DNA from: an uncultured delta proteobacterium
GTDB taxonomy: Bacteria > Desulfobacterota > Binatia > UBA9968
Direction of reading: 5' to 3'
DNA: 64,000 bases
Assembly: GCA_963804165.1 (NCBI GenBank)
Contig: CAWDPO010000045.1
Coordinates: 32,001-96,000 of the forward strand
Shown: positions 1 through 64,000 of the stretch, in pieces
Layout of the letters: each line of letters opens with the position of its first letter
How positions within the stretch are numbered: the stretch's first letter is position 1
The notes under the pieces: model-generated
Seen by the model: the letters and a program-made list of their open reading frames with translations, nothing else
Database searches by the model: none
Told to the model about the DNA's origin: nothing
Program-made: the position numbers and the translations under genes

Positions 1-356
1 GTGTTGGTTCGCAAGCGGCAAGCATGAAAGCCGGGCCGGAAATCCGTGCGATCGTGTGCCTGGAAAATCTCAATTTAAATGACGAACATTATCCCGTCGC
101 GGGGATCTTCGACCTGATCTTGTGCCGCAACGTGCTCATCTATTTTGACGCAGAGTCGCGGGCACGCGTCATTCGTCGCCTGCAAAATCACCTCGCGCCC
201 GGCGGTTACTTGTTCGTCGGCCACGCCGAGAGCTTGAACGGTGTCAGCGAACAACTGCGCCATGTCATCCCAACGGTCTATCATCAGGTTGCCGTAGACA
301 AGCTCTCTCCTGCCGGGTCCGCCGCGCCGTCTTTGGAGACGGGCGCGGTTCGCTAA
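1..356 (+). CDS. cheR: chemotaxis protein-glutamate methyltransferase CheR, C-terminal part (5' end outside window)
   Basis: FDLILCRNVLIYFD and PGGYLFVGHAESL CheR motifs; directly upstream of cheB. Confidence 0.92.
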   Translation, partial: VGSQAASMKAGPEIRAIVCLENLNLNDEHYPVAGIFDLILCRNVLIYFDAESRARVIRRLQNHLAPGGYLFVGHAESLNGVSEQLRHVIPTVYHQVAVDKLSPAGSAAPSLETGAVR

Positions 357-361
357 CCCCT

Positions 362-1462
362 ATGGATCGCCCCAGCTTGCATGTCCTAGTAGTCGATGAC
401 TCTGCGGTGGTCCGCGAAGTCATGACGGCTGTGCTTTCCCAAGAAACTGGGATCACCGTGGCAGTAGCAGCGGATCCGTTTATTGCCATGGGAAAGATCA
501 AGCAGCAGCGACCCGATGTGATTATTCTCGATATCGAGATGCCACGCATGGACGGTCTGACTTTTCTCAAAAAAATTGTCCGGGAAAATCCCATACCCGT
601 AGTCATTTGTTCCGCGCTCACCGGGCCGGGCACGGCGGTCGGGATTCAAGCACTCGAAGAGGGCGCCGTCGAAGTCGTGACCAAACCGCGCTTAGCTGTA
701 AAACAGTTTTTGCACGAGTCTGCGGTCATCCTAATCGACGCTGTGCGCGCGGCCGCGGGAACGCGCGTACAGCTACGCCAAATGACTGAACGATCGTCGG
801 CACAGCGACCCAACGCGGACGCAATATTACCGATACGGGCCCAGTCCGCGGGCAGCAGGAGCGGCGCCGAAACCGTCATCGCCGTCGGTGCTTCGACCGG
901 CGGGACCGAAGCCTTGCGGGTTATTCTAGAGGCCATGCCCGTGGATACTCCTGGTATAGTGGTTGTTCAACATATGCCCGAGGGCTTCACCAAGGCTTTC
1001 GCGCAACGTTTGAATCAAACCTGTGGGATCGAGGTTAGAGAGGCCGTCAATGGCGACCCGCTGACGGCCGGCTTGGCGCTTATCGCGCCCGGAAATCGCC
1101 ATTCGATCCTAAGCCGTGATAGCACACGGTACGTGGTGGAAGTGAGCGATGGACCGTTGGTGTCGCGCCACCGACCGAGCGTCGATGTGCTGTTTCGTTC
1201 CGTCGCGCACCTCGCGGGGGCCAACGCCATCGGTGTCATATTGACCGGCATGGGCAGCGACGGCGCCGAGGGACTGCTGGAAATGAAAAAAACCGGAGCC
1301 TTGACGATCGCGCAAGACGAATCCTCCTGCGTCGTCTATGGCATGCCGAAGGAAGCCATCGAACGGGGCGCGGTGGACAAGGTCGTAAGCCTGTCGCGAA
1401 TCCCCCATGAGATATTGAGCGCGGGGTTGCAAAAACAATGGAGTCTCGGCGCACACAGATAA
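362..1462 (+). CDS. cheB: chemotaxis response regulator methylesterase CheB
   Basis: N-terminal receiver (VLVVDDS, LDIEMPRMDG); GASTGG, QHMP and ILTGMGSDG catalytic motifs. Confidence 0.97.
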   Translation: MDRPSLHVLVVDDSAVVREVMTAVLSQETGITVAVAADPFIAMGKIKQQRPDVIILDIEMPRMDGLTFLKKIVRENPIPVVICSALTGPGTAVGIQALEEGAVEVVTKPRLAVKQFLHESAVILIDAVRAAAGTRVQLRQMTERSSAQRPNADAILPIRAQSAGSRSGAETVIAVGASTGGTEALRVILEAMPVDTPGIVVVQHMPEGFTKAFAQRLNQTCGIEVREAVNGDPLTAGLALIAPGNRHSILSRDSTRYVVEVSDGPLVSRHRPSVDVLFRSVAHLAGANAIGVILTGMGSDGAEGLLEMKKTGALTIAQDESSCVVYGMPKEAIERGAVDKVVSLSRIPHEILSAGLQKQWSLGAHR

Positions 1463-1540
1463 CGCGGACGGACCCGGATTCGCAGAGATTCGAATCGCTG
1501 ATGGAAATAGATCTTGGATAGGAAAAAGGAGGATATCGTC

Positions 1541-1933
1541 GTGGGCGACAGTAAAAAAGTAAGAGTGTTGGCGGTTGATGACTCGAAGACCATGCTCGCC
1601 ATGATCGCAGCCCAACTAAGGGACAGCAATTTTGAAGTCGTGGCGACTGCTAGCAGCGGCGTGGAAGCCGTGGAAAAATACAAACAATTCAAGCCGCAAC
1701 TCGTTCTACTGGATATCGTCATGCCGGAAGTCACCGGAATCGATACCCTCGTGCAGCTGCTCGAAACCGATACGAGCGCGCGCATCGTCATGGTGAGTTC
1801 GGTCGGGACCGAAGACACGGTAAAGGACTGCTTGCGTAAAGGCGCTAAGAGCTTTTTGCAAAAACCGCTGCAAAAAGAGGGCATGCTGAATATCCTAAAA
1901 AATGTTTGCCAGGACACCGGGGTGGAATTATGA
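1541..1933 (+). CDS. single-domain response regulator (CheY-like)
   Basis: VLAVDDS, LLDIVMPE, FLQKP; GTG start at 1541 after AAGGAGG. Confidence 0.9.
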   Translation: MGDSKKVRVLAVDDSKTMLAMIAAQLRDSNFEVVATASSGVEAVEKYKQFKPQLVLLDIVMPEVTGIDTLVQLLETDTSARIVMVSSVGTEDTVKDCLRKGAKSFLQKPLQKEGMLNILKNVCQDTGVEL

Positions 1934-2787
1934 GCACGAGATTTTTTGGGCAGTACTTGTTGGAAAAAGGTCGTATCACCTCCCAACAGTTGCTAGAAGC
2001 ATTGGAATGCCAGAAAGATATAACGGCTCCCATCGCCGCCATGGCCCTGGAAAAGGGCTTGATGAGCGCTAACCAGATAAGACAGATACTCGAACAGCAA
2101 AGAAAGAAAAAACAGACCTTCGCCGAACTGGTGCGCGAGATGGGATTCCTCAACCAGACTCAGATCGATGAAATGGTCCGCGACCAGGAGTCGGGTCATC
2201 GGCTACGTTTGGGCGAAGCCCTGGTTTTGAAGGGCTCGGTTACTCCTGAAACGCTCGATAAAGAACTGAAGGAATACCGCAAGGAATCTGAACGGCTTAC
2301 CGCGGAGATCTCAGCGGCCTTCAGCAATCTCGCCCACAAACAAATCGTTAAGACCTTCACCGATTTGATGCTGATGATGTTTACCCAGTTTGGCAAGCAA
2401 GATATCGTCATCGAACGCTGCGAAACCGGCAAAGAAAAAGTTCGACTGTTTCGCTGGGTGATCTCCCAAAAAATAGCCGGATCAGACGTCCAGTTTAATT
2501 GTTTGCTTTCCGTCCCTCCCAAATTGCTGTTGCAGATGGCGTCCACGATGTTGGATGAAAACGTCATGACGCCGAACGAGCTCGCCCTGGACGCCACCAA
2601 AGAGTTCGTCAATATCGCCAATGGCACGGCGTGCGCAAAACTTTCGGAAGACGGCGTAAGCCTGACGATGCTCCCACCCGAAGTTTACGAAACCACGACG
2701 ACGCCCTACCCCTTACAAGCAAAAGATGTCGTTTGCGTTCATCTCGCCGCCCCGGATGCAAAATTAGAAGTCGCATTTGAGTTTTAA
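1930..2787 (+). CDS. CheX-like phosphatase with N-terminal MshEN-like helical repeats
   Basis: FFGQYLLEKGRITSQQLLEALECQ and RLGEALVLKGSVTPETLDKEL repeats; C-terminal DATKEFVNIANG (ExxN); ATGA overlap with upstream stop. Confidence 0.75.
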   Translation: MSTRFFGQYLLEKGRITSQQLLEALECQKDITAPIAAMALEKGLMSANQIRQILEQQRKKKQTFAELVREMGFLNQTQIDEMVRDQESGHRLRLGEALVLKGSVTPETLDKELKEYRKESERLTAEISAAFSNLAHKQIVKTFTDLMLMMFTQFGKQDIVIERCETGKEKVRLFRWVISQKIAGSDVQFNCLLSVPPKLLLQMASTMLDENVMTPNELALDATKEFVNIANGTACAKLSEDGVSLTMLPPEVYETTTTPYPLQAKDVVCVHLAAPDAKLEVAFEF

Positions 2788-3144
2788 GCCGATGCAATCG
2801 GAGGGTCCCGGGGGATCTTCCGATTGGCCCTCGAATCTTTGACTCACGCAGCAGCATGCCGGCCATTTTCGAATGGCGCTGATCACCGTGGGAAGACCCC
2901 GATCGCTGGAAATTCATTGAGGTAAGCAACACGACGACGATCTTAGAAATCAATAAGAAATAGCTGGTGGCTGCCGTTCCCCCCGCTGTCGGCGCCGAAT
3001 GGTTAGAATGCATGCAATTCCTCGCCAAGAAAAAATTTGCTTTGCTGGCCGGTTGAATCAGTCTGGTAAGTTCCGGCGGTGGAAAATTAATTACTGCGCA
3101 GCAGGCTGACGCGGTATCAGGGAAATCGAGATCCACTTACTCAG

Positions 3145-3224
3145 CCGTCACCCCCATGTCCTGATCGAGGGTCCAGTCCCAACCTCCTTCCTGGATTCCG
3201 GCTAAAAGCATGCCGGAATAGCGG
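3145..3224. repeat. REP-like palindromic intergenic element
   Basis: CCGTCA...CTGGATTCCGGC-TAAAAGCAT-GCCGGAAT hairpin, related to the element at 8780. Confidence 0.6.
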
Positions 3225-3300
3225 ACTTCGGTGAGGGATTAAATTCTGCGTGGAATCCAATCCGTGGAAATTGAATTGGCCGGATTAAATACCGGCGGCT

Positions 3301-5382
3301 TTAGGGTAGTTCTTTTGCGAAGGCGGCGTCGCTGCTATTTTTCATCACTTCATAGAGCTGCTCTTGCGAGCGGAGAAAATTGGAGCCTTGGGTCCGCGTT
3401 CTAACGGAGGCTCCATCCGGTTGCACCAGCCACGCTTTTACCGTGTCGACCAACTGAACTTCCAGAATTTCTTTTAGCCTCGCTTGATGCTGAGGATCGA
3501 GAATCGGAAAAGCGATTTCGAGCCGCCGGTCAAAATTCCGCTGCATCCAATCAGCCGATGCCAACAGGAAAACCGGCTCGCCGCCGTTGTGGAAATAAAA
3601 AATCCGGGCGTGCTCGAGATATCGATCGATGATGGAAACCACCCGTATCCGTTCAGAGACTCCTGACAACCCTGGCCGCAAGCTGCACATGCCGCGCACG
3701 AGCAGATCAACTTGCACGCCGGCTTGGCTCGCCAGATAGAGCTCCTCGATCAGAGCGGGATCAATCAGGCTGTTTACCTTAGCGATGATGCGCGCGGCTT
3801 GGCCGGCGCGGGCCTGTTCCGCTTCCTTTCGGATATGCGCGAGGAAATGCTCTCTCAGTGCGATCGGAGCCAACAGCAGATGGTTGAATTTTTGCGGCCG
3901 CGTGTAACCGGTGAGCAGATTGAAAAGCTCGGTAAGATCCTGGCCGAAAGTCTCCCGGCAGGTGAAAAGACCGAGGTCGCTGTAGATACCGGCCGTGCGC
4001 GCGTTGTAATTGCCCGTGGCAAGGTGGCAATAGCGCCGAATGCCGTCGCCTTCTTGGCGCACAACCAGACAAATCTTGCAGTGGGTTTTATATCCCACCA
4101 TGCCGTAGACAACATGGGCGCCGACTTCTTCCAAGGCGCGCGCCCAGGTGATGTTGGCTTCCTCGTCGAAGCGCGCTTGCAGCTCGACTAGAACGGACAC
4201 TTCTTTCCCCGCTTCGGCGGCGCGGGCCAGTGCTTGGGCAATGGGGGACCCGGCGCTGACGCGATAGAGCGTCATCTTGATCGCCAAGACTTTCGGATCC
4301 TTCGCCGCTTCTTCGACGAAGCGCGTGACCGCATCGAAGGACTGATAGGGATGAAACACCAAAACGTCGCCGCTCCGAATCGCGCTCCAGATATCCGGCG
4401 CACGGTCGAAGGCCGGCACTGAAAGAGGCATTCGCGGCCGGTCTTTCAATCGCGGCGCATTTACCGCGGCATAAAGCTGGAACAAGTCGGTGAACGCGGT
4501 AAATCCCGTGCCCGGGTAGAGATCTTCAATAACAAGTTCTAGTTCCTCAACCAACTGAGCGACGATTTCTTTCGGCAACGCTGGATCATATTGAAGTCGC
4601 ACCGCATCACCCATGCGCCGGTCACGAATCCCCTGCTCGATTGTCATAAGCAGATCTTCATCGCGGCGGCGCGTCATGCCGTAATCGGCGTCGCGCGTCA
4701 CCCGGATGGCGTGGCATGACAGAATTTCGAAACCGTGATAGAGCCGCGGCAAGTAATGACGTAGAACATCTTCGAGCAGCATAAAGGCGTGCTGGCCGTC
4801 GCGGGCGGGAAGAGGAATAAAACGCGGAGCAACTTGCGTAGGGATATGGACGATCGAAAGGTCCGTGTGCGGCAAACGCGACGCTCCCGTCGCGCGCAAG
4901 GACACGACCAAACACATAGAGCGATTAGCCAAATATGGAAACGGATGACCGGGATCGATCGCCAGCGGTGTGACGATGGGATACAGAATGCGCTGAAAGT
5001 ACTCCTCTAAAAAACGCTCCTGCTCCGCGCTCATTTCCTCCGGGTGAACCAGGTGTATCCCTTCCTTGGTCAACTGCGGCATGAGCGTGTGCAGGAAACA
5101 AAGATGTTGTTCTTCGGCCAACTCGTGGATTCGTCTGGAAACGGCGGTTAAAGTTTCGCCTGGCGTCAAGCCATCAGGGTCGGCGCTTTGGTCGCCATCC
5201 ACGATCATTCTCTTGAGCCGCGCCACTCGGACCATGAAAAACTCATCCAGGTTCGAGCTGAAGATGGCAAGAAACTTCACCCGCTCCAGCAACGGAACGG
5301 TTTCGTCTTTCGCTTCTTCAAGTACTCGGCGGTTAAATTCGAGCCACGACAACTCACGGTTGATATAGCTATTGGTATCCAT
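3301..5382 (-). CDS. ppk1: polyphosphate kinase 1
   Basis: YINRELSWLEFNRRVL, PGHPFP, KTHCK, ATGNYN and RYLEHARI motifs. Confidence 0.97.
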   Translation of the reverse strand: MDTNSYINRELSWLEFNRRVLEEAKDETVPLLERVKFLAIFSSNLDEFFMVRVARLKRMIVDGDQSADPDGLTPGETLTAVSRRIHELAEEQHLCFLHTLMPQLTKEGIHLVHPEEMSAEQERFLEEYFQRILYPIVTPLAIDPGHPFPYLANRSMCLVVSLRATGASRLPHTDLSIVHIPTQVAPRFIPLPARDGQHAFMLLEDVLRHYLPRLYHGFEILSCHAIRVTRDADYGMTRRRDEDLLMTIEQGIRDRRMGDAVRLQYDPALPKEIVAQLVEELELVIEDLYPGTGFTAFTDLFQLYAAVNAPRLKDRPRMPLSVPAFDRAPDIWSAIRSGDVLVFHPYQSFDAVTRFVEEAAKDPKVLAIKMTLYRVSAGSPIAQALARAAEAGKEVSVLVELQARFDEEANITWARALEEVGAHVVYGMVGYKTHCKICLVVRQEGDGIRRYCHLATGNYNARTAGIYSDLGLFTCRETFGQDLTELFNLLTGYTRPQKFNHLLLAPIALREHFLAHIRKEAEQARAGQAARIIAKVNSLIDPALIEELYLASQAGVQVDLLVRGMCSLRPGLSGVSERIRVVSIIDRYLEHARIFYFHNGGEPVFLLASADWMQRNFDRRLEIAFPILDPQHQARLKEILEVQLVDTVKAWLVQPDGASVRTRTQGSNFLRSQEQLYEVMKNSSDAAFAKELP

Positions 5383-5737
5383 AAGACTGCACGTCCCAAC
5401 CCTGTGCAAAGTTTCACCGCGCCGACCCGTGCGCGCCCCGATCTGCGCGTAGGTCTTTTAGCGCACCCAACAAAGCAAAGTGTTACGAAACGATGAACTT
5501 TTCGTTAACTGCCGAGATTACAACCTCAGCGTGTGTTCGCGCTTCTGTAAAGGCTCTCGCTGCCCCATGTTTGAAGGATAATTTGACGCGAGCGGTGCGG
5601 ACATCGGTCTCAATCACCCAGGCGAGATTGCCAGCTGGACCAGCTTACGCAATCAATTGGCGCGGGTGTGAAATCGGCCTGAATATACTTCAGCGGGGAA
5701 AATGCGAGGTTAAACCGGTGGGGATTTTCAACGCGCT

Positions 5738-7357
5738 CTAAACGCCCGCCAGTTTCAGTTTGTTCTTGGCATTCTTGCCGATCTTATTGCGGGGAAACTT
5801 CTCGGCGACATGCTCCAAGAGGTCGATGCCCAAGCTGCGCTCCTGGCCGCCTCGTTCGATAAAACTGAACCCCAGGGCGAATAGATGGTCGGGCGCAAGG
5901 CTCTTGTCCTTCTTGAGCGTGTCGAATACCGGATACGCCGAGTTCCGATAAAGGTCGGTGAGCAGCTCGACGGCGGGATGATTTTTGTGGCTCGTCACCG
6001 TGTGCGCGTGCAGTCTCAGCTGCGCCGAGGCGAGATGAAACTTATTCTCCGGTTTGAATTCCGGGAAATCCTTCAGCGGCGTCAAAAATGCGACCGCTTC
6101 TTTGTATTTTTTCGCTTTGACCAGCTTGGCGCCGTGCTCGGCGAGCCGCCCGTAGGCGAATTCCGCATCGGCTTTTTTCAACACGTGCAGGAAAGCGGTC
6201 TGAATCCGATCATCGTCATCGACCGCTTTTTGCAGCCGCTTCCACAAAGAATCCAGAATTTCCTGGCGCCACTTGCCCTCAAACGCCGGCAACAGCTCAG
6301 CGATGCTCCAGGCTTTACTCGCGTCCTCGCCGGCGATCAGCTCTTTCAGCAATGCGGCGCGCGCTTCGGGAATCTTGCGCAGGGAGCTCGCGGCCACGTC
6401 GCGCCTGCGATAATCCGGATCGCCCAATTGTTCGACCAATGTGCGCACCGTCGCCGGCGTGCCGACGTCGCCCATTTTTCGCAAGGCAAATTTTTGCACG
6501 TCGCTGTGCGGGCTTTGCATCAGTTTGGCGAGCAGCGCGCGCGACTCGTCCGGCAACTCGTGGGCATCGAGCAAATCCAAGGTGAGCCGGGTCACTTCGC
6601 CGAATTCCGTTTCTTCGAGCAACGAGAAAAGCTTTGCGTATTCGTCCTTGCGGATATCCTGATCGCGCAGACAGCGCAGCAGCCCAACTAGCGCATGGGC
6701 ACGCACAGCGGGGTGATGCTCGGAGCCGATGAACTTGAACAGCCAGCGCCGTGCCTGCGGACGGCCGAGCTGCCCAAGCAGGCGCATGACCGATACCACA
6801 GCCGGGCGTTGCTGTTTCTCGTCGAGCCGCGCCGCGAATGCCTCCACATCGTCATAGAGCGAGTCCTGCTCTTTGGCGTCCATTTCACGCACCGCGGGGG
6901 TCATCAGATCGCAGATGATCCGGTTCGCGTCATCCGTGCCGTCAGCGAGCAGTTGCAACAATCCTTTCATCGCCGCTTTGCCTCGCACCGCCGCGAGCAC
7001 GCGCGCGGCATTGACTTGCCAGGGACGCGTTGCTTCCGCGATTTCCTGCAGTAGCGGCTGAACGGCAGACTGTCCGGCGCCAGTCAAAGAGCGGATCGCG
7101 CGCTCTTGCAGCGCTTTGTCCGGATCATTGAGCATCTTGAGCAGCTGTCCGATATTCTTGCTCGACTGTACTTCCTCGAAATAGCGCAGCGCGTAATCTT
7201 TGAGCACCGGATTGGGATTGTCGAGCAGAGTGCCGACCAACTTGACCACCGCCGCGCTGTTGGCCTTAAGCGCGCCGAGGACGAGCACCGCCGCGCAGCG
7301 CTGCTCCATCGTCCCTTTCTCGACCAGAGTCAAAATATCCTGCAGAGTGTCGTCCAT
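5738..7357 (-). CDS. HEAT-repeat alpha-solenoid protein
   Basis: repeated L..L.D....R..A...L pattern (LGDPDYRRRDVAASSL, LNDPDKALQERAIRSL). Confidence 0.8.
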   Translation of the reverse strand: MDDTLQDILTLVEKGTMEQRCAAVLVLGALKANSAAVVKLVGTLLDNPNPVLKDYALRYFEEVQSSKNIGQLLKMLNDPDKALQERAIRSLTGAGQSAVQPLLQEIAEATRPWQVNAARVLAAVRGKAAMKGLLQLLADGTDDANRIICDLMTPAVREMDAKEQDSLYDDVEAFAARLDEKQQRPAVVSVMRLLGQLGRPQARRWLFKFIGSEHHPAVRAHALVGLLRCLRDQDIRKDEYAKLFSLLEETEFGEVTRLTLDLLDAHELPDESRALLAKLMQSPHSDVQKFALRKMGDVGTPATVRTLVEQLGDPDYRRRDVAASSLRKIPEARAALLKELIAGEDASKAWSIAELLPAFEGKWRQEILDSLWKRLQKAVDDDDRIQTAFLHVLKKADAEFAYGRLAEHGAKLVKAKKYKEAVAFLTPLKDFPEFKPENKFHLASAQLRLHAHTVTSHKNHPAVELLTDLYRNSAYPVFDTLKKDKSLAPDHLFALGFSFIERGGQERSLGIDLLEHVAEKFPRNKIGKNAKNKLKLAGV

Positions 7358-7404
7358 AATTCTTACTCGACTCTTTACTTACCAAGTTGGTCTAGAAACA
7401 CAAG

Positions 7405-7465
7405 GTAGGGGCGGACCCGCGTGTCCGCCCGCTCGGACAGGCGACCACATGGGGTCTGCCCTTAC
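7405..7465. repeat. GTAG-type REP doublet
   Basis: GTAGGGGCGGACCCGCGTGTCCGCCC ... GGCGACCACATGGGGTCTGCCCTTAC. Confidence 0.7.
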
Positions 7466-7529
7466 AATTGTTCCTTGACTCCAATTCGAATTGGCAGTAC
7501 GCGAAGATTTGACCACAACAGGAGGAAAA

Positions 7530-8687
7530 ATGTTTCACACTGATCTTACCCCGTTCGGCGTCGATATGGAGCATCTCGCCAAGGATCGTCTGGCGCGACT
7601 GCAGGCCGTGATGAAGCGTGAAAATCTCGGCGCCCTGTTGCTCACGGATTTTCTGAATATCCGCTACGCCACCAACACGGTCATGATGCTCGGCCTACGC
7701 GCCACGGGAATCCAACGCTTCGCGCTCATTCCAGCCGAAGGAGAGCCGCTGATTTGTCAGCGCGAGCTGGCCCGCAAGAAACATTTTCAGAGCTTGCGCT
7801 TCGACGCCTACATGTTCGCCATGCGCCCGCCGGTAGCCACCGAAGATTTTGTCAACCAGGCGGTGTTGGGCTTGAAACAGCTGGGCGTCGCCGGCGAGCG
7901 CGTCGGCGTGGATTGTTTGAATCTCAACGCAGTGGAGGGATTGAAGGACGCCGAAATTCACCTCGTCGATGGTTGGCCGGCGATCAATCAAGCTCGCGCG
8001 GTGAAGACCGTGGATGAATTGCAGCTGATCCGCTGGACCACTAAAGCCAAGGAAAACGGCTACGATTTCGTGCGCCAGGCGTTGCGCGAGTCCGATCCTC
8101 CGGAAGATAGACTTAGCCGGATCATGCTCGATTATTTGCTGGATCAAGGCTTCGAAGCCGGCAGCGAGTTTATTTCAATCTACGATTCTTCGCTCGCGGA
8201 GTCACGGCCGCACAACGAACCGATGGGCTCCGACCTGGTGGTGAAAGACGGCGACTTGGTGATCTGCGACGCCACCGTCGCCGGTCCCGGCGGGTACTAC
8301 AGCGACTTCGCTCGCACCTTCAGCCACGGCACGCCCACGACCGAAACCAAGCAGCGCTACAAGGAAGCCTATCATTCGCTGCAGGAGGCGTTGAAGTTTG
8401 TCAAGCCAGGCCCATGCACGGAAGCGTTTCGTCATTTCGGCAGAGGCGCGGCGGCAAGACTGCCGGGCTTCGACGGTTTTCATGGCGTCGGCTTGTGCAT
8501 CTACGAATCGCCGTGGCTGCGCGGCGGCGACCCGGAAAAATACATGATCTCGCTCGAAGAAAACATGATCGTGGCTCTGGAAATCAATCACTACCCGGTC
8601 AAGCTCGAACACTTGCTGCGCGTCACCGCCGACGGCGCCGAGATCCTATCGCACTATCCCGTCGATCCGGAATTGGTGGCGGCGTAG
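7530..8687 (+). CDS. M24 family (Xaa-Pro peptidase/creatinase-like) protein
   Basis: creatinase_N-like N-terminus; metal ligands ICDAT, YYSDFART, FHGVG, ALE, KLEH; GGAGG RBS. Confidence 0.88.
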   Translation: MFHTDLTPFGVDMEHLAKDRLARLQAVMKRENLGALLLTDFLNIRYATNTVMMLGLRATGIQRFALIPAEGEPLICQRELARKKHFQSLRFDAYMFAMRPPVATEDFVNQAVLGLKQLGVAGERVGVDCLNLNAVEGLKDAEIHLVDGWPAINQARAVKTVDELQLIRWTTKAKENGYDFVRQALRESDPPEDRLSRIMLDYLLDQGFEAGSEFISIYDSSLAESRPHNEPMGSDLVVKDGDLVICDATVAGPGGYYSDFARTFSHGTPTTETKQRYKEAYHSLQEALKFVKPGPCTEAFRHFGRGAAARLPGFDGFHGVGLCIYESPWLRGGDPEKYMISLEENMIVALEINHYPVKLEHLLRVTADGAEILSHYPVDPELVAA

Positions 8688-8779
8688 GAATCCCGTGACT
8701 ACGAAGTGCTTGATGAGGTTACGAACGCCCACAGAAAATGAAAATGGACGGATTTCCCTCCACATCGTGCTCTCCTCAA

Positions 8780-8857
8780 CCGTCATTCCCGCGCACGCGG
8801 GAATCCAGGTTTGTTCCACCTAATTAGCCTGGATACCGGCGTTCACCGGTATGACGG
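8780..8857. repeat. REP-like doublet
   Basis: CGTCATTCCCGCGCACGCGGGAATCCAGG ... CCTGGATACCGGCGTTCACCGGTATGACGG inverted pair. Confidence 0.75.
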
Positions 8858-9032
8858 ACCCAGGTGGCCTCTTCGTTCTCATCCCCGCACAAGTATTTTC
8901 GAAGGAGAAGTCACAAAGAACCCGAAGCTTAAGCTATTGATATCTGAATTCTTCGTGACCTTTTGTGTGGTTCGTGGCGAGATGTTATTTTTTGTGGAAT
9001 TCGGTCGGTTCGACGGAGCAGCGCTCTTCGAC

Positions 9033-9056
9033 TTGAACGGCTTGAACGTTTTGAAC
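9033..9056. repeat. 9-bp-period TTGAAC tandem repeat
   Basis: TTGAACGGC TTGAACGTT TTGAAC; same family at 23118 and 27715. Confidence 0.7.
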
Positions 9057-9057
9057 C

Positions 9058-10116
9058 TTATTTTCTCCCAACCTCTCTTAAAACTTTCTGCCACTTCGTC
9101 GCTTCTTTATCGTACTGTTCTGTGGTGAGTCCCGCTTCCGGATACCAGCGTTTGAAGCCAAAGTCTTTTGCCGGACTGCCGAACTGCAAATCCTCTAGGA
9201 TTTTTTGTCCTTCCGGACTCAAGATAAAATCCGCCATCAGCACCGCCGCGTGCGGATGAGGCGCTTGATAGAGAATCGCCGTGGCGCCGGCGTTGGTCGG
9301 TACCGATTCCATCGCCACCCAATTGATCGGCGCGCCCTTGAGCTTCGACTCCATGGCATGATCGCGAAAGATCGACGGCGAGATCGGCACTTCGCCCGCA
9401 ATCGCCATGTCCGCCATCGCCCGCCCGGAAATCGAGTGAAGGCTGATTTCCTGCGCTTTGAGCTTGCGCGCGAATTCTTCGCCTTTGAACTTCAGTATCG
9501 CCCCCATCATGCGCACGCCGGTATCGCTGGTAGTCAACCCCATCTTGCCTTTCAATTGCGGATTCAAGAGACCGTTGAAGTTTTTCGGTAACGCGCTTGC
9601 TGGAATCAAGTTGGGATTGTAGCCGACGCCGATGAAGCTCTCGCGATTGACGCCCCAATAGAAAAGACCGTTACCCGCCTTTTCCCTGGCTTGGGCCGGA
9701 TACTTTAATAGATGCGGCGAAGTGTAAACCGCGAGGAGGCCATCCTCGCGCAGGCTCTTCAGCAGCGGCAGGGTCGTCTCGATGGTATCGACTAAATATT
9801 GCCGCGCCTTCGCCTCCGCTGTGATGCGCGCCATGAGCTCATTGCTCGCCGCCCGATAAACATCGACTTTGACGCCGGGATATTTTTTCTCGAATCCTTG
9901 CGCCAACTCTTTGTAGGAACTCCCGGCGAGAGACGTGTACCAAACCACTTTGCCTTCAGCCTTGGCGCCTGCGACGAGAACGGCCTCACGGTCGGCGCCG
10001 GTGTAAGTCACCAGATCGGCGAGCGTGCTCGGCGCTTTCGCCTGAGCATTGCTCGTTGACAGCATGTTGAAGAGAATGAGGATAACGACAATGAATTGTC
10101 CGAAATGAAAGCTCAT
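9058..10116 (-). CDS. ABC transporter extracellular solute-binding protein (Fe3+/thiamine-like family)
   Basis: signal peptide; GAKAEGKVVWYTS, GYNPNL, APHPHAAVLMADFILSPEGQ. Confidence 0.88.
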   Translation of the reverse strand: MSFHFGQFIVVILILFNMLSTSNAQAKAPSTLADLVTYTGADREAVLVAGAKAEGKVVWYTSLAGSSYKELAQGFEKKYPGVKVDVYRAASNELMARITAEAKARQYLVDTIETTLPLLKSLREDGLLAVYTSPHLLKYPAQAREKAGNGLFYWGVNRESFIGVGYNPNLIPASALPKNFNGLLNPQLKGKMGLTTSDTGVRMMGAILKFKGEEFARKLKAQEISLHSISGRAMADMAIAGEVPISPSIFRDHAMESKLKGAPINWVAMESVPTNAGATAILYQAPHPHAAVLMADFILSPEGQKILEDLQFGSPAKDFGFKRWYPEAGLTTEQYDKEATKWQKVLREVGRK

Positions 10117-10156
10117 GAATCCTTCCTGTCGATTTAAACACTCGCGGCCTGGGTTC

Positions 10157-12394
10157 TTACATTCGTCGCTTTTCTCTCAACGCGCTGTAAATTGTTTCCG
10201 CCTTCACCGGCAGCTCGAACAGACGCACGCCGATCGCGTCGGCGATGGCGTTGGCAATCGCCGCCGGCGGCGCGTTGTTGGCGAACTCGCCAATCGGCTT
10301 GGCGTTGTGCGGGCCGACGCCGCCTGCCGACGCCACCAACACGGTTTTCAATTCGAACAGATCGGCGATTGACGGCAGCTTGTAATCACCGAGATTACTA
10401 TTCGTTACCCGGCCTTGATCGATGACAATCTCTTCCATCAACCCCTGGCCGACGCCCATCACCGCGGCGCCGTCGATCTGGCCTTGGTGCGCCGTCGGGT
10501 TGATAATCGTGCCGACATCATGCGCGGTGACCATGCGATGCAGTTTCACCGCGCCGGTCTCCGGATCGACTTCGACTTCGGCGACTTGAGCGCAGATGTA
10601 AGAAAACTCGTCGGGTGCGCGATAGTCTTCATAGACGGTGACTTGCAGCGGCTCCGTCGCTTGAGCGATGACACGGCGCAGCGCCACTTGTTGCCCGGGA
10701 TCTTGGCGTAGCGAAAACTTGTCGCCGTCGAAGTCAATTTCAACCGCGCGGCATTCCAGCATGCGCGCCGCTTGGTCGAGTAATTTGTCGCGCAGCTGGT
10801 CGCAGGCTTTGACCATGGCGTTGCCCGCAACATAGGTCATGCGGCTGGCGCGCATGCCGCCATCGCGGGGCGCCGTGTCGGTGTCGCCGATGACGACGTG
10901 AACGTGATCGATAGCGGCTTTGATTCGATCGGCGACTAGTTGGCGCAAGATGGTATGCGTGCCCGAGCCTTGATCGATGCTCGGGCTGATAATTAAATAA
11001 CTGCCATCTGCCTCGGCGGTGAGAATCACGCCGGTGTCGCCACCGCTAATATGGCGGCCCGAGAGCGCGATGCCGCGGCCATGATTGCGCTTCTTCGGTT
11101 TTTTCCAATCAGCGGCATCGAGCGCACCTTGCAACACCTCGCGAAAACGCACGTCCTTCAATTCTTGACCGACAGCGTCGGTTTCGCCTTCGCTGAGAAA
11201 ATTCTTTAGGCGAAACTCCGCGGGGTCCATTTTCAACTCCTTGGCGATAATATCGGTGTGGCAATCCACCGCGAACGCCGTGGCCACCGCGCCGGGGCTG
11301 CGATAGTAACCGCCGGGAACCGTGTTGGTGTAAATCTGCATGAACTCAACGTCTGCGTGTTCGATGCGATACTGGCCGCCGGCATAGTGCCAAGTCGCCA
11401 GCGAAGTATTGGATTTGAGCGCGCCGTAGCCGCCACTGGCGTGCAGCGCCCGCATTTTGCGCGCGACGATCGTGCCATCGCGCTTTACGCCGCTTTTGAT
11501 CGTGATCACCGTCGGATGCGCCGGATTGCTCGCCGAGAGTTCCTCGGCATAGCTCATGACGATCTTTACCGGCCGGCCGGTCTTTTGCGCGAGAAAATAA
11601 AGTACCGGGAGATCGACGCCGTCGCCCTTGCCACCGAATTCGCCGCCGACGTTAACGGGATTCATGCGGATGCGCTCCTCGGGAATCGATAAACATTTCG
11701 AAAGTTGGCTGCGCACACCGAAGGGATTCTTAACCGACGCCCAGACTTGAATGCGCCCATCGGCTTCGATGGCGACCGTCGCCGCATGCGGTTCGAGGTA
11801 GCCTTGATGCCGCGCGGGAATGTTAAAAGTATGCTCCAATACCAGATCCGCTTCGTGAAAACCTTTTTCCACGTCGCCCTTTTTCCATGAGAGCCGCGTC
11901 AGACCGTTATGCAGATCGGCGGCGAGAATATTCTTTGGCGCGCCGTCATAATCCGCCACGTTGTCATGAAGCTTCGGCGCCGACGACGCCATCGCTTCGA
12001 GCGGATCGAACACAGCCGCCAGCGCTTCGTAGTCGACGTCGATCAGATGAATCGCTTCTTCCGCGGCGTCGATCGTCTCCGCCGCCACGGCTGCAACCCG
12101 ATCGCCGACGAAACGAACCTTCTCCCAACACAAAACCGGCATGTCGCGAATCTGCTTGCCAATCAGGAAGCCTTTGACTTCCTCTCCGGTGATGATCGCC
12201 TTCACTCCAGGAACTTTTTTCGCCTGGGAGGTATCGATGCGCCGAATGAGCGCATGCGGATGCGGACTGCGCAGGATTTTTGCCCATAGCAAGCCGGCAA
12301 GCTTCACGTCTGCGGCATAAACCGTTTGGCCGCTCACTTTGTCGCTACCTTCAGCACGCGGCACCGCGGTGCCTACTGTTTTTACTTCGTTCAT
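10157..12394 (-). CDS. xanthine dehydrogenase family molybdopterin-binding large subunit
   Basis: ILRSPHPHA, VGGEFGGK, AHDVGTIINP, GQIDG, KPIGE. Confidence 0.93.
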   Translation of the reverse strand: MNEVKTVGTAVPRAEGSDKVSGQTVYAADVKLAGLLWAKILRSPHPHALIRRIDTSQAKKVPGVKAIITGEEVKGFLIGKQIRDMPVLCWEKVRFVGDRVAAVAAETIDAAEEAIHLIDVDYEALAAVFDPLEAMASSAPKLHDNVADYDGAPKNILAADLHNGLTRLSWKKGDVEKGFHEADLVLEHTFNIPARHQGYLEPHAATVAIEADGRIQVWASVKNPFGVRSQLSKCLSIPEERIRMNPVNVGGEFGGKGDGVDLPVLYFLAQKTGRPVKIVMSYAEELSASNPAHPTVITIKSGVKRDGTIVARKMRALHASGGYGALKSNTSLATWHYAGGQYRIEHADVEFMQIYTNTVPGGYYRSPGAVATAFAVDCHTDIIAKELKMDPAEFRLKNFLSEGETDAVGQELKDVRFREVLQGALDAADWKKPKKRNHGRGIALSGRHISGGDTGVILTAEADGSYLIISPSIDQGSGTHTILRQLVADRIKAAIDHVHVVIGDTDTAPRDGGMRASRMTYVAGNAMVKACDQLRDKLLDQAARMLECRAVEIDFDGDKFSLRQDPGQQVALRRVIAQATEPLQVTVYEDYRAPDEFSYICAQVAEVEVDPETGAVKLHRMVTAHDVGTIINPTAHQGQIDGAAVMGVGQGLMEEIVIDQGRVTNSNLGDYKLPSIADLFELKTVLVASAGGVGPHNAKPIGEFANNAPPAAIANAIADAIGVRLFELPVKAETIYSALREKRRM

Positions 12395-12553
12395 ATCGTT
12401 ACGTCCTTTGTCGTTTGCAAATTTGCAATCTGGCGGGCAAATCAAATTGTGTAAATGTTCGGCTATTAATACGCCGGAGCGCCTAACGTCAAGGCCGGCG
12501 TTGAGCAGGGAATGACTCAAATTGAAACCAGATCCTTCACGGAGTTTATCCTG

Positions 12554-14154
12554 AGAGCCTGTGAAAAAATATCCAAATAACGGCCGCTTCTACACTGGCG
12601 CGAGCCGAGTGCAGGGTTTTAGAAAAATCGTCGTTGCCGGCGGCGCAATTGTCCTCCACCGAGTACAACGCGAGACTGGGAGGCGTGGTGCTCGCAGTGG
12701 TGTTTTGCGTCTGTGCGCTGGTTTTTGCCAAGAGGTGTTACGCCGGTTGGATGAGCGTCACTGCCCGCATCAAGTTGTGCGCGAGGGCGTACCACAACGA
12801 CACCGCTTTGACCTTGTTAAGCCCGCGCACCAAAAACTGGCTAAGCCCGCGGCCGCGCGCAATGGCGTTCACACATTCAGCGGTGGCGGCGCGTTGCTTG
12901 TAAATCTCCTTAGCCGCCTCAGTGCCCATGCGCTGGCGCCACTGGGCAAGCGCCTGGCTGTCATCGGGCAGCGGCACATACGGATCACGGCTGGAGTTTC
13001 TAGGGCGGCGCACTGGAGCATAGACGATAGTGCCCCCTCTGTGGGCATCTTCAATGTCAGCATCGTTGGCAAAACCACCGTCGACCAACCACTCGGCGGG
13101 ACGTTGTTTATAGCGCCGTTGGACTTGCTCGAGCATCGGGGAAAGCTGGCCCCCATCGCTGCCGCAGCTGTTTACTTCGACTCCGACAATGATCTGGCTT
13201 TGGGGAGTGCTCGCCAACTGCACGTTGTAGGCAGGGCGAAAACCGCCGTCCGCCATCTTCATCACTCGCGCCTGAGCATCGGTGCTCGATGCCCTCGGCT
13301 CGCTGCGCTTTCGGTATTGCTCCTCGCTCTCGTTCTCTTTTTTCTCCCCCTTTTTCTTGTTCTTTTGCTTCTCGACCTCAGCCAATTGCTCCAGCGCTTG
13401 GGCCAAGCGCGCTTCACGTTCCTTGCTCGCTCGCTCCCGGGCCGCGCACCGACGCCGGTTGCTAACATGAGGATCGGCATCGATTTCGTCCTTGAGCGCT
13501 TGGACTTGCGCTCGCGCTTGCTTAAGACACAACTCCAATGTCGAGCGGCGGCGAAAAGATCCCGCCCCCGCACTGGCACGCACCCGTATCCCGTCCTGCG
13601 CCACGCACTCCAGCCGCACCAAACCCTTATTGACCAACACCGCGACACTTTCGCTGAGCAGCTCGTCGAGCACATCTACCCGGGCGCAGCGGAAATCCGA
13701 CAACGTGTGGTGGTTCACATTTACCCCACCACAGATCCATCGATACGCGTCGTGCGTCTCGCTCAATCGTTCGATTTCCCGCGCGCTCCCCACTGCATCC
13801 ACCGTCGCGTACAGCCACAGCGCCATCAGAATCTTAGGGTCAATGGCTGCTCGACCCGCCCGACCTTCTACCGAGCCGATCTCGGCATACAGCGCCGACA
13901 AATCCAGTCTCTCCACGAATGCCCACACGTTGCGCACCGCATGCTCCGGCCCTACCGTGGCCTCAAGGTCCACCGGCCGAAGCGCAATCTGATCACGCTG
14001 CGCTGTCAACACCCTCGGCGCTCCACTCGGGGGTGGCCTCTCGGACCGAGCCGCACTACTCTCTGGCATACACGGAAAAATAAAAACTTGTTCATCCATG
14101 AATCGACAATCTCATACGAGCGCTTGCTTGGCGAGTGATTTTTTCACAGGCTCT
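12554..14154 (-). mobile_element. IS1182-family insertion sequence
   Basis: perfect 17-bp terminal inverted repeats AGAGCCTGTGAAAAAAT (12554-12570 and 14138-14154); flanking duplication TGA or CTGAG depending on the exact end chosen. Confidence 0.92.
12738..14099 (-). CDS. IS1182-family DDE transposase
   Basis: GRAAIDPKILMALWLYA, SAREIERL, NHHTLSDFR, AQDGIRVRASA, LVDGGF, YKQRAATAE. Confidence 0.93.
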   Translation of the reverse strand: MDEQVFIFPCMPESSAARSERPPPSGAPRVLTAQRDQIALRPVDLEATVGPEHAVRNVWAFVERLDLSALYAEIGSVEGRAGRAAIDPKILMALWLYATVDAVGSAREIERLSETHDAYRWICGGVNVNHHTLSDFRCARVDVLDELLSESVAVLVNKGLVRLECVAQDGIRVRASAGAGSFRRRSTLELCLKQARAQVQALKDEIDADPHVSNRRRCAARERASKEREARLAQALEQLAEVEKQKNKKKGEKKENESEEQYRKRSEPRASSTDAQARVMKMADGGFRPAYNVQLASTPQSQIIVGVEVNSCGSDGGQLSPMLEQVQRRYKQRPAEWLVDGGFANDADIEDAHRGGTIVYAPVRRPRNSSRDPYVPLPDDSQALAQWRQRMGTEAAKEIYKQRAATAECVNAIARGRGLSQFLVRGLNKVKAVSLWYALAHNLMRAVTLIQPA

Positions 14155-14205
14155 GAGCACAACCGAAGGATTCAGGATGACAACTTCAATTGTCATTCTG
14201 AGCAG

Positions 14206-14381
14206 CAGACTGTATGAGAACTCTCGCGGAGCCCTTCGACGGTGCTCAGGGCGAACGGATAAGTACTCAATTTTTAATGAGACCACGCCGTTCGTGGTGA
14301 GTAGCTTGTCCTGAGCCCTTCGGCTTCGCTCAGGATAAACTCCGTCGAAGGAAACCATGAATGGTGTTTTCACACAGTCTG
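14206..14381. mobile_element. non-autonomous MITE with IS1182-like ends
   Basis: 16-bp imperfect TIR CAGACTGTATGAGAAC / CAGACTGTGTGAAAAC; 4-bp direct repeat GCAG at 14202-14205 and 14382-14385. Confidence 0.8.
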
Positions 14382-14503
14382 GCAGAGCGAAGAATCCTTC
14401 CTGCTGCAACTTTGTGAAGCGCCCCGCACTGTCCACTAATATGAGTCACTACCGATTAATTTCGAGTGTCGATCATTCCGTAATCCTCTGCTAAGCTATC
14501 GGT

Positions 14504-14947
14504 ATGAGTTGGCAAGACAACCTTATCGAGACTCCTCAGCAGATTCGCGATTTGATCGAGCACACCAAGCGCATCGCGGTGCTCGGCATCAAAACCGAAG
14601 CGCAAGCCGATCAACCCTCGGTCTATGTGCCGATGTATCTGCAGAAGGCGGGTTTCGAAATTATTCCCGTGCCGGTCTATTACCCGGAGGCCACGGTGAT
14701 TCTCGGTGAAAAAGTCTATCGCAAGTTAATCGATATTCCCGGCGACATCGACATGATCGATGTCTTTCGCCGCTCCCACGATGTCGCCGGTCACGTCGAC
14801 GACGTCCTCGCGAAGAAACCGAATTCAGTTTGGCTCCAATCGGGCATCCGCAACGACGCCGCGGCGGAGCTCTTCGCCAAAGCCGGCATCAAGGTCGTGC
14901 AAGATCGCTGACTGATGGTCGATCACCGGCGGTCCGCCGGTAAATAA
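14504..14947 (+). CDS. CoA-binding protein (YccU-like); candidate selenoprotein with in-frame TGA at 14909-14911 (ends at 14911 if TGA is a stop)
   Basis: IAVLG, IDMIDVFRRS, VWLQSGIRN; KVVQDR-TGA-LMVDHRRSAGK-TAA matches the family C-terminus VVxDRC(L/I)xVEH; hairpin at 14925-14941. Confidence 0.85.
14925..14941 (+). promoter_or_regulatory. putative bacterial SECIS hairpin
   Basis: ACCGGCG-GTC-CGCCGGT stem-loop with GGUC 20-23 nt after the TGA. Confidence 0.65.
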
Positions 14948-14950
14948 ATT

Positions 14951-14977
14951 GTAGGAGCGACCGGCCGGTCGCCCTAC
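14951..14977. repeat. GTAG-type REP
   Basis: GTAGGAGCGACCGGCCGGTCGCCCTAC. Confidence 0.7.
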
Positions 14978-15837
14978 GCAGCCAACCGCTGCGCTTTCAG
15001 TTGCCGCGCGATGAACGCTTTGATCCTTTCATAAGCACGGTCCGTCTGTGGACTCGGCTTGGCAACCCATCGATGCTCGGCGCCTTGGAACACCTCGAAT
15101 TCGCATTCGCCGCCGGCCGCCTTGTAAGTGGCGGCGAAGCGCTCTTGTACTGCAGGCAAAACATTGTCATCCAGTTCGCCCTGCAGGATATACATCGGCG
15201 GTAATGAAACCTTTTCGCCGCGCTCGAGGATCTTCTGTGGATTGCCTTCGTGGATGGTCTCCCAGGGATTAAAATAAGTTTTGCTGTTCTGGATCATCTC
15301 TTGCCACTGCCTCCGTTCCGCTTGCTGGAAGCGAGCGAATGGGTCGCTAACCGGTGAGCGCACCACGAGGTAGGGCAAAGTCGCGTCGACATTGGGCGCC
15401 TCCGGCAAAGCGTGCGCGTTATAGCGCGGATCGTGCGGGCGCATGGCGCATAATTCAATTTCGTGACCGCCGCTCGAGCTGCCCAGTGCGGCGACGGTAG
15501 CCGGATCGCCGTTCCATTCTCGCGCCTTCGCTTTGAGCCAACGAACGCCATAGTTGGCGTCCTGTACCGAAGCCGGATAAGGCGCTTCCGGCGCGCGGGT
15601 CAGGTCGATGGCGACGACTAAAATACCGCTCCGCGCCAGACTTTCATCCATCGGCGCATTGGCGGTGCGGTCTTGATTGTTCCAGGCGCCGCCGTGCAGG
15701 TCCAACAACACCGGAAACGGCCCATCGCCCTGCGGCTGATAGACCAGCGCCATCAGCTGCCGCGCCGGCGCGCGACGAAACTCAGTATCCCAAACCTTGA
15801 TTTCAAATCGGCCCAACGGATCGTATGCAATTGTCAT
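14974..15837 (-). CDS. alpha/beta hydrolase (HSL/GDXG family)
   Basis: LHGGAW oxyanion motif, GSSSGG nucleophile elbow, GELDD and AEH. Confidence 0.9.
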   Translation of the reverse strand: MTIAYDPLGRFEIKVWDTEFRRAPARQLMALVYQPQGDGPFPVLLDLHGGAWNNQDRTANAPMDESLARSGILVVAIDLTRAPEAPYPASVQDANYGVRWLKAKAREWNGDPATVAALGSSSGGHEIELCAMRPHDPRYNAHALPEAPNVDATLPYLVVRSPVSDPFARFQQAERRQWQEMIQNSKTYFNPWETIHEGNPQKILERGEKVSLPPMYILQGELDDNVLPAVQERFAATYKAAGGECEFEVFQGAEHRWVAKPSPQTDRAYERIKAFIARQLKAQRLAA

Positions 15838-15878
15838 TTTACTTTTCTCCTTTGGTTAAAGAGCTGTAGGCGCTTCGC

Positions 15879-16742
15879 TCACGCCGCCAGGCGCTTCGCT
15901 TTCAATTGCCGCGCGATAAACGCCTTCACCATTTCATGGGCGCGATCGGTTTGCGGACCAGGCCCACGCACCCATAGGTGTTCGCAGCCGGCGAAGACTT
16001 CATATTGACACTCCCCGCCGGCGGCTCGATAGGACGCGGCGAATTTTTCCTGCACTGCCGGACGAACATTGTCGTCGAGCTCGCCTTGCATGATCAGCAG
16101 CGGCACCAACGTCACTTTTTCGCTGCGATCGAGGATCTCCTGCGGGTTGCCGTCGTGGATGGTATCCCAAGGATTGAAGTAGTTCTTGCTGTTTTGCACC
16201 ATCTCGTGGCGGCCTAATTTTTCAGCGTTCAAGTAACGGGCGTAAGGATCGCTCACGGGCGAGCGCGTCGCGACGTAATTGAGCGTCGCATCGAGCTGCG
16301 GAGCTTCCGCGAGTTTATGCACGCAATAATAAGGATCGCTCGGCCGCATGGCGCAGAGCTCGATTTCGTGACCGCCGCTCGAGCTGCCGAGCGCACCGAT
16401 CGTGGCCGGATCGCCGTTCCATTCCGCCGCTTTGTACTTCAGCCATCGGACACCATAGTTGGCGTCTTGCACCGATGCGGGATAGGGCGCCTCTGGCGCG
16501 CGAGTCAAGTCGATCGCCACGACGAGCACACCGCTTCGGGCCAAACTCTCGTCCATCATGGCGTTGGCGCTGCGGTCCTGGTTGTTCCAGGCGCCACCGT
16601 GTAAATCCAACAGCACGGGGAACGGTCCACCGCCTTGCGGTTGATAGACTCGCGCCATCAGCGTCCGCTTGGGCGCGCGGCGAAACTCGACATCCCAAGC
16701 CTTAAAATCGAAACGAGCTAAAGGATTGTATGCAACGGCCAT
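15879..16742 (-). CDS. alpha/beta hydrolase (HSL/GDXG family), tandem paralog
   Basis: same motifs and highly similar to the neighbour; GAAGGAGG RBS before MAVAYNP. Confidence 0.9.
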   Translation of the reverse strand: MAVAYNPLARFDFKAWDVEFRRAPKRTLMARVYQPQGGGPFPVLLDLHGGAWNNQDRSANAMMDESLARSGVLVVAIDLTRAPEAPYPASVQDANYGVRWLKYKAAEWNGDPATIGALGSSSGGHEIELCAMRPSDPYYCVHKLAEAPQLDATLNYVATRSPVSDPYARYLNAEKLGRHEMVQNSKNYFNPWDTIHDGNPQEILDRSEKVTLVPLLIMQGELDDNVRPAVQEKFAASYRAAGGECQYEVFAGCEHLWVRGPGPQTDRAHEMVKAFIARQLKAKRLAA

Positions 16743-16759
16743 CGGGGTATCCTCCTTCA

Positions 16760-17329
16760 TCAATTAGACGTCGGCGTTTCTCCAACTTTCCAGATGTACA
16801 GCGTGCGTGATTCCGCATAATCCGAACCGTCTTCGGGAGGCTTGACGTATTCGATACGGTTGGGCTTCCAATCGTCGATGTCGAAATCATGAGCGATCAC
16901 GCGCGATCCGGGTTTTAATTGCTGCAGCTTCGGACGCAGTGCGTTGTTAAACCATTTGAACATATAGAGCGTCACCACCGTCGCCTCGGAAATATCGACG
17001 GTCAAGCCGTCCTGGGCGCGGAATTCGACTAGAGTGCTGACGCCTTCTTTCACAGCGTTTTCACGCGCCTTGGCAACCAATTCCGCGTTTAAATCGACGC
17101 CGACGCCGCGGATGCCATACTTCTTCGCCGCTTCGATGACGACGCGCCCATCGCCGCTGCCCATGTCATACAAAATATCGCCGTTTTTGATCTCGGCAAC
17201 TTCGAGCATTTTGTGAACGACATGCATCGGCGACGGCACGAAAGGGATAGTGTCCTGCGCGAAAGTCACGCGGCAGAAGGTCGCCATCAGCGCGCTGAGA
17301 AGTAAAACCCTGGTGCAGCCCTTTACCAT
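16760..17329 (-). CDS. class I SAM-dependent methyltransferase with predicted signal peptide
   Basis: PFVPSP, YDMGSGDGR, ATVVTLY, LKPGSRVIAHDF; hydrophobic leader ending TFA-Q. Confidence 0.85.
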   Translation of the reverse strand: MVKGCTRVLLLSALMATFCRVTFAQDTIPFVPSPMHVVHKMLEVAEIKNGDILYDMGSGDGRVVIEAAKKYGIRGVGVDLNAELVAKARENAVKEGVSTLVEFRAQDGLTVDISEATVVTLYMFKWFNNALRPKLQQLKPGSRVIAHDFDIDDWKPNRIEYVKPPEDGSDYAESRTLYIWKVGETPTSN

Positions 17330-17495
17330 GAATTCCCCCGTCGTTAGTTCGATTCGACCAGCCAAGCGACCGAATCTTATCCCTCCCACGGAGGTTGTTG
17401 TCAATGGCAAGGATCGAGATTCGCCGTGAATCTCGTGACAGATTTCGCGCGCTCTGTGCAAATGCGCTTTGGTATGGTAGTAGCAGCCGAGCATC

Positions 17496-18533
17496 ATGTT
17501 GAAAAGAATCTGCCTAAGAGCGCGCGCACTGCGAAGGTTGTTGTCAAGTGGTTGGGTCCTTGCTTTTGCATTGTTCGGCGACATCGCCGTCGCCGCCGGT
17601 CCGGTGTTGATCGCCTACGGCGGCTTCAACGAAACCATGGCGCCGATGTGGGTGGGGGTGGAGAAGGGCCTCTTTAGAAAATACGGCGTCGACGCACGCG
17701 TGCTGCAGACGCGCAGCGGTCAGATCATGATGGCGACCCTGGCAACCGGTGGCGCGTCGTTGGTATGGGCGGCGCCCAGCAGTGCGCTCAATTCGACGGC
17801 AGGCGGCATGAAGGTAGGGTGTTTCGCCGCCGGCAATAACCGGCTGTCGCGCGAGCTGATCGTCCGTAAGGGTATTGAATCTATTGAAGACCTGCGCGGC
17901 AAGTCTTTCGGCGTGCAAAGTATCGGCGGCGGCGGTTGGCTGTCCACCATGGTGTCGCTCGACGCCCTCGGCCTCGACGTCGACAAATACAAGCTTAACA
18001 TGCGAGTGATCGGCGACACCGGCACCCAGACTCAGGCGCTGCTTACCGGCAATATCGATGCCGCGGTTTTGCCATATAGTTACGCGGAGATGGCCAAGCG
18101 CGCCGGCGCCCGATCCTTGGCTGATGTCGGCGCACTGAAAGTCGTCTATCAAGCCACGATCATGTGCTCATTGAAAGATTCCGGTTCCATCACGCTCGAG
18201 ACCCATATCGCTCTGACCAAAGGCTTGATCGAATCCTTGATCTATATTCTCGAGCCCGCCAACAAGCGCGAGGTGGCGGCGATACTCAAAAGAAATCTCC
18301 GCTTGGCCAAAGACGAAGACGGCGAAGCTTCGGCGCGCACGGCACAACTGCAAATGCCCAACATTGAAGTTGGGCTCAACGTCGACTCCTGGAAAACCGT
18401 CCGGCGCCTGGTGGCGCGCATCAATCCCAAAGTTCAAGACGTCGATCTCGATCAGGTGCTTGTCTCATCCGTGATGCAGAACTTGGAAGCCGGCGGATTT
18501 ATGACCGAGATGAGAAAAAGAGTGCCACGATAA
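17496..18533 (+). CDS. NMT1/SsuA-type ABC substrate-binding protein
   Basis: PMWVGVEKGLFRKYG, IEDLRGKSFGV, ALLTGNIDAAV. Confidence 0.88.
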   Translation: MLKRICLRARALRRLLSSGWVLAFALFGDIAVAAGPVLIAYGGFNETMAPMWVGVEKGLFRKYGVDARVLQTRSGQIMMATLATGGASLVWAAPSSALNSTAGGMKVGCFAAGNNRLSRELIVRKGIESIEDLRGKSFGVQSIGGGGWLSTMVSLDALGLDVDKYKLNMRVIGDTGTQTQALLTGNIDAAVLPYSYAEMAKRAGARSLADVGALKVVYQATIMCSLKDSGSITLETHIALTKGLIESLIYILEPANKREVAAILKRNLRLAKDEDGEASARTAQLQMPNIEVGLNVDSWKTVRRLVARINPKVQDVDLDQVLVSSVMQNLEAGGFMTEMRKRVPR

Positions 18534-18553
18534 GCGGGTAAGTTCGCAACACG

Positions 18554-18675
18554 AAATCCGGAATTCGAAACAATATCGAATGGCAAAAAGACAAAATGTT
18601 CAAACGGGCTCGACTCGGACTTGGGTTTTGAATTTTGGAAATTGTTACGGATTTCGATATTCGGATATCGGATTT
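18554..18675. repeat. AT-rich inverted-repeat element built from CGAAAT/TCGGAT units
   Basis: left AAATCCGGAATTCGAAACAAT...GTTCAAAC mirrors right GTTTTGAA...ATTGTTACGGATTTCGATATTCGGATATCGGATTT. Confidence 0.6.
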
Positions 18676-18765
18676 TTTTGACGACATGCGTGGTCCGGAT
18701 GCAGCGCAGCGAAATCTGGAGTTTTTGGCTAACACCTTCAACTACAGCAATAAAGGAGAATAGGC

Positions 18766-20478
18766 ATGCACGGCGGACAGGCGATATTGAAAGCGATCGA
18801 ACGGAGCGGCATCGATTTTATTTTGTCCTCGCCGGGGTCGGAGTGGCCGCCGGTTTGGGAAGCTTTGGCCGACGCCGCGGCGCGCGGCGCGAAAAATCCC
18901 AAATACATCAACTGCCGCCACGAAGCCGTCGCCGTCGCCATGGCAGCGGGCTACGCGAAAGTCACCCATCGACCGCAGGTGGTCATGCTGCACGCCACCG
19001 CCGGACCGCTCAACGCGGCGATGACGTTGCGCGCCGCGCTGCAAGAACGCACACCGATGGTGATCATCAGCGGTGAGATCGCCGCCTACGGCGAAAACAC
19101 CAAAGTCGCGGATCCCGGCGGCCAGTGGCTGCACGACCTCACCGATCTCGGCGGTTCGCCCGACTTGTTGCGCGGTTGCGTCAAGTGGGCCGACCGTGTC
19201 ATGTCAGCAGAACTTTTGGCGTCGACCATCGAGCGCGCCGTGCGCATCGCCATGGAGCCGCCGGCAGGACCGGTGCTCATAGGAATTCCCTTTGAGTGCA
19301 TGATGGAAGAAGTCAATTACATCGAGCACGGCAAAGCCAATGAAGTGGTGCGCGCCCACGAGGTCGGTGACGATGCCATCAATAAGACGTTGAATCTCAT
19401 CGCCGCAGCAAAAAATCCGGTGGTGTTAACCGAACACGTCGGCGGCGATCCGCGCGCGGTCGAGCGGCTGGTCGAACTTTGCGAGTTGTTCGCGATCCCC
19501 GTCATGGAGAGTTACCGTCCGGCGTTTATGAATTTTCCCCGCACCCATCCGCTCTATCTGCATCATGATCCCAAGCTCGTCGACGCGGCGGATTTAGTCC
19601 TGATGGTCGATGCCGTAACGCCTTGGTATCCGGCGAGCAAGACGCCGAAAAACGCCAAGATCGTTGCCATCGCCGACGAGTTTCCCAACTCGCGGTTACC
19701 GTACTGGGGTTATAATGTCGATCTTGCTTTGGTCGCGCCTCCGGCAACGACGCTCGAGAAACTCGTGAAGAAAGCCAAGGCATCCGAACAGGTCGCGGCC
19801 AACCGCTCTGTGTACCAACAACGGCTGGCGCATACGCGCGAGCAGCACGATACCTATTTCGGCAAACTAAAAGAAGAAGCGCAAAAGCACGCTGATGAGA
19901 CGCCGATCGATCCGCGTTGGGCCTGTCACGCGCTCGGCGAGGCAATTCCCGAGAACGCCGTCATCTCCGAGGAGACCACAGTCTATCGCGGCCTGATCCA
20001 GGAAACGATTCCACGCAGTCAAACCCAATCGTATTTCGCGCGGATCACGGGCGGATTGGGCGTGGGTCTAAGTTATGCCCTAGGGGTCAAATTGGCCCTG
20101 CCCGATCGTCCGGTTTTTGCGCTGATCGGCGACGGCGCCTTTCACTACAACGCCGTGCCGTCTTGTCTTGGCGTCGCGGAAGAATACGGTCTGCCGATTC
20201 ACGCGGTGATTTTTAATAATGGCCGCTATCTGTCAATGGAAACCAGCTTGATCAAATATTTTCCCAACGGGGCGGCAAAAAAGACCGGCGTCCATTTCGG
20301 TGCCGAGATCGGTCCCCGACCCGATTACCAATACTACGGCAAAGCCCACGGCGGTTACGGCTACCGCGTCAGCAACCCCGGCGAAATCAAAACCGCGGTC
20401 GAACAAGCGCTCAAGCACGAGGCGGAAGGCAAGCTTACTGTGATCGACGTCGTGCTGAGCGATTTAAATCCAAGATAG
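18766..20478 (+). CDS. thiamine pyrophosphate-dependent enzyme (acetolactate synthase/decarboxylase-like)
   Basis: CRHEAVAVAMAAGYA; GDGAF...FNN TPP-binding motif. Confidence 0.92.
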   Translation: MHGGQAILKAIERSGIDFILSSPGSEWPPVWEALADAAARGAKNPKYINCRHEAVAVAMAAGYAKVTHRPQVVMLHATAGPLNAAMTLRAALQERTPMVIISGEIAAYGENTKVADPGGQWLHDLTDLGGSPDLLRGCVKWADRVMSAELLASTIERAVRIAMEPPAGPVLIGIPFECMMEEVNYIEHGKANEVVRAHEVGDDAINKTLNLIAAAKNPVVLTEHVGGDPRAVERLVELCELFAIPVMESYRPAFMNFPRTHPLYLHHDPKLVDAADLVLMVDAVTPWYPASKTPKNAKIVAIADEFPNSRLPYWGYNVDLALVAPPATTLEKLVKKAKASEQVAANRSVYQQRLAHTREQHDTYFGKLKEEAQKHADETPIDPRWACHALGEAIPENAVISEETTVYRGLIQETIPRSQTQSYFARITGGLGVGLSYALGVKLALPDRPVFALIGDGAFHYNAVPSCLGVAEEYGLPIHAVIFNNGRYLSMETSLIKYFPNGAAKKTGVHFGAEIGPRPDYQYYGKAHGGYGYRVSNPGEIKTAVEQALKHEAEGKLTVIDVVLSDLNPR

Positions 20479-20517
20479 TAATGCCGCGCAGCCTCTGGGC
20501 TGAGTGGGCAACTGAGG

Positions 20518-20880
20518 CTAAGTCTTGAGCCCGCTCATAATGCCGCCCCATAGAGCCAAAATCAGGCCGATTGCGGCCAACGTCACGCCAACTAGCGGCA
20601 CGATCAGGAGTAGGCCTAGACCCAAAATCACCAAGAGTATGCCGGGAGCAAGCGGATTGAAGCGCGATCGGCTCGGCTCGCTCTCGACCCGCCGCGTCTC
20701 TTCGGCAATCGTCGAGACCTCTTCATGTAAAAGCGTCTCCGCCAACTCTTTAAGGCCGGAGCGCTTTTCCGGGTCCGCCGTGCGGATGATGCGACTCAGG
20801 TCGGCAACCAGTTTTTCGACTTGCTCTTCCGTTCTTACGCTGACATTGGGGTCGGAAAATGAGCGACTTGCGTTTGGCAT
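20518..20880 (-). CDS. hypothetical membrane protein (two C-terminal TM helices)
   Basis: 120-aa ORF with hydrophobic C-terminus; sigma54-like promoter directly upstream. Confidence 0.7.
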   Translation of the reverse strand: MPNASRSFSDPNVSVRTEEQVEKLVADLSRIIRTADPEKRSGLKELAETLLHEEVSTIAEETRRVESEPSRSRFNPLAPGILLVILGLGLLLIVPLVGVTLAAIGLILALWGGIMSGLKT

Positions 20881-20895
20881 ATACGCAGTACAGGC

Positions 20896-20910
20896 GCAAT
20901 GGACGGGCCA
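20896..20910 (-). promoter_or_regulatory. sigma54 -24/-12 promoter
   Basis: minus strand TGGCCC-GTCCA-TTGC. Confidence 0.65.
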
Positions 20911-21278
20911 GAATCAATTTTCATTGGAATTCAATGAAATGGGCCGGAGTTGACCGCTCGCGGCCGGTTTCAGTGCAGGAAATTTCCTGGTAGTGAATAG
21001 GGAAAACGAGGACGACTCAAAGAGGCGAGTGGAGAATCTGTGAGTCTATCTCAGTGTACCAGTCGATCAGGACACCTTGAACGGGAACATTTTTCAGACT
21101 TTGTGCGGCCGCGAGACCGCTGAATTGCCGATGATCATCACGACGGGATGAATCGCTTTTTTAAAAACAAGAAGGAAAAGCGGGCGTCTCGCGAAGCTGG
21201 ACATGCCGCGAGACGCACAAATTATTTGTCTGCTCGTTACGAGTAGTGGCGTAGAGTGTCGATCACGCTGCGGCCTCT

Positions 21279-21722
21279 CTAGGACGCTAAACGCAAATCG
21301 ATACTCGAAAATTCGTGCTCAGGACCCGTCGCGTGCGAATCAGCACATTGCGATTTCCCCTGTTTATGATCCAGCAGACCGCGTCGAATATATCCCGGCG
21401 TCAGTCCTAAGATTTCGCATAAGTTCTCGAAGGTAAAAACGCCGTCTTCTTCACCTGAGAAAAACCATTGTTCAGTTTCCTGAAAGATTCTCTTGCCGCG
21501 TCCCTTTTTGACAAAGCAAAAACGCAGATAACAATCTATTGCGTCTCTGAGGACCGCTGCAGCCAGCCGTCGTTCCGCCGTCAACGCCGGGCGATTTCGG
21601 TACACGTCCAAGAATTCGTTCACTACCAAAACGTCGGGCTGACCGAATAGCCGTTGCGCCTGCTCTTGATTAGAAAGACTGCCTTCGTACTCCGAACTGA
21701 ATAGACCGTTCGTCCCCAGCAT
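21279..21722 (-). CDS. hypothetical protein, paralog of 45876-46310
   Basis: AERRLAAAVLRDAIDC...WFFS..FTFENLCEILGLTPGYIRRGL shared with the paralog. Confidence 0.8.
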   Translation of the reverse strand: MLGTNGLFSSEYEGSLSNQEQAQRLFGQPDVLVVNEFLDVYRNRPALTAERRLAAAVLRDAIDCYLRFCFVKKGRGKRIFQETEQWFFSGEEDGVFTFENLCEILGLTPGYIRRGLLDHKQGKSQCADSHATGPEHEFSSIDLRLAS

Positions 21723-21803
21723 GATTCACCTCTTCCTCAAATAGATTATCGTCGAACTAACCCCAGCCCGACATGGAGCTGAAAAGGTTTGGCCTGTGTC
21801 CGT

Positions 21804-21818
21804 GCAACTCTCGTACCG
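21804..21818 (-). promoter_or_regulatory. sigma54 -24/-12 promoter
   Basis: minus strand CGGTAC-GAGAG-TTGC, about 80 bp upstream of the start at 21722. Confidence 0.55.
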
Positions 21819-22093
21819 CAATATGGAGTTAATCCCCAGCAAAAAAACCGTTGAAAATACGTGGTTGAAGAATCATTCTTCCGCTAACTGAGTAGGAAAA
21901 ATCCCAAAGTTGTGGGAAAAACCCTTACACAATTCCCGAGGACGCTGACTTGACGCTTGGTGGTTTAACGGGACACGAGGTAGAAAATATGCCGATAGTG
22001 AGCGGCGAGACGACCCGGGAAATCGGCGAACCAGGTTGTCGTCTGTGCGGGATGGTGGCAAACGCCAACCATCGATTCTGCGAGAGATTTAAT

Positions 22094-23089
22094 TTAACGT
22101 AGCCGCGCAAAGAAGCCGCTGTCGTCCAACTTTTTGCAGAGACTCATGTCCGCAATGTCTTCCGGCTTGAGCTCCGCCGCTTTGGGATTAAGCCCGTGCT
22201 GCGCCACCAGCTTTAACACCGAGGCGATTCCCGGGAAGCTTGGACATGGCTTGCGCGGGAAGGATTCAGCGATCGTCTGATAAGCGCGTTCTAAACGATC
22301 GGCGCGATCGATCCGTAAATTGCGCGCGATACTGTCGACGACAATTTTCTTATTCGCAGGATTTTGCACAAAGGCGACGCCTTCGATGACCGCTTTCGAG
22401 AGGTTCTCGACGACTTGCGGATTGCCACGAATATATTTGCGCGATGCGACCAAGCCCGACGATTGAAACGGGACATTTGCTTTGCCCAGATCGAACAGCG
22501 CCGGATAACCCTGTTGCACCACGATCTGCTCGACCTCCGGATTGAAAAATGCGGCGTCGATGCCTCCGGCGAACAAAGCGGACATGCGTTCCGGCGTGCT
22601 GCCCGTGTTCAAAAGCGTGATACGGTCGCGCCGCGGCACCAGGCCCAGATGGTCCAGCCCCACGTAAGTCGCCAGCGCGAGCGAGCCTGACGGCGTACCG
22701 ATACCAACTTTCTTGCCCTTCAAATCTTCGGGATTCTTGATCCCCGGTCGCACGTTCAAAAAGTAGCTTAGCTTTTCCTCCATGCCGAGGAGCATCGTCA
22801 TGTCGCCACCCGCGGTAACCGCGTTGGTGACATGGGTAGCGCCGAGCAAGCCGAACTGAATATCGCCAGCGAGCATCGACTGCATCGCCCGCCCGGCGAT
22901 AATGTAGATCAACTGCGGATCGACGTTGTATTTGCGGAAGATCCCTTGCTCCTTGGCAATCCACAGCGGCATCGCGTTGCCGCCGATGGCGCCGTATGCG
23001 AGCAAGAACTTCGCGGGCGTCTCCGCCGCGTTGCCGGTGCCCGTGAAAACGAAAGAGAAAATAACCGCAGTCAGCCATCGACTCTTCAT
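22094..23089 (-). CDS. NMT1/SsuA-type ABC substrate-binding protein
   Basis: signal peptide; PLWIAKEQGIFRKY, EDLKGKKVGI. Confidence 0.88.
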   Translation of the reverse strand: MKSRWLTAVIFSFVFTGTGNAAETPAKFLLAYGAIGGNAMPLWIAKEQGIFRKYNVDPQLIYIIAGRAMQSMLAGDIQFGLLGATHVTNAVTAGGDMTMLLGMEEKLSYFLNVRPGIKNPEDLKGKKVGIGTPSGSLALATYVGLDHLGLVPRRDRITLLNTGSTPERMSALFAGGIDAAFFNPEVEQIVVQQGYPALFDLGKANVPFQSSGLVASRKYIRGNPQVVENLSKAVIEGVAFVQNPANKKIVVDSIARNLRIDRADRLERAYQTIAESFPRKPCPSFPGIASVLKLVAQHGLNPKAAELKPEDIADMSLCKKLDDSGFFARLR

Positions 23090-23117
23090 GGGCAATTCGC
23101 CTTGGCTTTTAGACGGC

Positions 23118-23150
23118 TTGAACTTTTTGAACGATTTGAACGGCTTGAAC
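23118..23150. repeat. 9-bp-period TTGAAC tandem repeat
   Basis: four TTGAAC units at 9-bp spacing. Confidence 0.7.
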
Positions 23151-23166
23151 AAATTCCGTTCTACGC

Positions 23167-23865
23167 TCAGCTCTTCGCCCGCCTGCCTTGACCGAAAAGG
23201 ATTTTTTTCGCCTCTTCGGTCATCCCGCGGGCATCGGGATTGACCTGGCGCGCCAAAGCATAGGCGCGCTCGACCGCGGGGCGTTTTTGAATGGTTTCAA
23301 ACCAGCGCTTGAGATTGGGAAAATCATTGAGATCCTGGCCTTGCCGTTCGTGCAGCACGATCCACGGATAACAGGCCATGTCGGCGATTGAGTAATCGCC
23401 GGCGACGAAGGCTCGGTCTGCCAGCCGATCGTCGAGCACGCCGTAGAGCCGCTCGGTTTCTTTCGTGTAGCGTTCGATCGCGTAGGTGATTTTCTCGGCG
23501 CTATAATTTCTGAAGTGATGATTCTGTCCGAGCATTGGGCCAAGCCCGCCCATTTGCCAGAACAGCCACTGCATCACTTCCGCGCGCCCGCGCGCGTCGC
23601 TCGGCAAATAGGCGCCTGATTTTGTAGCAAGATATTCGAGGATCGCGCCGGATTCGAAAATGCTGAGCGGCTCGCCTTCGTCCGCCGGCTCATGATCGAC
23701 GATCGCCGGAATCCGATTGTTCGGTGAGATTTTCAGAAACTCAGGATTGAACTGCTCACCCTTGCCGATGTTGACCGGCTTGATTGAATAGAGAAGACCC
23801 GTCTCTTCCAGAAAAATCGTGATCTTGTGTCCGTTTGGCGTGGTCCAGTAATAAACGTCAATCAT
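23167..23865 (-). CDS. glutathione S-transferase, YfcG/YghU (nu-class) like
   Basis: TPNGHK, SPNNRIPAI, FESGAIL, WQMGGLGPMLGQ. Confidence 0.92.
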   Translation of the reverse strand: MIDVYYWTTPNGHKITIFLEETGLLYSIKPVNIGKGEQFNPEFLKISPNNRIPAIVDHEPADEGEPLSIFESGAILEYLATKSGAYLPSDARGRAEVMQWLFWQMGGLGPMLGQNHHFRNYSAEKITYAIERYTKETERLYGVLDDRLADRAFVAGDYSIADMACYPWIVLHERQGQDLNDFPNLKRWFETIQKRPAVERAYALARQVNPDARGMTEEAKKILFGQGRRAKS

Positions 23866-23909
23866 GGGAACCTCCAAGAAGGCTTGAGGCGAGAGGCTTG
23901 AGTAAAAAT

Positions 23910-24263
23910 CTAAAATAGCTTCGACACAAGCGTCGCCAGCATTCTGCTGATCTCTTCGATCTCCTTCAAAATAGAATCACTTTCCGTCACTTTAAGATAT
24001 TTTAACCTTACCGCCAACAAAATTTGAGTCTCTAGCTCAAGCAAGGAGCCTCGAGCGATCGACACATGGTGCCTATACTCCCCCGTGGCCTGTCTTCCGT
24101 ATCCTTCTGCAATATTCGACGGTACAGACACCGCCGCTCGTCGCATTTGAGACACCAATCCCCACTGCTCGACAGATGGAAAACTTTTCGTGAGATGGTA
24201 CACGGTCTCAACCAAATCCATACTACGTTGCCAAACCAAAAGATCTTTGTGACTCGCGACCAT
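23910..24263 (-). CDS. four helix bundle protein (23S rRNA intervening-sequence/bAvd-like family)
   Basis: DLLVWQRSM, FP..E..GL.SQMRRAAVSVPSNIAEG, ARGSLLELETQ; lower GC. Confidence 0.92.
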   Translation of the reverse strand: MVASHKDLLVWQRSMDLVETVYHLTKSFPSVEQWGLVSQMRRAAVSVPSNIAEGYGRQATGEYRHHVSIARGSLLELETQILLAVRLKYLKVTESDSILKEIEEISRMLATLVSKLF

Positions 24264-24332
24264 CCGAATTTCGGGCTCCTCGTTGTTCCTATTCTTTACT
24301 CTTACTCATGCCTCGCGCCTCAAGCCTCACGC

Positions 24333-25340
24333 CTACTTTCCATAAACCCTATCAATAAACCCTTCCTTTTCCAGCTCGCGCACGATGCTGTCGTCGACCA
24401 GACTGTCCACCGTAACCTTGCTCCCGGGCGCTTGCTTCAAGGCGTCGTCGAGCTGAATTTTCATCCCCTCGCGAGTCGTATAAGGAACGCGCTCCAGTAT
24501 CTTGAAAGTCGAATCGTATGAGCTGTCGAGATACGCCTTGTTAGCGCCGCGCAGGTATTTCGCGACTATCTTTTGCGCGCCTTCCTTATTCGTCTTGAAA
24601 TAATGCGAAGCTTCGATCAGCGCCATCATGACTCGTTTCACCACCGAACGATTTTTCGCCAAATAACTCTTGGTCGTCACGGCGCAGATGAATGGCAGCG
24701 GATAGGGCTTTTTCAGATCGGCCATATCCGCGATAACGCGATGCGGCAGCCCGCCGGGAATCAGGTTCACATTTCCCGGCGGCGACGGAAAGCCGGCGAT
24801 GACGCCACGGCTGAAGCCGGCCGCCCGCTCCGAAGCGCCGCCGACCTGCAGGATTTTCACGTCTTCCTGCGGCCGCAGACCCAAGCCTTTGAGCAACTCC
24901 CGAGCAGCGATGTCCGAAACGCTGCCGAAGCGGCTGATGCCGATGGACTTTCCTTTTAAGTCTTCCGGTGATTTGATGCTGTCGAGCACGACCAATTCGT
25001 AGGCCAGGACATTGATCGTGCAACCGACGCTCACCGTATCGGCCCCTCGCACCGCCGCGTTCGCAACACCGCTCCCCGCTGCGTTGCCCACGTGAATATC
25101 TTGCGCGACGATCGCCGTAACGCCGACCGTCGTACTGCCGATGTAGACCAAATCCACATCCAGACCATTCTTTTTATAGAATCCGCCGTCCTGCGCGATG
25201 GTCCAGATTTGATTGAGCGTGTCCGTCGAGCTGTAGGCGATTTTGATCCTGTCCTGCGCTTGCGTGCAAAGGGGCCAGAGGACGAAAAGAAGCAGGACGG
25301 AACAGAGAAATTTTCGATGACACTCGTTTCGACAATTCAT
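24333..25340 (-). CDS. NMT1/SsuA-type ABC substrate-binding protein
   Basis: signal peptide; GFYKKNGLDVDLV, EDLKGKSIGISRFGS. Confidence 0.88.
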   Translation of the reverse strand: MNCRNECHRKFLCSVLLLFVLWPLCTQAQDRIKIAYSSTDTLNQIWTIAQDGGFYKKNGLDVDLVYIGSTTVGVTAIVAQDIHVGNAAGSGVANAAVRGADTVSVGCTINVLAYELVVLDSIKSPEDLKGKSIGISRFGSVSDIAARELLKGLGLRPQEDVKILQVGGASERAAGFSRGVIAGFPSPPGNVNLIPGGLPHRVIADMADLKKPYPLPFICAVTTKSYLAKNRSVVKRVMMALIEASHYFKTNKEGAQKIVAKYLRGANKAYLDSSYDSTFKILERVPYTTREGMKIQLDDALKQAPGSKVTVDSLVDDSIVRELEKEGFIDRVYGK

Positions 25341-25370
25341 AATCCCCCCAGCGTTTAACAGCCTTTCCGA

Positions 25371-25394
25371 GGGCGCAACATGCTGCGCCCGTAC
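25371..25394. repeat. REP-like hairpin
   Basis: GGGCGCAACATGCTGCGCCCGTAC. Confidence 0.6.
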
Positions 25395-25412
25395 AACCCT
25401 ATTGCCTGTTGC

Positions 25413-27659
25413 CTACTGCCTATTCTCGCGCAGCGCTGCATAAACCTTCTCCGCTGTCACTGGAACGTCGAATAGCCGCACGCCGCACGCGTCATGAACC
25501 GCGTTGGCGATCGCCGCGGGCGGAGTCACGTTGGCATGCTCGCCAATGCCTTTCGCCTCGTAGGGCCCGGGGCCGTTCTTGCCGCCTTTTACCAGCACGG
25601 TCTTGAACTTTGGAATATCGAGGATGTTCGGAATCTTGTATTCGCCGAGATTGGTCGTGGTGATTTTGCCCTGATCGTCGATCAGCTCTTCCATCAAGCT
25701 CGAACCGATCGCCATGATCGCCTCGCCGTCGATCTGTCCCTGATGGCCCAGCGGATTGATGATCGTGCCGACGTCATGGGCGCTGACGAATTTATTCAGC
25801 TTCACTCTCCCTGTCTCGGGATCGACCTCGACCTCCGCCACTTGGGCGATGAAGGAAGTCGACGACCCTTTGCGCGGCACTTCGGTTTCAACGCTGACGG
25901 CCACCGGCGCGTTCGTCGAATTCACCACCTCACTCAACGTCAACAACTTGCGTTTGCTCCCCTTGCTGGAAAACTTGCCTGACTCGTAAACCACTTGATC
26001 TTCTGCGCAGCCGAGCAGAGTCGCCGCTTGGCCATTGAGTTTTTTGCGCAGCTCAGCCGAAGCTTGAAACGCCGCGGCGCTGTTGATGTTGGTCGAGCGG
26101 CTGCCGCCAAAACCGACGTCGACGCTATAAGAAACATCCGCGGTGTTGCCGATGCGGCAACGCACCTGTTCATAAGGCACCTGCATTTCCGCCGCGACCG
26201 TTTGGCAAAGAATTGTTTGCAAGCCCGTTCCCTGATCGCCGGCGACGGTGAACACGGTCAAGCTGCCGTCGAGCTCAGCGGTTAGGTTGACCCAAACTTT
26301 GCCGGCACCGGTGCCGCGCTCATACATCGCCACGCCGCGGCCGACGTTGGCCCGCTTGGGCGATTTCCAGCCCGCCGCATCGAGGGCGGCTTTTAATGTT
26401 TCTTTCGCCTTCACGCCTGTCCAAGATCTACCCAGCGCGTTTTCTTCGCCTTCACCGACGAGATTCATCATACGAAATTTCGCCGGGTCCATTTTTAATT
26501 CCTTGGCGATCAGATCCATATGCGACTCGGAGGCGAACACCGCTTGGATCGCACCCGGCGCGCGCCAGAAACCGCAGGGCACTGTGTTGGTGTACACCTG
26601 CAGCGCCTCCATATAACTGTTGTCGATTTTGTACGGCGTCGCCGATCCGGCGCCACCGATGCTGGCGCGGCCCGGCTTCATGCCGGCGTAGGCGCCGGTG
26701 CCATGGATCGCCTGTAGATAGCGCGCGGTCATCCGGCCATCGCGCTTTACGCCGGTCTTCACCTTGACCACCGTGTAGTGATCCGGGTTCATCGCGGTCA
26801 ATTCTTCGGTGTGAGTTAGAACGATTTTCACCGGCCGCTTGGCTTGCTTGGCGAGGAAATAGCAAATCGGTAATTCACCCGCGCCGCTCTTGCCGCCGAA
26901 GTCGGCGCCGACGTGGACCGCCTGAAGGCGAATCTGGCTCACCGGAATGCCGGCCGCCTTGGCGAATTGGCCGCGCGTACCAAACGGACCTTTGGTCGAG
27001 GCCCAGGCATTGACCTTGCCGTCGTCCTCGATCTTGACGAGAAACGACTGCGGCTCGAGGTAGCCTTGATGATGGATCGGCATGCGGAAAGTGTGTTCCA
27101 AAACTAGGTCGGCTTCAGAAAAGCCTTTTTCGATATCGCCTTTGCCGAAAGTCAGTTTGTTCAATACGTTGCCGCCGGCGGGGGCCATGATATCCGCGGG
27201 CGCGCCGTCGTAACCCGGTGCGTTGTCATGCAAGATCGGCGCACCAGGGTTCATCGCTTCGAGCACGTCGAAGACCGCCGGCAGCTGTTCATATTCGACG
27301 TCGATTAGATTGACCGCTTCCTCCGCTGCGTCGCGGCTTTCTGCGGCAACCGCCGCGACTTTGTCGCCGACGTAGCGCACTTTGTCCCAGCACATAACTG
27401 GAATATCGCGAATGCTCTTGCCTTGATAATGTTCCGGCTCATCTTTGCCGGTGACGATCGCCTTCACGCCCTCAACCTTCCACGCCCTGGAAGTATCGAT
27501 ATTTTTGATACGCGCATGGGGATACGGACTGCGCAGAATTTTTCCCCACAACGCGTCCGCAAAATGCACGTCCGCGCCATAAATCGCCTGTCCGCTGACT
27601 TTGTCCGCGCCCTCGACCCGCCCCACGTTGGCGCCGATGATCGGTGATGTCTTCGCCAT
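25413..27659 (-). CDS. xanthine dehydrogenase family molybdopterin-binding large subunit
   Basis: ILRSPYPHA, VGADFGGK, AHDVGTIINP, AKGIGE; paralog of 10157-12394. Confidence 0.93.
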   Translation of the reverse strand: MAKTSPIIGANVGRVEGADKVSGQAIYGADVHFADALWGKILRSPYPHARIKNIDTSRAWKVEGVKAIVTGKDEPEHYQGKSIRDIPVMCWDKVRYVGDKVAAVAAESRDAAEEAVNLIDVEYEQLPAVFDVLEAMNPGAPILHDNAPGYDGAPADIMAPAGGNVLNKLTFGKGDIEKGFSEADLVLEHTFRMPIHHQGYLEPQSFLVKIEDDGKVNAWASTKGPFGTRGQFAKAAGIPVSQIRLQAVHVGADFGGKSGAGELPICYFLAKQAKRPVKIVLTHTEELTAMNPDHYTVVKVKTGVKRDGRMTARYLQAIHGTGAYAGMKPGRASIGGAGSATPYKIDNSYMEALQVYTNTVPCGFWRAPGAIQAVFASESHMDLIAKELKMDPAKFRMMNLVGEGEENALGRSWTGVKAKETLKAALDAAGWKSPKRANVGRGVAMYERGTGAGKVWVNLTAELDGSLTVFTVAGDQGTGLQTILCQTVAAEMQVPYEQVRCRIGNTADVSYSVDVGFGGSRSTNINSAAAFQASAELRKKLNGQAATLLGCAEDQVVYESGKFSSKGSKRKLLTLSEVVNSTNAPVAVSVETEVPRKGSSTSFIAQVAEVEVDPETGRVKLNKFVSAHDVGTIINPLGHQGQIDGEAIMAIGSSLMEELIDDQGKITTTNLGEYKIPNILDIPKFKTVLVKGGKNGPGPYEAKGIGEHANVTPPAAIANAVHDACGVRLFDVPVTAEKVYAALRENRQ

Positions 27660-27714
27660 GCAAGATTCTCCTTTGTCTGATTCTATATTAGGCTATTCTG
27701 AGGACCTTCCAATT

Positions 27715-27804
27715 GTTCAAACCGTTCAATTCGTCTCCGTAAGTTCCAACGATTTGAACTGAACGCAGCGGTTGAACGGAGCAAAGCGATTGAACGTTTT
27801 GAAC
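27715..27804. repeat. GTTCAA/TTGAAC inverted repeat cluster
   Basis: GTTCAA units on the left, TTGAAC units on the right. Confidence 0.6.
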
Positions 27805-27810
27805 ACCAAC

Positions 27811-28398
27811 GTGCACTCACTTCACTGCCGCGCCTGCAAAGAGCGCGTGCGCGAACTGCTGACGGTCATTTACGGCAAATGCCGCGTCAATCGCTCATTT
27901 CCCTGGCCGGCACAGCCCGAGGCATACGCGAATGCACCCGTCGGGGATCAATTGAAACAAATCCGCACCGCCTTGGGTGATTTCCGCGGCCATCGCGACT
28001 TTATCAAAAGCGCTCAGGTTCCGCCTTGCGATTACGTCGTGTCAGACCCGCCTTTTATCTTAGAATTCGATGAGAGCCAACACTTTACCCGCCCGAGAGC
28101 AATTACGCTGGCGCTCTACACGGATGATTTGCAGCTCGGTTTTTCAACATCCCGATGGCGAGAGCTCTGCTGCGAGATCAACGCCGTGGATGATCAGCCC
28201 TTCGACCGCGACGAGCGGCGTGCCTGGTACGATACTCTGCGCGATCTGGTTCCCGCTATCTATGGGCTTGGGCCGACGGTACGGTTGTACGCCGGCGAAT
28301 ACCCCTGGTGCTCACTCAAGGCCGACTCCAACCACGACCGTGGCGTGTTCCTCGATATGCTCTGCGGCCGGATGCCTGGCGGAAAATCGCTGAAATAG
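27811..28398 (+). CDS. hypothetical protein, possible PD-(D/E)xK/Vsr-like nuclease fold
   Basis: CDYVV..PFILEFDESQHF and RAWYDTLRD; start uncertain because upstream codons lie in a repeat. Confidence 0.6.
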   Translation: MHSLHCRACKERVRELLTVIYGKCRVNRSFPWPAQPEAYANAPVGDQLKQIRTALGDFRGHRDFIKSAQVPPCDYVVSDPPFILEFDESQHFTRPRAITLALYTDDLQLGFSTSRWRELCCEINAVDDQPFDRDERRAWYDTLRDLVPAIYGLGPTVRLYAGEYPWCSLKADSNHDRGVFLDMLCGRMPGGKSLK

Positions 28399-28545
28399 CA
28401 ATTAGCTGCCCGTCGGCGAAGACTTTTGCCGGCCCGTTCGTATCAACCATTGAACGGGAGTTTATCTGGCCTTATCTTCGGAGCCCGCTAGTTGTATGAT
28501 TAATTTTGTAAGTCGCGCCCTCATCAATTCGTGTTATTCAACTCT

Positions 28546-29101
28546 ATGGCGACAGCCTGGCCGGACAAAGACGACCACGAACTGCTCGAGTTCATCCAGG
28601 CGGGCAACGGCCAAGCGTTTGCCGTCCTTGTTGAGCGCCACACCGAGCGCTTTTACCGCCTCGCCTATCGATATCTCCAAAGCAAGGAAGCGGCCGAAGA
28701 TGCGATCCAGGATGCGTTTCTTAAACTGTGGGAAAATCCGGCGCTTTGGCAACCGGAGCGGAACAGCAAATTTACCACCTGGTTTTACCGCGTCGTGGTG
28801 AATCTTTGTCTCGACATGCGCAAAAAGAAGGCCCCGGTGGCCCTCGACGACGAGATGCCATTGATCGATGATCGTGAACCGGTGGAAGAACTGGTAATGC
28901 AAGACTCAGGAACAAAAGTTATTGGAAAGAGAAATCGTCGCCCTCCCTGAGCGCCAGCAAACCGCGTTGAATCTCTGTTTCGACGAAGGTTTAAGCAATC
29001 AGGAAGCGGCCGAAATTATGGGGGTAAATCTCAAAGCGCTGCAGTCGCTGATCATGCGGGCCAAGACGACACTGAAAGAACGAATGAAAGCCTTTTTATG
29101 A
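28546..29101 (+). pseudogene. ECF sigma-70 factor with a frameshift near 28900 (or a sequencing error)
   Basis: region 2 (AEDAIQDAFLKLW, WFYRVVVNLCLD) in one frame; region 4 (LPERQQTALNLCFDEGLSNQEAAEIMG...RAKTTLK) continues in another frame to TGA at 29099-29101. Confidence 0.88.
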
Positions 29102-29108
29102 GGTCGTT

Positions 29109-29423
29109 ATGAACGAAAATCGTGATGAAAAGCTCGACAACTTGCTGAGCTCGCGCCGAGTCGAGTCTGTCAGTCCCGACTTGGCCCAGCGAATCATTTT
29201 ACAAGCGCGGCAGCTGCCGCAAAACAAGTCGTTTTCGCCGTGGCAGTGGCTGCGCGAGCTATGCGTTGAATTTCACTTGCCCAAGCCCGCCTACGTCCTT
29301 GCGACTGCGCTCATTTTCGGGCTGGTGATCGGCTTTAGCACGCCGCCGGACTCGACTTCGAATGCCAACGACGACTCTGCGAGCGCGCAAAGCGTTTTCG
29401 CCGCGGATGAGGACCTGTTATGA
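29109..29423 (+). CDS. putative membrane anti-sigma factor
   Basis: single TM helix; immediately after the ECF sigma gene. Confidence 0.7.
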   Translation: MNENRDEKLDNLLSSRRVESVSPDLAQRIILQARQLPQNKSFSPWQWLRELCVEFHLPKPAYVLATALIFGLVIGFSTPPDSTSNANDDSASAQSVFAADEDLL

Positions 29424-29860
29424 CCAAAACCGTCAAATTGGCGTTTCTCGCGTCGCTGGTTTTAAATATCATTTTGCTCGGTGTGATTTTGGGACACGTA
29501 CCGCGCAGCTTGGAGGGCAGACCTTCGCGCCAAGCCCGCATGGAACAGGCGCTGCAGGACTTGCCCGACTCCGTGGAGGCCAGATTTCGTGAAAAGTTTC
29601 AGCAAATTCGCGCCGCCGGCGAGCCCCAGCGCCAGCAGATGGACAGTGCCCGTGCTGAGGCGCTGCGGTTATTAAGTGCCGAGCCCTTCGATGAAGCAGC
29701 CTACGACCGGCAAGTCAGCAATATTGACCGCTTGCGCGAGGAAATGTTCAAGCGCATGGGCCAAGTTGTCAAACAAACCGCCAAGGAACTCTCTCCCGAA
29801 GAACGGCGCCTGTTCGCCGACGTGCTGCGTCGACCGCCGCCTCCTCCTCGCGGCAAGTAG
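29420..29860 (+). CDS. periplasmic heavy-metal sensor / Spy-CpxP-like helical protein
   Basis: ASLVLNIILLG leader, LSAEPFD and LSPEER motifs. Confidence 0.8.
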   Translation: MTKTVKLAFLASLVLNIILLGVILGHVPRSLEGRPSRQARMEQALQDLPDSVEARFREKFQQIRAAGEPQRQQMDSARAEALRLLSAEPFDEAAYDRQVSNIDRLREEMFKRMGQVVKQTAKELSPEERRLFADVLRRPPPPPRGK

Positions 29861-29907
29861 CGGAATTTCCGCTCCCCTGCACCGAAAGCAAATTTCTTTA
29901 AATTGCC

Positions 29908-29936
29908 AAGCGCCGGTAATTCCGGCGCTTTTTTTT
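29908..29936 (+). terminator. intrinsic terminator
   Basis: AAGCGCCGG-TAATT-CCGGCGCTT followed by a T run. Confidence 0.75.
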
Positions 29937-30011
29937 CTATCTTGGCAGCGAAGACTGGCGCCGGCTAGTTCGTATTATGAATTGATACCGTTGCGGAAGG
30001 GGTTACCGGAT

Positions 30012-31228
30012 ATGAAAATGACATGGCACCTAAACTCGATTAAAGCCCAGCACAAAAAGCTGGTTGGGTTTGTCGCTTTCGCAGCGATCGCCGCCGGCGG
30101 CTGGTACTGGTACAGCGCCGCCGCACAAGCGCCGAGGCGTGATGTCCTGGTGCCGATCACGGTGACTCGCGGCACCGTCGAAGCCTTGGTGACCGCCCAG
30201 GGTAAGCTCGAAGCCAAGCAGTACGTCGATGTCGGCACTCAAGTTTCCGGCCAGCTCAAAGCGATTCACGTCGACATCGGCGATACCGTGACCAAGGGTC
30301 AGTTGCTCGCCGAGATCGACCCGCGCGTCTACCAGGCCCAGGTGGAAGCCGGTGAAGCGAAGCTGAACAGCTTGCGCGCCCAGTTAAATCAGCAGAAAGC
30401 CGAGGCGGTGCTGGCCGAGCAAAATCTCCAGCGCAACCAAAACCTGATCGCGGTCAACGCCGTGAGCAAGCAGGCGCTGCAGGAAACAGAATCGCAGGCC
30501 GCAGTCGCCAAAGCGCAAGTCGATTCGATCATCGCGCAGATCCAGGAAACCGAATCCAATCTCAAAGCCAGCCGCACCAATCTTGGCTTCACCAAAATCT
30601 ATGCGCCCGTCGCCGGCACGGTCACGACCTTGCCGACCAAGGAAGGCCAGACACTGAATGCCAATCAGACCACGCCGACGATCATGCAGGTGGCCAATTT
30701 GGATCTGATGACTGTGCGCGCGCAGGTAGCCGAAGCGGATGTCAGCAGCCTTAAAGAAAATATGCCGGCCTATTTCACCACGCTCGGCAAAAGCGATCAG
30801 CGCTGGACCGGCAAAGTACGCCAAGTGCTGCCTTCGCCGCAGATCGTCAACGACGTGGTGCTCTACGACGTCCTGATCGACGTGAAGAACGAAGGCCGCC
30901 AACTCATGACGGGTATGACGACACAGGTTTTTTTCATCCTCGGCAAAGCCGACAACGCGCTTGTGATCCCGGCGGAGCTGCTGACCCGGCGCGTCGCCAA
31001 GGAAGACACCGACAAAGGTAAAGCCTACCGTGTTGCAGTCGTCACCGAAGCCGGCCGCGAACAGCGTGTGATCCACGTCGGCTTGCAGACCCGCACCCAG
31101 GCCGAAGTCGTTGACGGACTGCAGGAAGGCGAACGAGTAGCGGCGACCCGGCCCGCGCCTGCAACCACTCAGGCCAGCAACCCGCAGCGCGGAGGCAACG
31201 CGCCACGCTTGAATCGAGGGCCTCAGCT

Positions 31229-31232
<4 letters not shown>
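30012..31232 (+). CDS. macA: MacA-like efflux periplasmic adaptor subunit
   Basis: VDVGTQVSGQLK, IYAPVAGTV, EGQTLNANQ, VAEADV. Confidence 0.88.
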
Positions 31233-33169
<1,937 letters not shown>

Positions 33170-33177
33170 GGTGAACG

Positions 33178-34521
33178 ATGCATAAACATCTATGGAACGG
33201 AACCGTCGCGCTATCCCTGGCTTTGTCGGCCTGTAGTTTGGCGCCCAATTATCAGCGGCCCGAGATGGCGCTGCCCACCGGCTGGAGCAACGTCGCCGGC
33301 GTCGGCGCCACGCAACAGAACACGACGTTGTTCTGGCAAGAGTTTGGCAGCGTTGATTTAAACCGGCTGATCGATAACGCATTGGCACAAAACCTTGACC
33401 TCGAAGCGGCGCTTCACCGCATCGATCAGGCGCGCGCCCAGGCAAAGATCGCCGGCGCGCCGCTTTACCCGAGTGTCAGCGCCAGCGGCTCGTCCTCGCG
33501 CACCTATCAAGATCCGAAAAACACCACCTCGGTGCGCGGCGGCGGCAGCGTCAGTTACGAAGTCGATCTCTGGGGCAAGAATCGTAACCAGAAAAAATCC
33601 GCCGACTACCAGGTCGATGCGAGCCAATTCGATCGCGAAGCGCTGCGCCTGGTCGTCACGTCCGATGCGACCAATTTCTACGCGCAGATTTTGAGTCTCA
33701 ACGACCGCGTCCACATCGCCGAATTCAATTTAAAAAATGCCGAGGAAATCCTCCGCATCATCGAAGCGCGCTTCGCCCAGGGCGGCGTTTCCGGCCTGGA
33801 AGTTTCCCAGCAGCGCGTTGAAGTCAACAGTTTTCGCACCGCGTTGGCGTCGCTCATGGAGCAGCGCAGCACCACCGCCAATGCCTTGGCGATCCTGCTC
33901 GGGCTGGCGCCGCAGAACTTTCCGGCACCCAGCGCGACGCTGGCCACGCTCTCTATGCCGCAGATTAGCTTGACGCCGCCGGCAACCCTCTTGACCGCGC
34001 GTCCGGACATCGAGAGCGCCGAAGCCGGTCTCCGCTCCGTCAATGCTGACATCGGCGTGGCGCGTGCGGCATTTTTCCCTTCTCTAACCTTGGGCGTCGA
34101 CACAGCAATTTCCGCCGGATTCGGCGGCCCGGCAGCGGCAGCGACGCAGATCGCCTCGAGTTTGCTCGCGCCGATCTTCACCGGAGGCCAACTCACCGGC
34201 AATCTGGAGAACGTCACCGCGCGCCAGAAAGAACTGGCGGCGCAATACCGTCAAACCGTGCTCGTGGCATTTCAAGAAGTCGAAGACGCCCTCGCCGCGC
34301 TCAAGAGCGCCAACGAACGCGCCGTGCTTTCACGCGCCACCGTCACCGAATCGCAGAACGCCTACGACATCGCCAAAGCGCGCTTCGACGCCGGCGCCAT
34401 CGACTACCTGACGCTGCTGGAAACTCAGCGCAGCCTCTACCAAGCGCAAGACGACCAGATCGCGATCAGGCAAGGCCAGCTCCAGTCGTTCGTCCAGCTA
34501 CGCAAAGCCCTGGGAGCGTGA
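33178..34521 (+). CDS. NodT/TolC-family outer membrane efflux lipoprotein
   Basis: lipobox LSAC; YEVDLWG, RPDI..AE, AFQEVEDAL. Confidence 0.92.
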   Translation: MHKHLWNGTVALSLALSACSLAPNYQRPEMALPTGWSNVAGVGATQQNTTLFWQEFGSVDLNRLIDNALAQNLDLEAALHRIDQARAQAKIAGAPLYPSVSASGSSSRTYQDPKNTTSVRGGGSVSYEVDLWGKNRNQKKSADYQVDASQFDREALRLVVTSDATNFYAQILSLNDRVHIAEFNLKNAEEILRIIEARFAQGGVSGLEVSQQRVEVNSFRTALASLMEQRSTTANALAILLGLAPQNFPAPSATLATLSMPQISLTPPATLLTARPDIESAEAGLRSVNADIGVARAAFFPSLTLGVDTAISAGFGGPAAAATQIASSLLAPIFTGGQLTGNLENVTARQKELAAQYRQTVLVAFQEVEDALAALKSANERAVLSRATVTESQNAYDIAKARFDAGAIDYLTLLETQRSLYQAQDDQIAIRQGQLQSFVQLRKALGA

Positions 34522-34571
34522 GTAACTAAAGGAAACTCGACGCTCCATCCCTTAACCAAATCATTCCGACC

Positions 34572-34606
34572 TACATAAGGGCAATCCCATGGGATGCTCT
34601 TATGTA
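34572..34606. repeat. palindromic hairpin (terminator or REP-like)
   Basis: TACATAAGGGCAATCCC-AT-GGGATGCTCTTATGTA. Confidence 0.55.
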
Positions 34607-34751
34607 TTCTTGGGTGACAGGAACTCCCGTCATCTAATGAAACCGCAGGGAATTCGTGAGAGAATTCGATTCGACGGTGATCTTCGGCGTCGGAATTTGC
34701 CCATGCAGGAAAATCATCGCTTCGTATTTCTCACGATGTGAAATATTTTGA

Positions 34752-34792
34752 TTGACGACAAGCACGTTGCAAATCTCCGTGCTTGTCGTCAA
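34752..34792. repeat. perfect 15-bp inverted repeat with 11-nt spacer
   Basis: TTGACGACAAGCACG ... CGTGCTTGTCGTCAA. Confidence 0.85.
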
Positions 34793-34897
34793 ATATGGGT
34801 TGGATCAGGGTGACAAAGACAAGAAACCTTGCCGAATCAGGCAGGTTAAACTCACGGGCTTTCTGAGGCAGGGGTTTTCAAAGAAAGGGGAAAATTC

Positions 34898-35134
34898 ATG
34901 AAGCTTGGATTATTCGCTATTCTGTTGCTCTTGACGGCGTGCGTCCCCCCGCGTCCCAACCCATCAGGCCAATATGACAGCAAGGGTGCGCCTTTATCCA
35001 ATGAAAGCAGACCCGCGAACACCCTCAGCCGGGACGCCTCCGACTGCGAGCGCCAAGCCGCAATATCTGCCGGCGTCGGCAATAGAGCGGAAGTTTTCAA
35101 TAACTGCATGAAAGCTAGACGTACTCCGAACTGA
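34898..35134 (+). CDS. small lipoprotein
   Basis: lipobox LTAC; D..DC...FNNCM.A disulfide-like pair. Confidence 0.75.
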   Translation: MKLGLFAILLLLTACVPPRPNPSGQYDSKGAPLSNESRPANTLSRDASDCERQAAISAGVGNRAEVFNNCMKARRTPN

Positions 35135-35260
35135 TCCGCCTTCACGATAATCCACGCACTATGAATCAATACAGAGAGATGAAGTTAGACAGTCTGGGGC
35201 CCCGCTTTGGTGACGAACTCTTGGTTGCGCCGCGCCTTTTTCGGACTGAAGCAACCCTGA

Positions 35261-35488
35261 TCAGTGCTCGTCGATCCACGTCTGCGCCATGAGCACAGCA
35301 AACTCATCCGCTTCACGTTGCGTGCAATAAGCGTGATTGAATTGATATTGATGCGAGGGGTATTCCATCTTTTGGGTCGCGGCTTCCTGATGTGTCACGG
35401 TATATTGTGGCACCCAGGTGCCATTTTTTTCGCGCTGGAACGATTCGCTGCGAATCACATAGTCTTTGTACGAAGTATCCTGTTTCAT
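35261..35488 (-). CDS. small hypothetical protein, paralog-like to 39440-39682
   Basis: YKDYVI...WVP...EADEFAVLMAQTWID pattern. Confidence 0.65.
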   Translation of the reverse strand: MKQDTSYKDYVIRSESFQREKNGTWVPQYTVTHQEAATQKMEYPSHQYQFNHAYCTQREADEFAVLMAQTWIDEH

Positions 35489-35574
35489 GTTCGCCGACAC
35501 TCTGACTTTGTTCAAGCAGGGCAGTCACCCATCGGCACGCGCCTATTGGAGAGTTATCTGATTTCCTCAATACG

Positions 35575-35748
35575 TTATAAAATCGGAAGCGCCGAGCGAA
35601 TTTCCGACTCCGCCGTCGGCTGATTGCCTTCTTGCGAGCTGTCGGGAGATTTCGCCTTTTCGTTACGCCGCTCAATTTTGCGTGCCGCCTTTTTCTGTTG
35701 CTTTTCCTTGCGCGCCCAAGCCTTTTGGCGCTTCTTAAAGGTTTCCAT
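35575..35748 (-). CDS. 57-aa basic small protein (not in ORF track)
   Basis: AGGAGG RBS; METFKKRQKAWARKEKQQKKAARKIERR... Confidence 0.7.
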   Translation of the reverse strand: METFKKRQKAWARKEKQQKKAARKIERRNEKAKSPDSSQEGNQPTAESEIRSALPIL

Positions 35749-36196
35749 AATCTCCTCCTACGGCTAAAGGTTTGTTGAAGACACCGAGAGGCGATACCCG
35801 CTGGAACCACCTCTTAAAACTCAATCAAGTTTGGCCCGAAGATGCGTTAGTCGGACTTTGGAATGAGGACGGTTAGTCCATAAGAGTATAGCAGAGTATG
35901 TGGGTAAAGATAGCCCGCGCGGACTTTGGCTGGAGTCCCCTCGTCCCGTGGTGTAAAGCGTGACCTGCGATTTCCTCTAGTTCATCGCCTTGCCCTACAA
36001 TCGGATCGCAAACTACGTGTATTAAATAATTCCATCGGCAAGTAATGCTTGGGCAGTGACATACCGCGAGGGCGCTCGACTATTACAACCCGCCGGTGTC
36101 CTGATGGGCGTCATAGTTCTTAAAAGAATACGAACTCGGCGGGATATCTCGTTCGGGCCGTCTCGTGCTCTCACGTGGACCTGGACCTCAGCGGTA

Positions 36197-36427
36197 TTAG
36201 GGCGACGTTTTGACACCAACTACTACCAACACGATCCCACTTACCAGCGCCAATCCGCCCAAGAACGGCGAGACCGCAAGAGTCTGCTTGGCATCGGTAC
36301 GAGTTTGAAGGCCCGTGGTGTCGACGGTCTTCTCGTAGCTTGTGTCGCTGCCCCCTTGATAAGAAAAAGCCACGATGCCGAGAAGGATGAGGGCGATACC
36401 GACGTGTATTATTGGTTTAGTATTCAC
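36197..36427 (-). CDS. DUF3185-like small two-TM protein, paralog of 60994-61224
   Basis: VGIALILLGIVAFSYQG...SPFLGGLALVSGIVLVVVG; GTG start. Confidence 0.75.
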   Translation of the reverse strand: MNTKPIIHVGIALILLGIVAFSYQGGSDTSYEKTVDTTGLQTRTDAKQTLAVSPFLGGLALVSGIVLVVVGVKTSP

Positions 36428-36704
36428 AAAAACCTCTCTCTCTTTCAGCAAAACCGAAACGGCTGAACAACTCTGGACTGCCGAATACGATTGATCCCTA
36501 TCTCCGGGAGAGCGCAAGCCACAATTACATGAATCATCCCGATAACCAACGTATAGGAACCAAAAATTTAGAGCCCCATGACCAAAGGCTTCGCGAAGAT
36601 CGCCCAAGACACGACACCAATTTCAACCAGTCTTTTCTGAAGGACCTAGGATTCTATCCAGGTTCAGAACCCCTCTTACGATCCGCTGAATCGAAAGGAA
36701 TTGC

Positions 36705-36720
36705 CGTCCAAAACTAGACA
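36705..36720. promoter_or_regulatory. YGTCY-N6-RGACR palindrome (putative Crp-family box A)
   Basis: CGTCC-AAAACT-AGACA. Confidence 0.6.
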
Positions 36721-36765
36721 ATTTTGAAAAGAAATGTCGCGCTGCGTGCGAGCGGCTTCCGTGCT

Positions 36766-37455
36766 CTACGCAATCTGCGCCAAGTAATCGGTGAGTTTCT
36801 TTTCTTTGATGATGAGAAAACGATCCTTGTTGGTCTCGATCAGACCAAGGTTATGGAAGCGCTGCATGAACAAGCTGATCCTTGGCCGCGTCGTGCCCAC
36901 CATCTCGGAGAGTTCTTCATGGGAAATCTTCAGCTCAATGCGGATGCTACGCGGGTCCTTCTTGCCCATGGAGCGGGCCAACTGCAACAACGTCCGGCCC
37001 AGCCGCTGTTCGCTATCCACCGTCACGAGATTAGCGATCACCTGCTGCTGGTCGGCAATCCGCACCGCCAGGTAGCGCACGAAACCCTCGAACAACGAGT
37101 CGCGGCTTAGACGCCCCAAGAATTGAGAGCAAGGAATCTGCTTCAGCATCGTTTGCTTCATCGCCGTCGCCGTTTCGAGGCGCGTGCCTAAGCCGGACAG
37201 GCATAGCTCACCGAAAACGTCTCCCGGACCCTGAATGGCCAGCAGGCACTCTTTGCCGTCGGACGACAGCATGAGCAGCTTGATCTGGCCGCTTTCAACA
37301 AAATAGACCATCTCGTCTTGATCGCCGCACGTATATACGTTCGCGTGTCGAGCGATCTTGACGGCGCGAGTATTCAGGGTCTCGCGCACTAGCGAATCAC
37401 GTAGTTGTTGTTTGAACTCGTCGGCTTGAGGAGTCTGTTGAATCGCCATCATCAT
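36766..37455 (-). CDS. Crp/Fnr family transcriptional regulator
   Basis: cNMP-type barrel (SGQIKL, FGELCL, RLETA); HTH HEELSEMVGTTRPRISLF. Confidence 0.93.
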   Translation of the reverse strand: MMMAIQQTPQADEFKQQLRDSLVRETLNTRAVKIARHANVYTCGDQDEMVYFVESGQIKLLMLSSDGKECLLAIQGPGDVFGELCLSGLGTRLETATAMKQTMLKQIPCSQFLGRLSRDSLFEGFVRYLAVRIADQQQVIANLVTVDSEQRLGRTLLQLARSMGKKDPRSIRIELKISHEELSEMVGTTRPRISLFMQRFHNLGLIETNKDRFLIIKEKKLTDYLAQIA

Positions 37456-37746
37456 GTCTCCTATCGATGCCCACGATGAAAACAACGACGGTCGACTTTC
37501 CTGGGGCGCTCGTTCGGTTATCCTTCGGCGAAGAACCTCCGCGGTTGACGGGCACCTATGAGACTATCGCGCGGCTGGCGCCGTGTCCAGGGGGGATGCT
37601 GTCCAATGCTTGAGCTGTTTCCGTATGTACCACAGCAAACTAAGCTGGTTAATCTAAGCTGGTCAATCCAAATTGCGGTGACCAAATTAGATTTGAGAGG
37701 AGTGAGCACGCTCCACAAGAGAGCCCTCCAACTGTTTTTGAACTAT

Positions 37747-39210
37747 TTATGACTCCTTTGGTTCGTAGGCAACGACGCGGTCACCGCCGGCCTGCTTGGC
37801 CGCATACATGGCATTGTCAGCCGCGTGGAGTAATTCAGCAGCCGTGGAACCGTGTTCAGGCGCATCGGCAACGCCAGCCGATACAGTGATCGCGCCTGGC
37901 GTCGAGAACCCGTGCCGAATCTGCTTTTCTTTAACCAGCACGCGGATTTGTTCCACGCGTTGATGGGTGTCCGCGAGCGATGAATCGGGCAGCACGAGGA
38001 CAAACTCATCGCCGCCATAGCGGCACGAGATATCGCTCTTGCGCAGCTTTTCACGCAGCGCTTGCGCCAACTCGCGTAACATCGAGTCGCCGGCGTCGTG
38101 GCCGAAGGTATCGTTGAACGGCTTAAAGTTATCGAGGTCGAGCATCACGACGCAGAGCGGCGAGTTGCCACGCCGCGCTCGATGCAGCTCGCGCGCTAGA
38201 TTCTCTTCCAAATAGCGCCGATTGCATAGCCCGGTCAGAGGATCATGGGTAGCCTGTTCGCGCAGCTCCTCCCGTAGTTTCAAATTATACAAAGACAGCT
38301 TGATCGTTTCGCCCACCGCCACGGCCAGTTGTTGCCTCGTGACCGAACCGATAAGTTTTCCTGCCGCGCCGGTGAGACACAACAGTCCGGTTGCTCCGCT
38401 CTTGACTATCAAAGGTACACACAAATAGCCGGCCTGGGGTTGATGGACAAAGTGATGACACAGCAAATCCACCCGGGGATCGATGACTTCATGCAATTGA
38501 CCGCGCCGTATCGCCCAACAGTCCTCCAATGAAAAGGGGGACTTTAGCGGTGACTCGTTGCCCCAATGGGCAACCTTCTCCAAGTGTTGATTCCGGCCGC
38601 CCGAAATAGCTAATCCGCCACTGTCCTCGGTAAATAATTCATTCGCCATCAGGCCAACCACCTGGTAGGCCTCGGCCTGGGTGGTGCACGATTGAAGCAG
38701 ATCGTTTAGGCGGATGAGCGACTTCATTTCCTCGTCACGCCTTTGTAGTTCAGCCACCGAAGCCCTCAACTCGTCATTGACCTTCCGTATACCCTCCTCG
38801 GCCTGTTTGCGGGCAGTAATGTCGCGGACGTTGCACTGGATCACGCGCCAGCCGTCGACCAGGTAGACATTGCTGACGAACTCCACCTGGATTTGTTGTC
38901 CGGCTTTGGTTTCCAACGGCAGGTTCTCGTAACGGATGTATTCCTTTTTCTGCAAGTCGCGCATGGCGTCCTGGCTCGCGGCAATATCTTTGACTGGACC
39001 GATCTCCCAGAGCGCCTTGCCGATTAACTCGGTGTGAGAATATCCCAGCATGTCTTGCAGGAACGGGTTGACGTCGGTGACCCGTCCCGTGTCCGCATCC
39101 AGGAGGAGAATACCGTCCTTAGCCGTCTCGAAGAGGCGCCGGTAGCGAAGTTCGGAAGCTCGCGACTGCTCCCGCGTGAGCGTGGCGCCATTGTCGGTGT
39201 TATCATCCAT
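37747..39210 (-). CDS. PAS-GAF-GGDEF diguanylate cyclase
   Basis: PAS ending RDIT; DPLTGLCNRR, DLDNFK.FNDTFGH, RYGGDEF; RKSD I-site. Confidence 0.93.
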   Translation of the reverse strand: MDDNTDNGATLTREQSRASELRYRRLFETAKDGILLLDADTGRVTDVNPFLQDMLGYSHTELIGKALWEIGPVKDIAASQDAMRDLQKKEYIRYENLPLETKAGQQIQVEFVSNVYLVDGWRVIQCNVRDITARKQAEEGIRKVNDELRASVAELQRRDEEMKSLIRLNDLLQSCTTQAEAYQVVGLMANELFTEDSGGLAISGGRNQHLEKVAHWGNESPLKSPFSLEDCWAIRRGQLHEVIDPRVDLLCHHFVHQPQAGYLCVPLIVKSGATGLLCLTGAAGKLIGSVTRQQLAVAVGETIKLSLYNLKLREELREQATHDPLTGLCNRRYLEENLARELHRARRGNSPLCVVMLDLDNFKPFNDTFGHDAGDSMLRELAQALREKLRKSDISCRYGGDEFVLVLPDSSLADTHQRVEQIRVLVKEKQIRHGFSTPGAITVSAGVADAPEHGSTAAELLHAADNAMYAAKQAGGDRVVAYEPKES

Positions 39211-39318
39211 TTCAGCACCCCTTTCCCCGCTGGCACGCTGCTTAACGAAAGGAAACCAAATCGATGTACCGACGAGACAGTTTATGGGTTATTATCTTGC
39301 GCTCATCGGCAAGAGTTC

Positions 39319-39334
39319 TGTCTAATATTGGACA
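39319..39334. promoter_or_regulatory. putative Crp-family box B
   Basis: TGTCT-AATATT-GGACA; minus-strand GATAAT at 39296-39291 (centre about -42.5). Confidence 0.75.
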
Positions 39335-39439
39335 ATCTTGAATGAAGTTATAACGAGGGCGGCGGGCTCGCGCGGCGTGTGGCGCGCTGCCATTCAGTTA
39401 AACGATGACATGGAAGCGGTCGCTAAAATGACAGAGATC

Positions 39440-39682
39440 CTAGCTGAAGTGGCCATTCTGGACATGGTTATCCACCCACACTCGCGCGGTCTCGATGGCG
39501 GAAATCTCAGCCTCGGAGGCATATACAAAGCGGTCTTGCGGACGACCTTTAAGAGAGGCCACGTGCTTTCTTTCACCCTCACTCCAACAAACACTGGCCA
39601 CGGGGAGCCAAAAGCAATCTCCAGCATCGCGCTGAGTCGCGACAAAGATCAGATGTTCCTTGTAAGTCATTCGCGCTTCCAT
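39440..39682 (-). CDS. small hypothetical protein
   Basis: YKEHLI...WLP...EAEISAIETARVWVD, similar to 35261-35488. Confidence 0.6.
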   Translation of the reverse strand: MEARMTYKEHLIFVATQRDAGDCFWLPVASVCWSEGERKHVASLKGRPQDRFVYASEAEISAIETARVWVDNHVQNGHFS

Positions 39683-39699
39683 CCGACATCTTGACTAAT

Positions 39700-41157
39700 C
39701 TAGCCCACGCTGCCTTCGAGACTGACGCCTAGAAGCTTCTGGGCCTCCACGGCAAACTCCATCGGCAGCTCGCGAAACACCTGCTTGCAGAAACCATTGA
39801 CGATCAGCGTTACCGCATCCTCCGGCGAAATACCGCGCTGTCTGCAATAAAAAAGCTGATCTTCGCCGATCTTCGAGGTCGAAGCCTCGTGCTCCACCTG
39901 CGAGGAACTGTTCATGACTTCGAGATAAGGGAAAGTATGCGCGCCGCACTTATCGCCCAGCAGCAACGAGTCACACTGAGAATAATTGCGTGCGCCGGTA
40001 GCGCCCTTCATCACTTTCACGAGCCCCCGATAGGTGTTTTGCCCGTGTCCCGCGGAGATTCCCTTCGAAATGATCGTGCTCTTGGTATTTTTCCCGATGT
40101 GGATCATCTTGGTGCCCGTATCCGCCTGCTGATAGTTGTTGGTGAGTGCCACCGAGTAAAACTCCCCAACCGAGTTGTCACCCCGCAGGATGCAGCTCGG
40201 ATATTTCCAGGTGATCGCCGAGCCGGTCTCTACCTGCGTCCAAGAAATCTTGGAGTTGATTCCCACACACTTGCCCCGCTTGGTGACAAAATTGTAGATC
40301 CCGCCCTTGCCGTCCTTGTCGCCGGGATACCAGTTCTGCACCGTCGAGTACTTGATCTGTGCGTTGTCGAGAGCAACAAGTTCCACGACCGCGGCATGCA
40401 GCTGGTTCTCATCCCGCATCGGCGCGGTGCAGCCTTCGAGATAACTTACGTAGCTACCCTCATCGGCAACGATCAACGTGCGCTCAAATTGGCCTGTCTC
40501 GGCGGCATTGATGCGAAAGTAAGTCGATAGCTCCATCGGGCATCGCACACCTTTGGGGACGTAAACGAAGGAACCGTCACTGAAGACAGCTGCGTTCAAG
40601 GCCGCGAAGAAGTTGTCGCTGTAGGGCACCACCGAGCCGAGATATTTTTTCACCAGCACGGGATGTTTCTGCAGCGCCTCGGAAAAGGAACAAAAGATGA
40701 TCCCCAACGCTCCCAGCTTTTCCTTGAACGTCGTCGCCACCGACACGCTGTCGAAGACCGCATCGACCGCCACGCCGGTGAGCCACTTTTGCTCGGACAA
40801 TGGAATACCGAGCTTCTCATAAGTTTCGAGCAGCTTGGGGTCGACCTCGTCGAGGCTTTTTAGCCCCGCGTTTGTCTTCGGCGCCGAATAGTAGATGAGG
40901 TCCTGGTAGTCGATCGGCGGATAGTGAACGTTGGCCCACTTGGGTTCTGCCTGCGACTTTGCCAGCTTCTCCCAGTGCCGGTAGGCCTTCAGGCGCCAGT
41001 CCAGCATGAAGTTCGGCTCGTTCTTCTTGCCGGAAATCAAGCGAACGATTTCCTTGTTGAGCCCGCGAGGCACCGTGTCGGTCTCGATGTCGGTGACAAA
41101 CCCGTACTTATACTCCCGGCTGAGAAGCTCCTGCGGGTTGTATGTGGAAGTGTTCAT
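39700..41157 (-). CDS. sufB: Fe-S cluster assembly protein SufB
   Basis: [44 protein letters not shown]. Confidence 0.97.
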
Positions 41158-41329
41158 GGCTTTACCTTTGCCTTCCTCTGAGAACAGATTCTTGATTGGC
41201 TCAATTCGGCGAGAATTCACTCGTCCATCTCCAAAAAATGACCTGGCCGAAGTGTTCTCTGTGTAAGATCGAGCCCAGCGCCTCCGGGCAGTTAGCAGAA
41301 GACCCTTCTCGCCTCCGAATTGGGAAGAA

Positions 41330-41656
41330 TCAACTAGAACCAACCGCGCTGGCAGCGATCTGGTGCGAGGTCGAATTGCCGACCTCAAAGATCTCCACTT
41401 TGGGAGTGCCTTCAATCACCCTCGACAGGGCGCGCAAAATCTCAGGATAGGTCTTCTGGTTGTAGACTTCCGCGTCCTCTTTTTTATTCCAGAGACTGAT
41501 CGTCAATGCCTCATTACGATCCGCAGCGACAAAACTAATCGCATCGTCAAATCCTCTTTGCCTTCTGAGCAAGGGAATGACCTCTCCCTCAAGAATCTTC
41601 GTAAACTCCACCGCGCTCTTCGCCTTGAGTTTAAAACTCACGTTTCGGCTATACAT
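41330..41656 (-). CDS. dimeric alpha-beta barrel (ABM-like) small protein
   Basis: [10 protein letters not shown]...[13 protein letters not shown] pattern; AGGGAGG RBS. Confidence 0.7.
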
Positions 41657-41782
41657 TTCAGCCTCCCTAATTGGACCGGTTGGAGGGTTAGGACGGCAGG
41701 CCTAGAACAAATCTAGGTAACCGTCGAACGTAACCCCATGCCATAATTTTATAAAACCTATCCTGACCATGACGGATTGCTC

Positions 41783-42280
41783 TTAGTTGCTCGTTTGATG
41801 CGCGGCAAATTCGAGAGCTTTGAGACGATATTCCAGCTGTTCCTGAAACCATGTATCCCTGGGCCAGTGCCACTGCGCATGCGGCAGAGACTCGCCGCTA
41901 TAGGAGCAGCCATTCACCTTGCTCTGCAAGAAAATGAGCTGCCAGTAGCTCAGCTTGTCCTTTCCCGCACCATCAACACGAGTTCTGGTAAAAAGTTCTT
42001 TCACCAGTTCTGTAATCCCGCTCAAGGACTCTTGCGCCAGGAGTCCAACCGGAAATGATAGATTGTCCAGATGACCCACCTTCATTGCGACCTCCGCGAT
42101 AATTTTTTTCTTCAGACCAAAAGCAGTCCGCGCGCACGACTCGGGCCGGTTGCAGCGCGATGGTTCCTGTCCGCTCTTTTGCCGGTGTTTTAGTCCTGGC
42201 CCGGCCGGTATTATGGACAGATCGAGCGCAGCACAAATGGAGAGCGGAGAAAGCCATGCGAGTCGTCGCTTAACAACCAC
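41783..42280 (-). CDS. hypothetical protein (alternative start at 42085)
   Basis: GGAGG RBS before both GTG 42280 and ATG 42085; directly downstream of box C promoter. Confidence 0.45.
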   Translation of the reverse strand: MVVKRRLAWLSPLSICAALDLSIIPAGPGLKHRQKSGQEPSRCNRPESCARTAFGLKKKIIAEVAMKVGHLDNLSFPVGLLAQESLSGITELVKELFTRTRVDGAGKDKLSYWQLIFLQSKVNGCSYSGESLPHAQWHWPRDTWFQEQLEYRLKALEFAAHQTSN

Positions 42281-42343
42281 TACTCGGCCTCCTCGTCTAA
42301 ACCGTCTATTGGATTCAATCTATGCCGACTCGACAGAAGTTTC

Positions 42344-42359
42344 CGTCTAATATTGGACA
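42344..42359. promoter_or_regulatory. putative Crp-family box C
   Basis: CGTCT-AATATT-GGACA; minus-strand TAGATT at 42322-42317 (centre -41.5). Confidence 0.78.
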
Positions 42360-42478
42360 GGAATTGAAAAGAATTATCACACCCAGCTTCCAATCACTAA
42401 AAAATGCTCCGGGACACGTTTTCATTGCGTAATATCAACGAATTTTGGCAAACGATGCAGAAACATCGGCTGATTTCT

Positions 42479-42507
42479 TTGACAAAGGTCCTGGCCATCC
42501 TTACCTT
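42479..42507 (+). promoter_or_regulatory. sigma70 promoter of hsp20-lon
   Basis: TTGACA-17 bp-TACCTT. Confidence 0.65.
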
Positions 42508-42554
42508 TATTTATTAGCGCTTGCGTTAGCGAATGGCCTGGAGGCCCATAAAAT

Positions 42555-42986
42555 ATGGCGTCGCACGATTGGGATTTCTTGATTTGGCATCGAGCTAACG
42601 ATCTGCTGCAGCAAGCAGGGCGGATCCATAGGAACTTTTTGCAAATAGCAGCCGGCGCTCACTATCGGGCATCTCCTGGTAGATCGCCAAGTTGGGAACC
42701 TCCCGTTAACGTCGTTGAGACTGATGAGAGCCTTTGGGTGATTTCGGCCATCGCGGGAATGGCAGCCGAGCGAGTAGATGTACGGCTGGAGGGACGCGAA
42801 CTTATCATTGCGGGCGTACGCCCGCTGCCAGATTGCTGCTCTGACGGGGAATTAAAGGTATGGGAAATCCCGCTCGGCCGCTTTGAGCGGCGACTCAGGC
42901 TCGTGCCAAGCGAACAAGCTCTATCGGTAGGAGAAATTTCTTTTCGAGACGGCCTGCTGATCATCGAGCTAAGGAAACATGCATGA
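42555..42986 (+). CDS. Hsp20/alpha-crystallin family protein
   Basis: WEPPVNVVET, L.I.G.R, EIPLGRFERRL, DGLLIIEL. Confidence 0.88.
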   Translation: MASHDWDFLIWHRANDLLQQAGRIHRNFLQIAAGAHYRASPGRSPSWEPPVNVVETDESLWVISAIAGMAAERVDVRLEGRELIIAGVRPLPDCCSDGELKVWEIPLGRFERRLRLVPSEQALSVGEISFRDGLLIIELRKHA

Positions 42987-45397
42987 ACACCGAAGAAGAA
43001 GAAAAGGAATCCTCTAAATCCAAGCAGCGTCTCAATATTCCCGAAGGAGCCTTGGTCATCATACCGATGCGCAATCGGGTGCTGTTCCCCGCCATGATGA
43101 TGCCGCTTTCGGTCCGTAGCCCGGCCAGGCGCCGCGCTGTCGAGGAGGCGGTTCGACAACAAGTGCCGATTGGATTTGTTGTCCAACGCGATCCGAATAT
43201 AGAAGTTCCAGAGCCCAAGGACCTCTACGCGGTCGGCACCGCCGCGGATGTTGTAAGGATGTTTACCCTGCCGGACGGTCAGCGTCAGGTTCTCCTGCAA
43301 GGCCGCCGCCGCTTTGAGATCGGCGAATTCCTCGAGACCGATCCGGTTCTTATCGCGCGCGTCACGATGGTGGAAGAAAAGATACCGCAGACCAAGGACT
43401 TCGAGGCGAGAATCTTACATCTACGTCAAGAAGCAGCCCGGGCCTTGTCGTTATTCTCTGAGCCCATGAACGAACTAAGATCGATGATCGATAGGATTGA
43501 AGATCCCTTATCGGTTATCGATATGATCGCTTCCACCTTGGACCTTCCGACCGCCGAGAAACAAGAAATCCTCGGAATACTCGACCCGGAGGCGCGCGCC
43601 CAAAGGGTTTCAGAAAAGTTGGCGCGGCAGATTGAACTGCTGGAACTGAGCAAGAAAATCGGCACTGAAACCAAGGAATCCATGGACAAGTCGCAGCGCC
43701 AATATTTCCTGCGCGAACAATTGAAGGCAATCCAGAAAGAGCTGGGTGAGGCGGATGGGAAAGGTGTCGAGGTTGAGGAACTAAGAAAAAAACTTTACGA
43801 CGCTAAAATGCCTCCTGAGGTGGAAAAAGAAGCGCTTAAAGAGCTGGCTCGTTTAGAGCGCATTCCCGAGGCGGCGCCGGAACACTCGCTGTTGCGGACT
43901 TATTTCGATTGGTTGGTGGAGTTGCCCTGGAGCATTTTTACCGAGGAAGAGATCGACCTGCCGAAGGCGCGCCAGATTCTTGACGCCGACCATTACGGTC
44001 TGGAAAAAGTGAAAAAGCGGATCATTGAATTTCTCGCTGTTCGTAAACTCATGCCGCATGGAAAGAGCCCGATTCTCTGCTTGGTCGGACCGCCGGGTGT
44101 CGGAAAAACCTCCCTTGGACAAAGCATTGCTCGGTCGATGAATCGTAAGTTCGTACGCCAAAGTCTGGGCGGCGTCCATGATGAAGCCGATATTCGCGGG
44201 CATCGGCGTACCTATGTCGGCGCGCTTCCGGGCAATATCATTCAAGGAATCCGCAAGGCAGGCAGTCGAAATCCTGTCTTCATGCTCGATGAAGTGGACA
44301 AACTCAGCGCGAGTTTTCATGGCGACCCGTCCGCGGCGTTATTGGAGGTCCTCGATCCCGCTCAAAATGCCACCTTTCAAGACCACTACATCGCGCTGCC
44401 CTTCGATCTCAGCCAGGTGCTGTTCATCGCTACGGCGAACGTGCTCGATACCGTTCCCGGCCCGCTGCGCGATCGCATGGAAATCTTGGAATTGCCGGGA
44501 TACATCGAGGAAGATAAATTGGCCATCGCCAAGGGCTACCTCGTTCCTCGGCAGACCGCCGAAAATGGCCTGAAGCCGGAAAACATTAGTTTCACCGACG
44601 AGGCGATTCGAGAAATTATCCGGTCCTACACGCGCGAGGCCGGGGTTCGGCAACTCGAGCGTGAGCTGGGAGCAGTTTGCCGGAGCGTGGCCACGCGTAT
44701 CGCGGAAGGGTTCAATGAAACGATCACAGTCAAGCCGGAATCTATTCCTACCTACTTGGGCCCGCAAAAGTTCTTCAACGAGATCGCTCTGCGCACCAGT
44801 TTGCCCGGTGTAGCCACCGGCTTGGCCTGGACGCCGTTCGGCGGGGACATTTTGTTTGTCGAAGCGACAAAGATGGCGGGAGATGGAAGGTTACTATTAA
44901 CCGGCCAGCTCGGCGATGTCATGAAAGAAAGCGCGCAGGCCGCTTTGAGCCTGGTCAAATCTCGCGCGGAATCGTTGGGAATCGATTCCGATATCTTCAA
45001 GAAAATCGATTTACACATTCATCTCCCGGCGGGCGCGATCCCGAAAGACGGTCCGAGCGCTGGAATCACGCTCTTTGTCGCGCTCGTTTCACTGCTGACC
45101 GGGCGACGAATCAGCAAAGATGTCGCCATGACCGGTGAGATCAGTTTGCGTGGTTTGGTGCTCCCGGTAGGAGGAATCAAAGAGAAAATGCTCGCGGCAA
45201 AGAGAGCCGGGATTTCCACGGTTCTGCTGCCTGAGTTAAACCGGAGAGACCTTGAAGAAATACCCCCGGCAGGCCGCGACGGGATCCGCTTCGAATTTTT
45301 AAAAACCGCGGACGAAGCTTTGCGGCTTGCGCTCAAGGCCGACGCCCCGAGCGGTTATTCTCCTGGTGAAAGACTGGCGGCTCAATTTCTTTCATAA
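42983..45397 (+). CDS. lon: ATP-dependent Lon protease
   Basis: GPPGVGKTS, GHRRTYVGA, PKDGPSAG catalytic Ser, GGIKEK. Confidence 0.97.
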   Translation: MNTEEEEKESSKSKQRLNIPEGALVIIPMRNRVLFPAMMMPLSVRSPARRRAVEEAVRQQVPIGFVVQRDPNIEVPEPKDLYAVGTAADVVRMFTLPDGQRQVLLQGRRRFEIGEFLETDPVLIARVTMVEEKIPQTKDFEARILHLRQEAARALSLFSEPMNELRSMIDRIEDPLSVIDMIASTLDLPTAEKQEILGILDPEARAQRVSEKLARQIELLELSKKIGTETKESMDKSQRQYFLREQLKAIQKELGEADGKGVEVEELRKKLYDAKMPPEVEKEALKELARLERIPEAAPEHSLLRTYFDWLVELPWSIFTEEEIDLPKARQILDADHYGLEKVKKRIIEFLAVRKLMPHGKSPILCLVGPPGVGKTSLGQSIARSMNRKFVRQSLGGVHDEADIRGHRRTYVGALPGNIIQGIRKAGSRNPVFMLDEVDKLSASFHGDPSAALLEVLDPAQNATFQDHYIALPFDLSQVLFIATANVLDTVPGPLRDRMEILELPGYIEEDKLAIAKGYLVPRQTAENGLKPENISFTDEAIREIIRSYTREAGVRQLERELGAVCRSVATRIAEGFNETITVKPESIPTYLGPQKFFNEIALRTSLPGVATGLAWTPFGGDILFVEATKMAGDGRLLLTGQLGDVMKESAQAALSLVKSRAESLGIDSDIFKKIDLHIHLPAGAIPKDGPSAGITLFVALVSLLTGRRISKDVAMTGEISLRGLVLPVGGIKEKMLAAKRAGISTVLLPELNRRDLEEIPPAGRDGIRFEFLKTADEALRLALKADAPSGYSPGERLAAQFLS

Positions 45398-45668
45398 AAT
45401 AGATTGGCTCGCATAACCGACAACGGAGCCGCCAGTTTATAGGAACTTGTGGTGCGATCGAGCGTAAGTGTGACAACACATCAATTCCCTGGAGGCGAGG
45501 CGGGTGAAGATCGGAAAGCACGAGATCAAATCGAAACTTGTCTAGCAAGTCCAGAGCCTCATCGCCGTCTCTTGCCTCTTTGACCTGGTAACCCGCTGCG
45601 CACAAAAACAGCCTGACACTTTGTCGAATGAGAGGGTCAGCTTCGATAACTAGAAATTTTTTTGTCAC
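45333..45668 (-). pseudogene. truncated response regulator receiver domain
   Basis: FLVIEAD, FDLVLSDL...PQVPI, after which similarity stops (no T/S or KP); tail overlaps the lon 3' end. Confidence 0.6.
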
Positions 45669-45875
45669 GATGAGAGCCGAAGACGGCTGTGCAGCAGCCC
45701 CTACTTTTGGCCGCCACTTATCGAAGCACCGCTCCGCCCCGTTTAAGACTGCCTGTCGAAAGGCGAACCGGAATTGTCTAGCAACATAGCCGAGTCGTTG
45801 GTTAAGTGGAGCGCCTGATGAGGTTTCTGAGATCGCGTTGATCGTTTCGTTAGCTGCTCAATATTCTATTTTGAT

Positions 45876-46310
45876 TTAGACCGCCCTGCGCTGCTCGGCC
45901 GTCGTCTCATGAGCAGATTGCTTGTGTGACGATATCCGGTCGCCGTCGTGCCAGCGCCGGAGCCCTTGGCGGATATACTGCGGGCATAGCTCGAGCACAT
46001 TGCAAATGGAGACAAACGAGAAGGGCCAATGAGGATCATCGCTGAACAACCAATGCTCGGCTTCCCGACCTAAATGTTTGGCGCGCCGGGTAGCGCGGCT
46101 AAACTGCTTCTGAAAGCAATCCACGGCATCTTCAAGCACGGCGCACATCAACGCCGCTTCTGCATAGCTAACGGCGCGGCTGGGTCGAGCATTGAACGCC
46201 TCGTCTGCGAGCATGTCCTTCCCGGGCCCGCGTTCGGATACGGGCTTTCGGTCAGCGGCCACGGCCTGCGGTAATTTGCTTTGCCGAGATTGGATGTGCG
46301 TAGCATGCAT
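45876..46310 (-). CDS. hypothetical protein, paralog of 21279-21722
   Basis: EAALMCAVLEDAVDC...WLFSDD..PFSFVSICNVLELCPQYIRQGL; GAGGAG RBS. Confidence 0.8.
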   Translation of the reverse strand: MHATHIQSRQSKLPQAVAADRKPVSERGPGKDMLADEAFNARPSRAVSYAEAALMCAVLEDAVDCFQKQFSRATRRAKHLGREAEHWLFSDDPHWPFSFVSICNVLELCPQYIRQGLRRWHDGDRISSHKQSAHETTAEQRRAV

Positions 46311-46468
46311 ATTGCCCCTCCCTCCTCTAAGAAATGCCAAAAAAGTGCAGCGCGACCCCTACTATGACGGGACCAAGTTGCGCGTTGCTTGGAGCCAGCT
46401 CAAGCCCAGCGCCAAAACTGAGCGAAAAAATTCTAATAAAGTTTACGAGATTCCTGTTGGCTGTAAAT

Positions 46469-46669
46469 TCAGGTCTCGTTCTGCCTCTCCAGCGGCAAAT
46501 GCGCTTCCCCACATCGTCGTTGCCGATCACGCGCGTCTCGGTGTGAGAGCCCTTGCCTCAACGAGATGATTTCATCTCGAGTTTCCCCTAGTACTGGATT
46601 GCTTTCACGGTCGCTTCTGCCTCGGTGTGGGGGTCGTCGACCCTCAGCACGGCGGTTGTCGGTAGCCAT
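46469..46669 (-). CDS. small Arg-rich hypothetical protein
   Basis: GGAGGT RBS, about 20 nt below the predicted TSS of the box D promoter. Confidence 0.45.
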   Translation of the reverse strand: MATDNRRAEGRRPPHRGRSDRESNPVLGETRDEIISLRQGLSHRDARDRQRRCGEAHLPLERQNET

Positions 46670-46722
46670 GGGACACCTCCGTCTCTTTCGGAGTTACCCT
46701 AAGCCGACGCGATAAGGGTTTC

Positions 46723-46738
46723 TGTCTAATATTGGACG
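46723..46738. promoter_or_regulatory. putative Crp-family box D
   Basis: TGTCT-AATATT-GGACG; minus-strand TAGGGT at 46701-46696 (centre -41.5). Confidence 0.78.
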
Positions 46739-46922
46739 AAAAGGAAGAGGAAATAATGAGAGCCCCAAGAAATGGGCGGGGCTTATCACCAGCGCCGGAG
46801 CGGCGACTCAAAGTTCGGACTAGATTACTCTTTCGCGGTGAAAACGCAGTGATTTGACGCGTAAATACCAAATTTGCTGTCTTCGAAATTTGCGCTTAGA
46901 CGTCGTTTAAACGGCCGTCGTC

Positions 46923-47411
46923 CTAAGCGAGCGAGAAAGCAAACGGATCGCTTCGCATCAGCATCTCTCTGATTTCATCCCGATGTTTTTTCTGCTCTCG
47001 GGAAATCTGCTGCAGAAATTTGGCGATGTCGGGGTCTTCGGATTCCATACTCCGGAGTTGCTCCGGTAGGCGATCCGCCGAGCGATACTCTTCGTCGAGA
47101 GCCATGGACAAAGATTGCCAACTGTTTTCGTCCGTTGAGGGACGCTCCGCCACTTCCGGCGGCTTGCCCCCGAGCGCGACGATTTTTTCGCCGATCCGCT
47201 CGGCATGTTGACTTTTTTCCTTCGCCATCCGCAGGAATTTCTCGCGATACTGCCGATAGTGCATCGTCTCGGCATGCTGTTTAAACCGCTCGATCCGCTG
47301 CATCTCTTCGACATAGCGCCGGCATAAAAGGTCGACGGCGTCGGGAGCTTTGTCGGGAGCAAGATCGAGCAAACGGCGCCACCATTCCGACCAGGTTTTG
47401 CTAAAGGGCAT
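46923..47411 (-). CDS. ferritin-like domain protein
   Basis: EKSQHAERIGEKIVALGG and EQKKH four-helix ExxH-type motifs. Confidence 0.75.
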   Translation of the reverse strand: MPFSKTWSEWWRRLLDLAPDKAPDAVDLLCRRYVEEMQRIERFKQHAETMHYRQYREKFLRMAKEKSQHAERIGEKIVALGGKPPEVAERPSTDENSWQSLSMALDEEYRSADRLPEQLRSMESEDPDIAKFLQQISREQKKHRDEIREMLMRSDPFAFSLA

Positions 47412-47721
47412 ATTGATTATTCCTTTTTTGAAAAGCCGCTCATACTCTCGAGCAATCAATCGATGCTAAGCGAGAGTTTCGACTCGCAGGCTTTTTCTTT
47501 TGTGTTTCGGTTCGATCATTCTTCACCGACTTACATAATCGCGGCCCGGCAGGAATTGCTGTCCAGAGAGGCCGAGTTGAAGCGTGGTGAAGGCGAGTTC
47601 GGGAATCTTTCTTCACCGCAGAGAGCTAGCGCGACAGGGCGGCAATCAAAGAAGAAAGGATGGTTTCCACCACAAAGAGCTTAAGCGGCATAGAAATGTC
47701 ACCGATTCACGATCAAGCAAA

Positions 47722-49143
47722 TTACTCACTACCACTTTGTCCCCGGGATTGCGCTTCCTCTGGATTGGTATCAGGAATCGAGGCTTCTTCTCGAAAGCCG
47801 TATTTAATCAATTTATAACGCAGCGCCCGCTCGCTCATTCCCAGCAACTCTGCGGCGCGGGTTTGGACGCCATCGGATCGGGCCAGGGCGTCCCTGATCA
47901 TGCGCCGCTCCAGCGCTTCCACCGCGACCGTGAGATTAGTTTCCGTGTCGCGGTCCGATATTTCTGGCTCCTGAACCGTCAATGGTAGATCACCGCTGCC
48001 GATCACATCATCCCTGGTGAGAACCACTGCGCGCTCGATAATATTTTCCAGCTCGCGGACATTTCCCGGATAGTCGTAGCGTAACAGAATATCCCGGGCT
48101 TCATGGGTAAGACCGCGGATCGTCTTGCCGTTTTTATCAGCGAAATGGCGCAGGAAGTGGTCCATCAGCAGTGCAACATCGGAGCGCCTTTCCCGCAGCG
48201 GTGGAATTAGGATCGTGACTACATTGAGCCGAAAGTAGAGATCTTCCCGCAGCTGTCCCGCTTTGATGAGATCCTCGAGCGGCCGATGGCTGGCCGCCAT
48301 GATCCTGACGTTGACCTTGACCGGACGACTGGAGCCCACCTTCTCGTATTCGCGCTCTTGAAGCACGCGCAGCAGCTTCGCTTGCAGATGCAAGGGAAGG
48401 TCGCCGATTTCGTCGAGAAAGATCGTCCCACCATTGGCTAATTCAAAGCGCCCCTGGCGCGAACCTATCGCGCCCGTAAAAGCGCCTTTTTCATGGCCGA
48501 ATAATTCCGATTCGAGCAGCGCTTCCGGAAGTGCCGCGCAGTTTACCTTGACGAGAGGACCCGAGGCTCTTGGGCTGGCAAAGTGGATGGCCCTGGCAAT
48601 CAGCTCTTTTCCCGTGCCGCTCTCGCCACGGATCAAGACCGTCGCTTCGCTCGGCGCCACCCGACGCACCAAAGAAAGGACTTCAAGCATCTGGCCGCTC
48701 TCGCCGATGATTCCTTCGATGCGATGGCGTTCCCGTAAGGCTTCCCGCAGCTCGCGGTTCTCGTTGATAATTCGATAGCGGTCGCTGACCTGTCGAATGC
48801 GGTAAAGCAGCTCATCCAAATTCAGCGGCTTGGTCAGGTAGTCGGTCGCTCCTCCCCGGATAGCGGAAACGGCCGCTTCGATGCTGCCGAAGGCGGTCAT
48901 CAAAATGACCGGGATTTCAGGGTTGATGGCGCGAACGGCCTGCAACAGATCCAAACCCGACATGTGGGGCATCTTTTGATCCGTGAGAATCAGATCGATG
49001 GAGTCCTGCCGAAAAAGCTCCAAGGCCCTTGCGCCGGTTTCGGCTGCGACGACGTCAAAGGCCTGCTTTTTGAGGAAACCCGAGACCATCTCGCGCTGGA
49101 CCGGTTCGTCGTCGACTACGAGAATACGGAAACGATTGGGCAT
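47722..49143 (-). CDS. sigma54-dependent response regulator (NtrC/ZraR/AtoC family bEBP)
   Basis: receiver; GESGTGKE, ESELFGHEKGAFTGA, FLDEIG, PGNVREL; Fis-type HTH. Confidence 0.96.
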   Translation of the reverse strand: MPNRFRILVVDDEPVQREMVSGFLKKQAFDVVAAETGARALELFRQDSIDLILTDQKMPHMSGLDLLQAVRAINPEIPVILMTAFGSIEAAVSAIRGGATDYLTKPLNLDELLYRIRQVSDRYRIINENRELREALRERHRIEGIIGESGQMLEVLSLVRRVAPSEATVLIRGESGTGKELIARAIHFASPRASGPLVKVNCAALPEALLESELFGHEKGAFTGAIGSRQGRFELANGGTIFLDEIGDLPLHLQAKLLRVLQEREYEKVGSSRPVKVNVRIMAASHRPLEDLIKAGQLREDLYFRLNVVTILIPPLRERRSDVALLMDHFLRHFADKNGKTIRGLTHEARDILLRYDYPGNVRELENIIERAVVLTRDDVIGSGDLPLTVQEPEISDRDTETNLTVAVEALERRMIRDALARSDGVQTRAAELLGMSERALRYKLIKYGFREEASIPDTNPEEAQSRGQSGSE

Positions 49144-50873
49144 TTACACCTCCACACCGTAATGGGAAGGGAAATTTGGAAGCGGGCCCCGTGGCCAGCT
49201 TCGCTGGAAACACTGATCGTTCCGCCGTGGGCCTCTATAATCCTGCGGGAGATCGCCAGACCCAGCCCGGTACCCTTCGCCTTAGTCGTGAAGTAAGGCT
49301 CGAAGATACGCGGGTAGTTTTCCGGCGCAATCCCGGTTCCAGTGTCGGTGACGCTGATCAAACAATTGTCCTTTGACGTTTTCGCCTCCAGCGTCAAGGT
49401 TCCACCTTCGGGCATCGCTTGCAGACCGTTAAGAATAAGATTCAAGAGCGTTTGTCTGAAATATTCACGGTCCGCCTTGAGCGGCGGCAGAGTCAGCGGA
49501 GTAACAACTCGGATGTGCACCTTCGATTGCTGAGCTTCGCCTTCCACCAATATGGCTAATTCATTAAGGACATCCTGCACTGACAACTCCTCACGTTTGA
49601 TTTCGAGAGGGCGCGCCAGCGAGAGGAATTGCTCCACTATCGAGTTGAGGCGGTGCACTTCGCCGAGCATGAGTCCAGTAAGGCGAGAGTAGTCCTCCGG
49701 ATCATCGGTTGGGTAAAATTCCACCTTGAGACGTTGCAGTCCCATCGAAATGGCGTTGAGCGGATTTCTGACCTCGTGCGCGACCGCCGCAGCCAGGTTT
49801 CCTAGTGCTGAAAGGCGCTCTCTCTGTAACACTTCAGCCTCCAGGGCTTTGACCTCGAGCATATGAGTATGCTGGTTATGAAAAATCGCCGCCATGCCCA
49901 AAATCCCCGCGCCTAGGATCGCCAAGCCGAGAATAAGGATGGCGCGCACGCTATTGCGCCAGGCGATCACCATCGTTCCCAGTGACAGACCGATCTTGAG
50001 GAAACCCAAATTGGCTTCATCCAGTGCCACAGGTTGCACCACCTCAAGGTACCGTTTTCCGCCATCGCTCTCGACGATTTGGCTGAAAAGCTGACGGTCG
50101 ACTTTGGCTTTCAATACCAGCGGCTCTTTTTCCTGCTGCCCGATCCGGCGCCGGTCAGTATGCGCTATAACATTCAGGTCGCTATCGAGAAAAGCGACGA
50201 ACTCACTGTCCGATTGGCGGCCAAGATCCTCGATCTGGCGTTGCACTCCGATCGCTTTCTCGAAGTTGAAAATATAATCCGCGTTGGCATGGATCGCGAT
50301 GATGCCTGGAAAACTACTCGCGCCCACGGCGACGCCGAAGGCGCTGCCTTTCCAGAATTCTTTATCCTTGAAGCCCGGCGGCGGTTGCCCCGTCTTTTCC
50401 TCGGCTTTTTCCGTGGGCAGCCGCCAGCGCTTTCCCCACGCGTAGCTTATCGTTGGGCGCTGCGGCTGAAAGGTTTCTTCTCGCGCTTTTTGCCGTGCTA
50501 TCATCGCCGGCAGCGCGGCAAGTTTCCAGGGCCGGCCCTGCTCATCGAGGAGATCGATTTTTTGCAGGCGGTTCATCGCACTGATCTCTTTAAGCAGTGC
50601 CTCGTCGACATGACGGGAGAGCAGCAGTTGATCGATCAGCCGGGCATTATCCACCAAACGCTGCCGGATCAGATCCTCCAACAGGGCGTTGCCGACAATG
50701 GCATTTTTAACACTGGTCTCCATGGCCTTTGCCAATGCCGTCCCCTTGTCCTCAGTCTGGCGCAAGAGTTCTTGCTGAAGCCGCCGGGCTTCAAAAAAAA
50801 CATAGAGGGATGCCAAGATGAGAAGTAGCAGACCCGATGCGAGAAAGTGGCGTGGTAGAAAAACCCTTCGCAT
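49116..50873 (-). CDS. membrane sensor histidine kinase
   Basis: two TM helices around a periplasmic domain; AHEVRNPL, NGLQAM, DTGTG, GTGLGL. Confidence 0.93.
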   Translation of the reverse strand: MRRVFLPRHFLASGLLLLILASLYVFFEARRLQQELLRQTEDKGTALAKAMETSVKNAIVGNALLEDLIRQRLVDNARLIDQLLLSRHVDEALLKEISAMNRLQKIDLLDEQGRPWKLAALPAMIARQKAREETFQPQRPTISYAWGKRWRLPTEKAEEKTGQPPPGFKDKEFWKGSAFGVAVGASSFPGIIAIHANADYIFNFEKAIGVQRQIEDLGRQSDSEFVAFLDSDLNVIAHTDRRRIGQQEKEPLVLKAKVDRQLFSQIVESDGGKRYLEVVQPVALDEANLGFLKIGLSLGTMVIAWRNSVRAILILGLAILGAGILGMAAIFHNQHTHMLEVKALEAEVLQRERLSALGNLAAAVAHEVRNPLNAISMGLQRLKVEFYPTDDPEDYSRLTGLMLGEVHRLNSIVEQFLSLARPLEIKREELSVQDVLNELAILVEGEAQQSKVHIRVVTPLTLPPLKADREYFRQTLLNLILNGLQAMPEGGTLTLEAKTSKDNCLISVTDTGTGIAPENYPRIFEPYFTTKAKGTGLGLAISRRIIEAHGGTISVSSEAGHGARFQISLPITVWRCKCPIVSVFS

Positions 50874-50912
50874 GGATGAAATGATTATAGTCACGATTGC
50901 TTGCTAATATGC

Positions 50913-50948
50913 AACGACCCCCAGGGCCGGTTGGTCCCAGGGGTCGTT
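50913..50948 (-). terminator. hairpin between the OmpA gene and the kinase
   Basis: AACGACCCC...GGGGTCGTT. Confidence 0.5.
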
Positions 50949-51006
50949 CGTTACTTTACTTCTCTGGCTTTAAGATTTGCTCTGCCAGAATGATCGATCT
51001 TGCCCG

Positions 51007-51909
51007 TTATCGGCTCGCTGTGTCCGTGCGGAATCCCACGTCGACGCGGCGGTCGCGCTGCCAGCAAGCGTCAGTCGATTCGTTGCACAGCGGTTTTTTC
51101 TCACCGAAGGCGCTGGTCTGGATCTTATCGCCCGCAACGCCGGCCTTAACCAGCGCGTCACGAATGGCGTTCACACGACGTTCGCTCAGACCCTGGTTGT
51201 GTTGGTCGGTGCCGCGCGCATCCGCGTAGCCGCCGATACCCACATTCATAGGCGCATTCTGCTTGACGTGCGCCGCGATGTCGGTGATCTTGCTCATTTC
51301 ATTCGAGCGGATGTCCGACTTATCGGTGTCGAACAGGATATCCTTGAACGCCGCCGTATTGTTTCCCGTACCGAACGAGAACATACGATTCTCCGAAACA
51401 GCCATGGCTTGAGGGCCTATCGGTCCGGCTGGACCTTGCGCGCCCGTGGCGCCGGCTGGGCCGCGTTCACCTGCTAGGTTAAACGGGCCGGCGAACTCGG
51501 TCACGTAACCGAACTGATCGACGCGAAGGTTGCGCGTCTCAGACGCCGAGTTTTTCGCGTCGATGGAATACTCCACCGAATAGAAGGATTGATGCCTTCC
51601 GGTGGCCGGGCTGTCGATCTTGTAGCATACGGTGCTATACCCGCCGCCGTAGCCAAGCGGCCGCACTACTTTGAAGCCGGCCAGGTTCTTATCCGCATAC
51701 TGTTGCGCCAAATCCCGCGCTTGATCCTCGCTTATCTTCTCCTTGGTAACCCGGAGCTGGGGACAATTCGAACTGGCGACCAATTCATGGCTCATGCCGC
51801 CCATCCAACCCTTTGCGTCACCTTCCCTTTGAGCCGTGGCCACACCGGACAGCGCCAAGATGCCCGCTGCCGTGACCATCGGCGCTAAAACAAATCTTAA
51901 TCTCTTCAT
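51007..51909 (-). CDS. secreted OmpA-like peptidoglycan-binding protein with collagen-like linker
   Basis: signal peptide; seven Gly-X-Y triplets; ILFDTDKS, GYADARG, NQGLSERR, DRRVD. Confidence 0.88.
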   Translation of the reverse strand: MKRLRFVLAPMVTAAGILALSGVATAQREGDAKGWMGGMSHELVASSNCPQLRVTKEKISEDQARDLAQQYADKNLAGFKVVRPLGYGGGYSTVCYKIDSPATGRHQSFYSVEYSIDAKNSASETRNLRVDQFGYVTEFAGPFNLAGERGPAGATGAQGPAGPIGPQAMAVSENRMFSFGTGNNTAAFKDILFDTDKSDIRSNEMSKITDIAAHVKQNAPMNVGIGGYADARGTDQHNQGLSERRVNAIRDALVKAGVAGDKIQTSAFGEKKPLCNESTDACWQRDRRVDVGFRTDTASR

Positions 51910-51952
51910 AACTTTTTTCCTCCACTAAAATTTTTGCTAAACGATCTCCAGC

Positions 51953-51967
51953 GCAACTGTTGTGCCG
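51953..51967 (-). promoter_or_regulatory. sigma54 promoter P1
   Basis: CGGCAC-AACAG-TTGC. Confidence 0.8.
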
Positions 51968-52050
51968 CGCCTTGGCACCAGACAAAGGTGACTTTCTCTA
52001 AACATTCCGAGACAAACTGCGGAGAATCGAAGAGCAGCGACGGCGCAAGC

Positions 52051-52075
52051 GTCGAAAACTTCGACCAAACGGTCG
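52051..52075. promoter_or_regulatory. putative bEBP enhancer (UAS) copy 1
   Basis: GTCGA-AAACT-TCGACC-AAAC-GGTCG. Confidence 0.8.
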
Positions 52076-52126
52076 TTCCGTCGATTTACGAACTCGACGT
52101 TCTTTCCTGGCTTAATCATCGGCTGT

Positions 52127-52342
52127 TCAAGCCGGCTGATCTTCAAGCCGAAAGCCGAGCTTGACAGTAACCTGAAATTCCTTGACTTTGTCCTTATCAA
52201 CCAGCCCGCGCATTTCAGTCACCTCGAACCAGTCGACATGGCGTAGTGACTGACAAGCCTTCGCCACGGCGTTTTGGGTGGCTTCGCCAAAGCTGGTCTC
52301 AGAGATGCCGACGATTTCAATTTTCTTGTAAGTCCGTTCCAT
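52127..52342 (-). CDS. dodecin (flavin-binding)
   Basis: YKKIEIVGIS, WFEVTEMRG, FQVTVKLGF. Confidence 0.93.
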   Translation of the reverse strand: MERTYKKIEIVGISETSFGEATQNAVAKACQSLRHVDWFEVTEMRGLVDKDKVKEFQVTVKLGFRLEDQPA

Positions 52343-52372
52343 GTGGCTTTCCTCCTCAGGCTTGTTTTTTTA

Positions 52373-52963
52373 TCATCGCGCTGCTACGCGCTTCTCTTCG
52401 ATGATAACTTGCCTCGGCTCCTTTACCTCAAGCAGTTCATCGAAGAGGGCGCGGTAATGCACAACCGCCTTGCGCAGCTCTTCGGTGTCCGCCGAGCCCC
52501 GCTGATCGGCCACAGCGATGGCCTGCGCCGCTCGGTAATTGGCCACAACGTCCGGGTGATCGACTGAAATGTCGCCCGCACGGCGCTCAAAATCACCCAT
52601 GGGGTAACCTCGCTTTTCCATCAATTCCCGAACCAACTGTTCGGCTTGGACGACCACTCCCTTGGGGTTGTCGACGAATCGGCTCTGTAATGCTTGCCAG
52701 GCCTCAGTGAATCTGGCGGCTTCCGGCGGCGCCAGAGGGAGAATCTCCAGCCGCTCGACGCGCTTTTCGCGCGCCTTGAGCTCCGATTCGCCCTTGGTTC
52801 GACCGCCTAATTCATTCACGGTTCGGCCGTATTCCGGGCCGAAGCGTTCTTGGAGCTTATGGGATTGCTTTTTTTGGTAGAAGAACGCGGCCCCAAGTGC
52901 AACCAACCCTAGGACCACAACGGCCGCAATTATAATCCACGTTTGTGTGTCTAACGTTTCCAT
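52373..52963 (-). CDS. membrane-anchored hypothetical protein
   Basis: N-terminal TM; LQERFGPEY, RFVDNP, TEELRKAVVHYRALFDEL. Confidence 0.8.
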   Translation of the reverse strand: METLDTQTWIIIAAVVVLGLVALGAAFFYQKKQSHKLQERFGPEYGRTVNELGGRTKGESELKAREKRVERLEILPLAPPEAARFTEAWQALQSRFVDNPKGVVVQAEQLVRELMEKRGYPMGDFERRAGDISVDHPDVVANYRAAQAIAVADQRGSADTEELRKAVVHYRALFDELLEVKEPRQVIIEEKRVAAR

Positions 52964-53054
52964 CTGTACCTCCGTTTTTGATTTGATCGCTCGCTATCTT
53001 TGAATTAGTTGTCTCTATCTTGCTTCTTTTAATTCATGGTAATCATCAAACCCT

Positions 53055-53729
53055 TCACGCCAATTTCCTCAAAGCGTTGATTCTCTCTTCGGTTCCCGGG
53101 TGTGTAGATAAGAAACCACCACCACTGTCCCCTCCCGAGGTCCGCGTCAGCCAGGTCAGCGTGTCGATCATTACCTCTTTGGAATGACCGGCTCGACGCA
53201 AGATCTCGACACCGTGACGGTCCGCTTCCAACTCCTCTGAGCGGCTGTAGCTGTTTGCAATGAGCGCCCCCGCGATCGGGGTCACCGCGCTACTGCCCGG
53301 TATGAGCTGTTCGAGCAGAATTACGCCGATGTTGAGACCTGTACCCAAAGTCTGTGCTCTGGCCACGTGGCCAAGATCATCGTGAGCAATCTCGTGCGCC
53401 AGCACGCCTCTCAATTGCTCGTCGTTGGCCTTTGCAAGCAGCCCGGTCGTGACTTGAAACTCGCCGCCTCCCGCATTGGCGGCGTTGATGTTTGGATCGT
53501 CAATTACCCGAACTCGTATTTCATTTGAACGGCGCGGGTTAGTCGTCGCGCGCAGCAGCGGCAGCATGATCCGCTGCACTCGCTCCGTCTGCCTCGGATC
53601 GAGCGGACGGCCGGCCGAAGAGCGCGGTGTTTGTTGTGGGGCTGGCCCTCGCGATGAACTGGTCTCCAGCACGCAACCCGTTGTCGCCGTGGCGAGAATC
53701 AAAACTGCTATCATTCGAAGGAATCTCAT
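53055..53729 (-). CDS. M48 family metallopeptidase lipoprotein
   Basis: TGC lipobox; INAA, LAHEIAH, YSRSEELEAD, LSTHP. Confidence 0.9.
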   Translation of the reverse strand: MRFLRMIAVLILATATTGCVLETSSSRGPAPQQTPRSSAGRPLDPRQTERVQRIMLPLLRATTNPRRSNEIRVRVIDDPNINAANAGGGEFQVTTGLLAKANDEQLRGVLAHEIAHDDLGHVARAQTLGTGLNIGVILLEQLIPGSSAVTPIAGALIANSYSRSEELEADRHGVEILRRAGHSKEVMIDTLTWLTRTSGGDSGGGFLSTHPGTEERINALRKLA

Positions 53730-53912
53730 CGCTTCCCCGTCATCGGATCAAGCAACCCCGAAGGTAAATCGGTCAACGGTTGTCCCGAAGAAAACTGTCC
53801 ACCTCAAATCGTTCGCGATCGAGGAATCTTCCCTCGACTCCGACGTAATCCCCGAACCGAAGCGCCGGCGTTCTATTGAATTGGAAACCTATCCTGACTC
53901 CCGAGGGATTGC

Positions 53913-53928
53913 CGTCCAGTATTAGACA
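53913..53928. promoter_or_regulatory. putative Crp-family box E
   Basis: CGTCC-AGTATT-AGACA; minus-strand TAGGTT at 53891-53886 (centre -41.5). Confidence 0.78.
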
Positions 53929-53974
53929 GGATTGAAAAAATATCGGAGAAGTCCCCCTCGCGAGGCTCCGGGGG

Positions 53975-54049
53975 CTACCTCAGTCCCAAATAACCGGCGA
54001 CGAAAAGCACCACCACGATAACTCCTACAATGTAGAAAATATTATTCAT
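53975..54049 (-). CDS. 24-aa single-TM microprotein (not in ORF track)
   Basis: GGAGG RBS; MNNIFYIVGVIVVVLFVAGYLGLR. Confidence 0.75.
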   Translation of the reverse strand: MNNIFYIVGVIVVVLFVAGYLGLR

Positions 54050-54149
54050 GTCAGTTTCCTCCTTTCTTTGCGTGATCGGATTTTACCGTTGAGCCAGATG
54101 CCCATAGCATCACTCCGAGAAAGGGCAGTCGAGATCATCGCTCGATGTC

Positions 54150-54290
54150 TTACTGTCCGCTGAGACTCAATGGAATTTCAAGTTGAGTGATATTATTCGG
54201 AACGGGGTCCTGTTTCCTTGGAGGTACGTGGCCACAGTTTATGCAATAAAACTCTGGAACAATATAATTTTGGCAACGCGGACACTTCAT
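54150..54290 (-). CDS. 46-aa zinc-ribbon microprotein (not in ORF track)
   Basis: MKCPRCQNYIVPEFYCINCGH... with two CxxC; first gene behind sigma54 promoter P2. Confidence 0.7.
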   Translation of the reverse strand: MKCPRCQNYIVPEFYCINCGHVPPRKQDPVPNNITQLEIPLSLSGQ

Positions 54291-54349
54291 AGTTTTATTT
54301 CCGTTTCCGTCTTATTTCGTTCTTTACGCTATGTGTGCTCTATCGAAGA

Positions 54350-54364
54350 GCAGGTTGTGTGCCA
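54350..54364 (-). promoter_or_regulatory. sigma54 promoter P2
   Basis: TGGCAC-ACAAC-CTGC. Confidence 0.8.
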
Positions 54365-54446
54365 GACCGGTGGTAAGCAAAAGAGTGGATTTCGATTGAA
54401 TTTTTTAGGCTTTCAGGATGGAGAAGAGATGAGGCTCGTCAAGACC

Positions 54447-54471
54447 GTCGAGACCTTCGACCAAAAGGTCG
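54447..54471. promoter_or_regulatory. putative bEBP enhancer copy 2
   Basis: GTCGA-GACCT-TCGACC-AAAA-GGTCG. Confidence 0.8.
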
Positions 54472-54944
54472 GACTCGACTATTTCGTTCTGCGACTGTTT
54501 TTTCTTTCACGATGCGAGGTGATGTAGATCTCCAGTCTTCGCCAACCGGGTGTAGTAGTTCGTAATTGATTGATAGACACATAATCAGCCACTTCGCCTT
54601 TTTAGATGGAAGGCATCATCAGGGAAGGTCTCACGTGGCGTCGGGCAAGAAAAAAGATGAGCTACGACACAATCGAGAATCTCGCTTAGTTCTGTAGGGA
54701 GAACGAGGGCGTCGCCTTCCTTTTCTCATTCGTGCCCGACCGGATCGCGCAGTTCATCAAATCGAGATCTATCAGCCCGCCGGATCGTTCAATGCCGACC
54801 AGCCTATGCCAGACCTCTCTGGAAGACGTTCGCAGTCCGACATTCGTATAGTAAACTGCAGACAAGCCCCTGCTTCACTGTTTTTTTTAACGCGGCCGGC
54901 GCAGTCTTGGAAAAGAGGCGATCAGCGTCGAGGCCAGCTTGGAA

Positions 54945-55295
54945 TTACGCCAGTGTATGGTGCGGAATTTCCGACGGAGAAGGGTGTGTGGTCTTGAATA
55001 GCGCCTTTTCCGCTTCGAGTTCTTGGACCCGGTGTTCGAGATCCGCTACCGTATGTTTGGTTTTTTTCATCGCGCGATCTTTTCCGTAGATGGTGAGCGT
55101 GGAGGAAACCGACCTAGCAAAATAGAGAATCCATGCCATGAAGAGCCCAACAAACAACGACCCCACGATAACCAGATACAAGGGGACATCATCCCAGACA
55201 TATTCATTGAGTCGGATCGTAACCGGGCTAATGTTTTGCATTCCAAAGTAAGCGATCGCGACGCCGGAAATAACTGCAACAAGTAATACCAACAT
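54945..55295 (-). CDS. LapA/DUF1049 domain membrane protein
   Basis: FGMQNISPVTI, VPLYLVIVGSLFVG, coiled-coil tail. Confidence 0.8.
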   Translation of the reverse strand: MLVLLVAVISGVAIAYFGMQNISPVTIRLNEYVWDDVPLYLVIVGSLFVGLFMAWILYFARSVSSTLTIYGKDRAMKKTKHTVADLEHRVQELEAEKALFKTTHPSPSEIPHHTLA

Positions 55296-55375
55296 ATTTT
55301 TCTAACCTTCTTTCTTTTGCCTCAGAGTCTATCGATATTCGGCATTTTATTGCGAAGGGCTCAGCGGTCCTTCTC

Positions 55376-55549
55376 TCAGGACTGTGGATCCTTTTGTCGG
55401 GTCGCGGTCACGCCATGGACGATCGCCAGGCCGATCAGACAGAGAATGCCCACCCCGATCCACTGCATCGGCACGTGGAGCAGATTGGCTCCGATCGCCA
55501 GGCCGGCGATCAGTATGATGTATCCGACCAGGTAAATTCCAAATGACAT
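55376..55549 (-). CDS. 57-aa two-TM small protein (not in ORF track)
   Basis: AAGGAG RBS; MSFGIYLVGYIILIAGLAIGANLLHVPMQWIGVG...TRQKDPQS. Confidence 0.78.
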   Translation of the reverse strand: MSFGIYLVGYIILIAGLAIGANLLHVPMQWIGVGILCLIGLAIVHGVTATRQKDPQS

Positions 55550-55681
55550 GGGTATTTCTCCTTGACTACTACTTTTATTGAATTTTCTTCCCGTAAGCCC
55601 CTTTTTTCCTGACCCGAGAATAAAGCGACTCGGCAGGATTTCTTGCAGGTAAATGCGATAGGGTTGGGCGGCACGGCCATC

Positions 55682-56362
55682 CTAGGCAATCTGCGCGAGG
55701 TAATCGGTGAGTTTGTTTTCCTTGATGATGAGAAAATGATCGCTATTGGTTTCGATCAATCCCAGGTTGCGAAATCGCTGCATGAAGAAGCTGATCCGAG
55801 GCCGTGTCGTGCCCACCATCGCGGATAATTCTTCATGGGAAATCTTCAGCTCGATGCGAATACTGCGCGGATCTTTCTTGCCCATGGTGCGGGCCAATTG
55901 CAGCAACGTCTGACCCAGCCGTTGCTCGCTGTCCGCCGTCACCAGATTGGCGATGACGTGCTGTTGGTCGGCGATACGAACGGCCAGGTAGCGCACGAAT
56001 CCCTCAGACAAGGAGTCGCGGTTTAAGCGCGCAAAGAACTGGGCACAGGGTATTTGTTTTAACGTCGTTGGTTTCATCGCCACCGCAGTTTCGTGCCGCG
56101 CCCCTAACCCGGATAAGCACAGCTCGCCGAAAACATCTCCGCTGCTATGGATGGCCAGCAGACATTCTTTACCTTCGGGCGAGAGCAGAAGCAGCTTGAT
56201 CTGGCCGGTCTCGATGAAATAGACCATCTCGTCCTGGTCGCCGCAGGTGTAAACATTCGCGTGCCGTGCGAACGTCACAGGACGAGAGTTCAGCGTCTCG
56301 TGCTGCAACGAATCGCGCATTTGCTCTTTGAAGCGTTCCGCTTCGGGAGTCTGTTGAATCAT
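55682..56362 (-). CDS. Crp/Fnr family transcriptional regulator (second paralog)
   Basis: closely similar to 36766-37455; HTH GTTRPRISFF. Confidence 0.93.
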   Translation of the reverse strand: MIQQTPEAERFKEQMRDSLQHETLNSRPVTFARHANVYTCGDQDEMVYFIETGQIKLLLLSPEGKECLLAIHSSGDVFGELCLSGLGARHETAVAMKPTTLKQIPCAQFFARLNRDSLSEGFVRYLAVRIADQQHVIANLVTADSEQRLGQTLLQLARTMGKKDPRSIRIELKISHEELSAMVGTTRPRISFFMQRFRNLGLIETNSDHFLIIKENKLTDYLAQIA

Positions 56363-56421
56363 GGGTCGCGTTTCCGACTAATGGCGCTGAGCCCAATCTC
56401 CGGCGCTCTTTTGAACAAGTA

Positions 56422-56450
56422 ACCTCAGGAGTGAAACCCTATGCCTTAAA
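56422..56450. repeat. 29-bp direct repeat copy 1 (probable promoter)
   Basis: ACCTCAGGAGTGAAACCCTATGCCTTAAA; 28/29 identical to 63393-63421. Confidence 0.8.
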
Positions 56451-56484
56451 TTCCTCTAACCTTTCTTGCATGCTTGCGACCCCT

Positions 56485-56634
56485 TTAAAGCCGGCCGGTC
56501 AAGAGCAGAACAACCACGATCAGCAGAACGACACCAGCGAGACCCGAGGGCGCAAAGCCAAATTTGTGAAAACCCCAGTTCGGTAGACCTCCCACCAGAA
56601 ACAGAAGCAATACGATCAACAGTATCAGGCTCAT
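56485..56634 (-). CDS. DUF3309 family small membrane protein (not in ORF track)
   Basis: MSLILLIVLLLFLVGGLPNWGFHKFGFAPSGLAGVVLLIVVVLLLTGRL. Confidence 0.88.
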   Translation of the reverse strand: MSLILLIVLLLFLVGGLPNWGFHKFGFAPSGLAGVVLLIVVVLLLTGRL

Positions 56635-56680
56635 AGTCAGTTACCTTCTTTCGATTTTTCTTTTCTCAATGACGATAGGA

Positions 56681-56695
56681 GCAGCTTACGTGCCA
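56681..56695 (-). promoter_or_regulatory. sigma54 promoter P3
   Basis: TGGCAC-GTAAG-CTGC. Confidence 0.8.
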
Positions 56696-56778
56696 GTTCC
56701 CACGGTCAGGAAGAGACTGCATTTCGCGAGGGATTATTTAACGCTCCGGGGAAATCGGAGGGACGGTTCGGCGAAAGA

Positions 56779-56803
56779 GTCGAAACGATCGACCAAATGG
56801 TCG
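56779..56803. promoter_or_regulatory. putative bEBP enhancer copy 3
   Basis: GTCGA-AACGA-TCGACC-AAAT-GGTCG. Confidence 0.8.
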
Positions 56804-57088
56804 AGTTACCTAGCGCGGCAGGGCTGCAACCAAAAAAACAGGGGATTCACCATGAAGGCACCAAGGACGCGAAGGGTTTGAATCATTTAAGTTTCAAGCT
56901 TCGTGCTCTTTCGTTGGGCACGGAAAATTGCGCAAACCGCGTAAACCTCCAATTAGGGTAGTACGGCAAACTACTGTGGTCAACGCGACAGCAGCGTAGG
57001 TCCGGAAAGTGGCGGCCGAGAATTTTGCTCGTTGGGAAAAAAACGACGAGCTCGATAGATTCTTAGTAAAGAGACGAATCAAATCAGA

Positions 57089-57136
57089 ATCAGCGTCCCC
57101 GCCGTATGCGTTTCGATATACGACGGGAACGCTGAT
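57089..57136 (-). terminator. hairpin downstream of the Q-rich gene
   Basis: ATCAGCGTCCCCGCCGTAT...ATACGACGGGAACGCTGAT. Confidence 0.55.
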
Positions 57137-57176
57137 CCATGGGGCGTTGTTTGTTTAGCGCGCTAACCTCTCGTCG

Positions 57177-58346
57177 TCAGCGAAGATCCTGAAAATTGAG
57201 GATTTGTGACAAAATGGTTTCCAAGATGGAAGGGTTTCCATCAGCAAAGCGGCCGTATTGATATCGGCTATTGTAGCCATCTTCATAACCACGGCGGAAG
57301 CCCTGACGGAAGTAGTAATTGTAGTCGCGCCGGTCTACGTAATAGCCACTGTAACCGTAGTTTGCGTCCCGATAGGCATAAGAGTCCTTGTAGTTGGAAC
57401 CCCAACGGTCGTCCCGGTCTGCCCTTCCGGCGCGGAAGCCTTCTTCATAGCCATAGTTCACCGCCTGCCGCAGCGTCTTCGCGCCGTATTCGTTCGTTTC
57501 GTAGTAGTTGCTGCCGCCACGATTGTAACGATAGATCGGCGCCGTGTAGAAGTACGGGTCATGATCGTAATCGAACCGATTGTCCCGGAGATGGATCTGC
57601 TGCTGACGCACGCGCTCTAAATACTGTTCCTGAAAACGATACTGCGCGACGCGCTTTTGTTGCTTTAGCAGCGCTGCACGCTGTCGTGCGAGACGCTCCT
57701 GCTGTTCCAGATGCTGACGGTACTGCGCCACCCGTTGTTGCTGTTGATCAATAAGCTTTTGTTGCTGCTGCTGTGACAGACGCTCTTGTTGTCTCTGTTG
57801 TTGAATTTGGTCTTGCCTCTGCTGTTGCTGCGCGCGCTGTTGTTTCTGGATTTGCTCGGATTGACGCTCAACCCGCTCTTGCTGCTGCTGTTGTCGCGCT
57901 TGCTGTCTTTTGTTCTCTGCTGATTTTTGCTGAACGCGCTGTTGCTGCTGCTTCTGGTCCTGTTTCTGCTTTTTGCTGCTCCGCTCTTGCTGCTGTTGTT
58001 GCTGCTGAACGCGATGTTGCTGTTGCTTCTGGTCCTGCTCTGATTTTCGCTGCGCGCGCTCCTGCTGCTGGTCTTGTTTCTGCTTTTGCTCTTGCTGGTG
58101 CTGTTTTTGCTCAACGCGCTGTTGCTGTTGCTTCTGGTCCTGCACTGATTTTCGTTGCACGCGCTCTTGCTGCTGCTGGTTTTGTTTCTGTTTTTGTTCT
58201 TGCTGCTTTTCATGCTGATCGCGCTTTTGCTCTTTTTGCTCTTCCTGCGCTTCTCGTTGTCCATCGGCCGCTGTACTGATTCCCGCCAATGACAGGGTGC
58301 TGATGACAAGCGCCATCACCATCCGATCTAAGATATTAATTTTCAC
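57177..58346 (-). CDS. secreted glutamine-rich coiled-coil protein with Tyr/Gly/Arg-rich C-terminal domain
   Basis: GTG start after AGGAGGAG; signal peptide; about 200 aa of Q/K/E/R repeats; GYEEGFRAG and GFRRGYEDGY. Confidence 0.85.
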   Translation of the reverse strand: MKINILDRMVMALVISTLSLAGISTAADGQREAQEEQKEQKRDQHEKQQEQKQKQNQQQQERVQRKSVQDQKQQQQRVEQKQHQQEQKQKQDQQQERAQRKSEQDQKQQQHRVQQQQQQQERSSKKQKQDQKQQQQRVQQKSAENKRQQARQQQQQERVERQSEQIQKQQRAQQQQRQDQIQQQRQQERLSQQQQQKLIDQQQQRVAQYRQHLEQQERLARQRAALLKQQKRVAQYRFQEQYLERVRQQQIHLRDNRFDYDHDPYFYTAPIYRYNRGGSNYYETNEYGAKTLRQAVNYGYEEGFRAGRADRDDRWGSNYKDSYAYRDANYGYSGYYVDRRDYNYYFRQGFRRGYEDGYNSRYQYGRFADGNPSILETILSQILNFQDLR

Positions 58347-58468
58347 GGTACTCCTCCTGGTGTTTCGGGCATGTAAATTTGAGATAAAGCGTAAGTATGA
58401 TTATTTCTGCGAGTCGCTAAACCTCGATGCCTTTATTTCTATAGGATACGTCTTCTTAGAAGACTCAC

Positions 58469-58484
58469 AGTTCATTATTGGACA
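58469..58484. promoter_or_regulatory. putative Crp-family box F (imperfect)
   Basis: AGTTC-ATTATT-GGACA; minus-strand TATCCT at 58448-58443 (centre about -40.5). Confidence 0.6.
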
Positions 58485-58537
58485 AAGTGCTAAAGAATTA
58501 TGCTGATTAGACTCTCCATATGATCCGTTCAAACCTA

Positions 58538-58765
58538 TCAATGCAGTAGCACAGTTCCGGGAAAGTGCCGGTCGGTGATTTCCCTTTCGAGGGAAGCCCC
58601 GTTCAGCAACTCAACTAAAATCACACGGGCGAGATGATAGGCCTCTCTTGTATCGGCGGAATATTCAAAGGCGAACTCGCTGACCGTCGCCATAAGGTCT
58701 TCCAACCTAGGGTTGATACTGTTATCGCTACGGTTTGTTTTCACGGCGATTATCCTTTCACGCAA
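58538..58765 (-). CDS. hypothetical protein
   Basis: 75-aa ORF co-oriented downstream of the SOD gene; start uncertain. Confidence 0.5.
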   Translation of the reverse strand: MRERIIAVKTNRSDNSINPRLEDLMATVSEFAFEYSADTREAYHLARVILVELLNGASLEREITDRHFPGTVLLH

Positions 58766-58799
58766 AAAGCTATTGATCGTCGTTCAGTTTGCGACCCGG

Positions 58800-59459
58800 C
58801 TAACCCGTGATGATGTAGTCGAACTGTTCCTGGACTTTCTTCCAGTTCACCACGTGCCACCAATGAGTAATGTATTCGGGTCGCTTGTTGTGGTACTTGA
58901 GATAATACGCGTGTTCCCAAACATCGAGACCTAAAATGGGCAGCTGGCCGTTTGATAACGGATTATTCTGGTTCGCCGTTGAGCCAATCTCCAAGTCCCC
59001 CGTGGACGTCACGGAAAGCCACGCCCATCCGCTGCCCGAGCGATTTTTGGCAGCGGTGTCGAACTCTTCTTTGAATTTAGCGAATCCGCCAAACGTCTTT
59101 GTAATCGCCCGTGCCAGCTTGCCCTCGGGCTCATCGCCGCCCCGTGGCGTCATGTATTCCCAGAATAACGCGTGATTGAGGTGTCCGCCGCCGTTGCGTT
59201 GCAATGGCGTCCTGATATCGGCAGGCAACTCGTTAAGATGAGCCAATAGGGTCACGAGATCTGTTTTCTGCAGCTCAGGATATTTGCCGACCGCTTCGTT
59301 GGCTTGATCGACATAAGTCTGATGATGCTTGTCATGATGCAAATGCATCGTTTGTTCGTCGATGTGCGGCTCGAGCGCATCATACGCATAATCGAGCGCT
59401 GGCAGGGTATACGGATAATCCATATGCGCCGTTTGATAGAGCAAGAGTTTGTTGTTCAT
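58800..59459 (-). CDS. sodA: superoxide dismutase, Fe/Mn family (Mn-type signature)
   Basis: LHHDKHH, NGGGHLNH, GSGWAWL, DVWEHAYY. Confidence 0.93.
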   Translation of the reverse strand: MNNKLLLYQTAHMDYPYTLPALDYAYDALEPHIDEQTMHLHHDKHHQTYVDQANEAVGKYPELQKTDLVTLLAHLNELPADIRTPLQRNGGGHLNHALFWEYMTPRGGDEPEGKLARAITKTFGGFAKFKEEFDTAAKNRSGSGWAWLSVTSTGDLEIGSTANQNNPLSNGQLPILGLDVWEHAYYLKYHNKRPEYITHWWHVVNWKKVQEQFDYIITG

Positions 59460-59574
59460 GGCGTAAACCTCCTGTGTCGCTTTAGCCGATCCGAGTTAGT
59501 TTCCCGACTGAGAAAAACGTCGGCGACTCTCCAATGTCTGTCTCCTGTTGCATCGGCGCGCCTCGCCACGTCCC

Positions 59575-60795
59575 TTACGTTGAAACATGGCGAGCTCGAA
59601 CCGGTAGTTCCCGGCTAACCCGCGGCACTGATGGCTCTCGACTGCATGCCCGGTCGAAGCTCTGCAGGTAGCGGCGCGCGACCGCGGGCCAGACCATGCT
59701 GCGGCCGTGAGCGGCGGCGCGTGCGCAGAGGGCCGATCGTTTGGCATCATCGCTCAGGAGATCCACGACCTCGCGTGCGATGGTTTGGGAGTCTCTCCAC
59801 GGCACGAGGATACCGCGCCCGTCGGCGAGGAGTTCGCGCGCATAAAGATAAGGCGTGGAGATGACGGCTTTGCCGGATCCTACCGCGTAGGCCAACGTCC
59901 CGGACGTGCTCTGCTCAGGCTTGAGGTACGGCGTTACATAGATATCGGCGGCGGAGAGAAACTTGACGAGTTCGCCGCGGCTCACGAAACGATTGTGAAA
60001 GATCATGCTGGATTCCACGCCGAGCCCTTGAGCCCGACGCTCCAGACTTTCGCGGTAGTTTTCGCCGTATTGCTCTTTGATATGTGGATGGGTAGCTCCG
60101 AGCACGACGTAGACCGTGTCCGGGTATTGCGCAAGAATCGCGGGCAGCGCGTCGATGACATGCTCGATACCTTTGTCCGGCGATAGCAGGCCGAATGTAA
60201 AAATCACCGACTTGCCTTCGATCCCGAGCTCTTTCTTAGTGCTTGAAGCGAACGGCACGCTCGGAATCCCGTGCGGGATGATATCGATTTTCTGCTCGGG
60301 TACGCCGTGAACATTATGGAGGAGAGCGGCGCCGTGGGCGCTCATGACGACGAGCCGCCGCGAAAGTCGGGCGATCTCATTCATCGCTCGACGCTGCATG
60401 GAATCCGGCTCGCCGAGGATGGTGTGCACGGTGGTCACGATCGGCATGCGCAATCTGCGCAGGAGCGTGAGCAGGTAGCTACCGGCGTTGCCGCCGAAGA
60501 TACCGTACTCGTGCTGCACGGACACGACATCGATCTTGTTGGCGTTCAAATAATCCGCTGCGACGCGGTACGACGCAATATCACTCTCGGCCACCTCGAA
60601 GCGGACCCGCGGCGGATACGCATAACGTTTGCCGGCGTCGTTCATCGCGACCACGAAGCAATCGGCATTCGAGACCTCCGCCGCCACCGCTCTGCTGAGA
60701 TCGGTGGTAAAAGTAGCGATGCCGCATTGGCGCGGCAAGTGATTGCCAAGGATCGCGATTCGACGAACCGTTCCCGCGATGGTTCCGTGGTTCAT
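59575..60795 (-). CDS. glycosyltransferase family 4
   Basis: PRQCGIATFT, QHEYGIFGG, FGLLSPDKGIE, SGTLAYAVG. Confidence 0.9.
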   Translation of the reverse strand: MNHGTIAGTVRRIAILGNHLPRQCGIATFTTDLSRAVAAEVSNADCFVVAMNDAGKRYAYPPRVRFEVAESDIASYRVAADYLNANKIDVVSVQHEYGIFGGNAGSYLLTLLRRLRMPIVTTVHTILGEPDSMQRRAMNEIARLSRRLVVMSAHGAALLHNVHGVPEQKIDIIPHGIPSVPFASSTKKELGIEGKSVIFTFGLLSPDKGIEHVIDALPAILAQYPDTVYVVLGATHPHIKEQYGENYRESLERRAQGLGVESSMIFHNRFVSRGELVKFLSAADIYVTPYLKPEQSTSGTLAYAVGSGKAVISTPYLYARELLADGRGILVPWRDSQTIAREVVDLLSDDAKRSALCARAAAHGRSMVWPAVARRYLQSFDRACSREPSVPRVSRELPVRARHVST

Positions 60796-60993
60796 GATTC
60801 CTCCCACCGGAGAAGTCTCGCGATCAGATCCGTCCCCTGATCATCTGTATTCCAAGCAAAATCGCGACGAGTACGACTCCGAGTATTAAAAACAAGCTCG
60901 CCATATCAATTTCCTCCTAACCCACTTATTAGAAATTGATCCGCGGTCATTTTCACCACGACATTGCGGTGCTGTGCGGCCTCTCAAGCGCCG

Positions 60994-61224
60994 CTAGAAT
61001 GACTTCCTGGAGCCAACCGCGACCAGCGCGGCGCCACTCACGAGCGCCAACCCTATCAACAGCGGTGACATCGGGATGGTCTTCTGGGTGTCAACGGTGG
61101 CTTTTAGGGGACCGATGTCGATGACCTTCTCGCGGCTCGTGTAAGGGATTCCGCGGTAGGCAAACGCGACAATGCTGAGAACGATGAGAGCGATTCCCAC
61201 AAGCGTTATTGCACTGATACGCAT
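60994..61224 (-). CDS. DUF3185-like small two-TM protein
   Basis: YTSREKVIDIGPL...KTIP.SP between two TM helices. Confidence 0.82.
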   Translation of the reverse strand: MRISAITLVGIALIVLSIVAFAYRGIPYTSREKVIDIGPLKATVDTQKTIPMSPLLIGLALVSGAALVAVGSRKSF

Positions 61225-61256
61225 AATATTTCTCCTTCGTCTTTAAAGCCGAAACG

Positions 61257-61409
61257 CTAATCAACTCGATACCGCTGCATGTGATGGATCCCGAGCGCCA
61301 CCAGAGCGCCGATCAGCGTAATTTGGATGAATCCGCCGATCATTGTAGGGGAATCGAGTATTCCCACTACGCCCAGGACCGAAAGCATCGCAAAGATAAG
61401 CCAAAGCAT
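61257..61409 (-). CDS. lmo0937-like small membrane protein (not in ORF track)
   Basis: GAGGAG RBS; MLWLIFAMLSVLGVVG...IGGFIQITLIGALV. Confidence 0.7.
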   Translation of the reverse strand: MLWLIFAMLSVLGVVGILDSPTMIGGFIQITLIGALVALGIHHMQRYRVD

Positions 61410-61452
61410 GGTTCAGCTCCTCAATCTTCTGGAAAGCCCGCTGTTGAAATTC

Positions 61453-61755
61453 CTAGCCCCCCAGGTTTTCTCGCCTGTTTTCCTGATAGCCCTGCTTTTC
61501 GGCTTCCGTTGAGTGATCGACCGAATCGGAGCTCTTGCAATCCATGAGCTTCTTTCCCTGTTGCACGATCACGTCGGCAGTCTCGCGCAGCTTGCCTGCC
61601 TGCTGATTCAGGTAGTCCAGACTTTTACCGCCGCGTTCACGGAGCACCTCGCGCGTCTCTTTACGGCCGAGAATCGCGGCCATTAACCCGCCGACGGCTC
61701 CCAGACCTAGACCGATAAGTAAGTACGAAAATTTCGATTCGCCGTTCGTTGCCAT
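61453..61755 (-). CDS. YtxH-like general stress protein
   Basis: LIGLGLGAVGGLMAAIL..KETRE.L followed by helical tail. Confidence 0.8.
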   Translation of the reverse strand: MATNGESKFSYLLIGLGLGAVGGLMAAILGRKETREVLRERGGKSLDYLNQQAGKLRETADVIVQQGKKLMDCKSSDSVDHSTEAEKQGYQENRRENLGG

Positions 61756-61799
61756 AAATTTCTCCTCTTAGAAAACTCTCGCGTTGGAACAGTCCGTCT

Positions 61800-62111
61800 C
61801 TAACGCTTGATAACTTGCAGATTGTTGACTACCCGTTTGACGCCGCTCACCTGCGACGAAACCGATCCGATGTGGGACTTCTGCTCGCCGGTCTCGACTT
61901 CGCCGGTGAGATAGACAATGCCGTTATTGGTCTCGACTCCCACTCGCGACAGGGTGACAAGCTTGTCTGTAGCAAGTTTAGTCTTTACGGACGAAGTAAG
62001 AGCTCCATCATCGAGGTTTTGTCCCATGGTCTCGCCGGTCATCGCCTGGCAACCGCTCATGAAAAAAAGAACTACCAACGTACCTGCCAACATTTTAAAT
62101 TTCCGGATCAT
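61800..62111 (-). CDS. BON domain lipoprotein (OsmY-like)
   Basis: lipobox MSGC; DDGALTSSVKTKL, VET.NGIVYLTG, GVKRVVNNL. Confidence 0.92.
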   Translation of the reverse strand: MIRKFKMLAGTLVVLFFMSGCQAMTGETMGQNLDDGALTSSVKTKLATDKLVTLSRVGVETNNGIVYLTGEVETGEQKSHIGSVSSQVSGVKRVVNNLQVIKR

Positions 62112-62178
62112 AAATATCTCCTCACTAGTTTTGAAATGTTTGTTTTCTTGCTCAGCGCGTATAGTGACTCTCTGTCAA

Positions 62179-62397
62179 TTAATTTCTTTCCCAGTCCGAG
62201 TCCCTCCGATCCGGTCGCGAGTAACCCGCGCCGCGGTAAGGATCTCCATCCCAGCGGCGATCGTTCTTGTCATAGCTGCTCCCGACCCTGTCGTATCCGC
62301 TGTAATCGCCACGACGATTCCACTCGTAACATCCACTCGAAGCCAGCACGAAGCTGGCCGCGACAATTCCGTACATGGCCATTCCGAATGTGTTCAT
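62179..62397 (-). CDS. small lipoprotein with R/D/G/Y-rich tail
   Basis: AAGGAG RBS; SSGC lipobox. Confidence 0.7.
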   Translation of the reverse strand: MNTFGMAMYGIVAASFVLASSGCYEWNRRGDYSGYDRVGSSYDKNDRRWDGDPYRGAGYSRPDRRDSDWERN

Positions 62398-62462
62398 CGA
62401 ACTCTCCTTTTGCCGCAACGCTTCCCTGTGGATCGGCTCGAGCATCCCGATCAGCAAACCCG

Positions 62463-63089
62463 CTAGCGATTGTCCCGGAGAAAACTCTCTAGCTCGAATC
62501 GGTCGCGACTCGTGAACCGCCCTTCGACTCTGATGTAGTCACCGGCCCGCAGCGCGCGAAAACGATCCACGTCCGACCGCCGCGCATTGTTTGGCAAAGA
62601 AACAAAAAGACTCTGTCTGGACTGATCGCTCAATTCGAACGAGCTCTGCTGAAAGTTTACATGCTCCACTCTGCCATCGAGTGTTTGCATCGCCGTTGGC
62701 GGTTGACCGGCAGCGCCACGATCCGGATTCCGATCCCTTATACTTTCGTGGACGCGCACGAGATCCGTATACGAGTTGCCGCGTGAGTCCTGCCTCAGCT
62801 GCATGGAGACCTTATCGCCGCTCTCCAATTGGGCGACCGGATAGTCTCGGCCGCGATAAAGCGCACGGGCCTCAGTGCTATAACCGACCACCCGCTTGCG
62901 GCTGTCGTTCGGTCGCAAATGAATCTCCCGAGACGAAGTATCTATTCGGTCGATCTCTGCGAAGAGCTCGTCTTGATCCAATTGCAGCGTAGGTCTGCCC
63001 ACCAGGGCGATGTTGTCGCTGCAACCTGCGCTCATCGTCAACGCCAAACCGAGAATCACACAGGACGCCGCACGATTGAATGGATTCAT
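62463..63089 (-). CDS. lipoprotein with two OB-fold-like repeats
   Basis: SAGC lipobox; LESGDKV and LRAGDYIRVEG. Confidence 0.75.
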   Translation of the reverse strand: MNPFNRAASCVILGLALTMSAGCSDNIALVGRPTLQLDQDELFAEIDRIDTSSREIHLRPNDSRKRVVGYSTEARALYRGRDYPVAQLESGDKVSMQLRQDSRGNSYTDLVRVHESIRDRNPDRGAAGQPPTAMQTLDGRVEHVNFQQSSFELSDQSRQSLFVSLPNNARRSDVDRFRALRAGDYIRVEGRFTSRDRFELESFLRDNR

Positions 63090-63099
63090 AATTTTGCTC

Positions 63100-63327
63100 C
63101 TAATAAAGGATCGACCCTTTTTCTAGCTGCGATTTACGAGTTTCGTATTCTTTGCGGGATATTCTCTCGGCTTTGTAATCATCCTCGAGCTGGTTCATCT
63201 TGCTATGGGCGTTGATTTCGTAACCAGCGCTTGTGCCCAGGGCTCCCACCGCCGCTCCGCCCAAGAACGCACAGCCGCTTTGACTGACACCGATCAAAAG
63301 CACTAACACCAACATTAACTTTTTCAT
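63100..63327 (-). CDS. small glycine-zipper lipoprotein
   Basis: SGC lipobox; GGAAVGALG; AAGGAGG RBS. Confidence 0.8.
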   Translation of the reverse strand: MKKLMLVLVLLIGVSQSGCAFLGGAAVGALGTSAGYEINAHSKMNQLEDDYKAERISRKEYETRKSQLEKGSILY

Positions 63328-63392
63328 CGCAACCTCCTTGGGTTGGACTGAGTAGGAGGGTTAAGTCAGGCTTACTTGAAGAATTTCAAGCG

Positions 63393-63421
63393 ACCTCAGG
63401 TGTGAAACCCTATGCCTTAAA
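63393..63421. repeat. 29-bp direct repeat copy 2 (probable promoter)
   Basis: ACCTCAGGTGTGAAACCCTATGCCTTAAA. Confidence 0.8.
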
Positions 63422-63547
63422 CATCTTGAACGATACGCTGACGAGTTAGAGAGTACTGTCTAAAAAGAGACCAATTAAAAAAGAAATGTCTTGAGGCCGG
63501 GACTTTTGCTCAAGGGGCTTTTCCACCGATATCTCTGGCCATATTTG

Positions 63548-63694
63548 CTACAATTTCTTCTTCACGGCCTCGGCCGCGTCCTGAGTCTTTTCGCCCGCCC
63601 GCTCAACGTCCTGGCCGAAACCGCGCACCGTGTTGCAAGCCACGTTCGTGCCTAACAGGACCAACATCAGTGTTGCGAAGATTATCGGGCGCAT
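63548..63694 (-). CDS. entericidin A/B family lipoprotein
   Basis: VACNTVRGFGQDVERAGE. Confidence 0.92.
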   Translation of the reverse strand: MRPIIFATLMLVLLGTNVACNTVRGFGQDVERAGEKTQDAAEAVKKKL

Positions 63695-63741
63695 GGCGTA
63701 TCTCCTATTTGGATTCAACTTTCTAACACCAATCATGTGGA

Positions 63742-63756
63742 GCACTTTCTGTGCCT
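63742..63756 (-). promoter_or_regulatory. sigma54 promoter P4
   Basis: AGGCAC-AGAAA-GTGC. Confidence 0.75.
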
Positions 63757-63839
63757 GATTTTGCGATGAGGAAAAGGCTGTGTTTCCGCTAGCTTCCCGA
63801 GACTGTCTGACGGAAACGAAGAAACGGCTCGTTAAAAGC

Positions 63840-63864
63840 GTCGAAACTCTCGACCAAAGGGTCG
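63840..63864. promoter_or_regulatory. putative bEBP enhancer copy 4
   Basis: GTCGA-AACTC-TCGACC-AAAG-GGTCG. Confidence 0.8.
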
Positions 63865-64000
63865 GCCTAAACTACGTGAACGATGGATTGAAACGACAAG
63901 ATTACGGCTGCAACCATGACTGTGCGAGACTATTTTTCGAACGAACTTCTGAGATGCCACACGAGGGCAGGTACGGCTATGTCGGCTTTTAGCGGATCAA

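What the first reader, a model, noticed from the sequence alone, without database searches (positions are those of the whole stretch)
14504..14947. Candidate selenoprotein: CoA-binding (YccU-like) protein with UGA at the conserved DRC cysteine plus a SECIS-like hairpin
Seen: the ORF reads KVVQDR-TGA-LMVDHRRSAGK-TAA, and ACCGGCG-GTC-CGCCGGT forms a hairpin with GGUC at +20 to +23 after the TGA. Known: YccU-family proteins end VVxDRCxxxEH. Bacterial Sec insertion uses a hairpin right after UGA; in E. coli fdhF the GCAGGUCUGC apex sits at about the same distance. Inference: the UGA encodes selenocysteine, which would imply a redox or thiol-catalytic role for a poorly characterised family. This is not one of the classic selenoprotein families I know; I cannot check recent catalogues.
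Basis: partly seen in the sequence, partly recalled or inferred. Interest (0 to 1): 0.85.

Follow-up and report, generated by a model that had tools for sequence, protein, structure and literature searches.

The report
Selenocysteine form of YccU-like CoA-binding protein
This small CoA-binding protein gene very probably reads its internal TGA as selenocysteine in place of the family's one invariant cysteine, which adds a selenoprotein family missing from current catalogues and hints that this poorly understood protein family does redox chemistry on coenzyme A.

Summary
Window 14504-14947 (+) encodes a 147-residue CoA_binding_2 (PF13380, YccU/YneT/TT1466-like) protein. Its TGA at 14909-14911 sits at the family's invariant DRC cysteine.

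- **Machinery:** the genome has selA, selB, selD and tRNA-Sec.
- **Relatives:** 23 of 35 related genomes with an orthologue carry TGA at this column and 12 carry TGC/TGT. So do 41 of 80 metagenome loci.
- **Outside the order:** every homologue examined has Cys.
- **Downstream frame:** LMV(D/E)HRR.. is kept, and a true stop follows 10-13 codons later.
- **Hairpin constraint:** synonymous sites are almost frozen over the hairpin only in TGA forms. The apical GGUC lies one base from its position in E. coli fdhF and in this genome's own fdhA.
- **Second origin:** a second lineage has TGA at the same column with a different hairpin.
- **Cys exception:** the one Cys form nested among the Sec forms comes from a genome where no selA, selB or selD was found.

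Weak points: there is no compensatory covariation, no Rfam match, and the hairpin's folding energy is not better than chance. The AU test does not reject a single origin (p 0.067). Selenium incorporation is untested.

The family is absent from a 2026 catalogue of 119 prokaryotic selenoprotein families. Databases truncate it at 135 aa. The proposed function, a Se-S bond with bound CoA, is inferred.

The parts
14504..14947 (+). Full coding sequence of the CoA-binding selenoprotein. It is 147 residues with Sec at residue 136. Gene callers stop at 14911 and give 135 aa.
   Evidence: Orthologues align over residues 1-147.
14909..14911 (+). In-frame TGA read as selenocysteine, at the family's invariant DRC cysteine column.
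   Evidence: It aligns with TGC/TGT in all Cys homologues: 117 of 143 loci and 39 of 80. The rest carry TGA.
14912..14924 (+). Spacer between the UGA and the hairpin (CUGAUGGUCGAUC). It starts with C, giving a UGA-C context. Its synonymous sites are also nearly fixed in Sec forms.
   Evidence: CTG in 47 of 49, GTC in 49 of 49 and GAT/GAC free among Sec forms. Cys forms use 4-6 codons at these positions.
14925..14941 (+). SECIS-like hairpin. The 5' arm is 14925-14931, the loop GUC is 14932-14934 and the 3' arm is 14935-14941. If the closing G-C opens, the apex reads GGUCC.
14945..14947 (+). True stop codon TAA.
   Evidence: In 53 unique Sec-form sequences the stop lies 10-13 codons after the UGA: TAA 35, TAG 9, TGA 9.

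Best explanation
Window 14504-14947 is a genuine selenoprotein gene.

**Translation (inferred from comparative evidence).** When the ribosome reaches UGA136, SelB carrying Sec-tRNA(Sec) binds the hairpin that starts 13-14 nt downstream. The hairpin's G-G-U apex lies at the same distance as in fdhF. Selenocysteine is inserted, and translation runs 11 more codons to TAA.

**Product.** The product is a single-domain, Rossmann-like CoA-binding protein of the YccU/YneT/TT1466 family. Sec replaces the family's only conserved cysteine, and the protein has no other thiol.

**Function (inferred, about even odds).** The selenol lies next to the thiol of the bound CoA and cycles through a Se-S-CoA mixed bond. 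That would make the protein a CoA-dependent one-selenol redox protein. Possible roles are CoA thiol-disulfide exchange, removal of CoA from proteins, or CoA-dependent peroxide or disulfide reduction.

**Evolution.** Sec was recruited at this cysteine in two lineages. This was possible because the conserved CLMV(D/E)H block is followed by a freely variable tail at the right distance to evolve a hairpin.
For: **Shown by tools**

1. **Sec machinery in the genome.** SelA, tRNA-Sec with anticodon tca, the SelB wing domain and SelD are present. selD and a formate dehydrogenase alpha gene each carry one in-frame TGA.
2. **TGA/Cys pairing.** Of 61 related genomes, 35 have an orthologue: 23 with TGA at the column and 12 with TGC/TGT. 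Of 400 other genomes sampled across the phylum, 38 have a homologue at E <= 1e-25, all with Cys. Of 80 genome-contig loci, 3 have TGA and 77 Cys. Of 80 metagenome loci, 41 have TGA and 39 Cys.
3. **Downstream frame.** LMV(D/E)HRR.. is conserved, and the true stop lies 10-13 codons later in 53 of 53 unique Sec-form sequences. In 9 of them that stop is itself TGA, so UGA is not reassigned genome-wide.
4. **Synonymous sites.** In 49 unique Sec forms, codons 121-135 have synonymous entropy of 0.4-1.5 bits. Codons 137-145 are at about 0: CGG 49/49 twice, GTC 49/49, CAC 48/49, GCC 48/48. The exception is D140 at 0.83. The same codons in 121 Cys forms have 0.9-2.2 bits.
5. **Hairpin.** In 39 distinct sequences 99.1% of pair cells are paired. 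Two single changes both give G-U wobbles.
6. **Apex position.** GGUC is at 23-26, against 22-25 in E. coli fdhF and in this genome's own fdhA. The selD genes of the second lineage use a stem capped by G-GUC-C.
7. **Second lineage.** Four genomes of genus g9 have TGA at the same column with a different hairpin, GGUCGCC-GGC-GGCGACC. They nest among the g9 Cys forms. The tree needs at least 3 changes of state.
8. **The Cys exception.** The Cys forms nested inside the Sec clade (L007, L173) keep the stem but have lost the GGU apex. L007's genome, G027, gave no match for SelA, the SelB wing or SelD (92% complete).
9. **Database truncation.** Of the 120 best protein clusters, 97 end exactly at ..VQDR and 22 are full length with Cys.

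**Bearing on function**

- The protein has no other Cys. 173 of 178 close homologues have none upstream of the motif.
- In B. subtilis spores the family member YneT is CoA-modified at Cys126 in the peptide TVIMDLC126IK, which is the same V-x-x-D-x-C motif (PMC8127865, passages read).
- Weak hint of expression: contigs from four RNA libraries carry relatives' TGA-plus-hairpin region unchanged. Record 5 of X16 spans 14875-14973.
Against: - No selenium incorporation or protein data exist.
- The hairpin's energy is not better than shuffles (z -0.74).
- No Rfam family matches beyond chance level. The best hits have E 3.6-9.5 and are unrelated families.
- Within the main lineage the stem never shows a compensatory double change: 0 of 6 pairs. 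Shuffles equal the observed values 500 of 500 times. Part of the conservation could therefore reflect close kinship, and the hairpin overlaps coding sequence.
- The AU test does not reject a tree with all 57 Sec rows as one clade (lnL 82.6 lower, p 0.067). The group was also named after the tree was seen.
- Three of the 23 TGA genomes show extra disruptions: G018 is split into two frames, G019 has an extra TAA and G025 is split.
- G009 has the TGA but no SelA or SelB-wing match, only a selD fragment at a contig end.
- G027's lack of sel genes may be an assembly gap, because the three genes are clustered in G000.
- On function: the gene is monocistronic and its conserved neighbours give no clue.
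- The correspondence with YneT Cys126 rests on the motif, not on a full alignment.
- The distance between this Cys and the CoA thiol in solved structures could not be read here.
- RNA-library contigs do not prove transcription.
Confidence: 0.85

Rival explanations
1. Sec is inserted, but the selenol does not act on the CoA thiol. It might instead be an acyl-transfer nucleophile acting on acyl-CoA thioesters, a metal ligand, or a persulfide/perselenide carrier.
For: No partner gene or assay points to redox chemistry. The family's function is unknown. CoA modification of YneT in spores could be non-specific oxidation of an exposed cysteine (PMC8127865).
Against: Most catalogued prokaryotic selenoproteins use Sec in redox motifs, or are thought to serve redox functions (PMC13188914, section 7). 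The residue is the only thiol or selenol in a protein whose one known ligand carries a thiol.
Confidence: 0.3
2. The UGA is a real stop. The functional product is the 135-residue protein, and the conserved hairpin is a 3'-UTR element such as a terminator or stabiliser.
For: Gene callers give 135 aa everywhere: 97 of the 120 best clusters. The hairpin's conservation shows no covariation.
Against: - The sequence after the TGA encodes the family's own C-terminal motif, CLMV(D/E)H(R/K)R, as in TT1466.
- It stays in frame, with a stop 10-13 codons later, in 53 of 53 unique sequences.
- A truncated product would lack the one invariant residue of the family, which is Cys in all 117 non-TGA loci.
- No U-tract follows the hairpin.
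Confidence: 0.04
3. The UGA is read through without selenium, by near-cognate Trp or Cys tRNAs or by Cys mis-charged on tRNA-Sec. In practice the protein would then carry Cys or Trp.
For: The UGA-C context is leaky in bacteria (established knowledge, recalled). Cys insertion at Sec codons under selenium limitation is known in other systems (recalled).
Against: This would not explain a hairpin with a fixed GGU apex at the fdhF distance. It would not explain the full Sec machinery. It would not explain the Cys codon appearing in the genome where no sel genes were found.
Confidence: 0.05
4. The TGA is a pseudogene lesion or a TGC-to-TGA sequencing or assembly error.
For: Three of the 23 TGA genomes show additional breaks elsewhere in the gene.
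Against: The same TGA occurs in 57 distinct protein sequences that are 76-92% identical to the query. They come from independent assemblies, and the rest of the gene is intact and conserved.
Confidence: 0.01

Closest known systems
Single-domain CoA-binding proteins: Thermus TT1466 (PDB 1IUK/1IUL), Klebsiella 2DUW, Pyrococcus PH1109 (2D59/2D5A), E. coli YccU, B. subtilis YneT. All belong to Pfam CoA_binding_2, PF13380.
   Same: Same domain over the whole length: Pfam 110 bits and TT1466 at E 1e-26 over residues 11-143. Same C-terminal V-V-x-D-R-C-L-M-V-E-H motif. YneT's cysteine in this motif is CoA-modified in spores (PMC8127865).
   Different: All of these carry cysteine. Here, and in 57 distinct relatives, the codon is UGA with a downstream hairpin. 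None of these proteins has an assigned function.
E. coli fdhF (formate dehydrogenase H) SECIS, and this genome's own fdhA and selD Sec codons.
   Same: A UGA is followed by a G+C-rich stem capped by GGUC at bases 22-25 in fdhF and in G000 fdhA. The window has it at 23-26. The hairpin lies inside the coding sequence.
   Different: The stem is a perfect 6-7 bp helix with a 3-nt loop. It has no evident bulged U and no conserved lower helix. The UGA is only 11 codons from the stop. No Rfam model matches.
Sec-containing CoA-disulfide reductase (FAD-dependent oxidoreductase, TIGR03385, motif UGxP), listed in Table 1 of PMC13188914.
   Same: It is another selenoprotein whose redox-active residue acts on the CoA thiol. 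This shows that selenium and CoA redox chemistry already occur together in bacteria.
   Different: It has an unrelated flavoprotein fold of about 440 residues. The G000 homologue scores below the family cut-off and is split over two frames.
One-cysteine peroxiredoxins and glutathione peroxidase-type selenoproteins.
   Same: A single Sec or Cys with no resolving cysteine in the protein, so an external thiol must resolve the oxidised form. This is an analogy by inference only.
   Different: There is no thioredoxin fold. The proposed resolving thiol is the protein's own bound CoA. No peroxidase activity is known for this family.

Membership tests
Bacterial selenoprotein gene (UGA recoded by SelB/SECIS) | In-frame UGA aligned with Cys in homologues | tested here: met
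   TGA aligns with TGC/TGT in every homologue examined.
Bacterial selenoprotein gene (UGA recoded by SelB/SECIS) | Reading frame and protein similarity continue past the UGA | tested here: met
   The Pfam match runs to residue 141. LMV(D/E)HRR is conserved, and a stop follows 10-13 codons later in 53 of 53 unique sequences.
Bacterial selenoprotein gene (UGA recoded by SelB/SECIS) | Stem-loop just downstream, with a G at the start of the apical loop about 16-37 nt from the UGA (bSECISearch-type criteria, recalled) | tested here: met
   The stem is at +17/18 to +32/33 and the loop is GUC/GUU/GUA or GGUCN. The apex lies within one base of its fdhF position.
Bacterial selenoprotein gene (UGA recoded by SelB/SECIS) | Selection on the RNA structure (covariation or synonymous constraint) | tested here: inconclusive
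   Synonymous sites are frozen only in Sec forms, and a different hairpin occurs in the second lineage. However, there are 0 compensatory double changes and the shuffle controls are uninformative.
Bacterial selenoprotein gene (UGA recoded by SelB/SECIS) | selA, selB, selC and selD in the same genome | tested here: met
Bacterial selenoprotein gene (UGA recoded by SelB/SECIS) | Selenium actually present in the protein | not testable with these tools
   This needs 75Se labelling or mass spectrometry.
Pfam CoA_binding_2 (PF13380) / YccU-like CoA-binding proteins | Profile match above the gathering score over the whole domain | tested here: met
   110.1 bits against a cut-off of 22.8, covering profile positions 1-115 of 116.
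Pfam CoA_binding_2 (PF13380) / YccU-like CoA-binding proteins | Sequence similarity to solved CoA-binding members | tested here: met
   1IUK at E 1.1e-26, 2DUW at 2.7e-20 and 2D59 at 7.6e-17.
Pfam CoA_binding_2 (PF13380) / YccU-like CoA-binding proteins | Binds CoA | not testable with these tools
   Inferred from homology only.
Any of the 119 catalogued prokaryotic selenoprotein families (PMC13188914, Table 1) | The family or its domain identifier is listed | tested here: not met
   No entry has PF13380 or a CoA-binding, YccU-type name. The words CoA, YccU and COG1832 do not occur in the main texts of PMC12013277 and PMC13326102. Their supplements were closed.
NCBIfam selenoprotein-specific models | Match to a curated model | tested here: not met
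   The only hit is a chance-level match to an acetate-CoA ligase model: 16 bits against a cut-off of 1200.
Rfam RNA families | Covariance-model match to the hairpin region | tested here: not met
   There are only three unrelated hits, at E 3.6-9.5.

The most novel reading that the evidence does not exclude
The whole COG1832/PF13380 family (YccU, YneT, TT1466, PH1109) would be a class of CoA-specific one-cysteine or one-selenocysteine oxidoreductases. The invariant residue would cycle through a mixed bond with the protein's own bound CoA. Candidate activities are removal of CoA from proteins or a CoA-dependent peroxidase. Its redox character would be revealed by two independent recruitments of selenocysteine at exactly this residue.
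Probability: 0.35. Interest if true: 0.8.

Novelty: new member of a known kind. Interest (0 to 1): 0.62.

Why it matters
- **It adds a selenoprotein family.** The catalogue I could read lists 119 families and does not include it. The family is common in the metagenome data: 41 of the 80 best metagenome loci are TGA forms, and 97 of the 120 best protein clusters are truncated at the TGA.
- **It exposes a systematic annotation error.** Public gene calls in the data I saw end at 135 aa. They drop the catalytic residue and the C-terminal helix motif.
- **It gives a lead on an uncharacterised family.** Sec usually replaces redox-active Cys. A Sec/Cys pair at the only conserved thiol of the YccU/YneT family points to redox chemistry, probably on CoA. 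That fits the reported CoA modification of YneT at the same motif and suggests simple assays.
- **It shows how a selenoprotein can arise.** A conserved Cys lies close to a free C-terminal tail, which can evolve a SECIS-like hairpin. This apparently happened twice, with one reversion to Cys where the sel genes were not found.

Tried and rejected
- **Folding energy.** The region folds no better than its shuffles, so thermodynamics alone gives no support.
- **Rfam scan at E <= 10.** Only chance-level hits to unrelated families.
- **Pair counting on 39 sequences.** There is no covariation. The test is uninformative because the stem hardly varies.
- **AU test of a single Sec clade.** p 0.067. Independent origin is not formally shown by this test.
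- **Formate dehydrogenase in the second lineage.** The search in G053 and G059, meant to compare SECIS elements, found nothing at E <= 1e-60. selD was used instead.
- **Literature searches that found nothing on this family as a selenoprotein.**
  - 'selenoprotein' + 'CoA-binding'
  - 'selenoprotein families', 'selenocysteine', 'CoA binding', 'bacteria'
  - YccU, YneT, PH1109, TT1466, CoA_binding_2, PF13380
  - COG1832, Binatota, Binatia, selenocysteine

  The structural papers on TT1466 and PH1109 are not in the library. The distance from the Cys to the CoA thiol could therefore not be checked.
- **Earlier findings of this scan.** Nothing on this protein.
- **Gene neighbourhood.** Synteny is conserved: a molybdenum hydroxylase subunit, an alpha/beta hydrolase and a methyltransferase. 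The orientation is divergent or convergent, so it gives no functional clue.
- **CoA-disulfide reductase search in the genome.** The best match is below the family cut-off and split over two frames, so it is not used as support.
- **Sequencing-run search.** No run held half or more of the sampled words. The small shares were not used for any statement about habitat.
- **Not run.** Structure prediction and complex prediction were not run because they return no coordinates. They could not place the Sec relative to CoA.

Full report
**Observation.** The sequence is as described. An ORF starts at ATG 14504 and reads ...KVVQDR, then TGA at 14909-14911. The frame continues LMVDHRRSAGK to TAA at 14945-14947. 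Reading TGA as U gives 147 residues. The hairpin is ACCGGCG (14925-14931), loop GTC (14932-14934), CGCCGGT (14935-14941), and its GGTC lies +20 to +23 after the TGA. On its own this is not beyond chance. The 61-nt stretch folds no better than its shuffles (z -0.74, 46 of 200 as good), although the hairpin is the centroid structure.

**What the protein is.** The read-through product matches Pfam CoA_binding_2 (PF13380) at 110 bits against a cut-off of 22.8. The match covers residues 22-141 and profile positions 1-115 of 116, so the domain runs through the TGA. The closest solved structures are these single-domain CoA-binding proteins:
- TT1466 (1IUK, E 1e-26, residues 11-143)
- 2DUW
- PH1109 (2D59)

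All of them have Cys at the aligned position, inside V-V-x-D-R-C-L-M-V-E-H. No specific NCBIfam model matches.

**Sec machinery.** The window is G000:C45:32001-96000. The genome (7.5 Mb, 46 contigs, 81% complete) encodes:
- SelA
- the SelB wing domain
- SelD, with its own in-frame TGA; these three genes lie side by side on contig C16
- one tRNA-Sec with anticodon tca
- a formate dehydrogenase alpha gene with one in-frame TGA

**Comparative test of the TGA.**
- *Relatives.* Among 61 genomes of the same order, counting G000, 35 have an orthologue. 23 have TGA at this column: 19 in the window's genus g1 and 4 in genus g9 of another family. The other 12 have TGC or TGT. Three of the 23 show other breaks: G018 and G025 are split, and G019 has an extra TAA.
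- *Phylum.* In 400 further genomes spread over the phylum, 38 have a homologue at E <= 1e-25, and none has a stop.
- *Species-representative genomes.* Of the 80 best loci, 3 have TGA and 77 Cys. The nearest records are MAGs titled delta proteobacterium, Candidatus Binatia or Syntrophobacter sp.
- *Metagenome contigs.* Of the 80 best loci, 41 have TGA and 39 Cys.
- *Protein database.* Of the 120 best clusters, 97 end exactly at ..VQDR, which means they were cut at the TGA. 22 are full length with DRC, and one is a fragment.
- *Downstream frame.* After the TGA every sequence reads LMV(D/E)HRR.. and then diverges. In 53 unique Sec-form sequences the next stop is 10-13 codons on: TAA 35, TAG 9, TGA 9. 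UGA therefore still terminates in these organisms.

**The RNA element.**
- *Synonymous constraint.* In 49 unique Sec-form sequences of the main lineage, synonymous choice is free upstream of the UGA: codons 121-135 have 0.4-1.5 bits. From the UGA to the end of the stem it is almost absent. The counts are CTG 47/49, GTC 49/49, CAC 48/49, CGG 49/49 twice, TTC 45/45 and GCC 48/48. Only D140 in the spacer varies. In 121 Cys forms the same codons have 0.9-2.2 bits.
- *Pairing.* In 39 distinct 39-nt sequences the six stem pairs are formed in 99.1% of cells. Two single changes give wobble pairs, and two sequences open the closing pair to give GGUCG or GGUCA loops. No pair changes on both sides, and the shuffle control is uninformative. 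The support is therefore constraint, not covariation.
- *Loop and position.* The loop always begins with GU after a G. GGUC lies at 23-26 in the window, and at 22-25 both in E. coli fdhF (sequence fetched) and in this genome's fdhA, whose hairpin is GUCCCC-GGUCU-GGGGAC.
- *Second lineage.* The four g9 TGA forms carry a different perfect hairpin, GGUCGCC-GGC-GGCGACC, starting at +20. selD in those genomes uses GGUGCAG-GUC-CUGCACC.
- *Rfam.* No family matches.

**History.** A tree of 178 distinct proteins (121 Cys, 57 Sec) was built with the Sec column left out, using the quick method and the LG+G4 model. It needs at least three changes of state:
1. One Sec clade of 53 sequences, sister to a Cys clade.
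2. Two Cys forms (L007, L173) nested inside that Sec clade.
3. Four g9 Sec forms nested among g9 Cys forms.

Forcing all Sec rows together costs 82.6 log-likelihood units, but the AU test gives p 0.067. The group was also named after the tree was seen, so two origins are likely but not proven. The nested Cys forms keep the stem, but the apex has changed from GGU to GCU. Their genome G027 (92% complete) gave no match for SelA, the SelB wing or SelD. SelA was found in 56 of 61 genomes of the order. G009 has the TGA form, no SelA match, and only a selD fragment at a contig end.

**Function.**
- The protein has no other cysteine, and 173 of 178 close homologues have none upstream of the motif.
- In B. 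subtilis spores the family member YneT (135 aa) was found covalently CoA-modified at Cys126 in the peptide TVIMDLC126IK. That is the same motif (PMC8127865, passages read). I could not align YneT in full.
- Most catalogued prokaryotic selenoproteins are homologous to thiol oxidoreductases, carry redox motifs, or are thought to serve redox functions (PMC13188914, section 7).
- I therefore infer that the selenol forms a reversible Se-S bond with the bound CoA. This step is not shown.
- The neighbours are a molybdenum hydroxylase subunit, an alpha/beta hydrolase and a methyltransferase. They are syntenic in relatives but are not in one operon with this gene.
- Contigs from four RNA libraries carry relatives' TGA and hairpin unchanged. 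One of them spans 14875-14973. This is only a hint of expression.

**Novelty.**
- Table 1 of the 2026 review PMC13188914 lists 119 families and subfamilies. I read section 7, parts 1 and 2. It has no PF13380 or CoA-binding entry.
- The main texts of deep-Sep (PMC12013277) and BSepDB (PMC13326102) contain none of the words CoA, YccU or COG1832. Their supplements were closed and might list the family under another name.
- Four further literature searches found nothing.

I file this as a new family within a well-known kind of system.

**Unpublished genomes.** The tools flagged G005 (locus L012) and G035 as unpublished. L012 is one of the 23 TGA genomes, one row of the tree and alignment, and one entry in the codon tables. 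G035 enters only the SelA tally. No claim depends on either alone.

**Verdict.** I put the probability that the UGA encodes Sec at about 0.9, and the CoA-linked redox role at about 0.5.

Noticed in passing
window 12738-14099 (-): A DDE transposase ORF (DDE_Tnp_1_6, DUF772) lies between the molybdenum hydroxylase gene (10157-12520, -) and the selenoprotein gene. In relatives these two genes are neighbours without it, so this looks like a recent IS insertion just upstream of the gene's promoter region.
   Followed up: partly
window 14974-15837 (-) and 15879-16763 (-): Two tandem alpha/beta hydrolase genes (BD-FAE / Abhydrolase_3), 76% identical to each other. Related loci show a single copy at this place.
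   Followed up: partly
window 14951-14977: A palindrome, GTAGGAGCGACCGG / CCGGTCGCCCTAC, lies between the convergent selenoprotein and hydrolase genes and overlaps the hydrolase stop codon. Its 16-nt core occurs 4 times in the genome, and similar sequence follows the gene in several relatives. It may be a small repeated palindromic element or a bidirectional terminator.
   Followed up: partly
G000:C16:139949-144114 (loci L001-L003): selD, selB and selA lie side by side. selD itself has an in-frame TGA (motif KAAG-U-AAK). Its candidate hairpin has a GUU loop about 37 nt downstream.
   Followed up: partly
G000:C43:23579-24903 (loci L239, L240): A CoA-disulfide-reductase-like gene (TIGR03385; 304 + 135 bits, below the cut-off of 579) is split over two reading frames near profile position 115-120. 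This could be a frameshift, an assembly error, or a different pyridine nucleotide-disulfide oxidoreductase.
   Followed up: no
G027 (locus L007; also L070, L173): This is the only genome of the window's genus with a Cys codon at the column. It keeps a decayed hairpin in which the GGU apex has become GCU, and it gave no SelA, SelB-wing or SelD match (92% complete). This may be a loss of the Sec trait followed by a Sec-to-Cys replacement.
   Followed up: partly
residue 140 (window 14921-14923) across loci: All main-lineage Sec forms read LMVDH. The nested Cys revertants and the sister Cys clade read LMVEH. More distant Cys forms (records titled Pyrinomonadaceae) again read LMVDH, and the g9 Sec forms are mixed. 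It is unclear whether this reflects the RNA (a pyrimidine at base 15) or the protein.
   Followed up: no
protein clusters P0002-P0121: 97 of the 120 best database clusters for this protein are annotated as 135-residue proteins ending in ..VQDR. This is a systematic truncation at the Sec codon. The named ones are called CoA-binding protein or uncharacterized protein.
   Followed up: yes

Follow-up and report, generated by a model that had tools for sequence, protein, structure and literature searches.

Gene content of the island

The DNA analysed here, hereafter the window, is a stretch of 64,000 nucleotides from an uncultured Binatia-type soil bacterium, whose assembly is a 7.5-Mb MAG that is 81% complete. 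The gene map of the window contains a stress island of around 40 genes (Table 1), about 38 of which are on the minus strand, and the island continues beyond the window edge; ORFs shorter than ca. 60 aa were included on the basis of coding score and conservation only. In all, the island is predicted to exceed 50 kb and to be made up of envelope and stress-protection genes. The initial annotation had described about 40 co-oriented genes, and this number holds, although not the full co-orientation, because hsp20 and lon are on the plus strand.

Pfam searches bore out the minus-strand stress families proposed initially (BON, entericidin, DUF3309, SOD, ferritin-like and dodecin), as well as the kinase-bEBP pair, the two Crp paralogs and the diguanylate cyclase. 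Hsp20 (22 bits, for a cut-off of 20.8) and Lon were likewise found by Pfam, but on the plus strand; the YtxH match fell below the cut-off, and profile searches of the window did not confirm any lmo0937-like gene. Many small proteins of the island have no family assigned in Pfam or NCBIfam. The real start of the entericidin gene is probably at 63694, giving 63551..63694.

The first gene of the sensor operon encodes an OmpA-like protein with an N-terminal domain of ca. 85 aa, followed first by a collagen-like GXY stretch and then by OmpA_C; the N-terminal domain is also present in the first gene of the operon of family f2 (BLASTP E 2e-15). As deduced from hydropathy, the kinase contains a periplasmic domain of ca. 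280 aa between two TM segments, and its best NCBIfam matches are ZraS/AtoS, whereas those of the bEBP, which contains GAFTGA and a Walker A motif, are AtoC/ZraR, all of them below their cut-offs. Orthologs of this bEBP are 67-88% identical, and its paralogs 48% at most. In sister families the sensor operon includes degP, which suggests that the system originally answered to envelope stress; for the same reason, the signal is probably damage to the envelope or to periplasmic proteins.

Table 1. Genes and regulatory elements in the window (positions are those of the window).
Feature	Position	Strand	Basis or remark
Crp-type box, just 3' of crp1	36705..36720	-	3 mismatches; T-rich upstream flank
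crp1, Crp/Fnr	36769..37485	-	Pfam
PAS-GGDEF cyclase	37750..39210	-	Pfam + sequence; GGDEF motif intact, RxxD I-site
Crp-type box, before PAS-GGDEF + crp1	39319..39334	-	0 mismatches
sufB, stands alone	39703..41415	-	above NCBIfam cut-off
Crp-type box	42344..42359	-	1 mismatch; orthologous promoter conserved in G012, G024, G018
hsp20 + lon	42555..45394	+	Pfam; sole plus-strand genes of the stretch
Crp-type box	46723..46738	-	1 mismatch
Ferritin-like/rubrerythrin-like protein	46926..47459	-	Pfam
NtrC-type bEBP	47725..49143	-	Pfam; REC, AAA+ with GAFTGA, HTH_8
Histidine kinase	49119..50894	-	Pfam, hydropathy
Secreted OmpA-like protein	51010..51909	-	Pfam + sequence
Sigma-54 -24/-12 element of P1 (CGGCACAACAGTTGC)	51953..51967	-	107 nt after UAS start
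UAS of P1	52051..52074	-	exact match to GACCNTTTGGTCGAN{5,7}TCGAC
Dodecin	52130..52342	-	Pfam
M48 peptidase lipoprotein	53058..53729	-	Pfam
Crp-type box, before M48 peptidase, 196-aa protein, dodecin	53913..53928	-	2 mismatches
Zinc-ribbon-like peptide, 46 aa, first gene after P2	54153..54290	-
Sigma-54 element of P2 (TGGCACACAACCTGC)	54350..54364	-	pattern scan
UAS of P2	54447..54470	-	pattern scan
crp2, Crp/Fnr paralog, second gene after P3	55685..56362	-	Pfam
DUF3309 membrane peptide, first gene after P3	56488..56634	-	Pfam
Sigma-54 element of P3 (TGGCACGTAAGCTGC)	56681..56695	-	pattern scan
UAS of P3	56779..56802	-	pattern scan
Q/K/E-rich low-complexity secreted protein, 389 aa	57180..58346	-	ORF + sequence inspection
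Crp-type box, before the 389-aa protein	58469..58484	-	3 mismatches; -10 at +20
Fe/Mn superoxide dismutase (Fe/Mn-SOD)	58803..59459	-	Pfam
GT4 glycosyltransferase	59578..60807	-	Pfam
YtxH-like	61456..61755	-	Pfam, weak (23.1 bits; cut-off 37.5)
BON-domain lipoprotein	61803..62111	-	Pfam
Lipoprotein, 75 aa	63103..63327	-	conserved leader of ca. 90 nt
Crp-type box, before lipoprotein/BON/YtxH/GT/SOD run	63457..63472	-	4 mismatches to strict consensus; -10 at +21
Entericidin-type lipoprotein, first gene after P4	63551..63745	-	Pfam, NCBIfam
Sigma-54 element of P4 (AGGCACAGAAAGTGC)	63742..63756	-	pattern scan
UAS of P4	63840..63863	-	pattern scan

An enhancer and sigma-54 promoter module

The first motif is a three-half-site enhancer, TCGAC-N6-GTCGA-N5-TCGAC, situated 106-109 nt before a sigma-54 promoter, GGCAC-N5-TGC. 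Across the 7.5-Mb assembly this module appears in exactly eight copies, which are confined to 24 kb and of which four fall inside the window. The pattern GAC[CT]NTTTGGTCG retrieves 13 matches in 7.5 Mb, including eight on the minus strand of contig C45, from 84074 to 107449, each of which is followed by a sigma-54 element 106-109 nt downstream. A loose scan for the module yielded nine other matches, all with three-mismatch enhancers, which equals the number estimated by chance. The specificity of the motif derives from the pairing of the sigma-54 element with the enhancer; by itself, the loose sigma-54 consensus shows no enrichment in the window (54 matches versus 67 expected). Past the -12 element, an ORF for a protein of 24-60 aa or for a secreted protein begins after 37-59 nt in seven of the eight modules. 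The assembly contains rpoN (441.9 bits, for a cut-off of 277).

As initially claimed, P1 lies upstream of ompA-kinase-bEBP. P3 is also upstream of crp2, but not with two genes in between: it directly precedes DUF3309, and crp2 is thus the second gene of the unit and not the third. Motifs, spacings and placement before regulator genes all recur in related genomes. Indeed, the spacing of 106-109 nt is kept in 26 further modules from loci of six congeners, and three families of the order retain the module ahead of the kinase-bEBP operon: it precedes the bEBP-ortholog operon in G004, G014, G015, G018 and G019 and in family f2 (G027 and G029), and family f3 (G026 and G037) has it with variant half-sites. 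The assembly contains at least 15 bEBP paralogs, so the assignment of the enhancer to the local bEBP, its putative binder, relies on position and on the conserved autoregulation.

A Crp-type box and its putative regulators

The second motif is the palindrome TGTCYAATATTRGACA, with 34 sites at up to two mismatches against two in the reversed genome; both motifs are thus far beyond chance, in agreement with the recurrence at fixed promoter positions noted initially. A TAnnnT -10 box is found 20-22 nt after the palindrome in 25 of the 34 sites (background 3.6%; p 3e-29), which puts its centre at -41.5, and the palindrome spans -49 to -34. Box promoters show a T-rich flank upstream, at about -55 to -62, and no recognisable -35 hexamer, with CAGCAA or similar from -35 to -30, so they should be weak without help. 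One orthologous promoter shows no variation between the box and the -10 box, both included, and its flanks vary. The island is poor in canonical -35/-10 promoters (four found versus 9.7 expected). Three of the seven boxes in the window have three or four mismatches, and both PAS-GGDEF genes sit behind box promoters. The predicted Crp regulon extends genome-wide.

The assembly encodes four Crp-type HTH proteins, three of them crp1/crp2/crp3-type paralogs. The crp1 and crp2 products are 83% identical and have the same recognition helix (TTRPRISFF in crp2), whose RPRISF differs from the RETVGR of CRP, which fits the changed half-site. Among 41 relatives, box and Crp paralog coexist in 17, four contain only the box, one only the Crp and 19 neither, the corresponding figures for 70 family genomes being 22, 4, 24 and 20; these tallies include the unpublished genomes G005 and G062, and dropping both shifts each count by one at most. 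The exact box was found in 10 of the 14 genera with a Crp paralog and in none of the seven without it, although related genomes are not independent and association tests therefore overstate the case.

Both motifs are also linked to the crp genes. In 12 genomes from four genera (G000, G002, G003, G014, G015, G018, G019, G051, G054, G057, G065 and G066) the enhancer module is found no more than 1.5 kb upstream of a crp2-type gene and points in the same direction, and a box promoter precedes a crp1-type gene in G000, G003, G012, G015, G019 and four more genomes. DUF3309 and crp2 are separated by 125 nt that hold a conserved leader remnant and could contain a promoter for crp2 itself; a simple scan detected no terminator-like site in this spacer. 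A contig from an RNA library of a relative covers DUF3309, a 647-nt insert and the start of crp2, which is at most a weak hint of such a link; these RNA runs are soil-library contigs, mostly 90-95% alike, and may contain DNA.

A putative two-tier cascade

From the motifs, their numbers, spacings and conservation, and from the co-occurrence of box and Crp paralog, we infer the binding partners, the direction of regulation and the nature of the signal. We consider it somewhat probable that the island is under a two-tier cascade, from kinase to bEBP/sigma-54, to Crp2 and to class II promoters; comparative genomics supports this wiring, which the initial annotation had already outlined. In the first tier, the kinase would phosphorylate the NtrC-type bEBP, which would then bind the enhancer, centred ca. 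125 nt before the start site, and open the eight sigma-54 promoters within 24 kb, including that of its own operon, in a positive autoregulation. These promoters would drive membrane or secreted peptides of 24-60 aa (DUF3309, entericidin and others), together with CsbD, ferritin-like and PBP genes and crp2. In the second tier Crp2, probably with its paralogs Crp1 and Crp3, would bind the palindrome centred at -41.5, Crp2 and Crp1 being candidate binders of TGTCCAATATTGGACA, and Crp2 would serve as a class II activator at ca. 35 sigma-70-type promoters lacking a -35 box, in the island and elsewhere. Its predicted targets are genes for BON, YtxH-like, SOD, glycosyltransferase, M48 peptidase, dodecin, Q-rich secreted and Usp proteins, both PAS-GGDEF cyclases and crp1, the latter implying a positive feedback. 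Crp2 most likely acts through its amount and not through cAMP.

It is conceivable, but rather doubtful, that this is the true general stress response of the lineage, with sigma-54 and Crp replacing RpoS, SigB or EcfG as master switch. The name "general stress" is drawn from gene content, which matches known regulons in CsbD, BON, YtxH-like, entericidin, Dps/ferritin-like, SOD, Usp and Hsp20; likewise, the check for stress sigma factors suggested initially gave no rpoS or sigB profile match over cut-off, and the sole PhyR_sigma2 match was a 207-aa frame with 29.5 bits. However, in a MAG that is 81% complete an absent sigma factor proves little, and a sensor with one periplasmic input domain, together with degP in the operon of sister families, suggests one class of signal.

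We find it unlikely that two separate regulons share the island, with crp2 transcribed from its own promoter or the palindrome read by another factor, and no cascade. The box does occur without a close Crp paralog in G004, G011, G024 and G052, and in G004, which is in 10 contigs, crp2 is missing from the region where synteny would place it; but these exceptions are MAGs 87-92% complete, and for the 21 box-bearing genomes of the 41 relatives, summed incompleteness leads one to expect that ca. 2.5 genes are missing. Similarly, enhancer module and box with a -10 are both absent from the upstream sequence (2.2-3 kb each) of seven among 16 crp genes in other genomes, although the modules do precede crp2-type genes across the four genera. 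The DUF3309-crp2 spacer and the many small proteins without a family would also suit separate regulons; against them, the box is restricted to genera with a paralog, and its shape and position are typical of sites for Crp-family activators.

Very improbable is that the palindrome is a repressor operator released under stress, with CIRCE/HrcA logic: perfect palindromes with high conservation often serve as operators and this one overlaps the place of a would-be -35 box, but these promoters show no recognisable -35 hexamer and so should be weak without help, their -10 spacing has a rigidity that activation needs and repression does not, and a centre at -41.5 with a T-rich stretch at the expected alpha-CTD site is the textbook class II layout of CRP and FNR.

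Comparison with known systems

The putative cascade shares output gene families with the RpoS, SigB and EcfG/PhyR responses; these, however, operate by sigma replacement with partner switching or proteolysis, whereas the island would use activators with sigma-54 and sigma-70. In the Rrp2-RpoN-RpoS pathway of Borrelia burgdorferi, sigma-54 and a bEBP likewise switch on a second global regulator, at the level of transcription, and this regulator in turn runs a stress and adaptation regulon, but that second tier is a sigma factor and not, as proposed here, a Crp-family activator. Two effector-independent regulators of the Crp/Fnr type, SdrP in Thermus and DdrI in Deinococcus, govern stress genes without binding cAMP; as far as the cited account goes, SdrP does so through its changing concentration (PMC12040651). 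In contrast to what is proposed for the island, the same portion of that account describes no sigma-54 input for them, and their sequences are distant from the island Crp, SdrP (PDB 2ZCW) being a weak match (E 2.2e-5).

In ZraPSR from E. coli and Salmonella, according to the sections cited, a periplasm-sensing kinase is paired with a sigma-54 response regulator that, under envelope stress, turns on both its own operon and a periplasmic accessory protein (PMC4987338). The top NCBIfam matches include ZraS and ZraR, and the first gene of the island operon also encodes a periplasmic protein; nevertheless, the scores fall well short of the equivalog cut-offs (255.8 versus 479 for ZraS and 442.7 versus 760 for ZraR), the island periplasmic domain is unmatched to ZraS, with only residues 239-582 aligning, and the predicted regulon is much larger and has a second tier.

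The Mrp module from Myxococcus xanthus consists, in the portions of the literature cited, of the kinase MrpA, the bEBP MrpB, the sigma-54 promoter of mrpC and the Crp-family MrpC (PMC4320627, PMC10701913); MrpC has c-di-GMP enzymes under its control as well and exerts feedback on the module (PMC4320627, PMC10701913, PMC8844925). The initial term "undescribed" was thus too strong, because this precedent matches the putative cascade in its three protein families, in their order and in its logic. In both, as far as these sources describe Mrp, the kinase gene stands together with that of a receiver-bEBP, and the bEBP works, or is predicted to work, through the upstream activating sequences ahead of a sigma-54 promoter that drives a Crp-family gene; the large regulon of MrpC is reached through an imperfect palindrome, TGTY-N8-RAC, which the TGTC-N8-GACA of the island box fits. 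On the other hand, the island bEBP would have eight promoters and direct autoregulation, for a single known target of the Mrp bEBP in those sources, Crp2 lacks the TTSS motif of the N-terminal extension of MrpC, and in five Myxococcota genomes the top Crp homologs reach 23-33% identity and carry STRETVS instead of RPRISF. The targets also differ, being developmental genes in the Mrp descriptions cited and small stress and envelope proteins in the island, which suggests that a two-step wiring familiar from Myxococcus development is here attached to stress genes.

Gene content of the stress island

The genome studied is a MAG of 7.5 Mb in 46 contigs, with 55.8% G+C, 81% completeness and 5% contamination, and the window covers C45:32001-96000. 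A near homolog of the island Crp (P0104, 89% identity) is named 'Candidatus Binatia bacterium' at NCBI, and we take the organism to be an uncultured, Binatia-type bacterium of soil. A Pfam scan of ORFs of at least 32 aa between 34.4 and 64 kb (144 on the minus strand and 57 selected ones on the plus strand) recovered the named stress families, the kinase-bEBP pair, the two Crp paralogs and the diguanylate cyclase of the initial annotation (see the table below). Other minus-strand genes with Pfam support encode SufB, a ferritin-like protein, dodecin, an M48 peptidase, a LapA-domain protein, DUF3309, an Fe/Mn-SOD, a GT4 glycosyltransferase, BON and entericidin. YtxH was found only as a weak match (23.1 bits against a Pfam cut-off of 37.5), and the lmo0937-like gene was not confirmed by the Pfam and NCBIfam searches of the island ORFs. 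The count of about 40 genes stands once small ORFs are added by coding score and start-site context, and about 38 of these lie on the minus strand; the common orientation claimed for all of them does not extend to hsp20 and lon, which lie on the plus strand. Among the island proteins without a family, several are secreted or lie in the membrane, such as a 389-aa Q/K/E-rich protein, and Rfam searches of 33000-64000 returned no match beyond one sRNA at chance level (E 0.6).

Several individual genes deserve mention. The sufB gene, which scores over its NCBIfam cut-off, stands alone, without adjoining sufC or sufD, behind small ORFs and a copy of the palindromic box described below; its 571-aa ORF is extended N-terminally by ca. 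90 aa, perhaps through a mis-called start. One receiver-domain ORF covers its profile only in part, continues into unrelated sequence overlapping the lon stop, and is probably a truncated or frameshifted response regulator. The 389-aa protein consists mostly of Q/K/E/R repeats with a Tyr/Arg/Asp-rich C-terminus, has no family match, is kept in relatives (65% identity in G015, a congener) and resembles hydrophilin-like protective proteins. Directly before the island lie genes for a MacB-type ABC transporter (ABC_tran, MacB_PCD and FtsX) and an outer-membrane efflux protein, in a stretch of 0.61-0.62 G+C versus 0.52-0.56 in the island.

The island extends at least 25 kb past the window end on the same contig, C45 (loci L001 and L002). 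This part contains four further enhancer-sigma54 promoters, at least nine further box sites, two CsbD genes, genes for a ferritin-like protein, a low-affinity iron permease, a class A PBP and a second PAS-GAF-GGDEF protein, a CsbD-MlaC fusion and, behind a box, a divergent peptidase/FGase/transglutaminase operon.

Features of the island and associated loci (window positions, unless a contig is named)
Feature	Position	Strand	Basis or remark
Crp/Fnr gene crp1	36769-37485	-	Pfam
Crp/Fnr gene crp2	55685-56362	-	Pfam
PAS-GGDEF cyclase	37750-39210	-	Pfam; GGDEF and RxxD I-site retained
NtrC-type bEBP	47725-49143	-	Pfam; overlaps the histidine kinase gene
Histidine kinase	49119-50894	-	Pfam; ~280-aa periplasmic domain between two membrane segments
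OmpA-like gene	51010-51909	-	Pfam; ahead of the kinase
sufB	39703-41415	-	NCBIfam, 916 bits
Box before sufB	42344		
Receiver-domain ORF	45336-45668	-	profile positions 2-73 of 111
389-aa secreted protein	57180-58346	-	
Transporter and efflux genes	31229-34518	+	Pfam domains
Lipoprotein-gene leader	63328-63428	-	~90 nt conserved
Lipoprotein-gene leader	56363-56450	-	truncated copy, between DUF3309 and crp2
crp3	C43:127503-128165	+	outside the island
Island past window end	C45:96001-121600		
Four enhancers (UAS) past window end	C45 96768, 98533, 103255, 107449		
Second box-promoter cluster	C2:247800-258400; C24:87000-91000		
Three almost identical box promoters	C2 253075, 254249, 258323		no convincing downstream ORF

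Enhancer-sigma54 modules

Inspection of the upstream regions in the island disclosed a repeated CGACCnTTTGGTCGA, followed by TCGAC. The derived pattern GAC[CT]NTTTGGTCG has 13 matches genome-wide, eight of them on the minus strand of C45, within 84074-107449 of the contig. A looser scan returned 3670 enhancer-like sites (up to three mismatches), 17 of which have a sigma-54 element 95-120 nt downstream; the eight with at most one mismatch are the C45 sites, and the other nine all have three mismatches, the same number as expected by chance (3670 x 26 positions x 9.5e-5). The first of the two motifs for which fixed promoter positions had been claimed is thus found genome-wide as eight modules of constant geometry, all on C45: in every one, 106-109 nt separate the enhancer from the GG of the -24 element, and GG at -24, GC at -12 and the TGGCAC-N5-TTGC spacing are present. 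The enhancer itself, TCGAC-N6-GTCGA-N5-TCGAC, consists of two palindromes that overlap, and a fourth, weaker half-site lies beyond them. The loose sigma-54 consensus alone showed no enrichment in the window (54 matches versus 67 expected).

The four modules in the window precede the ompA-kinase-bEBP genes (P1), a 46-aa zinc-ribbon peptide (P2), DUF3309 and crp2 (P3), and entericidin (P4), and those past its end precede small membrane peptides, the two CsbD genes, the ferritin-like gene and the class A PBP gene. The first ORF begins 37-59 nt past the -12 element in seven of the eight modules.

The genome contains rpoN (TIGR02395, 441.9 bits; cut-off, 277.35), and the island bEBP shows the features of an NtrC-type activator, with receiver, AAA+ and Fis-type HTH domains in Pfam, GESGTGK at residue 173 and GAFTGA at residue 220. 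The nearest NCBIfam families are ZraS and AtoS for the kinase and AtoC and ZraR for the bEBP, all far below the equivalog cut-offs (ZraS, 255.8/479; AtoS, 245/646; AtoC, 540.4/714; ZraR, 442.7/760). A search for related loci found only generic NtrC-type relatives of the bEBP, from many phyla, at most 56% identical and without synteny. A predicted complex between the periplasmic domain of the kinase and the N-terminal domain of the OmpA-like protein scored 0.00, which has no bearing on binding either way.

Conservation and origin of the sensor operon

The strict enhancer pattern occurs in 11 of 41 genomes of the order, including the one studied: seven of 24 congeners, three of five genomes of the sister family f2 and none of 11 of the sister family f3; in the reversed control, every genome gave zero matches. 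The loci of six congeners hold 26 more modules at 106-109 nt and one more at 66 nt. Orthologs of the bEBP, 67-88% identical (paralogs reach at most 48%), are present in 10 of the 24 congeners, four of the five f2 genomes and all 11 f3 genomes. In G004, G015 and G019, and in G027 and G029 from f2, the ortholog is preceded by a module at a distance of about 2.9-3.6 kb; likewise, a module with variant half-sites (GGTTCGAC repeats) lies upstream of it in G026 and G037, from f3. Conservation in related genomes therefore holds for the enhancer-sigma54 module before the bEBP operon, which is kept in three families, and outside the genus the strict pattern was seen only as this autoregulatory copy. 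There are at least 15 bEBP paralogs in the assembly, and it is mainly because self-control is conserved across three families that we assign the enhancer to the local bEBP and not to one of them. Together, these sequence comparisons make it highly likely that the modules form a sigma-54 tier governed by this bEBP.

In the sister families, the autoregulated sigma-54 operon (loci L107 in G029, L108 in G027, L110 in G026 and L111 in G037) carries a gene for DegP/HtrA, or for a periplasmic protein of Gly/His/Met-rich type, before those of the kinase and the bEBP. The order is DegP/HtrA, kinase, bEBP in f3, and Gly/His/Met-rich protein, DegP, kinase, bEBP in G027; the DegP/HtrA protein has a Trypsin_2 and two PDZ domains, and the C-terminal domain of the small G027 protein is a homolog of the N-terminal domain of the OmpA-like protein (36% identity, E 2e-15). 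This gene content suggests an envelope-stress origin, and by analogy the ancestral unit looks like an envelope protein-quality response of the kind of ZraPSR, an envelope-stress system (as outlined in part of PMC4987338).

A palindromic box in class II position

The second motif, the palindromic box TGTCYAATATTRGACA, has eight exact, 18 one-mismatch and eight two-mismatch copies in the genome, against 0, 0 and 2 in the reversed sequence, so that the genome-wide scan leaves 34 sites against two. Boxes with three mismatches are equally frequent in both (22 and 22), and we treat this class as noise. Sixteen box sites of any class lie on C45, at 68.7-121.5 kb, and others cluster on contigs C2/C24, C12 and C34. 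The window holds seven, all oriented for minus-strand genes, although three of these have 3-4 mismatches and rest partly on their flanking context. Oriented boxes share a T-rich TTcTTTtCAA upstream and GcAAtCc downstream.

Of the 34 sites that have at most two mismatches, 25 show a TAnnnT beginning 20-22 nt past the box, mostly 21, against a background of 3.6% at random positions (binomial p 3e-29). If its T is placed at -12, the box runs from -49 to -34, with its centre at -41.5 relative to this predicted -10 box, and there is no -35 hexamer; measured in this way, the 25 sites have a class II Crp/Fnr layout. Such a layout, with the site centred around -41.5 in place of the -35 box, is known for CRP and FNR. 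Across four genomes, the orthologous promoter before sufB keeps the sequence from box to -10 box unchanged while its flanks drift. Canonical sigma-70 promoters with -35 and -10 elements are scarce between 47 and 64 kb (4 versus 9.7 +/- 3.7 in shuffles), which fits an island run by activator-dependent promoters.

Genes downstream of the boxes, for which the first ORF was chosen by an automatic and noisy procedure, include in the island the cyclase-crp1 genes, M48-dodecin, the Q-rich protein and a lipoprotein-BON-YtxH-GT-SOD run, and elsewhere a tandem Usp, a second cyclase, a response regulator and a kinase. In the second cluster of box promoters, near-identical stretches are common to contigs C2 and C24, perhaps as a result of strain heterogeneity or of a duplication in the MAG; three promoters there that hardly differ from one another, without a convincing downstream ORF, might drive small RNAs or tiny peptides.

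Two other readings of the box fared less well. GlrR-type bEBPs bind a comparable palindrome (TGTC-N10-GACA, in a table of PMC4987338), but no GG-N10-GC element follows the boxes, and this reading was rejected. An ECF-type promoter (AAC ... CGTT) was dropped because TAnnnT is what the promoters have in common and a palindrome points to a reader that is a dimer.

We also rejected a repeated AAGGCATAGGGTTTCAC element as a promoter motif, since it proved to be a leader ahead of a small lipoprotein gene. This conserved leader, also found in loci L103, L104, L115 and L116, precedes MKKL... lipoprotein genes and comprises AAGGCATAGGGTTTCAC..., a hairpin inside it (GGTTACTTGAA/TTCAAGTAAGCC) and, opposite the AGGAGG ribosome site, a CCTCCT stretch; RNAalifold predicts a nested hairpin with one compensatory pair only, and Rfam gave no match for it. 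A truncated copy lies between DUF3309 and crp2, where relatives carry a lipoprotein gene.

Crp paralogs as candidate readers of the box

Only four proteins in the assembly exceed the Pfam cut-off for a Crp-type HTH, three of them paralogs with 75-83% identity: Crp1 and Crp2, from the island, and Crp3, from contig C43. Crp3 is 75% identical and has the same recognition helix; no enhancer module or good box was found on C43. Both island paralogs belong to the Crp/Fnr superfamily, with a cNMP-binding-type domain and a C-terminal HTH_Crp_2. Their best PDB matches are GlxR, mycobacterial CRP and CooA, and the nearest NCBIfam families, PtrA, NtcA and CRP, are far below their equivalog cut-offs (for cAMP-CRP, 54.8-56.4 bits against 266); likewise, a protein atlas search with Crp2 returned only generic Crp/Fnr clusters. 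The recognition helix reads TTRPRIS(F/L)FMQRF, in contrast to RETVGR in E. coli-type CRPs, so a changed half-site is expected, and alignment places ARHE in the cyclic-nucleotide pocket instead of the PRTS of mycobacterial CRP, which makes cAMP binding doubtful. Both the R-E-x-x-x-R helix pattern and the R-[ST] phosphate-binding pair of E. coli-type cAMP-CRP are thus missing.

The box and the paralogs tend to occur together. With up to one mismatch allowed, 17 of 41 genomes have both the box and a close Crp paralog, one has only the paralog (G013), four have only the box (G001, G004, G011 and G024) and 19 have neither, including all 16 outside the family. For the exact box in 70 family genomes (at least 85% complete, plus the one studied), the figures are 22 with both, four with the box only, 24 with Crp only and 20 with neither; by genus, 10 of the 14 that have the paralog also have the box, and none of the seven that lack it does. 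Fisher tests give p 0.018 for genomes and 0.004 for genera, values flattered by the non-independence of kin. These tallies and the relatives' loci used include two unpublished genomes, G005 and G062, on which no conclusion hangs.

The box-only genomes bear on whether another protein reads the box. They are 65-92% complete, and summed incompleteness predicts about 2.5 such cases among 21 box-bearing genomes. G004 is a real worry: in only 10 contigs, it has six boxes with full promoter context, and its sole Crp-like protein is 24% identical, with helix RQQVTE. Weighing layout, superfamily and co-occurrence, we consider it likely that the Crp paralogs act as class II activators at the box.

A possible link between the two tiers

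Downstream of P3, DUF3309 and crp2 are separated by 125 nt in which a simple scan found no terminator-like site. A co-directional module also lies 0.2-1.5 kb upstream of crp2-type genes in G002, G003, G014, G015, G018 and G019, and the same holds for five of 16 further crp genes across the family (in G051, G054, G057, G065 and G066); counting the genome studied, such genes span four genera. Within 2.2-3 kb upstream, the remaining genes of that sample have a box promoter only (4/16) or neither (7/16). A box promoter precedes the crp1-type copy in the genome studied (via the cyclase gene), G003, G012, G015 and G019. Sigma-54 control of crp2 thus appears reasonably probable from gene arrangement. 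Sigma-54 would then make Crp2, which would in turn activate crp1 and a second wave of genes; in several operons a sigma-54 promoter and a box promoter stand in tandem (P2 and the M48 box, P4 and the lipoprotein box, the sigma-54 promoter first in each), which would amount to feed-forward control. On balance, we lean slightly towards the whole cascade, from signal through kinase, bEBP/sigma-54 and Crp2 to the class II promoters of stress and envelope genes, as the best reading.

Copies from relatives turn up in public RNA libraries, and we draw nothing further from this, as neither starts nor strands nor single transcripts can be read from contigs of such libraries, in which some DNA may occur. 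Eleven soil or sediment runs carry 5-7% of sampled words of 52-59 kb, and four runs from four studies gave contigs, mostly 90-95% alike and hence from relatives, over small shares of the stretch. The genes on which they fall are those for dodecin, a 196-aa protein, the zinc-ribbon peptide, Crp2, DUF3309, the Q-rich protein and SOD. In one contig, DUF3309 and the start of crp2 are connected through an insert of 647 nt, which matches the extra lipoprotein gene found at this place in G003, G015 and G019. Just upstream of P2 and P3 (54340-54807 and 56680-57147), these coarsely binned RNA runs, taken by themselves, show no or almost no contig cover, which we do not take as evidence on start sites.

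Implications and comparison with known circuits

Overall, the motifs, regulators and stress island of the initial annotation are confirmed and more sharply defined. Neither RpoS (TIGR02394) nor SigB (TIGR02941) gave a match above its cut-off in this MAG, which has three RpoD-like genes only, though at 81% completeness their genes may have been missed; the one PhyR_sigma2 match (29.5 bits) lies in a 207-aa frame, too short for PhyR with a receiver domain, and is probably an ECF sigma factor. It is conceivable, if rather unlikely, that in this family of Binatia an ancestral envelope-stress system (degP-kinase-bEBP, sigma-54) expanded, was coupled to a diverged, probably ligand-independent Crp and became the master switch of general stress and dormancy in this lineage, in the role of RpoS, SigB or EcfG, with PAS-GGDEF cyclases closing a c-di-GMP loop.

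Gene regulation is almost unstudied in Binatia, a widespread and uncultured soil lineage, and no study of stress regulation in Binatia, Binatota or Desulfobacterota_B was among the papers listed by a full-text literature search. Two motifs with fixed geometry, their likely reader proteins and a gene list are now in hand, so the whole circuit could be rebuilt in E. coli without culturing the organism. The comparison also illustrates regulon growth over evolutionary time, from a single autoregulated degP-kinase-bEBP operon in the sister families to eight sigma-54 promoters and a Crp tier here, and the many membrane peptides of 24-75 aa that immediately follow strong regulated promoters lend themselves well to work on what small stress proteins do.

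Among known circuits, the Borrelia Rrp2-RpoN-RpoS cascade is one analogue. SdrP and DdrI are Crp-family stress regulators that act without cAMP, SdrP through its amount (from parts of PMC12040651). A close likeness is with Myxococcus xanthus, in which, according to portions of PMC4320627 and PMC10701913, the kinase gene mrpA and the receiver-bEBP gene mrpB share a transcript, MrpB drives mrpC by binding to two UAS of its sigma-54 promoter, and MrpC, a Crp-family dimer, recognises TGTY-N8-RAC at hundreds of promoters, with feedback on mrpAB as well as on itself; it also directly controls a diguanylate cyclase and a phosphodiesterase (in part of PMC8844925). The box consensus TGTCYAATATTRGACA fits this MrpC motif (as given in part of PMC4320627), and a crp-family gene lies, by sequence, behind a sigma-54 promoter with bEBP sites at P3 and in 11 other genomes. 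There are also differences: Crp2 lacks the TTSS motif of the MrpC N-terminal extension (described in part of 10.1101/737593), and in five Myxococcota genomes even the best Crp homologs reach only 23-33% identity and have a different helix. We thus do not file the island circuit as a member of the Mrp module, although it would work like it, with the same three-family logic. Elsewhere, a cascade from bEBP to Crp is known in the development of Myxococcus (portions of PMC4320627 and PMC10701913), and the island would extend it to stress protection, as a variant within a kind of circuit that is already known.

Follow-up and report, generated by a model that had tools for sequence, protein, structure and literature searches.

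A 64-kb stretch of DNA (64,000 nucleotides, here called the window) encodes two Crp-family proteins, and a palindrome recurs between its genes, which raises the question of which protein docks at these sites and how it acts on the promoters behind them. Judged from its sequence and genomic setting, the 16-base palindrome, which precedes many stress genes of this uncultured soil bacterium at a constant, activator-type distance, most likely serves as docking site for a Crp-family regulator that occurs across several phyla of soil bacteria. Its full consensus, TGTCCAATATTRGACA, is probably the operator of an uncharacterised Crp subfamily with a TTRPR recognition helix, which would activate stress genes in a class II manner.

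Candidate operator copies in the window

The strict pattern YGTCYNNNNNNRGACR is matched six times in the window, where 0.96 matches would be expected, and none of 100 shuffles reached six. Six copies of YGTCY-N6-RGACR had been listed in the initial annotation; five of them are exact (36705, 39319, 42344, 46723 and 53913), and three of these have the reported common core GTCTAATATTGGAC (at 39320, 42345 and 46724), whereas the copy at 58469 departs from the pattern at two positions. The remaining exact match, at 47129, was absent from that list and looks like a chance occurrence, because it lies within a ferritin-like ORF (46923–47459), lacks the common flanks, and chance alone should give about one match. 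The window was also scored with a 37-nt matrix trained on sites from other genomes only. The five strong sites obtained 37.9–43.8 bits, and the sites at 58469 and 63457, although above the top match in the reversed window (16.2 bits), are weaker variants, as had been claimed for 63457, and have flanks in common with the strong sites. All seven sites are oriented on the minus strand and fall between ORFs taken as genes, which agrees with their description as intergenic (Table 1).

Table 1. Candidate operators, an example of the flanking AT-rich block, and crp genes in the window
Feature	Positions	Strand	Sequence or match	Score (bits)	Downstream hexamer	Context and predictions
Candidate operator	36705..36720	-	TGTCTAGTTTTGGACG (minus-strand reading); exact match	42.4	GATCGT, 21 nt downstream	46 nt past Crp1 stop; predicted to drive next minus-strand small ORF, 36197–36607 or shorter 36200–36427
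Candidate operator	39319..39334	-	TGTCCAATATTAGACA; exact match	43.8	GATAAT, 22 nt downstream	Upstream of PAS-GGDEF gene 37747–39210
Candidate operator	42344..42359	-	Exact match	38.1	-10-like TAGATT, 42317–42322	Predicted TSS ~42310; downstream ORF 41783–42280 or 41976–42257, function not recognised
Candidate operator	46723..46738	-	Exact match	37.9	-10-like TAGGGT, 46696–46701	Predicted TSS ~46689; downstream 66-aa ORF 46469–46669 (GGAGGTG before it), then 154-aa ORF 45876–46340
Candidate operator	53913..53928	-	Exact match	42.2	-10-like TAGGTT, 53886–53891	Predicted TSS ~53879; upstream of M48 peptidase gene 53055–53729
Weak candidate operator variant	58469..58484	-	TGTCCAATAATGAACT / AGTTCATTATTGGACA; fails strict pattern	22.0	TATCCT, 20 nt downstream	Upstream of unassigned 389-aa ORF 57177–58346
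Weak candidate operator variant	63457..63472	-	GGTCTCTTTTTAGACA	21.6	TATCGT, 21 nt downstream	75-aa and 208-aa ORFs downstream, followed by BON and YtxH genes
AT-rich block, example	42360..42374	-	Minus-strand ATAATTCTTTTCAAT...			Directly promoter-distal of operator
Crp paralog 1 (P0001)	36766..37485	-	Helix GTTRPRISLF			Pfam cNMP_binding and HTH_Crp_2 above cut-off
Crp paralog 2 (P0002)	55682..56362	-	Helix GTTRPRISFF			Pfam cNMP_binding and HTH_Crp_2 above cut-off

The PAS-GGDEF gene downstream of the 39319 site is followed by Crp1, and the site and these two genes form a possible autoregulatory operon; sites precede PAS-GGDEF ORFs in two further loci (L045 and L060). After the M48 gene, the same strand carries unassigned ORFs and genes for an OmpA-like protein, a histidine kinase and an NtrC-like regulator. 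No site was found directly upstream of Crp2.

Consensus and enrichment beyond the window

At up to two mismatches, the consensus has 34 copies genome-wide against 2 in the reversed genome. In other MAGs, the 419,552 bases surrounding homologues of crp contain 66 copies against none in the reversed control, and 51 of 79 loci have at least one site. The motif is genuine, and its frequency is far greater than chance would give. In 96 unique oriented sites, G2, T3, A14 and C15 are invariant, the ends read TGT...ACA, and the invariant G2 and C15 lie 13 bp apart. The CRP geometry ascribed to the motif at the outset thus holds, but the accompanying label "5-6-5" understates it, because the inner 8 bp are conserved as strongly as the half-sites, with the inner AATATT kept in 86–94 of the 96 sites. 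Inner bases as conserved as the half-sites are unusual among CRP-family sites.

Promoter architecture

At class II promoters of the CRP/FNR type, the activator is centred at -41.5 and the alpha-CTD binds AT-rich DNA just upstream. Across the 96 sites, a TAnnnT signal begins 21 nt past the 16-mer (T38 in 56, A39 in 63 and T43 in 67), and when this hexamer is taken as positions -12 to -7, the site centre falls at -41.5 relative to this putative -10 element. The initial annotation had placed three window sites at -41.5 and one at -40.5, and both placements are borne out: the hexamers of 42344, 46723 and 53913 stand exactly 21 nt after the site, a spacing also found at 63457, and that of 58469 stands at 20 nt. 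No exact TAnnnT was found 15–27 nt after 36705 and 39319. The -35 region overlapped by the site is weak or absent, positions 15–20 reading C-A-G-(a/c)-A-A, with a likeness to TTGACA that is confined to the G and the A's. Just upstream, T occurs in 66–80 of the 96 sites at positions -11 and -9 to -6, and this AT-rich block may be a UP-like element; its conservation is partly circular, since the orientation of the sites was set from the AT-rich flank, and the -10 signal is unaffected. A Crp dimer could bind the palindrome and, from -41.5, would most likely activate these weak-(-35) promoters in a class II manner, possibly helped by the UP-like block, with transcription starting near the predicted positions in Table 1.

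A sigma-54-like sequence, TGGCACGTAAGCTGCT, is present at 56680–56695 on the minus strand before a small ORF upstream of Crp2, and another such match is found at 54349; matches with one mismatch occur at the chance rate (2 against 1.99 expected).

The Crp paralogs and their recognition helix

Both Crps contain an N-terminal cNMP-binding-type domain (PF00027; 50.0 and 51.5 bits, cut-off 27.5) and a C-terminal Crp-type helix-turn-helix (PF13545; 54.2 and 50.8 bits, cut-off 27), and the true start of Crp1 is probably one of its internal Met codons. The T-R-P-R helix attributed to them is present in each, within ...MVGTTRPRIS.... The whole genome yielded only four full Crp-family genes, of which three, the two in the window and one on C43, are of the TTRPR type and the fourth reads SRQQV. 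TTRPR is kept in 71 of 73 homologues, and the helix of the subfamily reads G-T-T-R-P-R-I/V-S. The subfamily numbers 4457 metagenomic proteins at E <= 1e-10; the 120 of them that were listed all bear generic names, and we know of no member that has been studied. The local Crps lie outside all of the named subfamilies compared, since their best NCBIfam scores (55–60 bits) are below the cut-offs of 245–300 for CRP, FNR, NtcA, PtrA, LdrP, FixK and YeiL.

The local Crps have full-length homology to the structures of GlxR, Mycobacterium tuberculosis CRP and CooA, with R-P-R aligned to R-E-T. Their best solved-structure matches are GlxR (Corynebacterium; alignment over residues 27–215) and M. tuberculosis CRP Rv3676, both at E ~1e-20 and over both domains; these two proteins keep R-E-T in the helix and bind TGTGA-type sites. 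Carboxydothermus CooA-1 (E 3e-18) and the Thermus TAP class II complex (PDB 5i2d) are also among the sequence matches. Of the R-S/T contacts to the cAMP phosphate, the Arg is kept and is followed by H-E (R-H-E) where GlxR has T-S. Only Cys67 (78 of 79) and Cys82 (73 of 79) are near-invariant, so a 4-Cys set is lacking.

CRP specificity is set by the triad Arg180/Glu181/Arg185, according to PMC2677863. In the TTRPR proteins, the triad is Arg/Pro/hydrophobic, with an extra invariant Arg at the position of Thr182, and the half-site is TGTCC or TGTCT as opposed to the TGTGA of Escherichia coli CRP. The first Arg of the helix, at the Arg180 position, may read the invariant G; replacement of Glu181 by Pro could permit C at the fourth base; and the extra Arg may help read the conserved inner bases.

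Comparison with known systems

The putative promoters resemble class II CRP/FNR promoters in the 16-bp palindrome, the TGT...ACA ends, the poor -35, the upstream AT-rich DNA, the Crp-family regulator and the -41.5 centre, here relative to a predicted start. They differ from those of E. coli CRP and FNR in that the inner AATATT is nearly invariant and R-H-E replaces the R-S/T phosphate contacts.

The CO sensor CooA had been invoked as a relative that lacks Glu181 and uses TGTC half-sites, which agrees with PMC545781, where the operator consensus is TGTCGGCNNGCCGACA (TGTC...GACA), and with PMC2677863, where a CooA-like triad without Glu181 is described. Relative to CooA of Rhodospirillum and Desulfovibrio, the outer operator geometry is identical (TGTC-N8-GACA) and Glu181 is absent in both systems, but the inner bases differ (CAATATTG versus GGCNNGCC, in the order this motif versus CooA) and the triad has Pro/hydrophobic rather than Gln/Thr. 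A CooA regulon was rejected, as the inner 8 bp differ and scans of 40 and 51 downstream ORFs and of the 30 ORFs in the window turned up no CO-dehydrogenase (coo) genes.

For MrpC of Myxococcus xanthus, a CRP-family regulator of development and starvation, PMC4320627 gives the ChIP-seq motif TGTYN8RAC, within which TGTC-N8-GAC falls; the TGTC half-site is therefore not itself new, being already used by CooA and MrpC. PMC8844925 describes a starvation- or stress-type regulon, no known ligand, and links to an enhancer-binding protein and to diguanylate cyclase control. Compared by description, the two systems are alike in CRP family and compatible motif, and here NtrC-like, histidine kinase and PAS-GGDEF genes are neighbours. 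MrpC binds degenerate sites in large number (1608 peaks), in contrast to the motif here, which is sharp across all 16 bp, and MrpC sites have not been reported to share a class II position in general.

Association of the motif with the putative regulator and with stress genes

The initial annotation had made its proposal depend on co-occurrence of the motif with this Crp subfamily, and motif and Crp do go together. In a 121-genome sample of the class, the motif was found in three of four Crp-bearing genomes as against 2 of 117 Crp-less ones (G305 and G401, with one 1-mismatch site each and no Crp match at E <= 1e-40). At up to one mismatch, the Crp-bearing G000, G347, G312 and G329 have 26, 2, 0 and 3 sites, respectively, the Crp of the site-free G312 being nevertheless 76% identical. 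Five of five further Crp-bearing genomes have 3–18 sites against 0–1 in the control, and the exact motif was absent from all 300 other genomes sampled from the phylum. A site lies 34–52 nt past the crp stop in 14 loci, and a co-oriented site lies at most 1.5 kb upstream of crp in 15. Because the 79 loci (66 sites) were picked via their crp gene, this adjacency cannot tell binding by Crp from crp being another target. The regulator is 74–82% identical between the UBA9968 genome and G413 and G415, whose records are labelled Acidobacteriota and Blastocatellia, as against only 51% for Lon. Domains, helix, geometry and co-occurrence together support the earlier assignment of the sites to the local Crp proteins as their putative targets, besides which the genome holds the third TTRPR paralog.

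The genes downstream of sites are of stress type, comprising Usp, M48 protease, PAS-GGDEF, OmpA-like, CsbD and SOD proteins (the last two in relatives) and many small uncharacterised proteins; an NtrC-like gene, a histidine kinase gene and a PAS-GGDEF gene neighbour the Crps and sites in the window. The promoters would drive a dispersed, island-enriched set of general-stress type, including OmpA- and PG-binding envelope proteins, as well as the neighbourhoods of the crp genes themselves.

Alternative interpretations

A repeated or mobile element, or a chance pattern, could in principle produce such copies without any regulatory role, and some are near-duplicates with long common flanks, namely three copies on contig C2 and a pair split between C2 and C24. 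This is highly improbable, given that the sequences between the conserved blocks vary freely, that in many genomes the sites precede unrelated genes yet keep a constant distance to a -10-like hexamer, and that shuffles and reversed controls yield almost none. The palindrome might instead be the real operator of another regulator in the same stress island or regulon, with the crp genes as co-regulated targets. Adjacency and co-occurrence would also be expected if crp travels with the true binder, the window encodes the NtrC-like regulator and the histidine kinase, and response-regulator genes lie downstream of sites. We nonetheless consider this unlikely, as TGT-N10-ACA ends, with a G and a C invariant at a distance of 13 bp, are a CRP-family signature, and when the ORFs of the 79 loci were clustered, every other regulator gene was confined to 10 loci or fewer. 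Enhancer-binding proteins act with sigma-54 promoters, and the promoters here are not of that type: a TAnnnT -10 is present, and a GG -24 element is not conserved, since 47 of 96 sites have A at position 12.

It is similarly improbable that the Crps bind but act chiefly as repressors or anti-activators, or play mixed roles, much as MrpC does. Overlap of the site with the -35 region would suit such a role, and MrpC, with its compatible motif, represses some promoters (PMC8844925); it also regulates itself negatively, in competition with the enhancer-binding protein MrpB. The sigma-54-like matches before small ORFs upstream of Crp2 and at 54349 would also suit it, but their number is that expected by chance, and the strict one-position spacing, the AT-rich block upstream and the absence of a proper -35 are what activator-dependent promoters would show.

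Implications

Beyond the proposed class II activation by the TTRPR Crps, a wider reading can be put forward only tentatively, and we regard it as rather doubtful: a highly conserved Crp master regulator with one invariant operator at -41.5 might run the general stress or dormancy response of abundant uncultured soil bacteria, a role filled elsewhere by sigma factors such as SigB, RpoS or EcfG. Such a regulator may be ligand-independent, and gene transfer may have carried it from phylum to phylum, with local stress genes recruited via promoter evolution.

A sharp candidate operator and a promoter architecture are assigned here to a Crp subfamily whose metagenomic members run into the thousands, and this gives a first handle on the wiring of stress regulons in uncultured soil lineages whose records are labelled Binatia, "Deltaproteobacteria" and Acidobacteriota. 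The specificity code of the CRP family would gain a helix/operator pair, Arg-Pro-Arg with TGTCC, usable for engineering orthogonal regulators, and dozens of small uncharacterised proteins, together with several ORF-less transcription units, are flagged as putatively co-regulated stress genes.

Operator copies in the window

Six strict matches to YGTCY-N6-RGACR were found in the 64-kb window against about 0.96 expected. The initial annotation had listed six intergenic copies, of which 36705, 39319, 42344, 46723 and 53913 (named by start coordinate) are exact and 58469 is off the pattern at two positions, and it had added a weaker copy at 63457. The flanking blocks of 58469 and 63457 are the same as those of the other sites. 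When a 37-nt matrix built from other genomes' sites only was used to score the window, the five strong sites reached 37.9-43.8 bits, 58469 reached 22.0 and 63457 reached 21.6, compared with a top score of 16.2 in the reversed window. The 14-nt core reported as identical in three sites is present. All seven sites lie between ORFs taken as genes and point towards minus-strand genes. The remaining strict match, at 47129, lies inside a ferritin-like ORF and carries none of the shared flanks, and it is therefore probably the single match predicted by chance.

TAnnnT hexamers had also been proposed at class II spacing. Their placement is exact for 42344, 46723 and 53913, and transcription starts can be predicted from these hexamer coordinates; the hexamer of 63457 has this spacing too, with a predicted start near 63423, that of 58469 lies one base closer, and 36705 and 39319 have near-hexamers only (Table). 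The Hsp20 and Lon protease genes diverge from the 42344 operator, on whose plus-strand side no -10-like hexamer occurs at class II spacing, so that control of these two genes by 42344 is not indicated.

Table. Operator copies, promoter-like elements and neighbouring genes. Positions are in the window unless a contig is given; distances are counted after the operator 16-mer.
Feature	Position	Strand	-10-like hexamer (distance)	Remarks
Operator	36705	minus	GATCGT, near-hexamer (21 nt)	
Operator	39319	minus	GATAAT, near-hexamer (22 nt)	PAS-GGDEF gene, then Crp1 downstream
Operator	42344	minus	TAGATT (21 nt)	predicted start near 42310
Operator	46723	minus	TAGGGT (21 nt)	predicted start near 46689
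Operator	53913	minus	TAGGTT (21 nt)	predicted start near 53879
Operator	58469	minus	TATCCT (one base closer than 21 nt)	
Operator	63457	minus	TATCGT (21 nt)	
Strict match CGTCCGTTGAGGGACG	47129-47144			inside ferritin-like ORF 46923-47459; absent from the initial annotation's list
Crp1	36766-37485	minus		
Crp2	55682-56362	minus		
Hsp20 and Lon genes	42555-45397	plus		Lon at 42983-45397
NtrC-like activator	47722-49143			
Histidine kinase	49116-50894			
Sigma-54-like box	54349-54364	minus		
Sigma-54-like box	56680-56695	minus		
Cys-rich small ORF	~54150-54290			
Tandem operators	G415:C71:23620-23722			starts 23620, 23667, 23687, 23707
ORF-less operators	C2: 253075, 254249, 258323			L081-L083
ORF-less operators	C15:199456 / C33:31150			
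ORF-less operators	C5:24279 / C34:118128			

Genome-wide distribution and promoter architecture

The source genome (G000; 7.5 Mb, 46 contigs, 55.8% GC), in which the window spans C45:32001-96000, was scanned as a whole with TGTCYAATATTRGACA, and the reversed genome served as the control. Matches with 0, 1, 2 and 3 mismatches numbered 8, 18, 8 and 17, respectively, against 0, 0, 2 and 16 in the reversed genome. At two mismatches or fewer, 34 sites spread over 16 contigs stand against 2 in the control, and therefore real operator sites in this genome number about 34. Ten of the 34, together with three weaker ones (13 of the 37 considered), fall within about 53 kb at 68-122 kb of contig C45, and the genes of this stretch (C45:68000-122000, window 36000-64000 and beyond) are mostly on the same strand and of stress type. 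A foreign island was considered on the basis of composition and rejected, as the GC content of the site-rich stretch (53.4-54.7%) is not distinctive against the genome value of 55.8 +/- 2.4%.

When sites were oriented via the AT-rich flank and then aligned, a common architecture of about 60 bp emerged. Pooling the 34 sites with 63 from other genomes gave 96 unique sequences, the consensus of which is aaTT.TTTTcAA.at-TGTCCAATATTrGACA-G.AAtCc-N15-TAnnnT. G2, T3, A14 and C15 never vary (96/96), AATATT in the interior is kept in 86-94 of the 96, and the -10-like signal comprises T at position 38 in 56, A at 39 in 63 and T at 43 in 67. TAnnnT begins exactly 21 nt after the palindrome, and if the hexamer is assumed to span -12 to -7, the palindrome is therefore centred at -41.5. 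At the place of a -35 hexamer the sequence is CAG(a/c)AA, which makes a poor -35 and is overlapped by the site. An AT-rich block lies at about -64 to -50, the region bound by the alpha-CTD at class II CAP promoters. In genome G415, four operator copies are arranged in tandem within about 100 bp.

Other identities for the site were tried and rejected. The PpsR/CrtJ operator has the spacing TGT-N12-ACA versus TGT-N10-ACA here, and a MerR-type operator would sit inside a long -35/-10 spacer, whereas this palindrome covers the -35 position and extends upstream from there. TGGACAG does not qualify as a sigma-54 -24 box because A occupies position 12 in 47 of the 96 sites and no GC follows 10 nt on. 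Separately, two sigma-54-like matches were found in the window versus 1.99 expected by chance; each of these TGGCAC-N5-CTGCT boxes precedes a small ORF by 40-60 nt, in one case a hydrophobic ORF of about 49 aa just before Crp2 and in the other a Cys-rich one, and an NtrC-like activator and a histidine kinase are encoded nearby.

The Crp proteins and their linkage to the operator

The two local Crp proteins do carry the T-R-P-R recognition helix ascribed to them, both reading MVGTTRPRIS(L/F)FMQRF. Crp1 and Crp2 each match cNMP_binding and HTH_Crp_2 above the Pfam cut-offs, and by both domains they are members of the CRP/FNR family with no named subfamily: no named NCBIfam equivalog came near its cut-off, and the protein atlas returned generic Crp/Fnr clusters only. 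The closest solved structures are GlxR, Mycobacterium tuberculosis CRP and CooA-1 (E 1e-20 to 3e-18). R-P-R aligns to R-E-T of GlxR and corresponds to Arg180, Pro181 and Arg182 in Escherichia coli CRP numbering, so that Pro stands at the Glu181 position and an invariant Arg at the Thr182 position; residue 185 is hydrophobic and variable. TTRPR is retained in 71 of 73 homologues found by regular expression, and the entire helix-turn-helix is near-invariant. The cAMP-phosphate contacts are changed (R-H-E in place of R-T-S), and only two cysteines are near-invariant. The genome holds only four full Crp-family genes; the third TTRPR-type copy is on contig C43, and the fourth, on C6, differs in having the helix SRQQV.

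Scanning of species-representative genomes yielded 79 loci encoding 68-95% identical Crp, labeled Candidatus Binatia, 'Deltaproteobacteria', Thermodesulfobacteriota, Syntrophobacter, Acidobacteriota, Blastocatellia and a few others. Their 419,552 bases contain 66 sites (two mismatches or fewer) in 51 loci, against 0 in the reversed control. Sites that read away from crp are located 34-52 nt past its stop codon in 14 loci, the arrangement also seen at 36705, and in 15 a co-oriented site occurs within 1.5 kb upstream of crp.

Co-occurrence of motif and regulator, on which the initial annotation had staked its proposal, was observed in a class sample of 121 genomes, with Crp counted at E <= 1e-40 and the motif at one mismatch or fewer. 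The motif occurs in three of the four Crp-bearing genomes (26 sites in G000, 3 in G329 and 2 in G347) versus 2 of the 117 without Crp. The exceptions are G312, with Crp and no site, and G305 and G401, with one site each and no Crp. The exact motif was absent from the other 300 genomes sampled across the phylum. Five more Crp-bearing genomes, chosen for having Crp and three of them already known to have a site near it, contain 9, 18, 6, 8 and 3 sites versus 0-1 in the backward control. Related genomes do not count as independent in these comparisons.

Genes downstream of the operators

In the window, 53913 precedes an M48 peptidase gene followed by same-strand unknown ORFs and genes for an OmpA-like protein, a histidine kinase and an NtrC-like regulator; other candidate targets are unknown ORFs of 66, 154, 165, 389, 75 and 208 aa, followed by BON and YtxH genes. 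Outside the window, 27 of 40 candidate ORFs of this genome lack a Pfam match at E <= 0.01, and the others include a tandem Usp gene (two copies), an OmpA-collagen-like protein, a peptidoglycan-binding protein, a response regulator and an alpha/beta hydrolase. In other genomes, 34 of 51 first downstream ORFs lack a Pfam match; the families found include LapA-domain, CsbD, Fe/Mn SOD, fatty-acid desaturase, glycogen-branching-type enzyme, Gly-zipper, PRC-barrel, CarD, PAS-GGDEF (twice) and crp itself. Judging from these family names, the gene set looks like that of a general stress or dormancy regulon.

Several operator-plus-promoter copies have no convincing ORF. The 100-200 nt behind them are conserved between copies and match no Rfam family, and these copies may specify small RNAs or leaders that depend on Crp. 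Neither the window nor seven site-bearing loci gave an Rfam match at gathering score.

Lineage differences

The source genome's Crp has 74-82% identity to copies in G413 (L118 and L119) and G415 (L122), genomes with records labeled Acidobacteriota and Blastocatellia, where the copies lie on contigs of up to 1.6 Mb. The top Lon matches in G413 and G415 show 51% identity, and the genomes have few target genes in common; this pairing of high Crp with low Lon identity suggests either extreme constraint or inter-phylum transfer. Matches of 85-87% to the island-type Lon of the window were seen only in genomes G414 and G416, and in G416 an operator copy lies about 500 bp away from the match. The source genome (81% completeness, 5% contamination) has 26 sites at one mismatch or fewer and three Crp copies, and members of the same genus or family (G305, G347, G291, G312, G329 and G396; 3.9-5.1 Mb) have 0-3 of each. 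The excess may reflect a mixed bin or a regulon expanded in this lineage.

Proposed mechanism and alternative explanations

It is likely that TTRPR-type Crp dimers bind the palindrome and activate promoters in class II fashion, as predicted from sequence. The operator geometry equals that of CRP, and the system would work as a class II CRP/FNR activator does. Specificity in the CRP family is set by Arg180, Glu181 and Arg185, the last two of which read positions 7 and 8 (PMC2677863), and CooA, without Glu181, uses TGTCGGCNNGCCGACA (PMC545781). The Arg at the Thr182 position may contribute to recognition of the G:C pairs at positions 4-5 and could perhaps account for the conserved inner bases. 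In contrast to the CooA system, the inner operator bases, triad and target genes all differ here, and the system is thus not CooA.

That another island-encoded regulator is the binder and crp merely a target would fit the adjacency of crp and site taken alone; apart from crp, no regulator gene turns up in more than 10 of the 79 loci, and we regard this as improbable. Equally unlikely in our estimate is that Crp binds but chiefly represses or anti-activates, like MrpC at its own promoter. By motif the operator is compatible with that of MrpC of Myxococcus, for which ChIP-seq gives TGTYN8RAC (PMC4320627) and which has no known ligand (PMC8844925). At least six strict matches occurred in none of 100 dinucleotide-preserving shuffles of the window, and hardly any weight is given to the palindromes being a repeat or chance pattern.

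Literature searches confined to papers outside the subscription journals showed no description of this operator among the matches listed, which for TGTC-N8-GACA-type strings were 12 of 263. No new principle is involved; the TTRPR-type Crp proteins bring a new helix/operator pair and, with it, a solid regulon prediction that can be tested.
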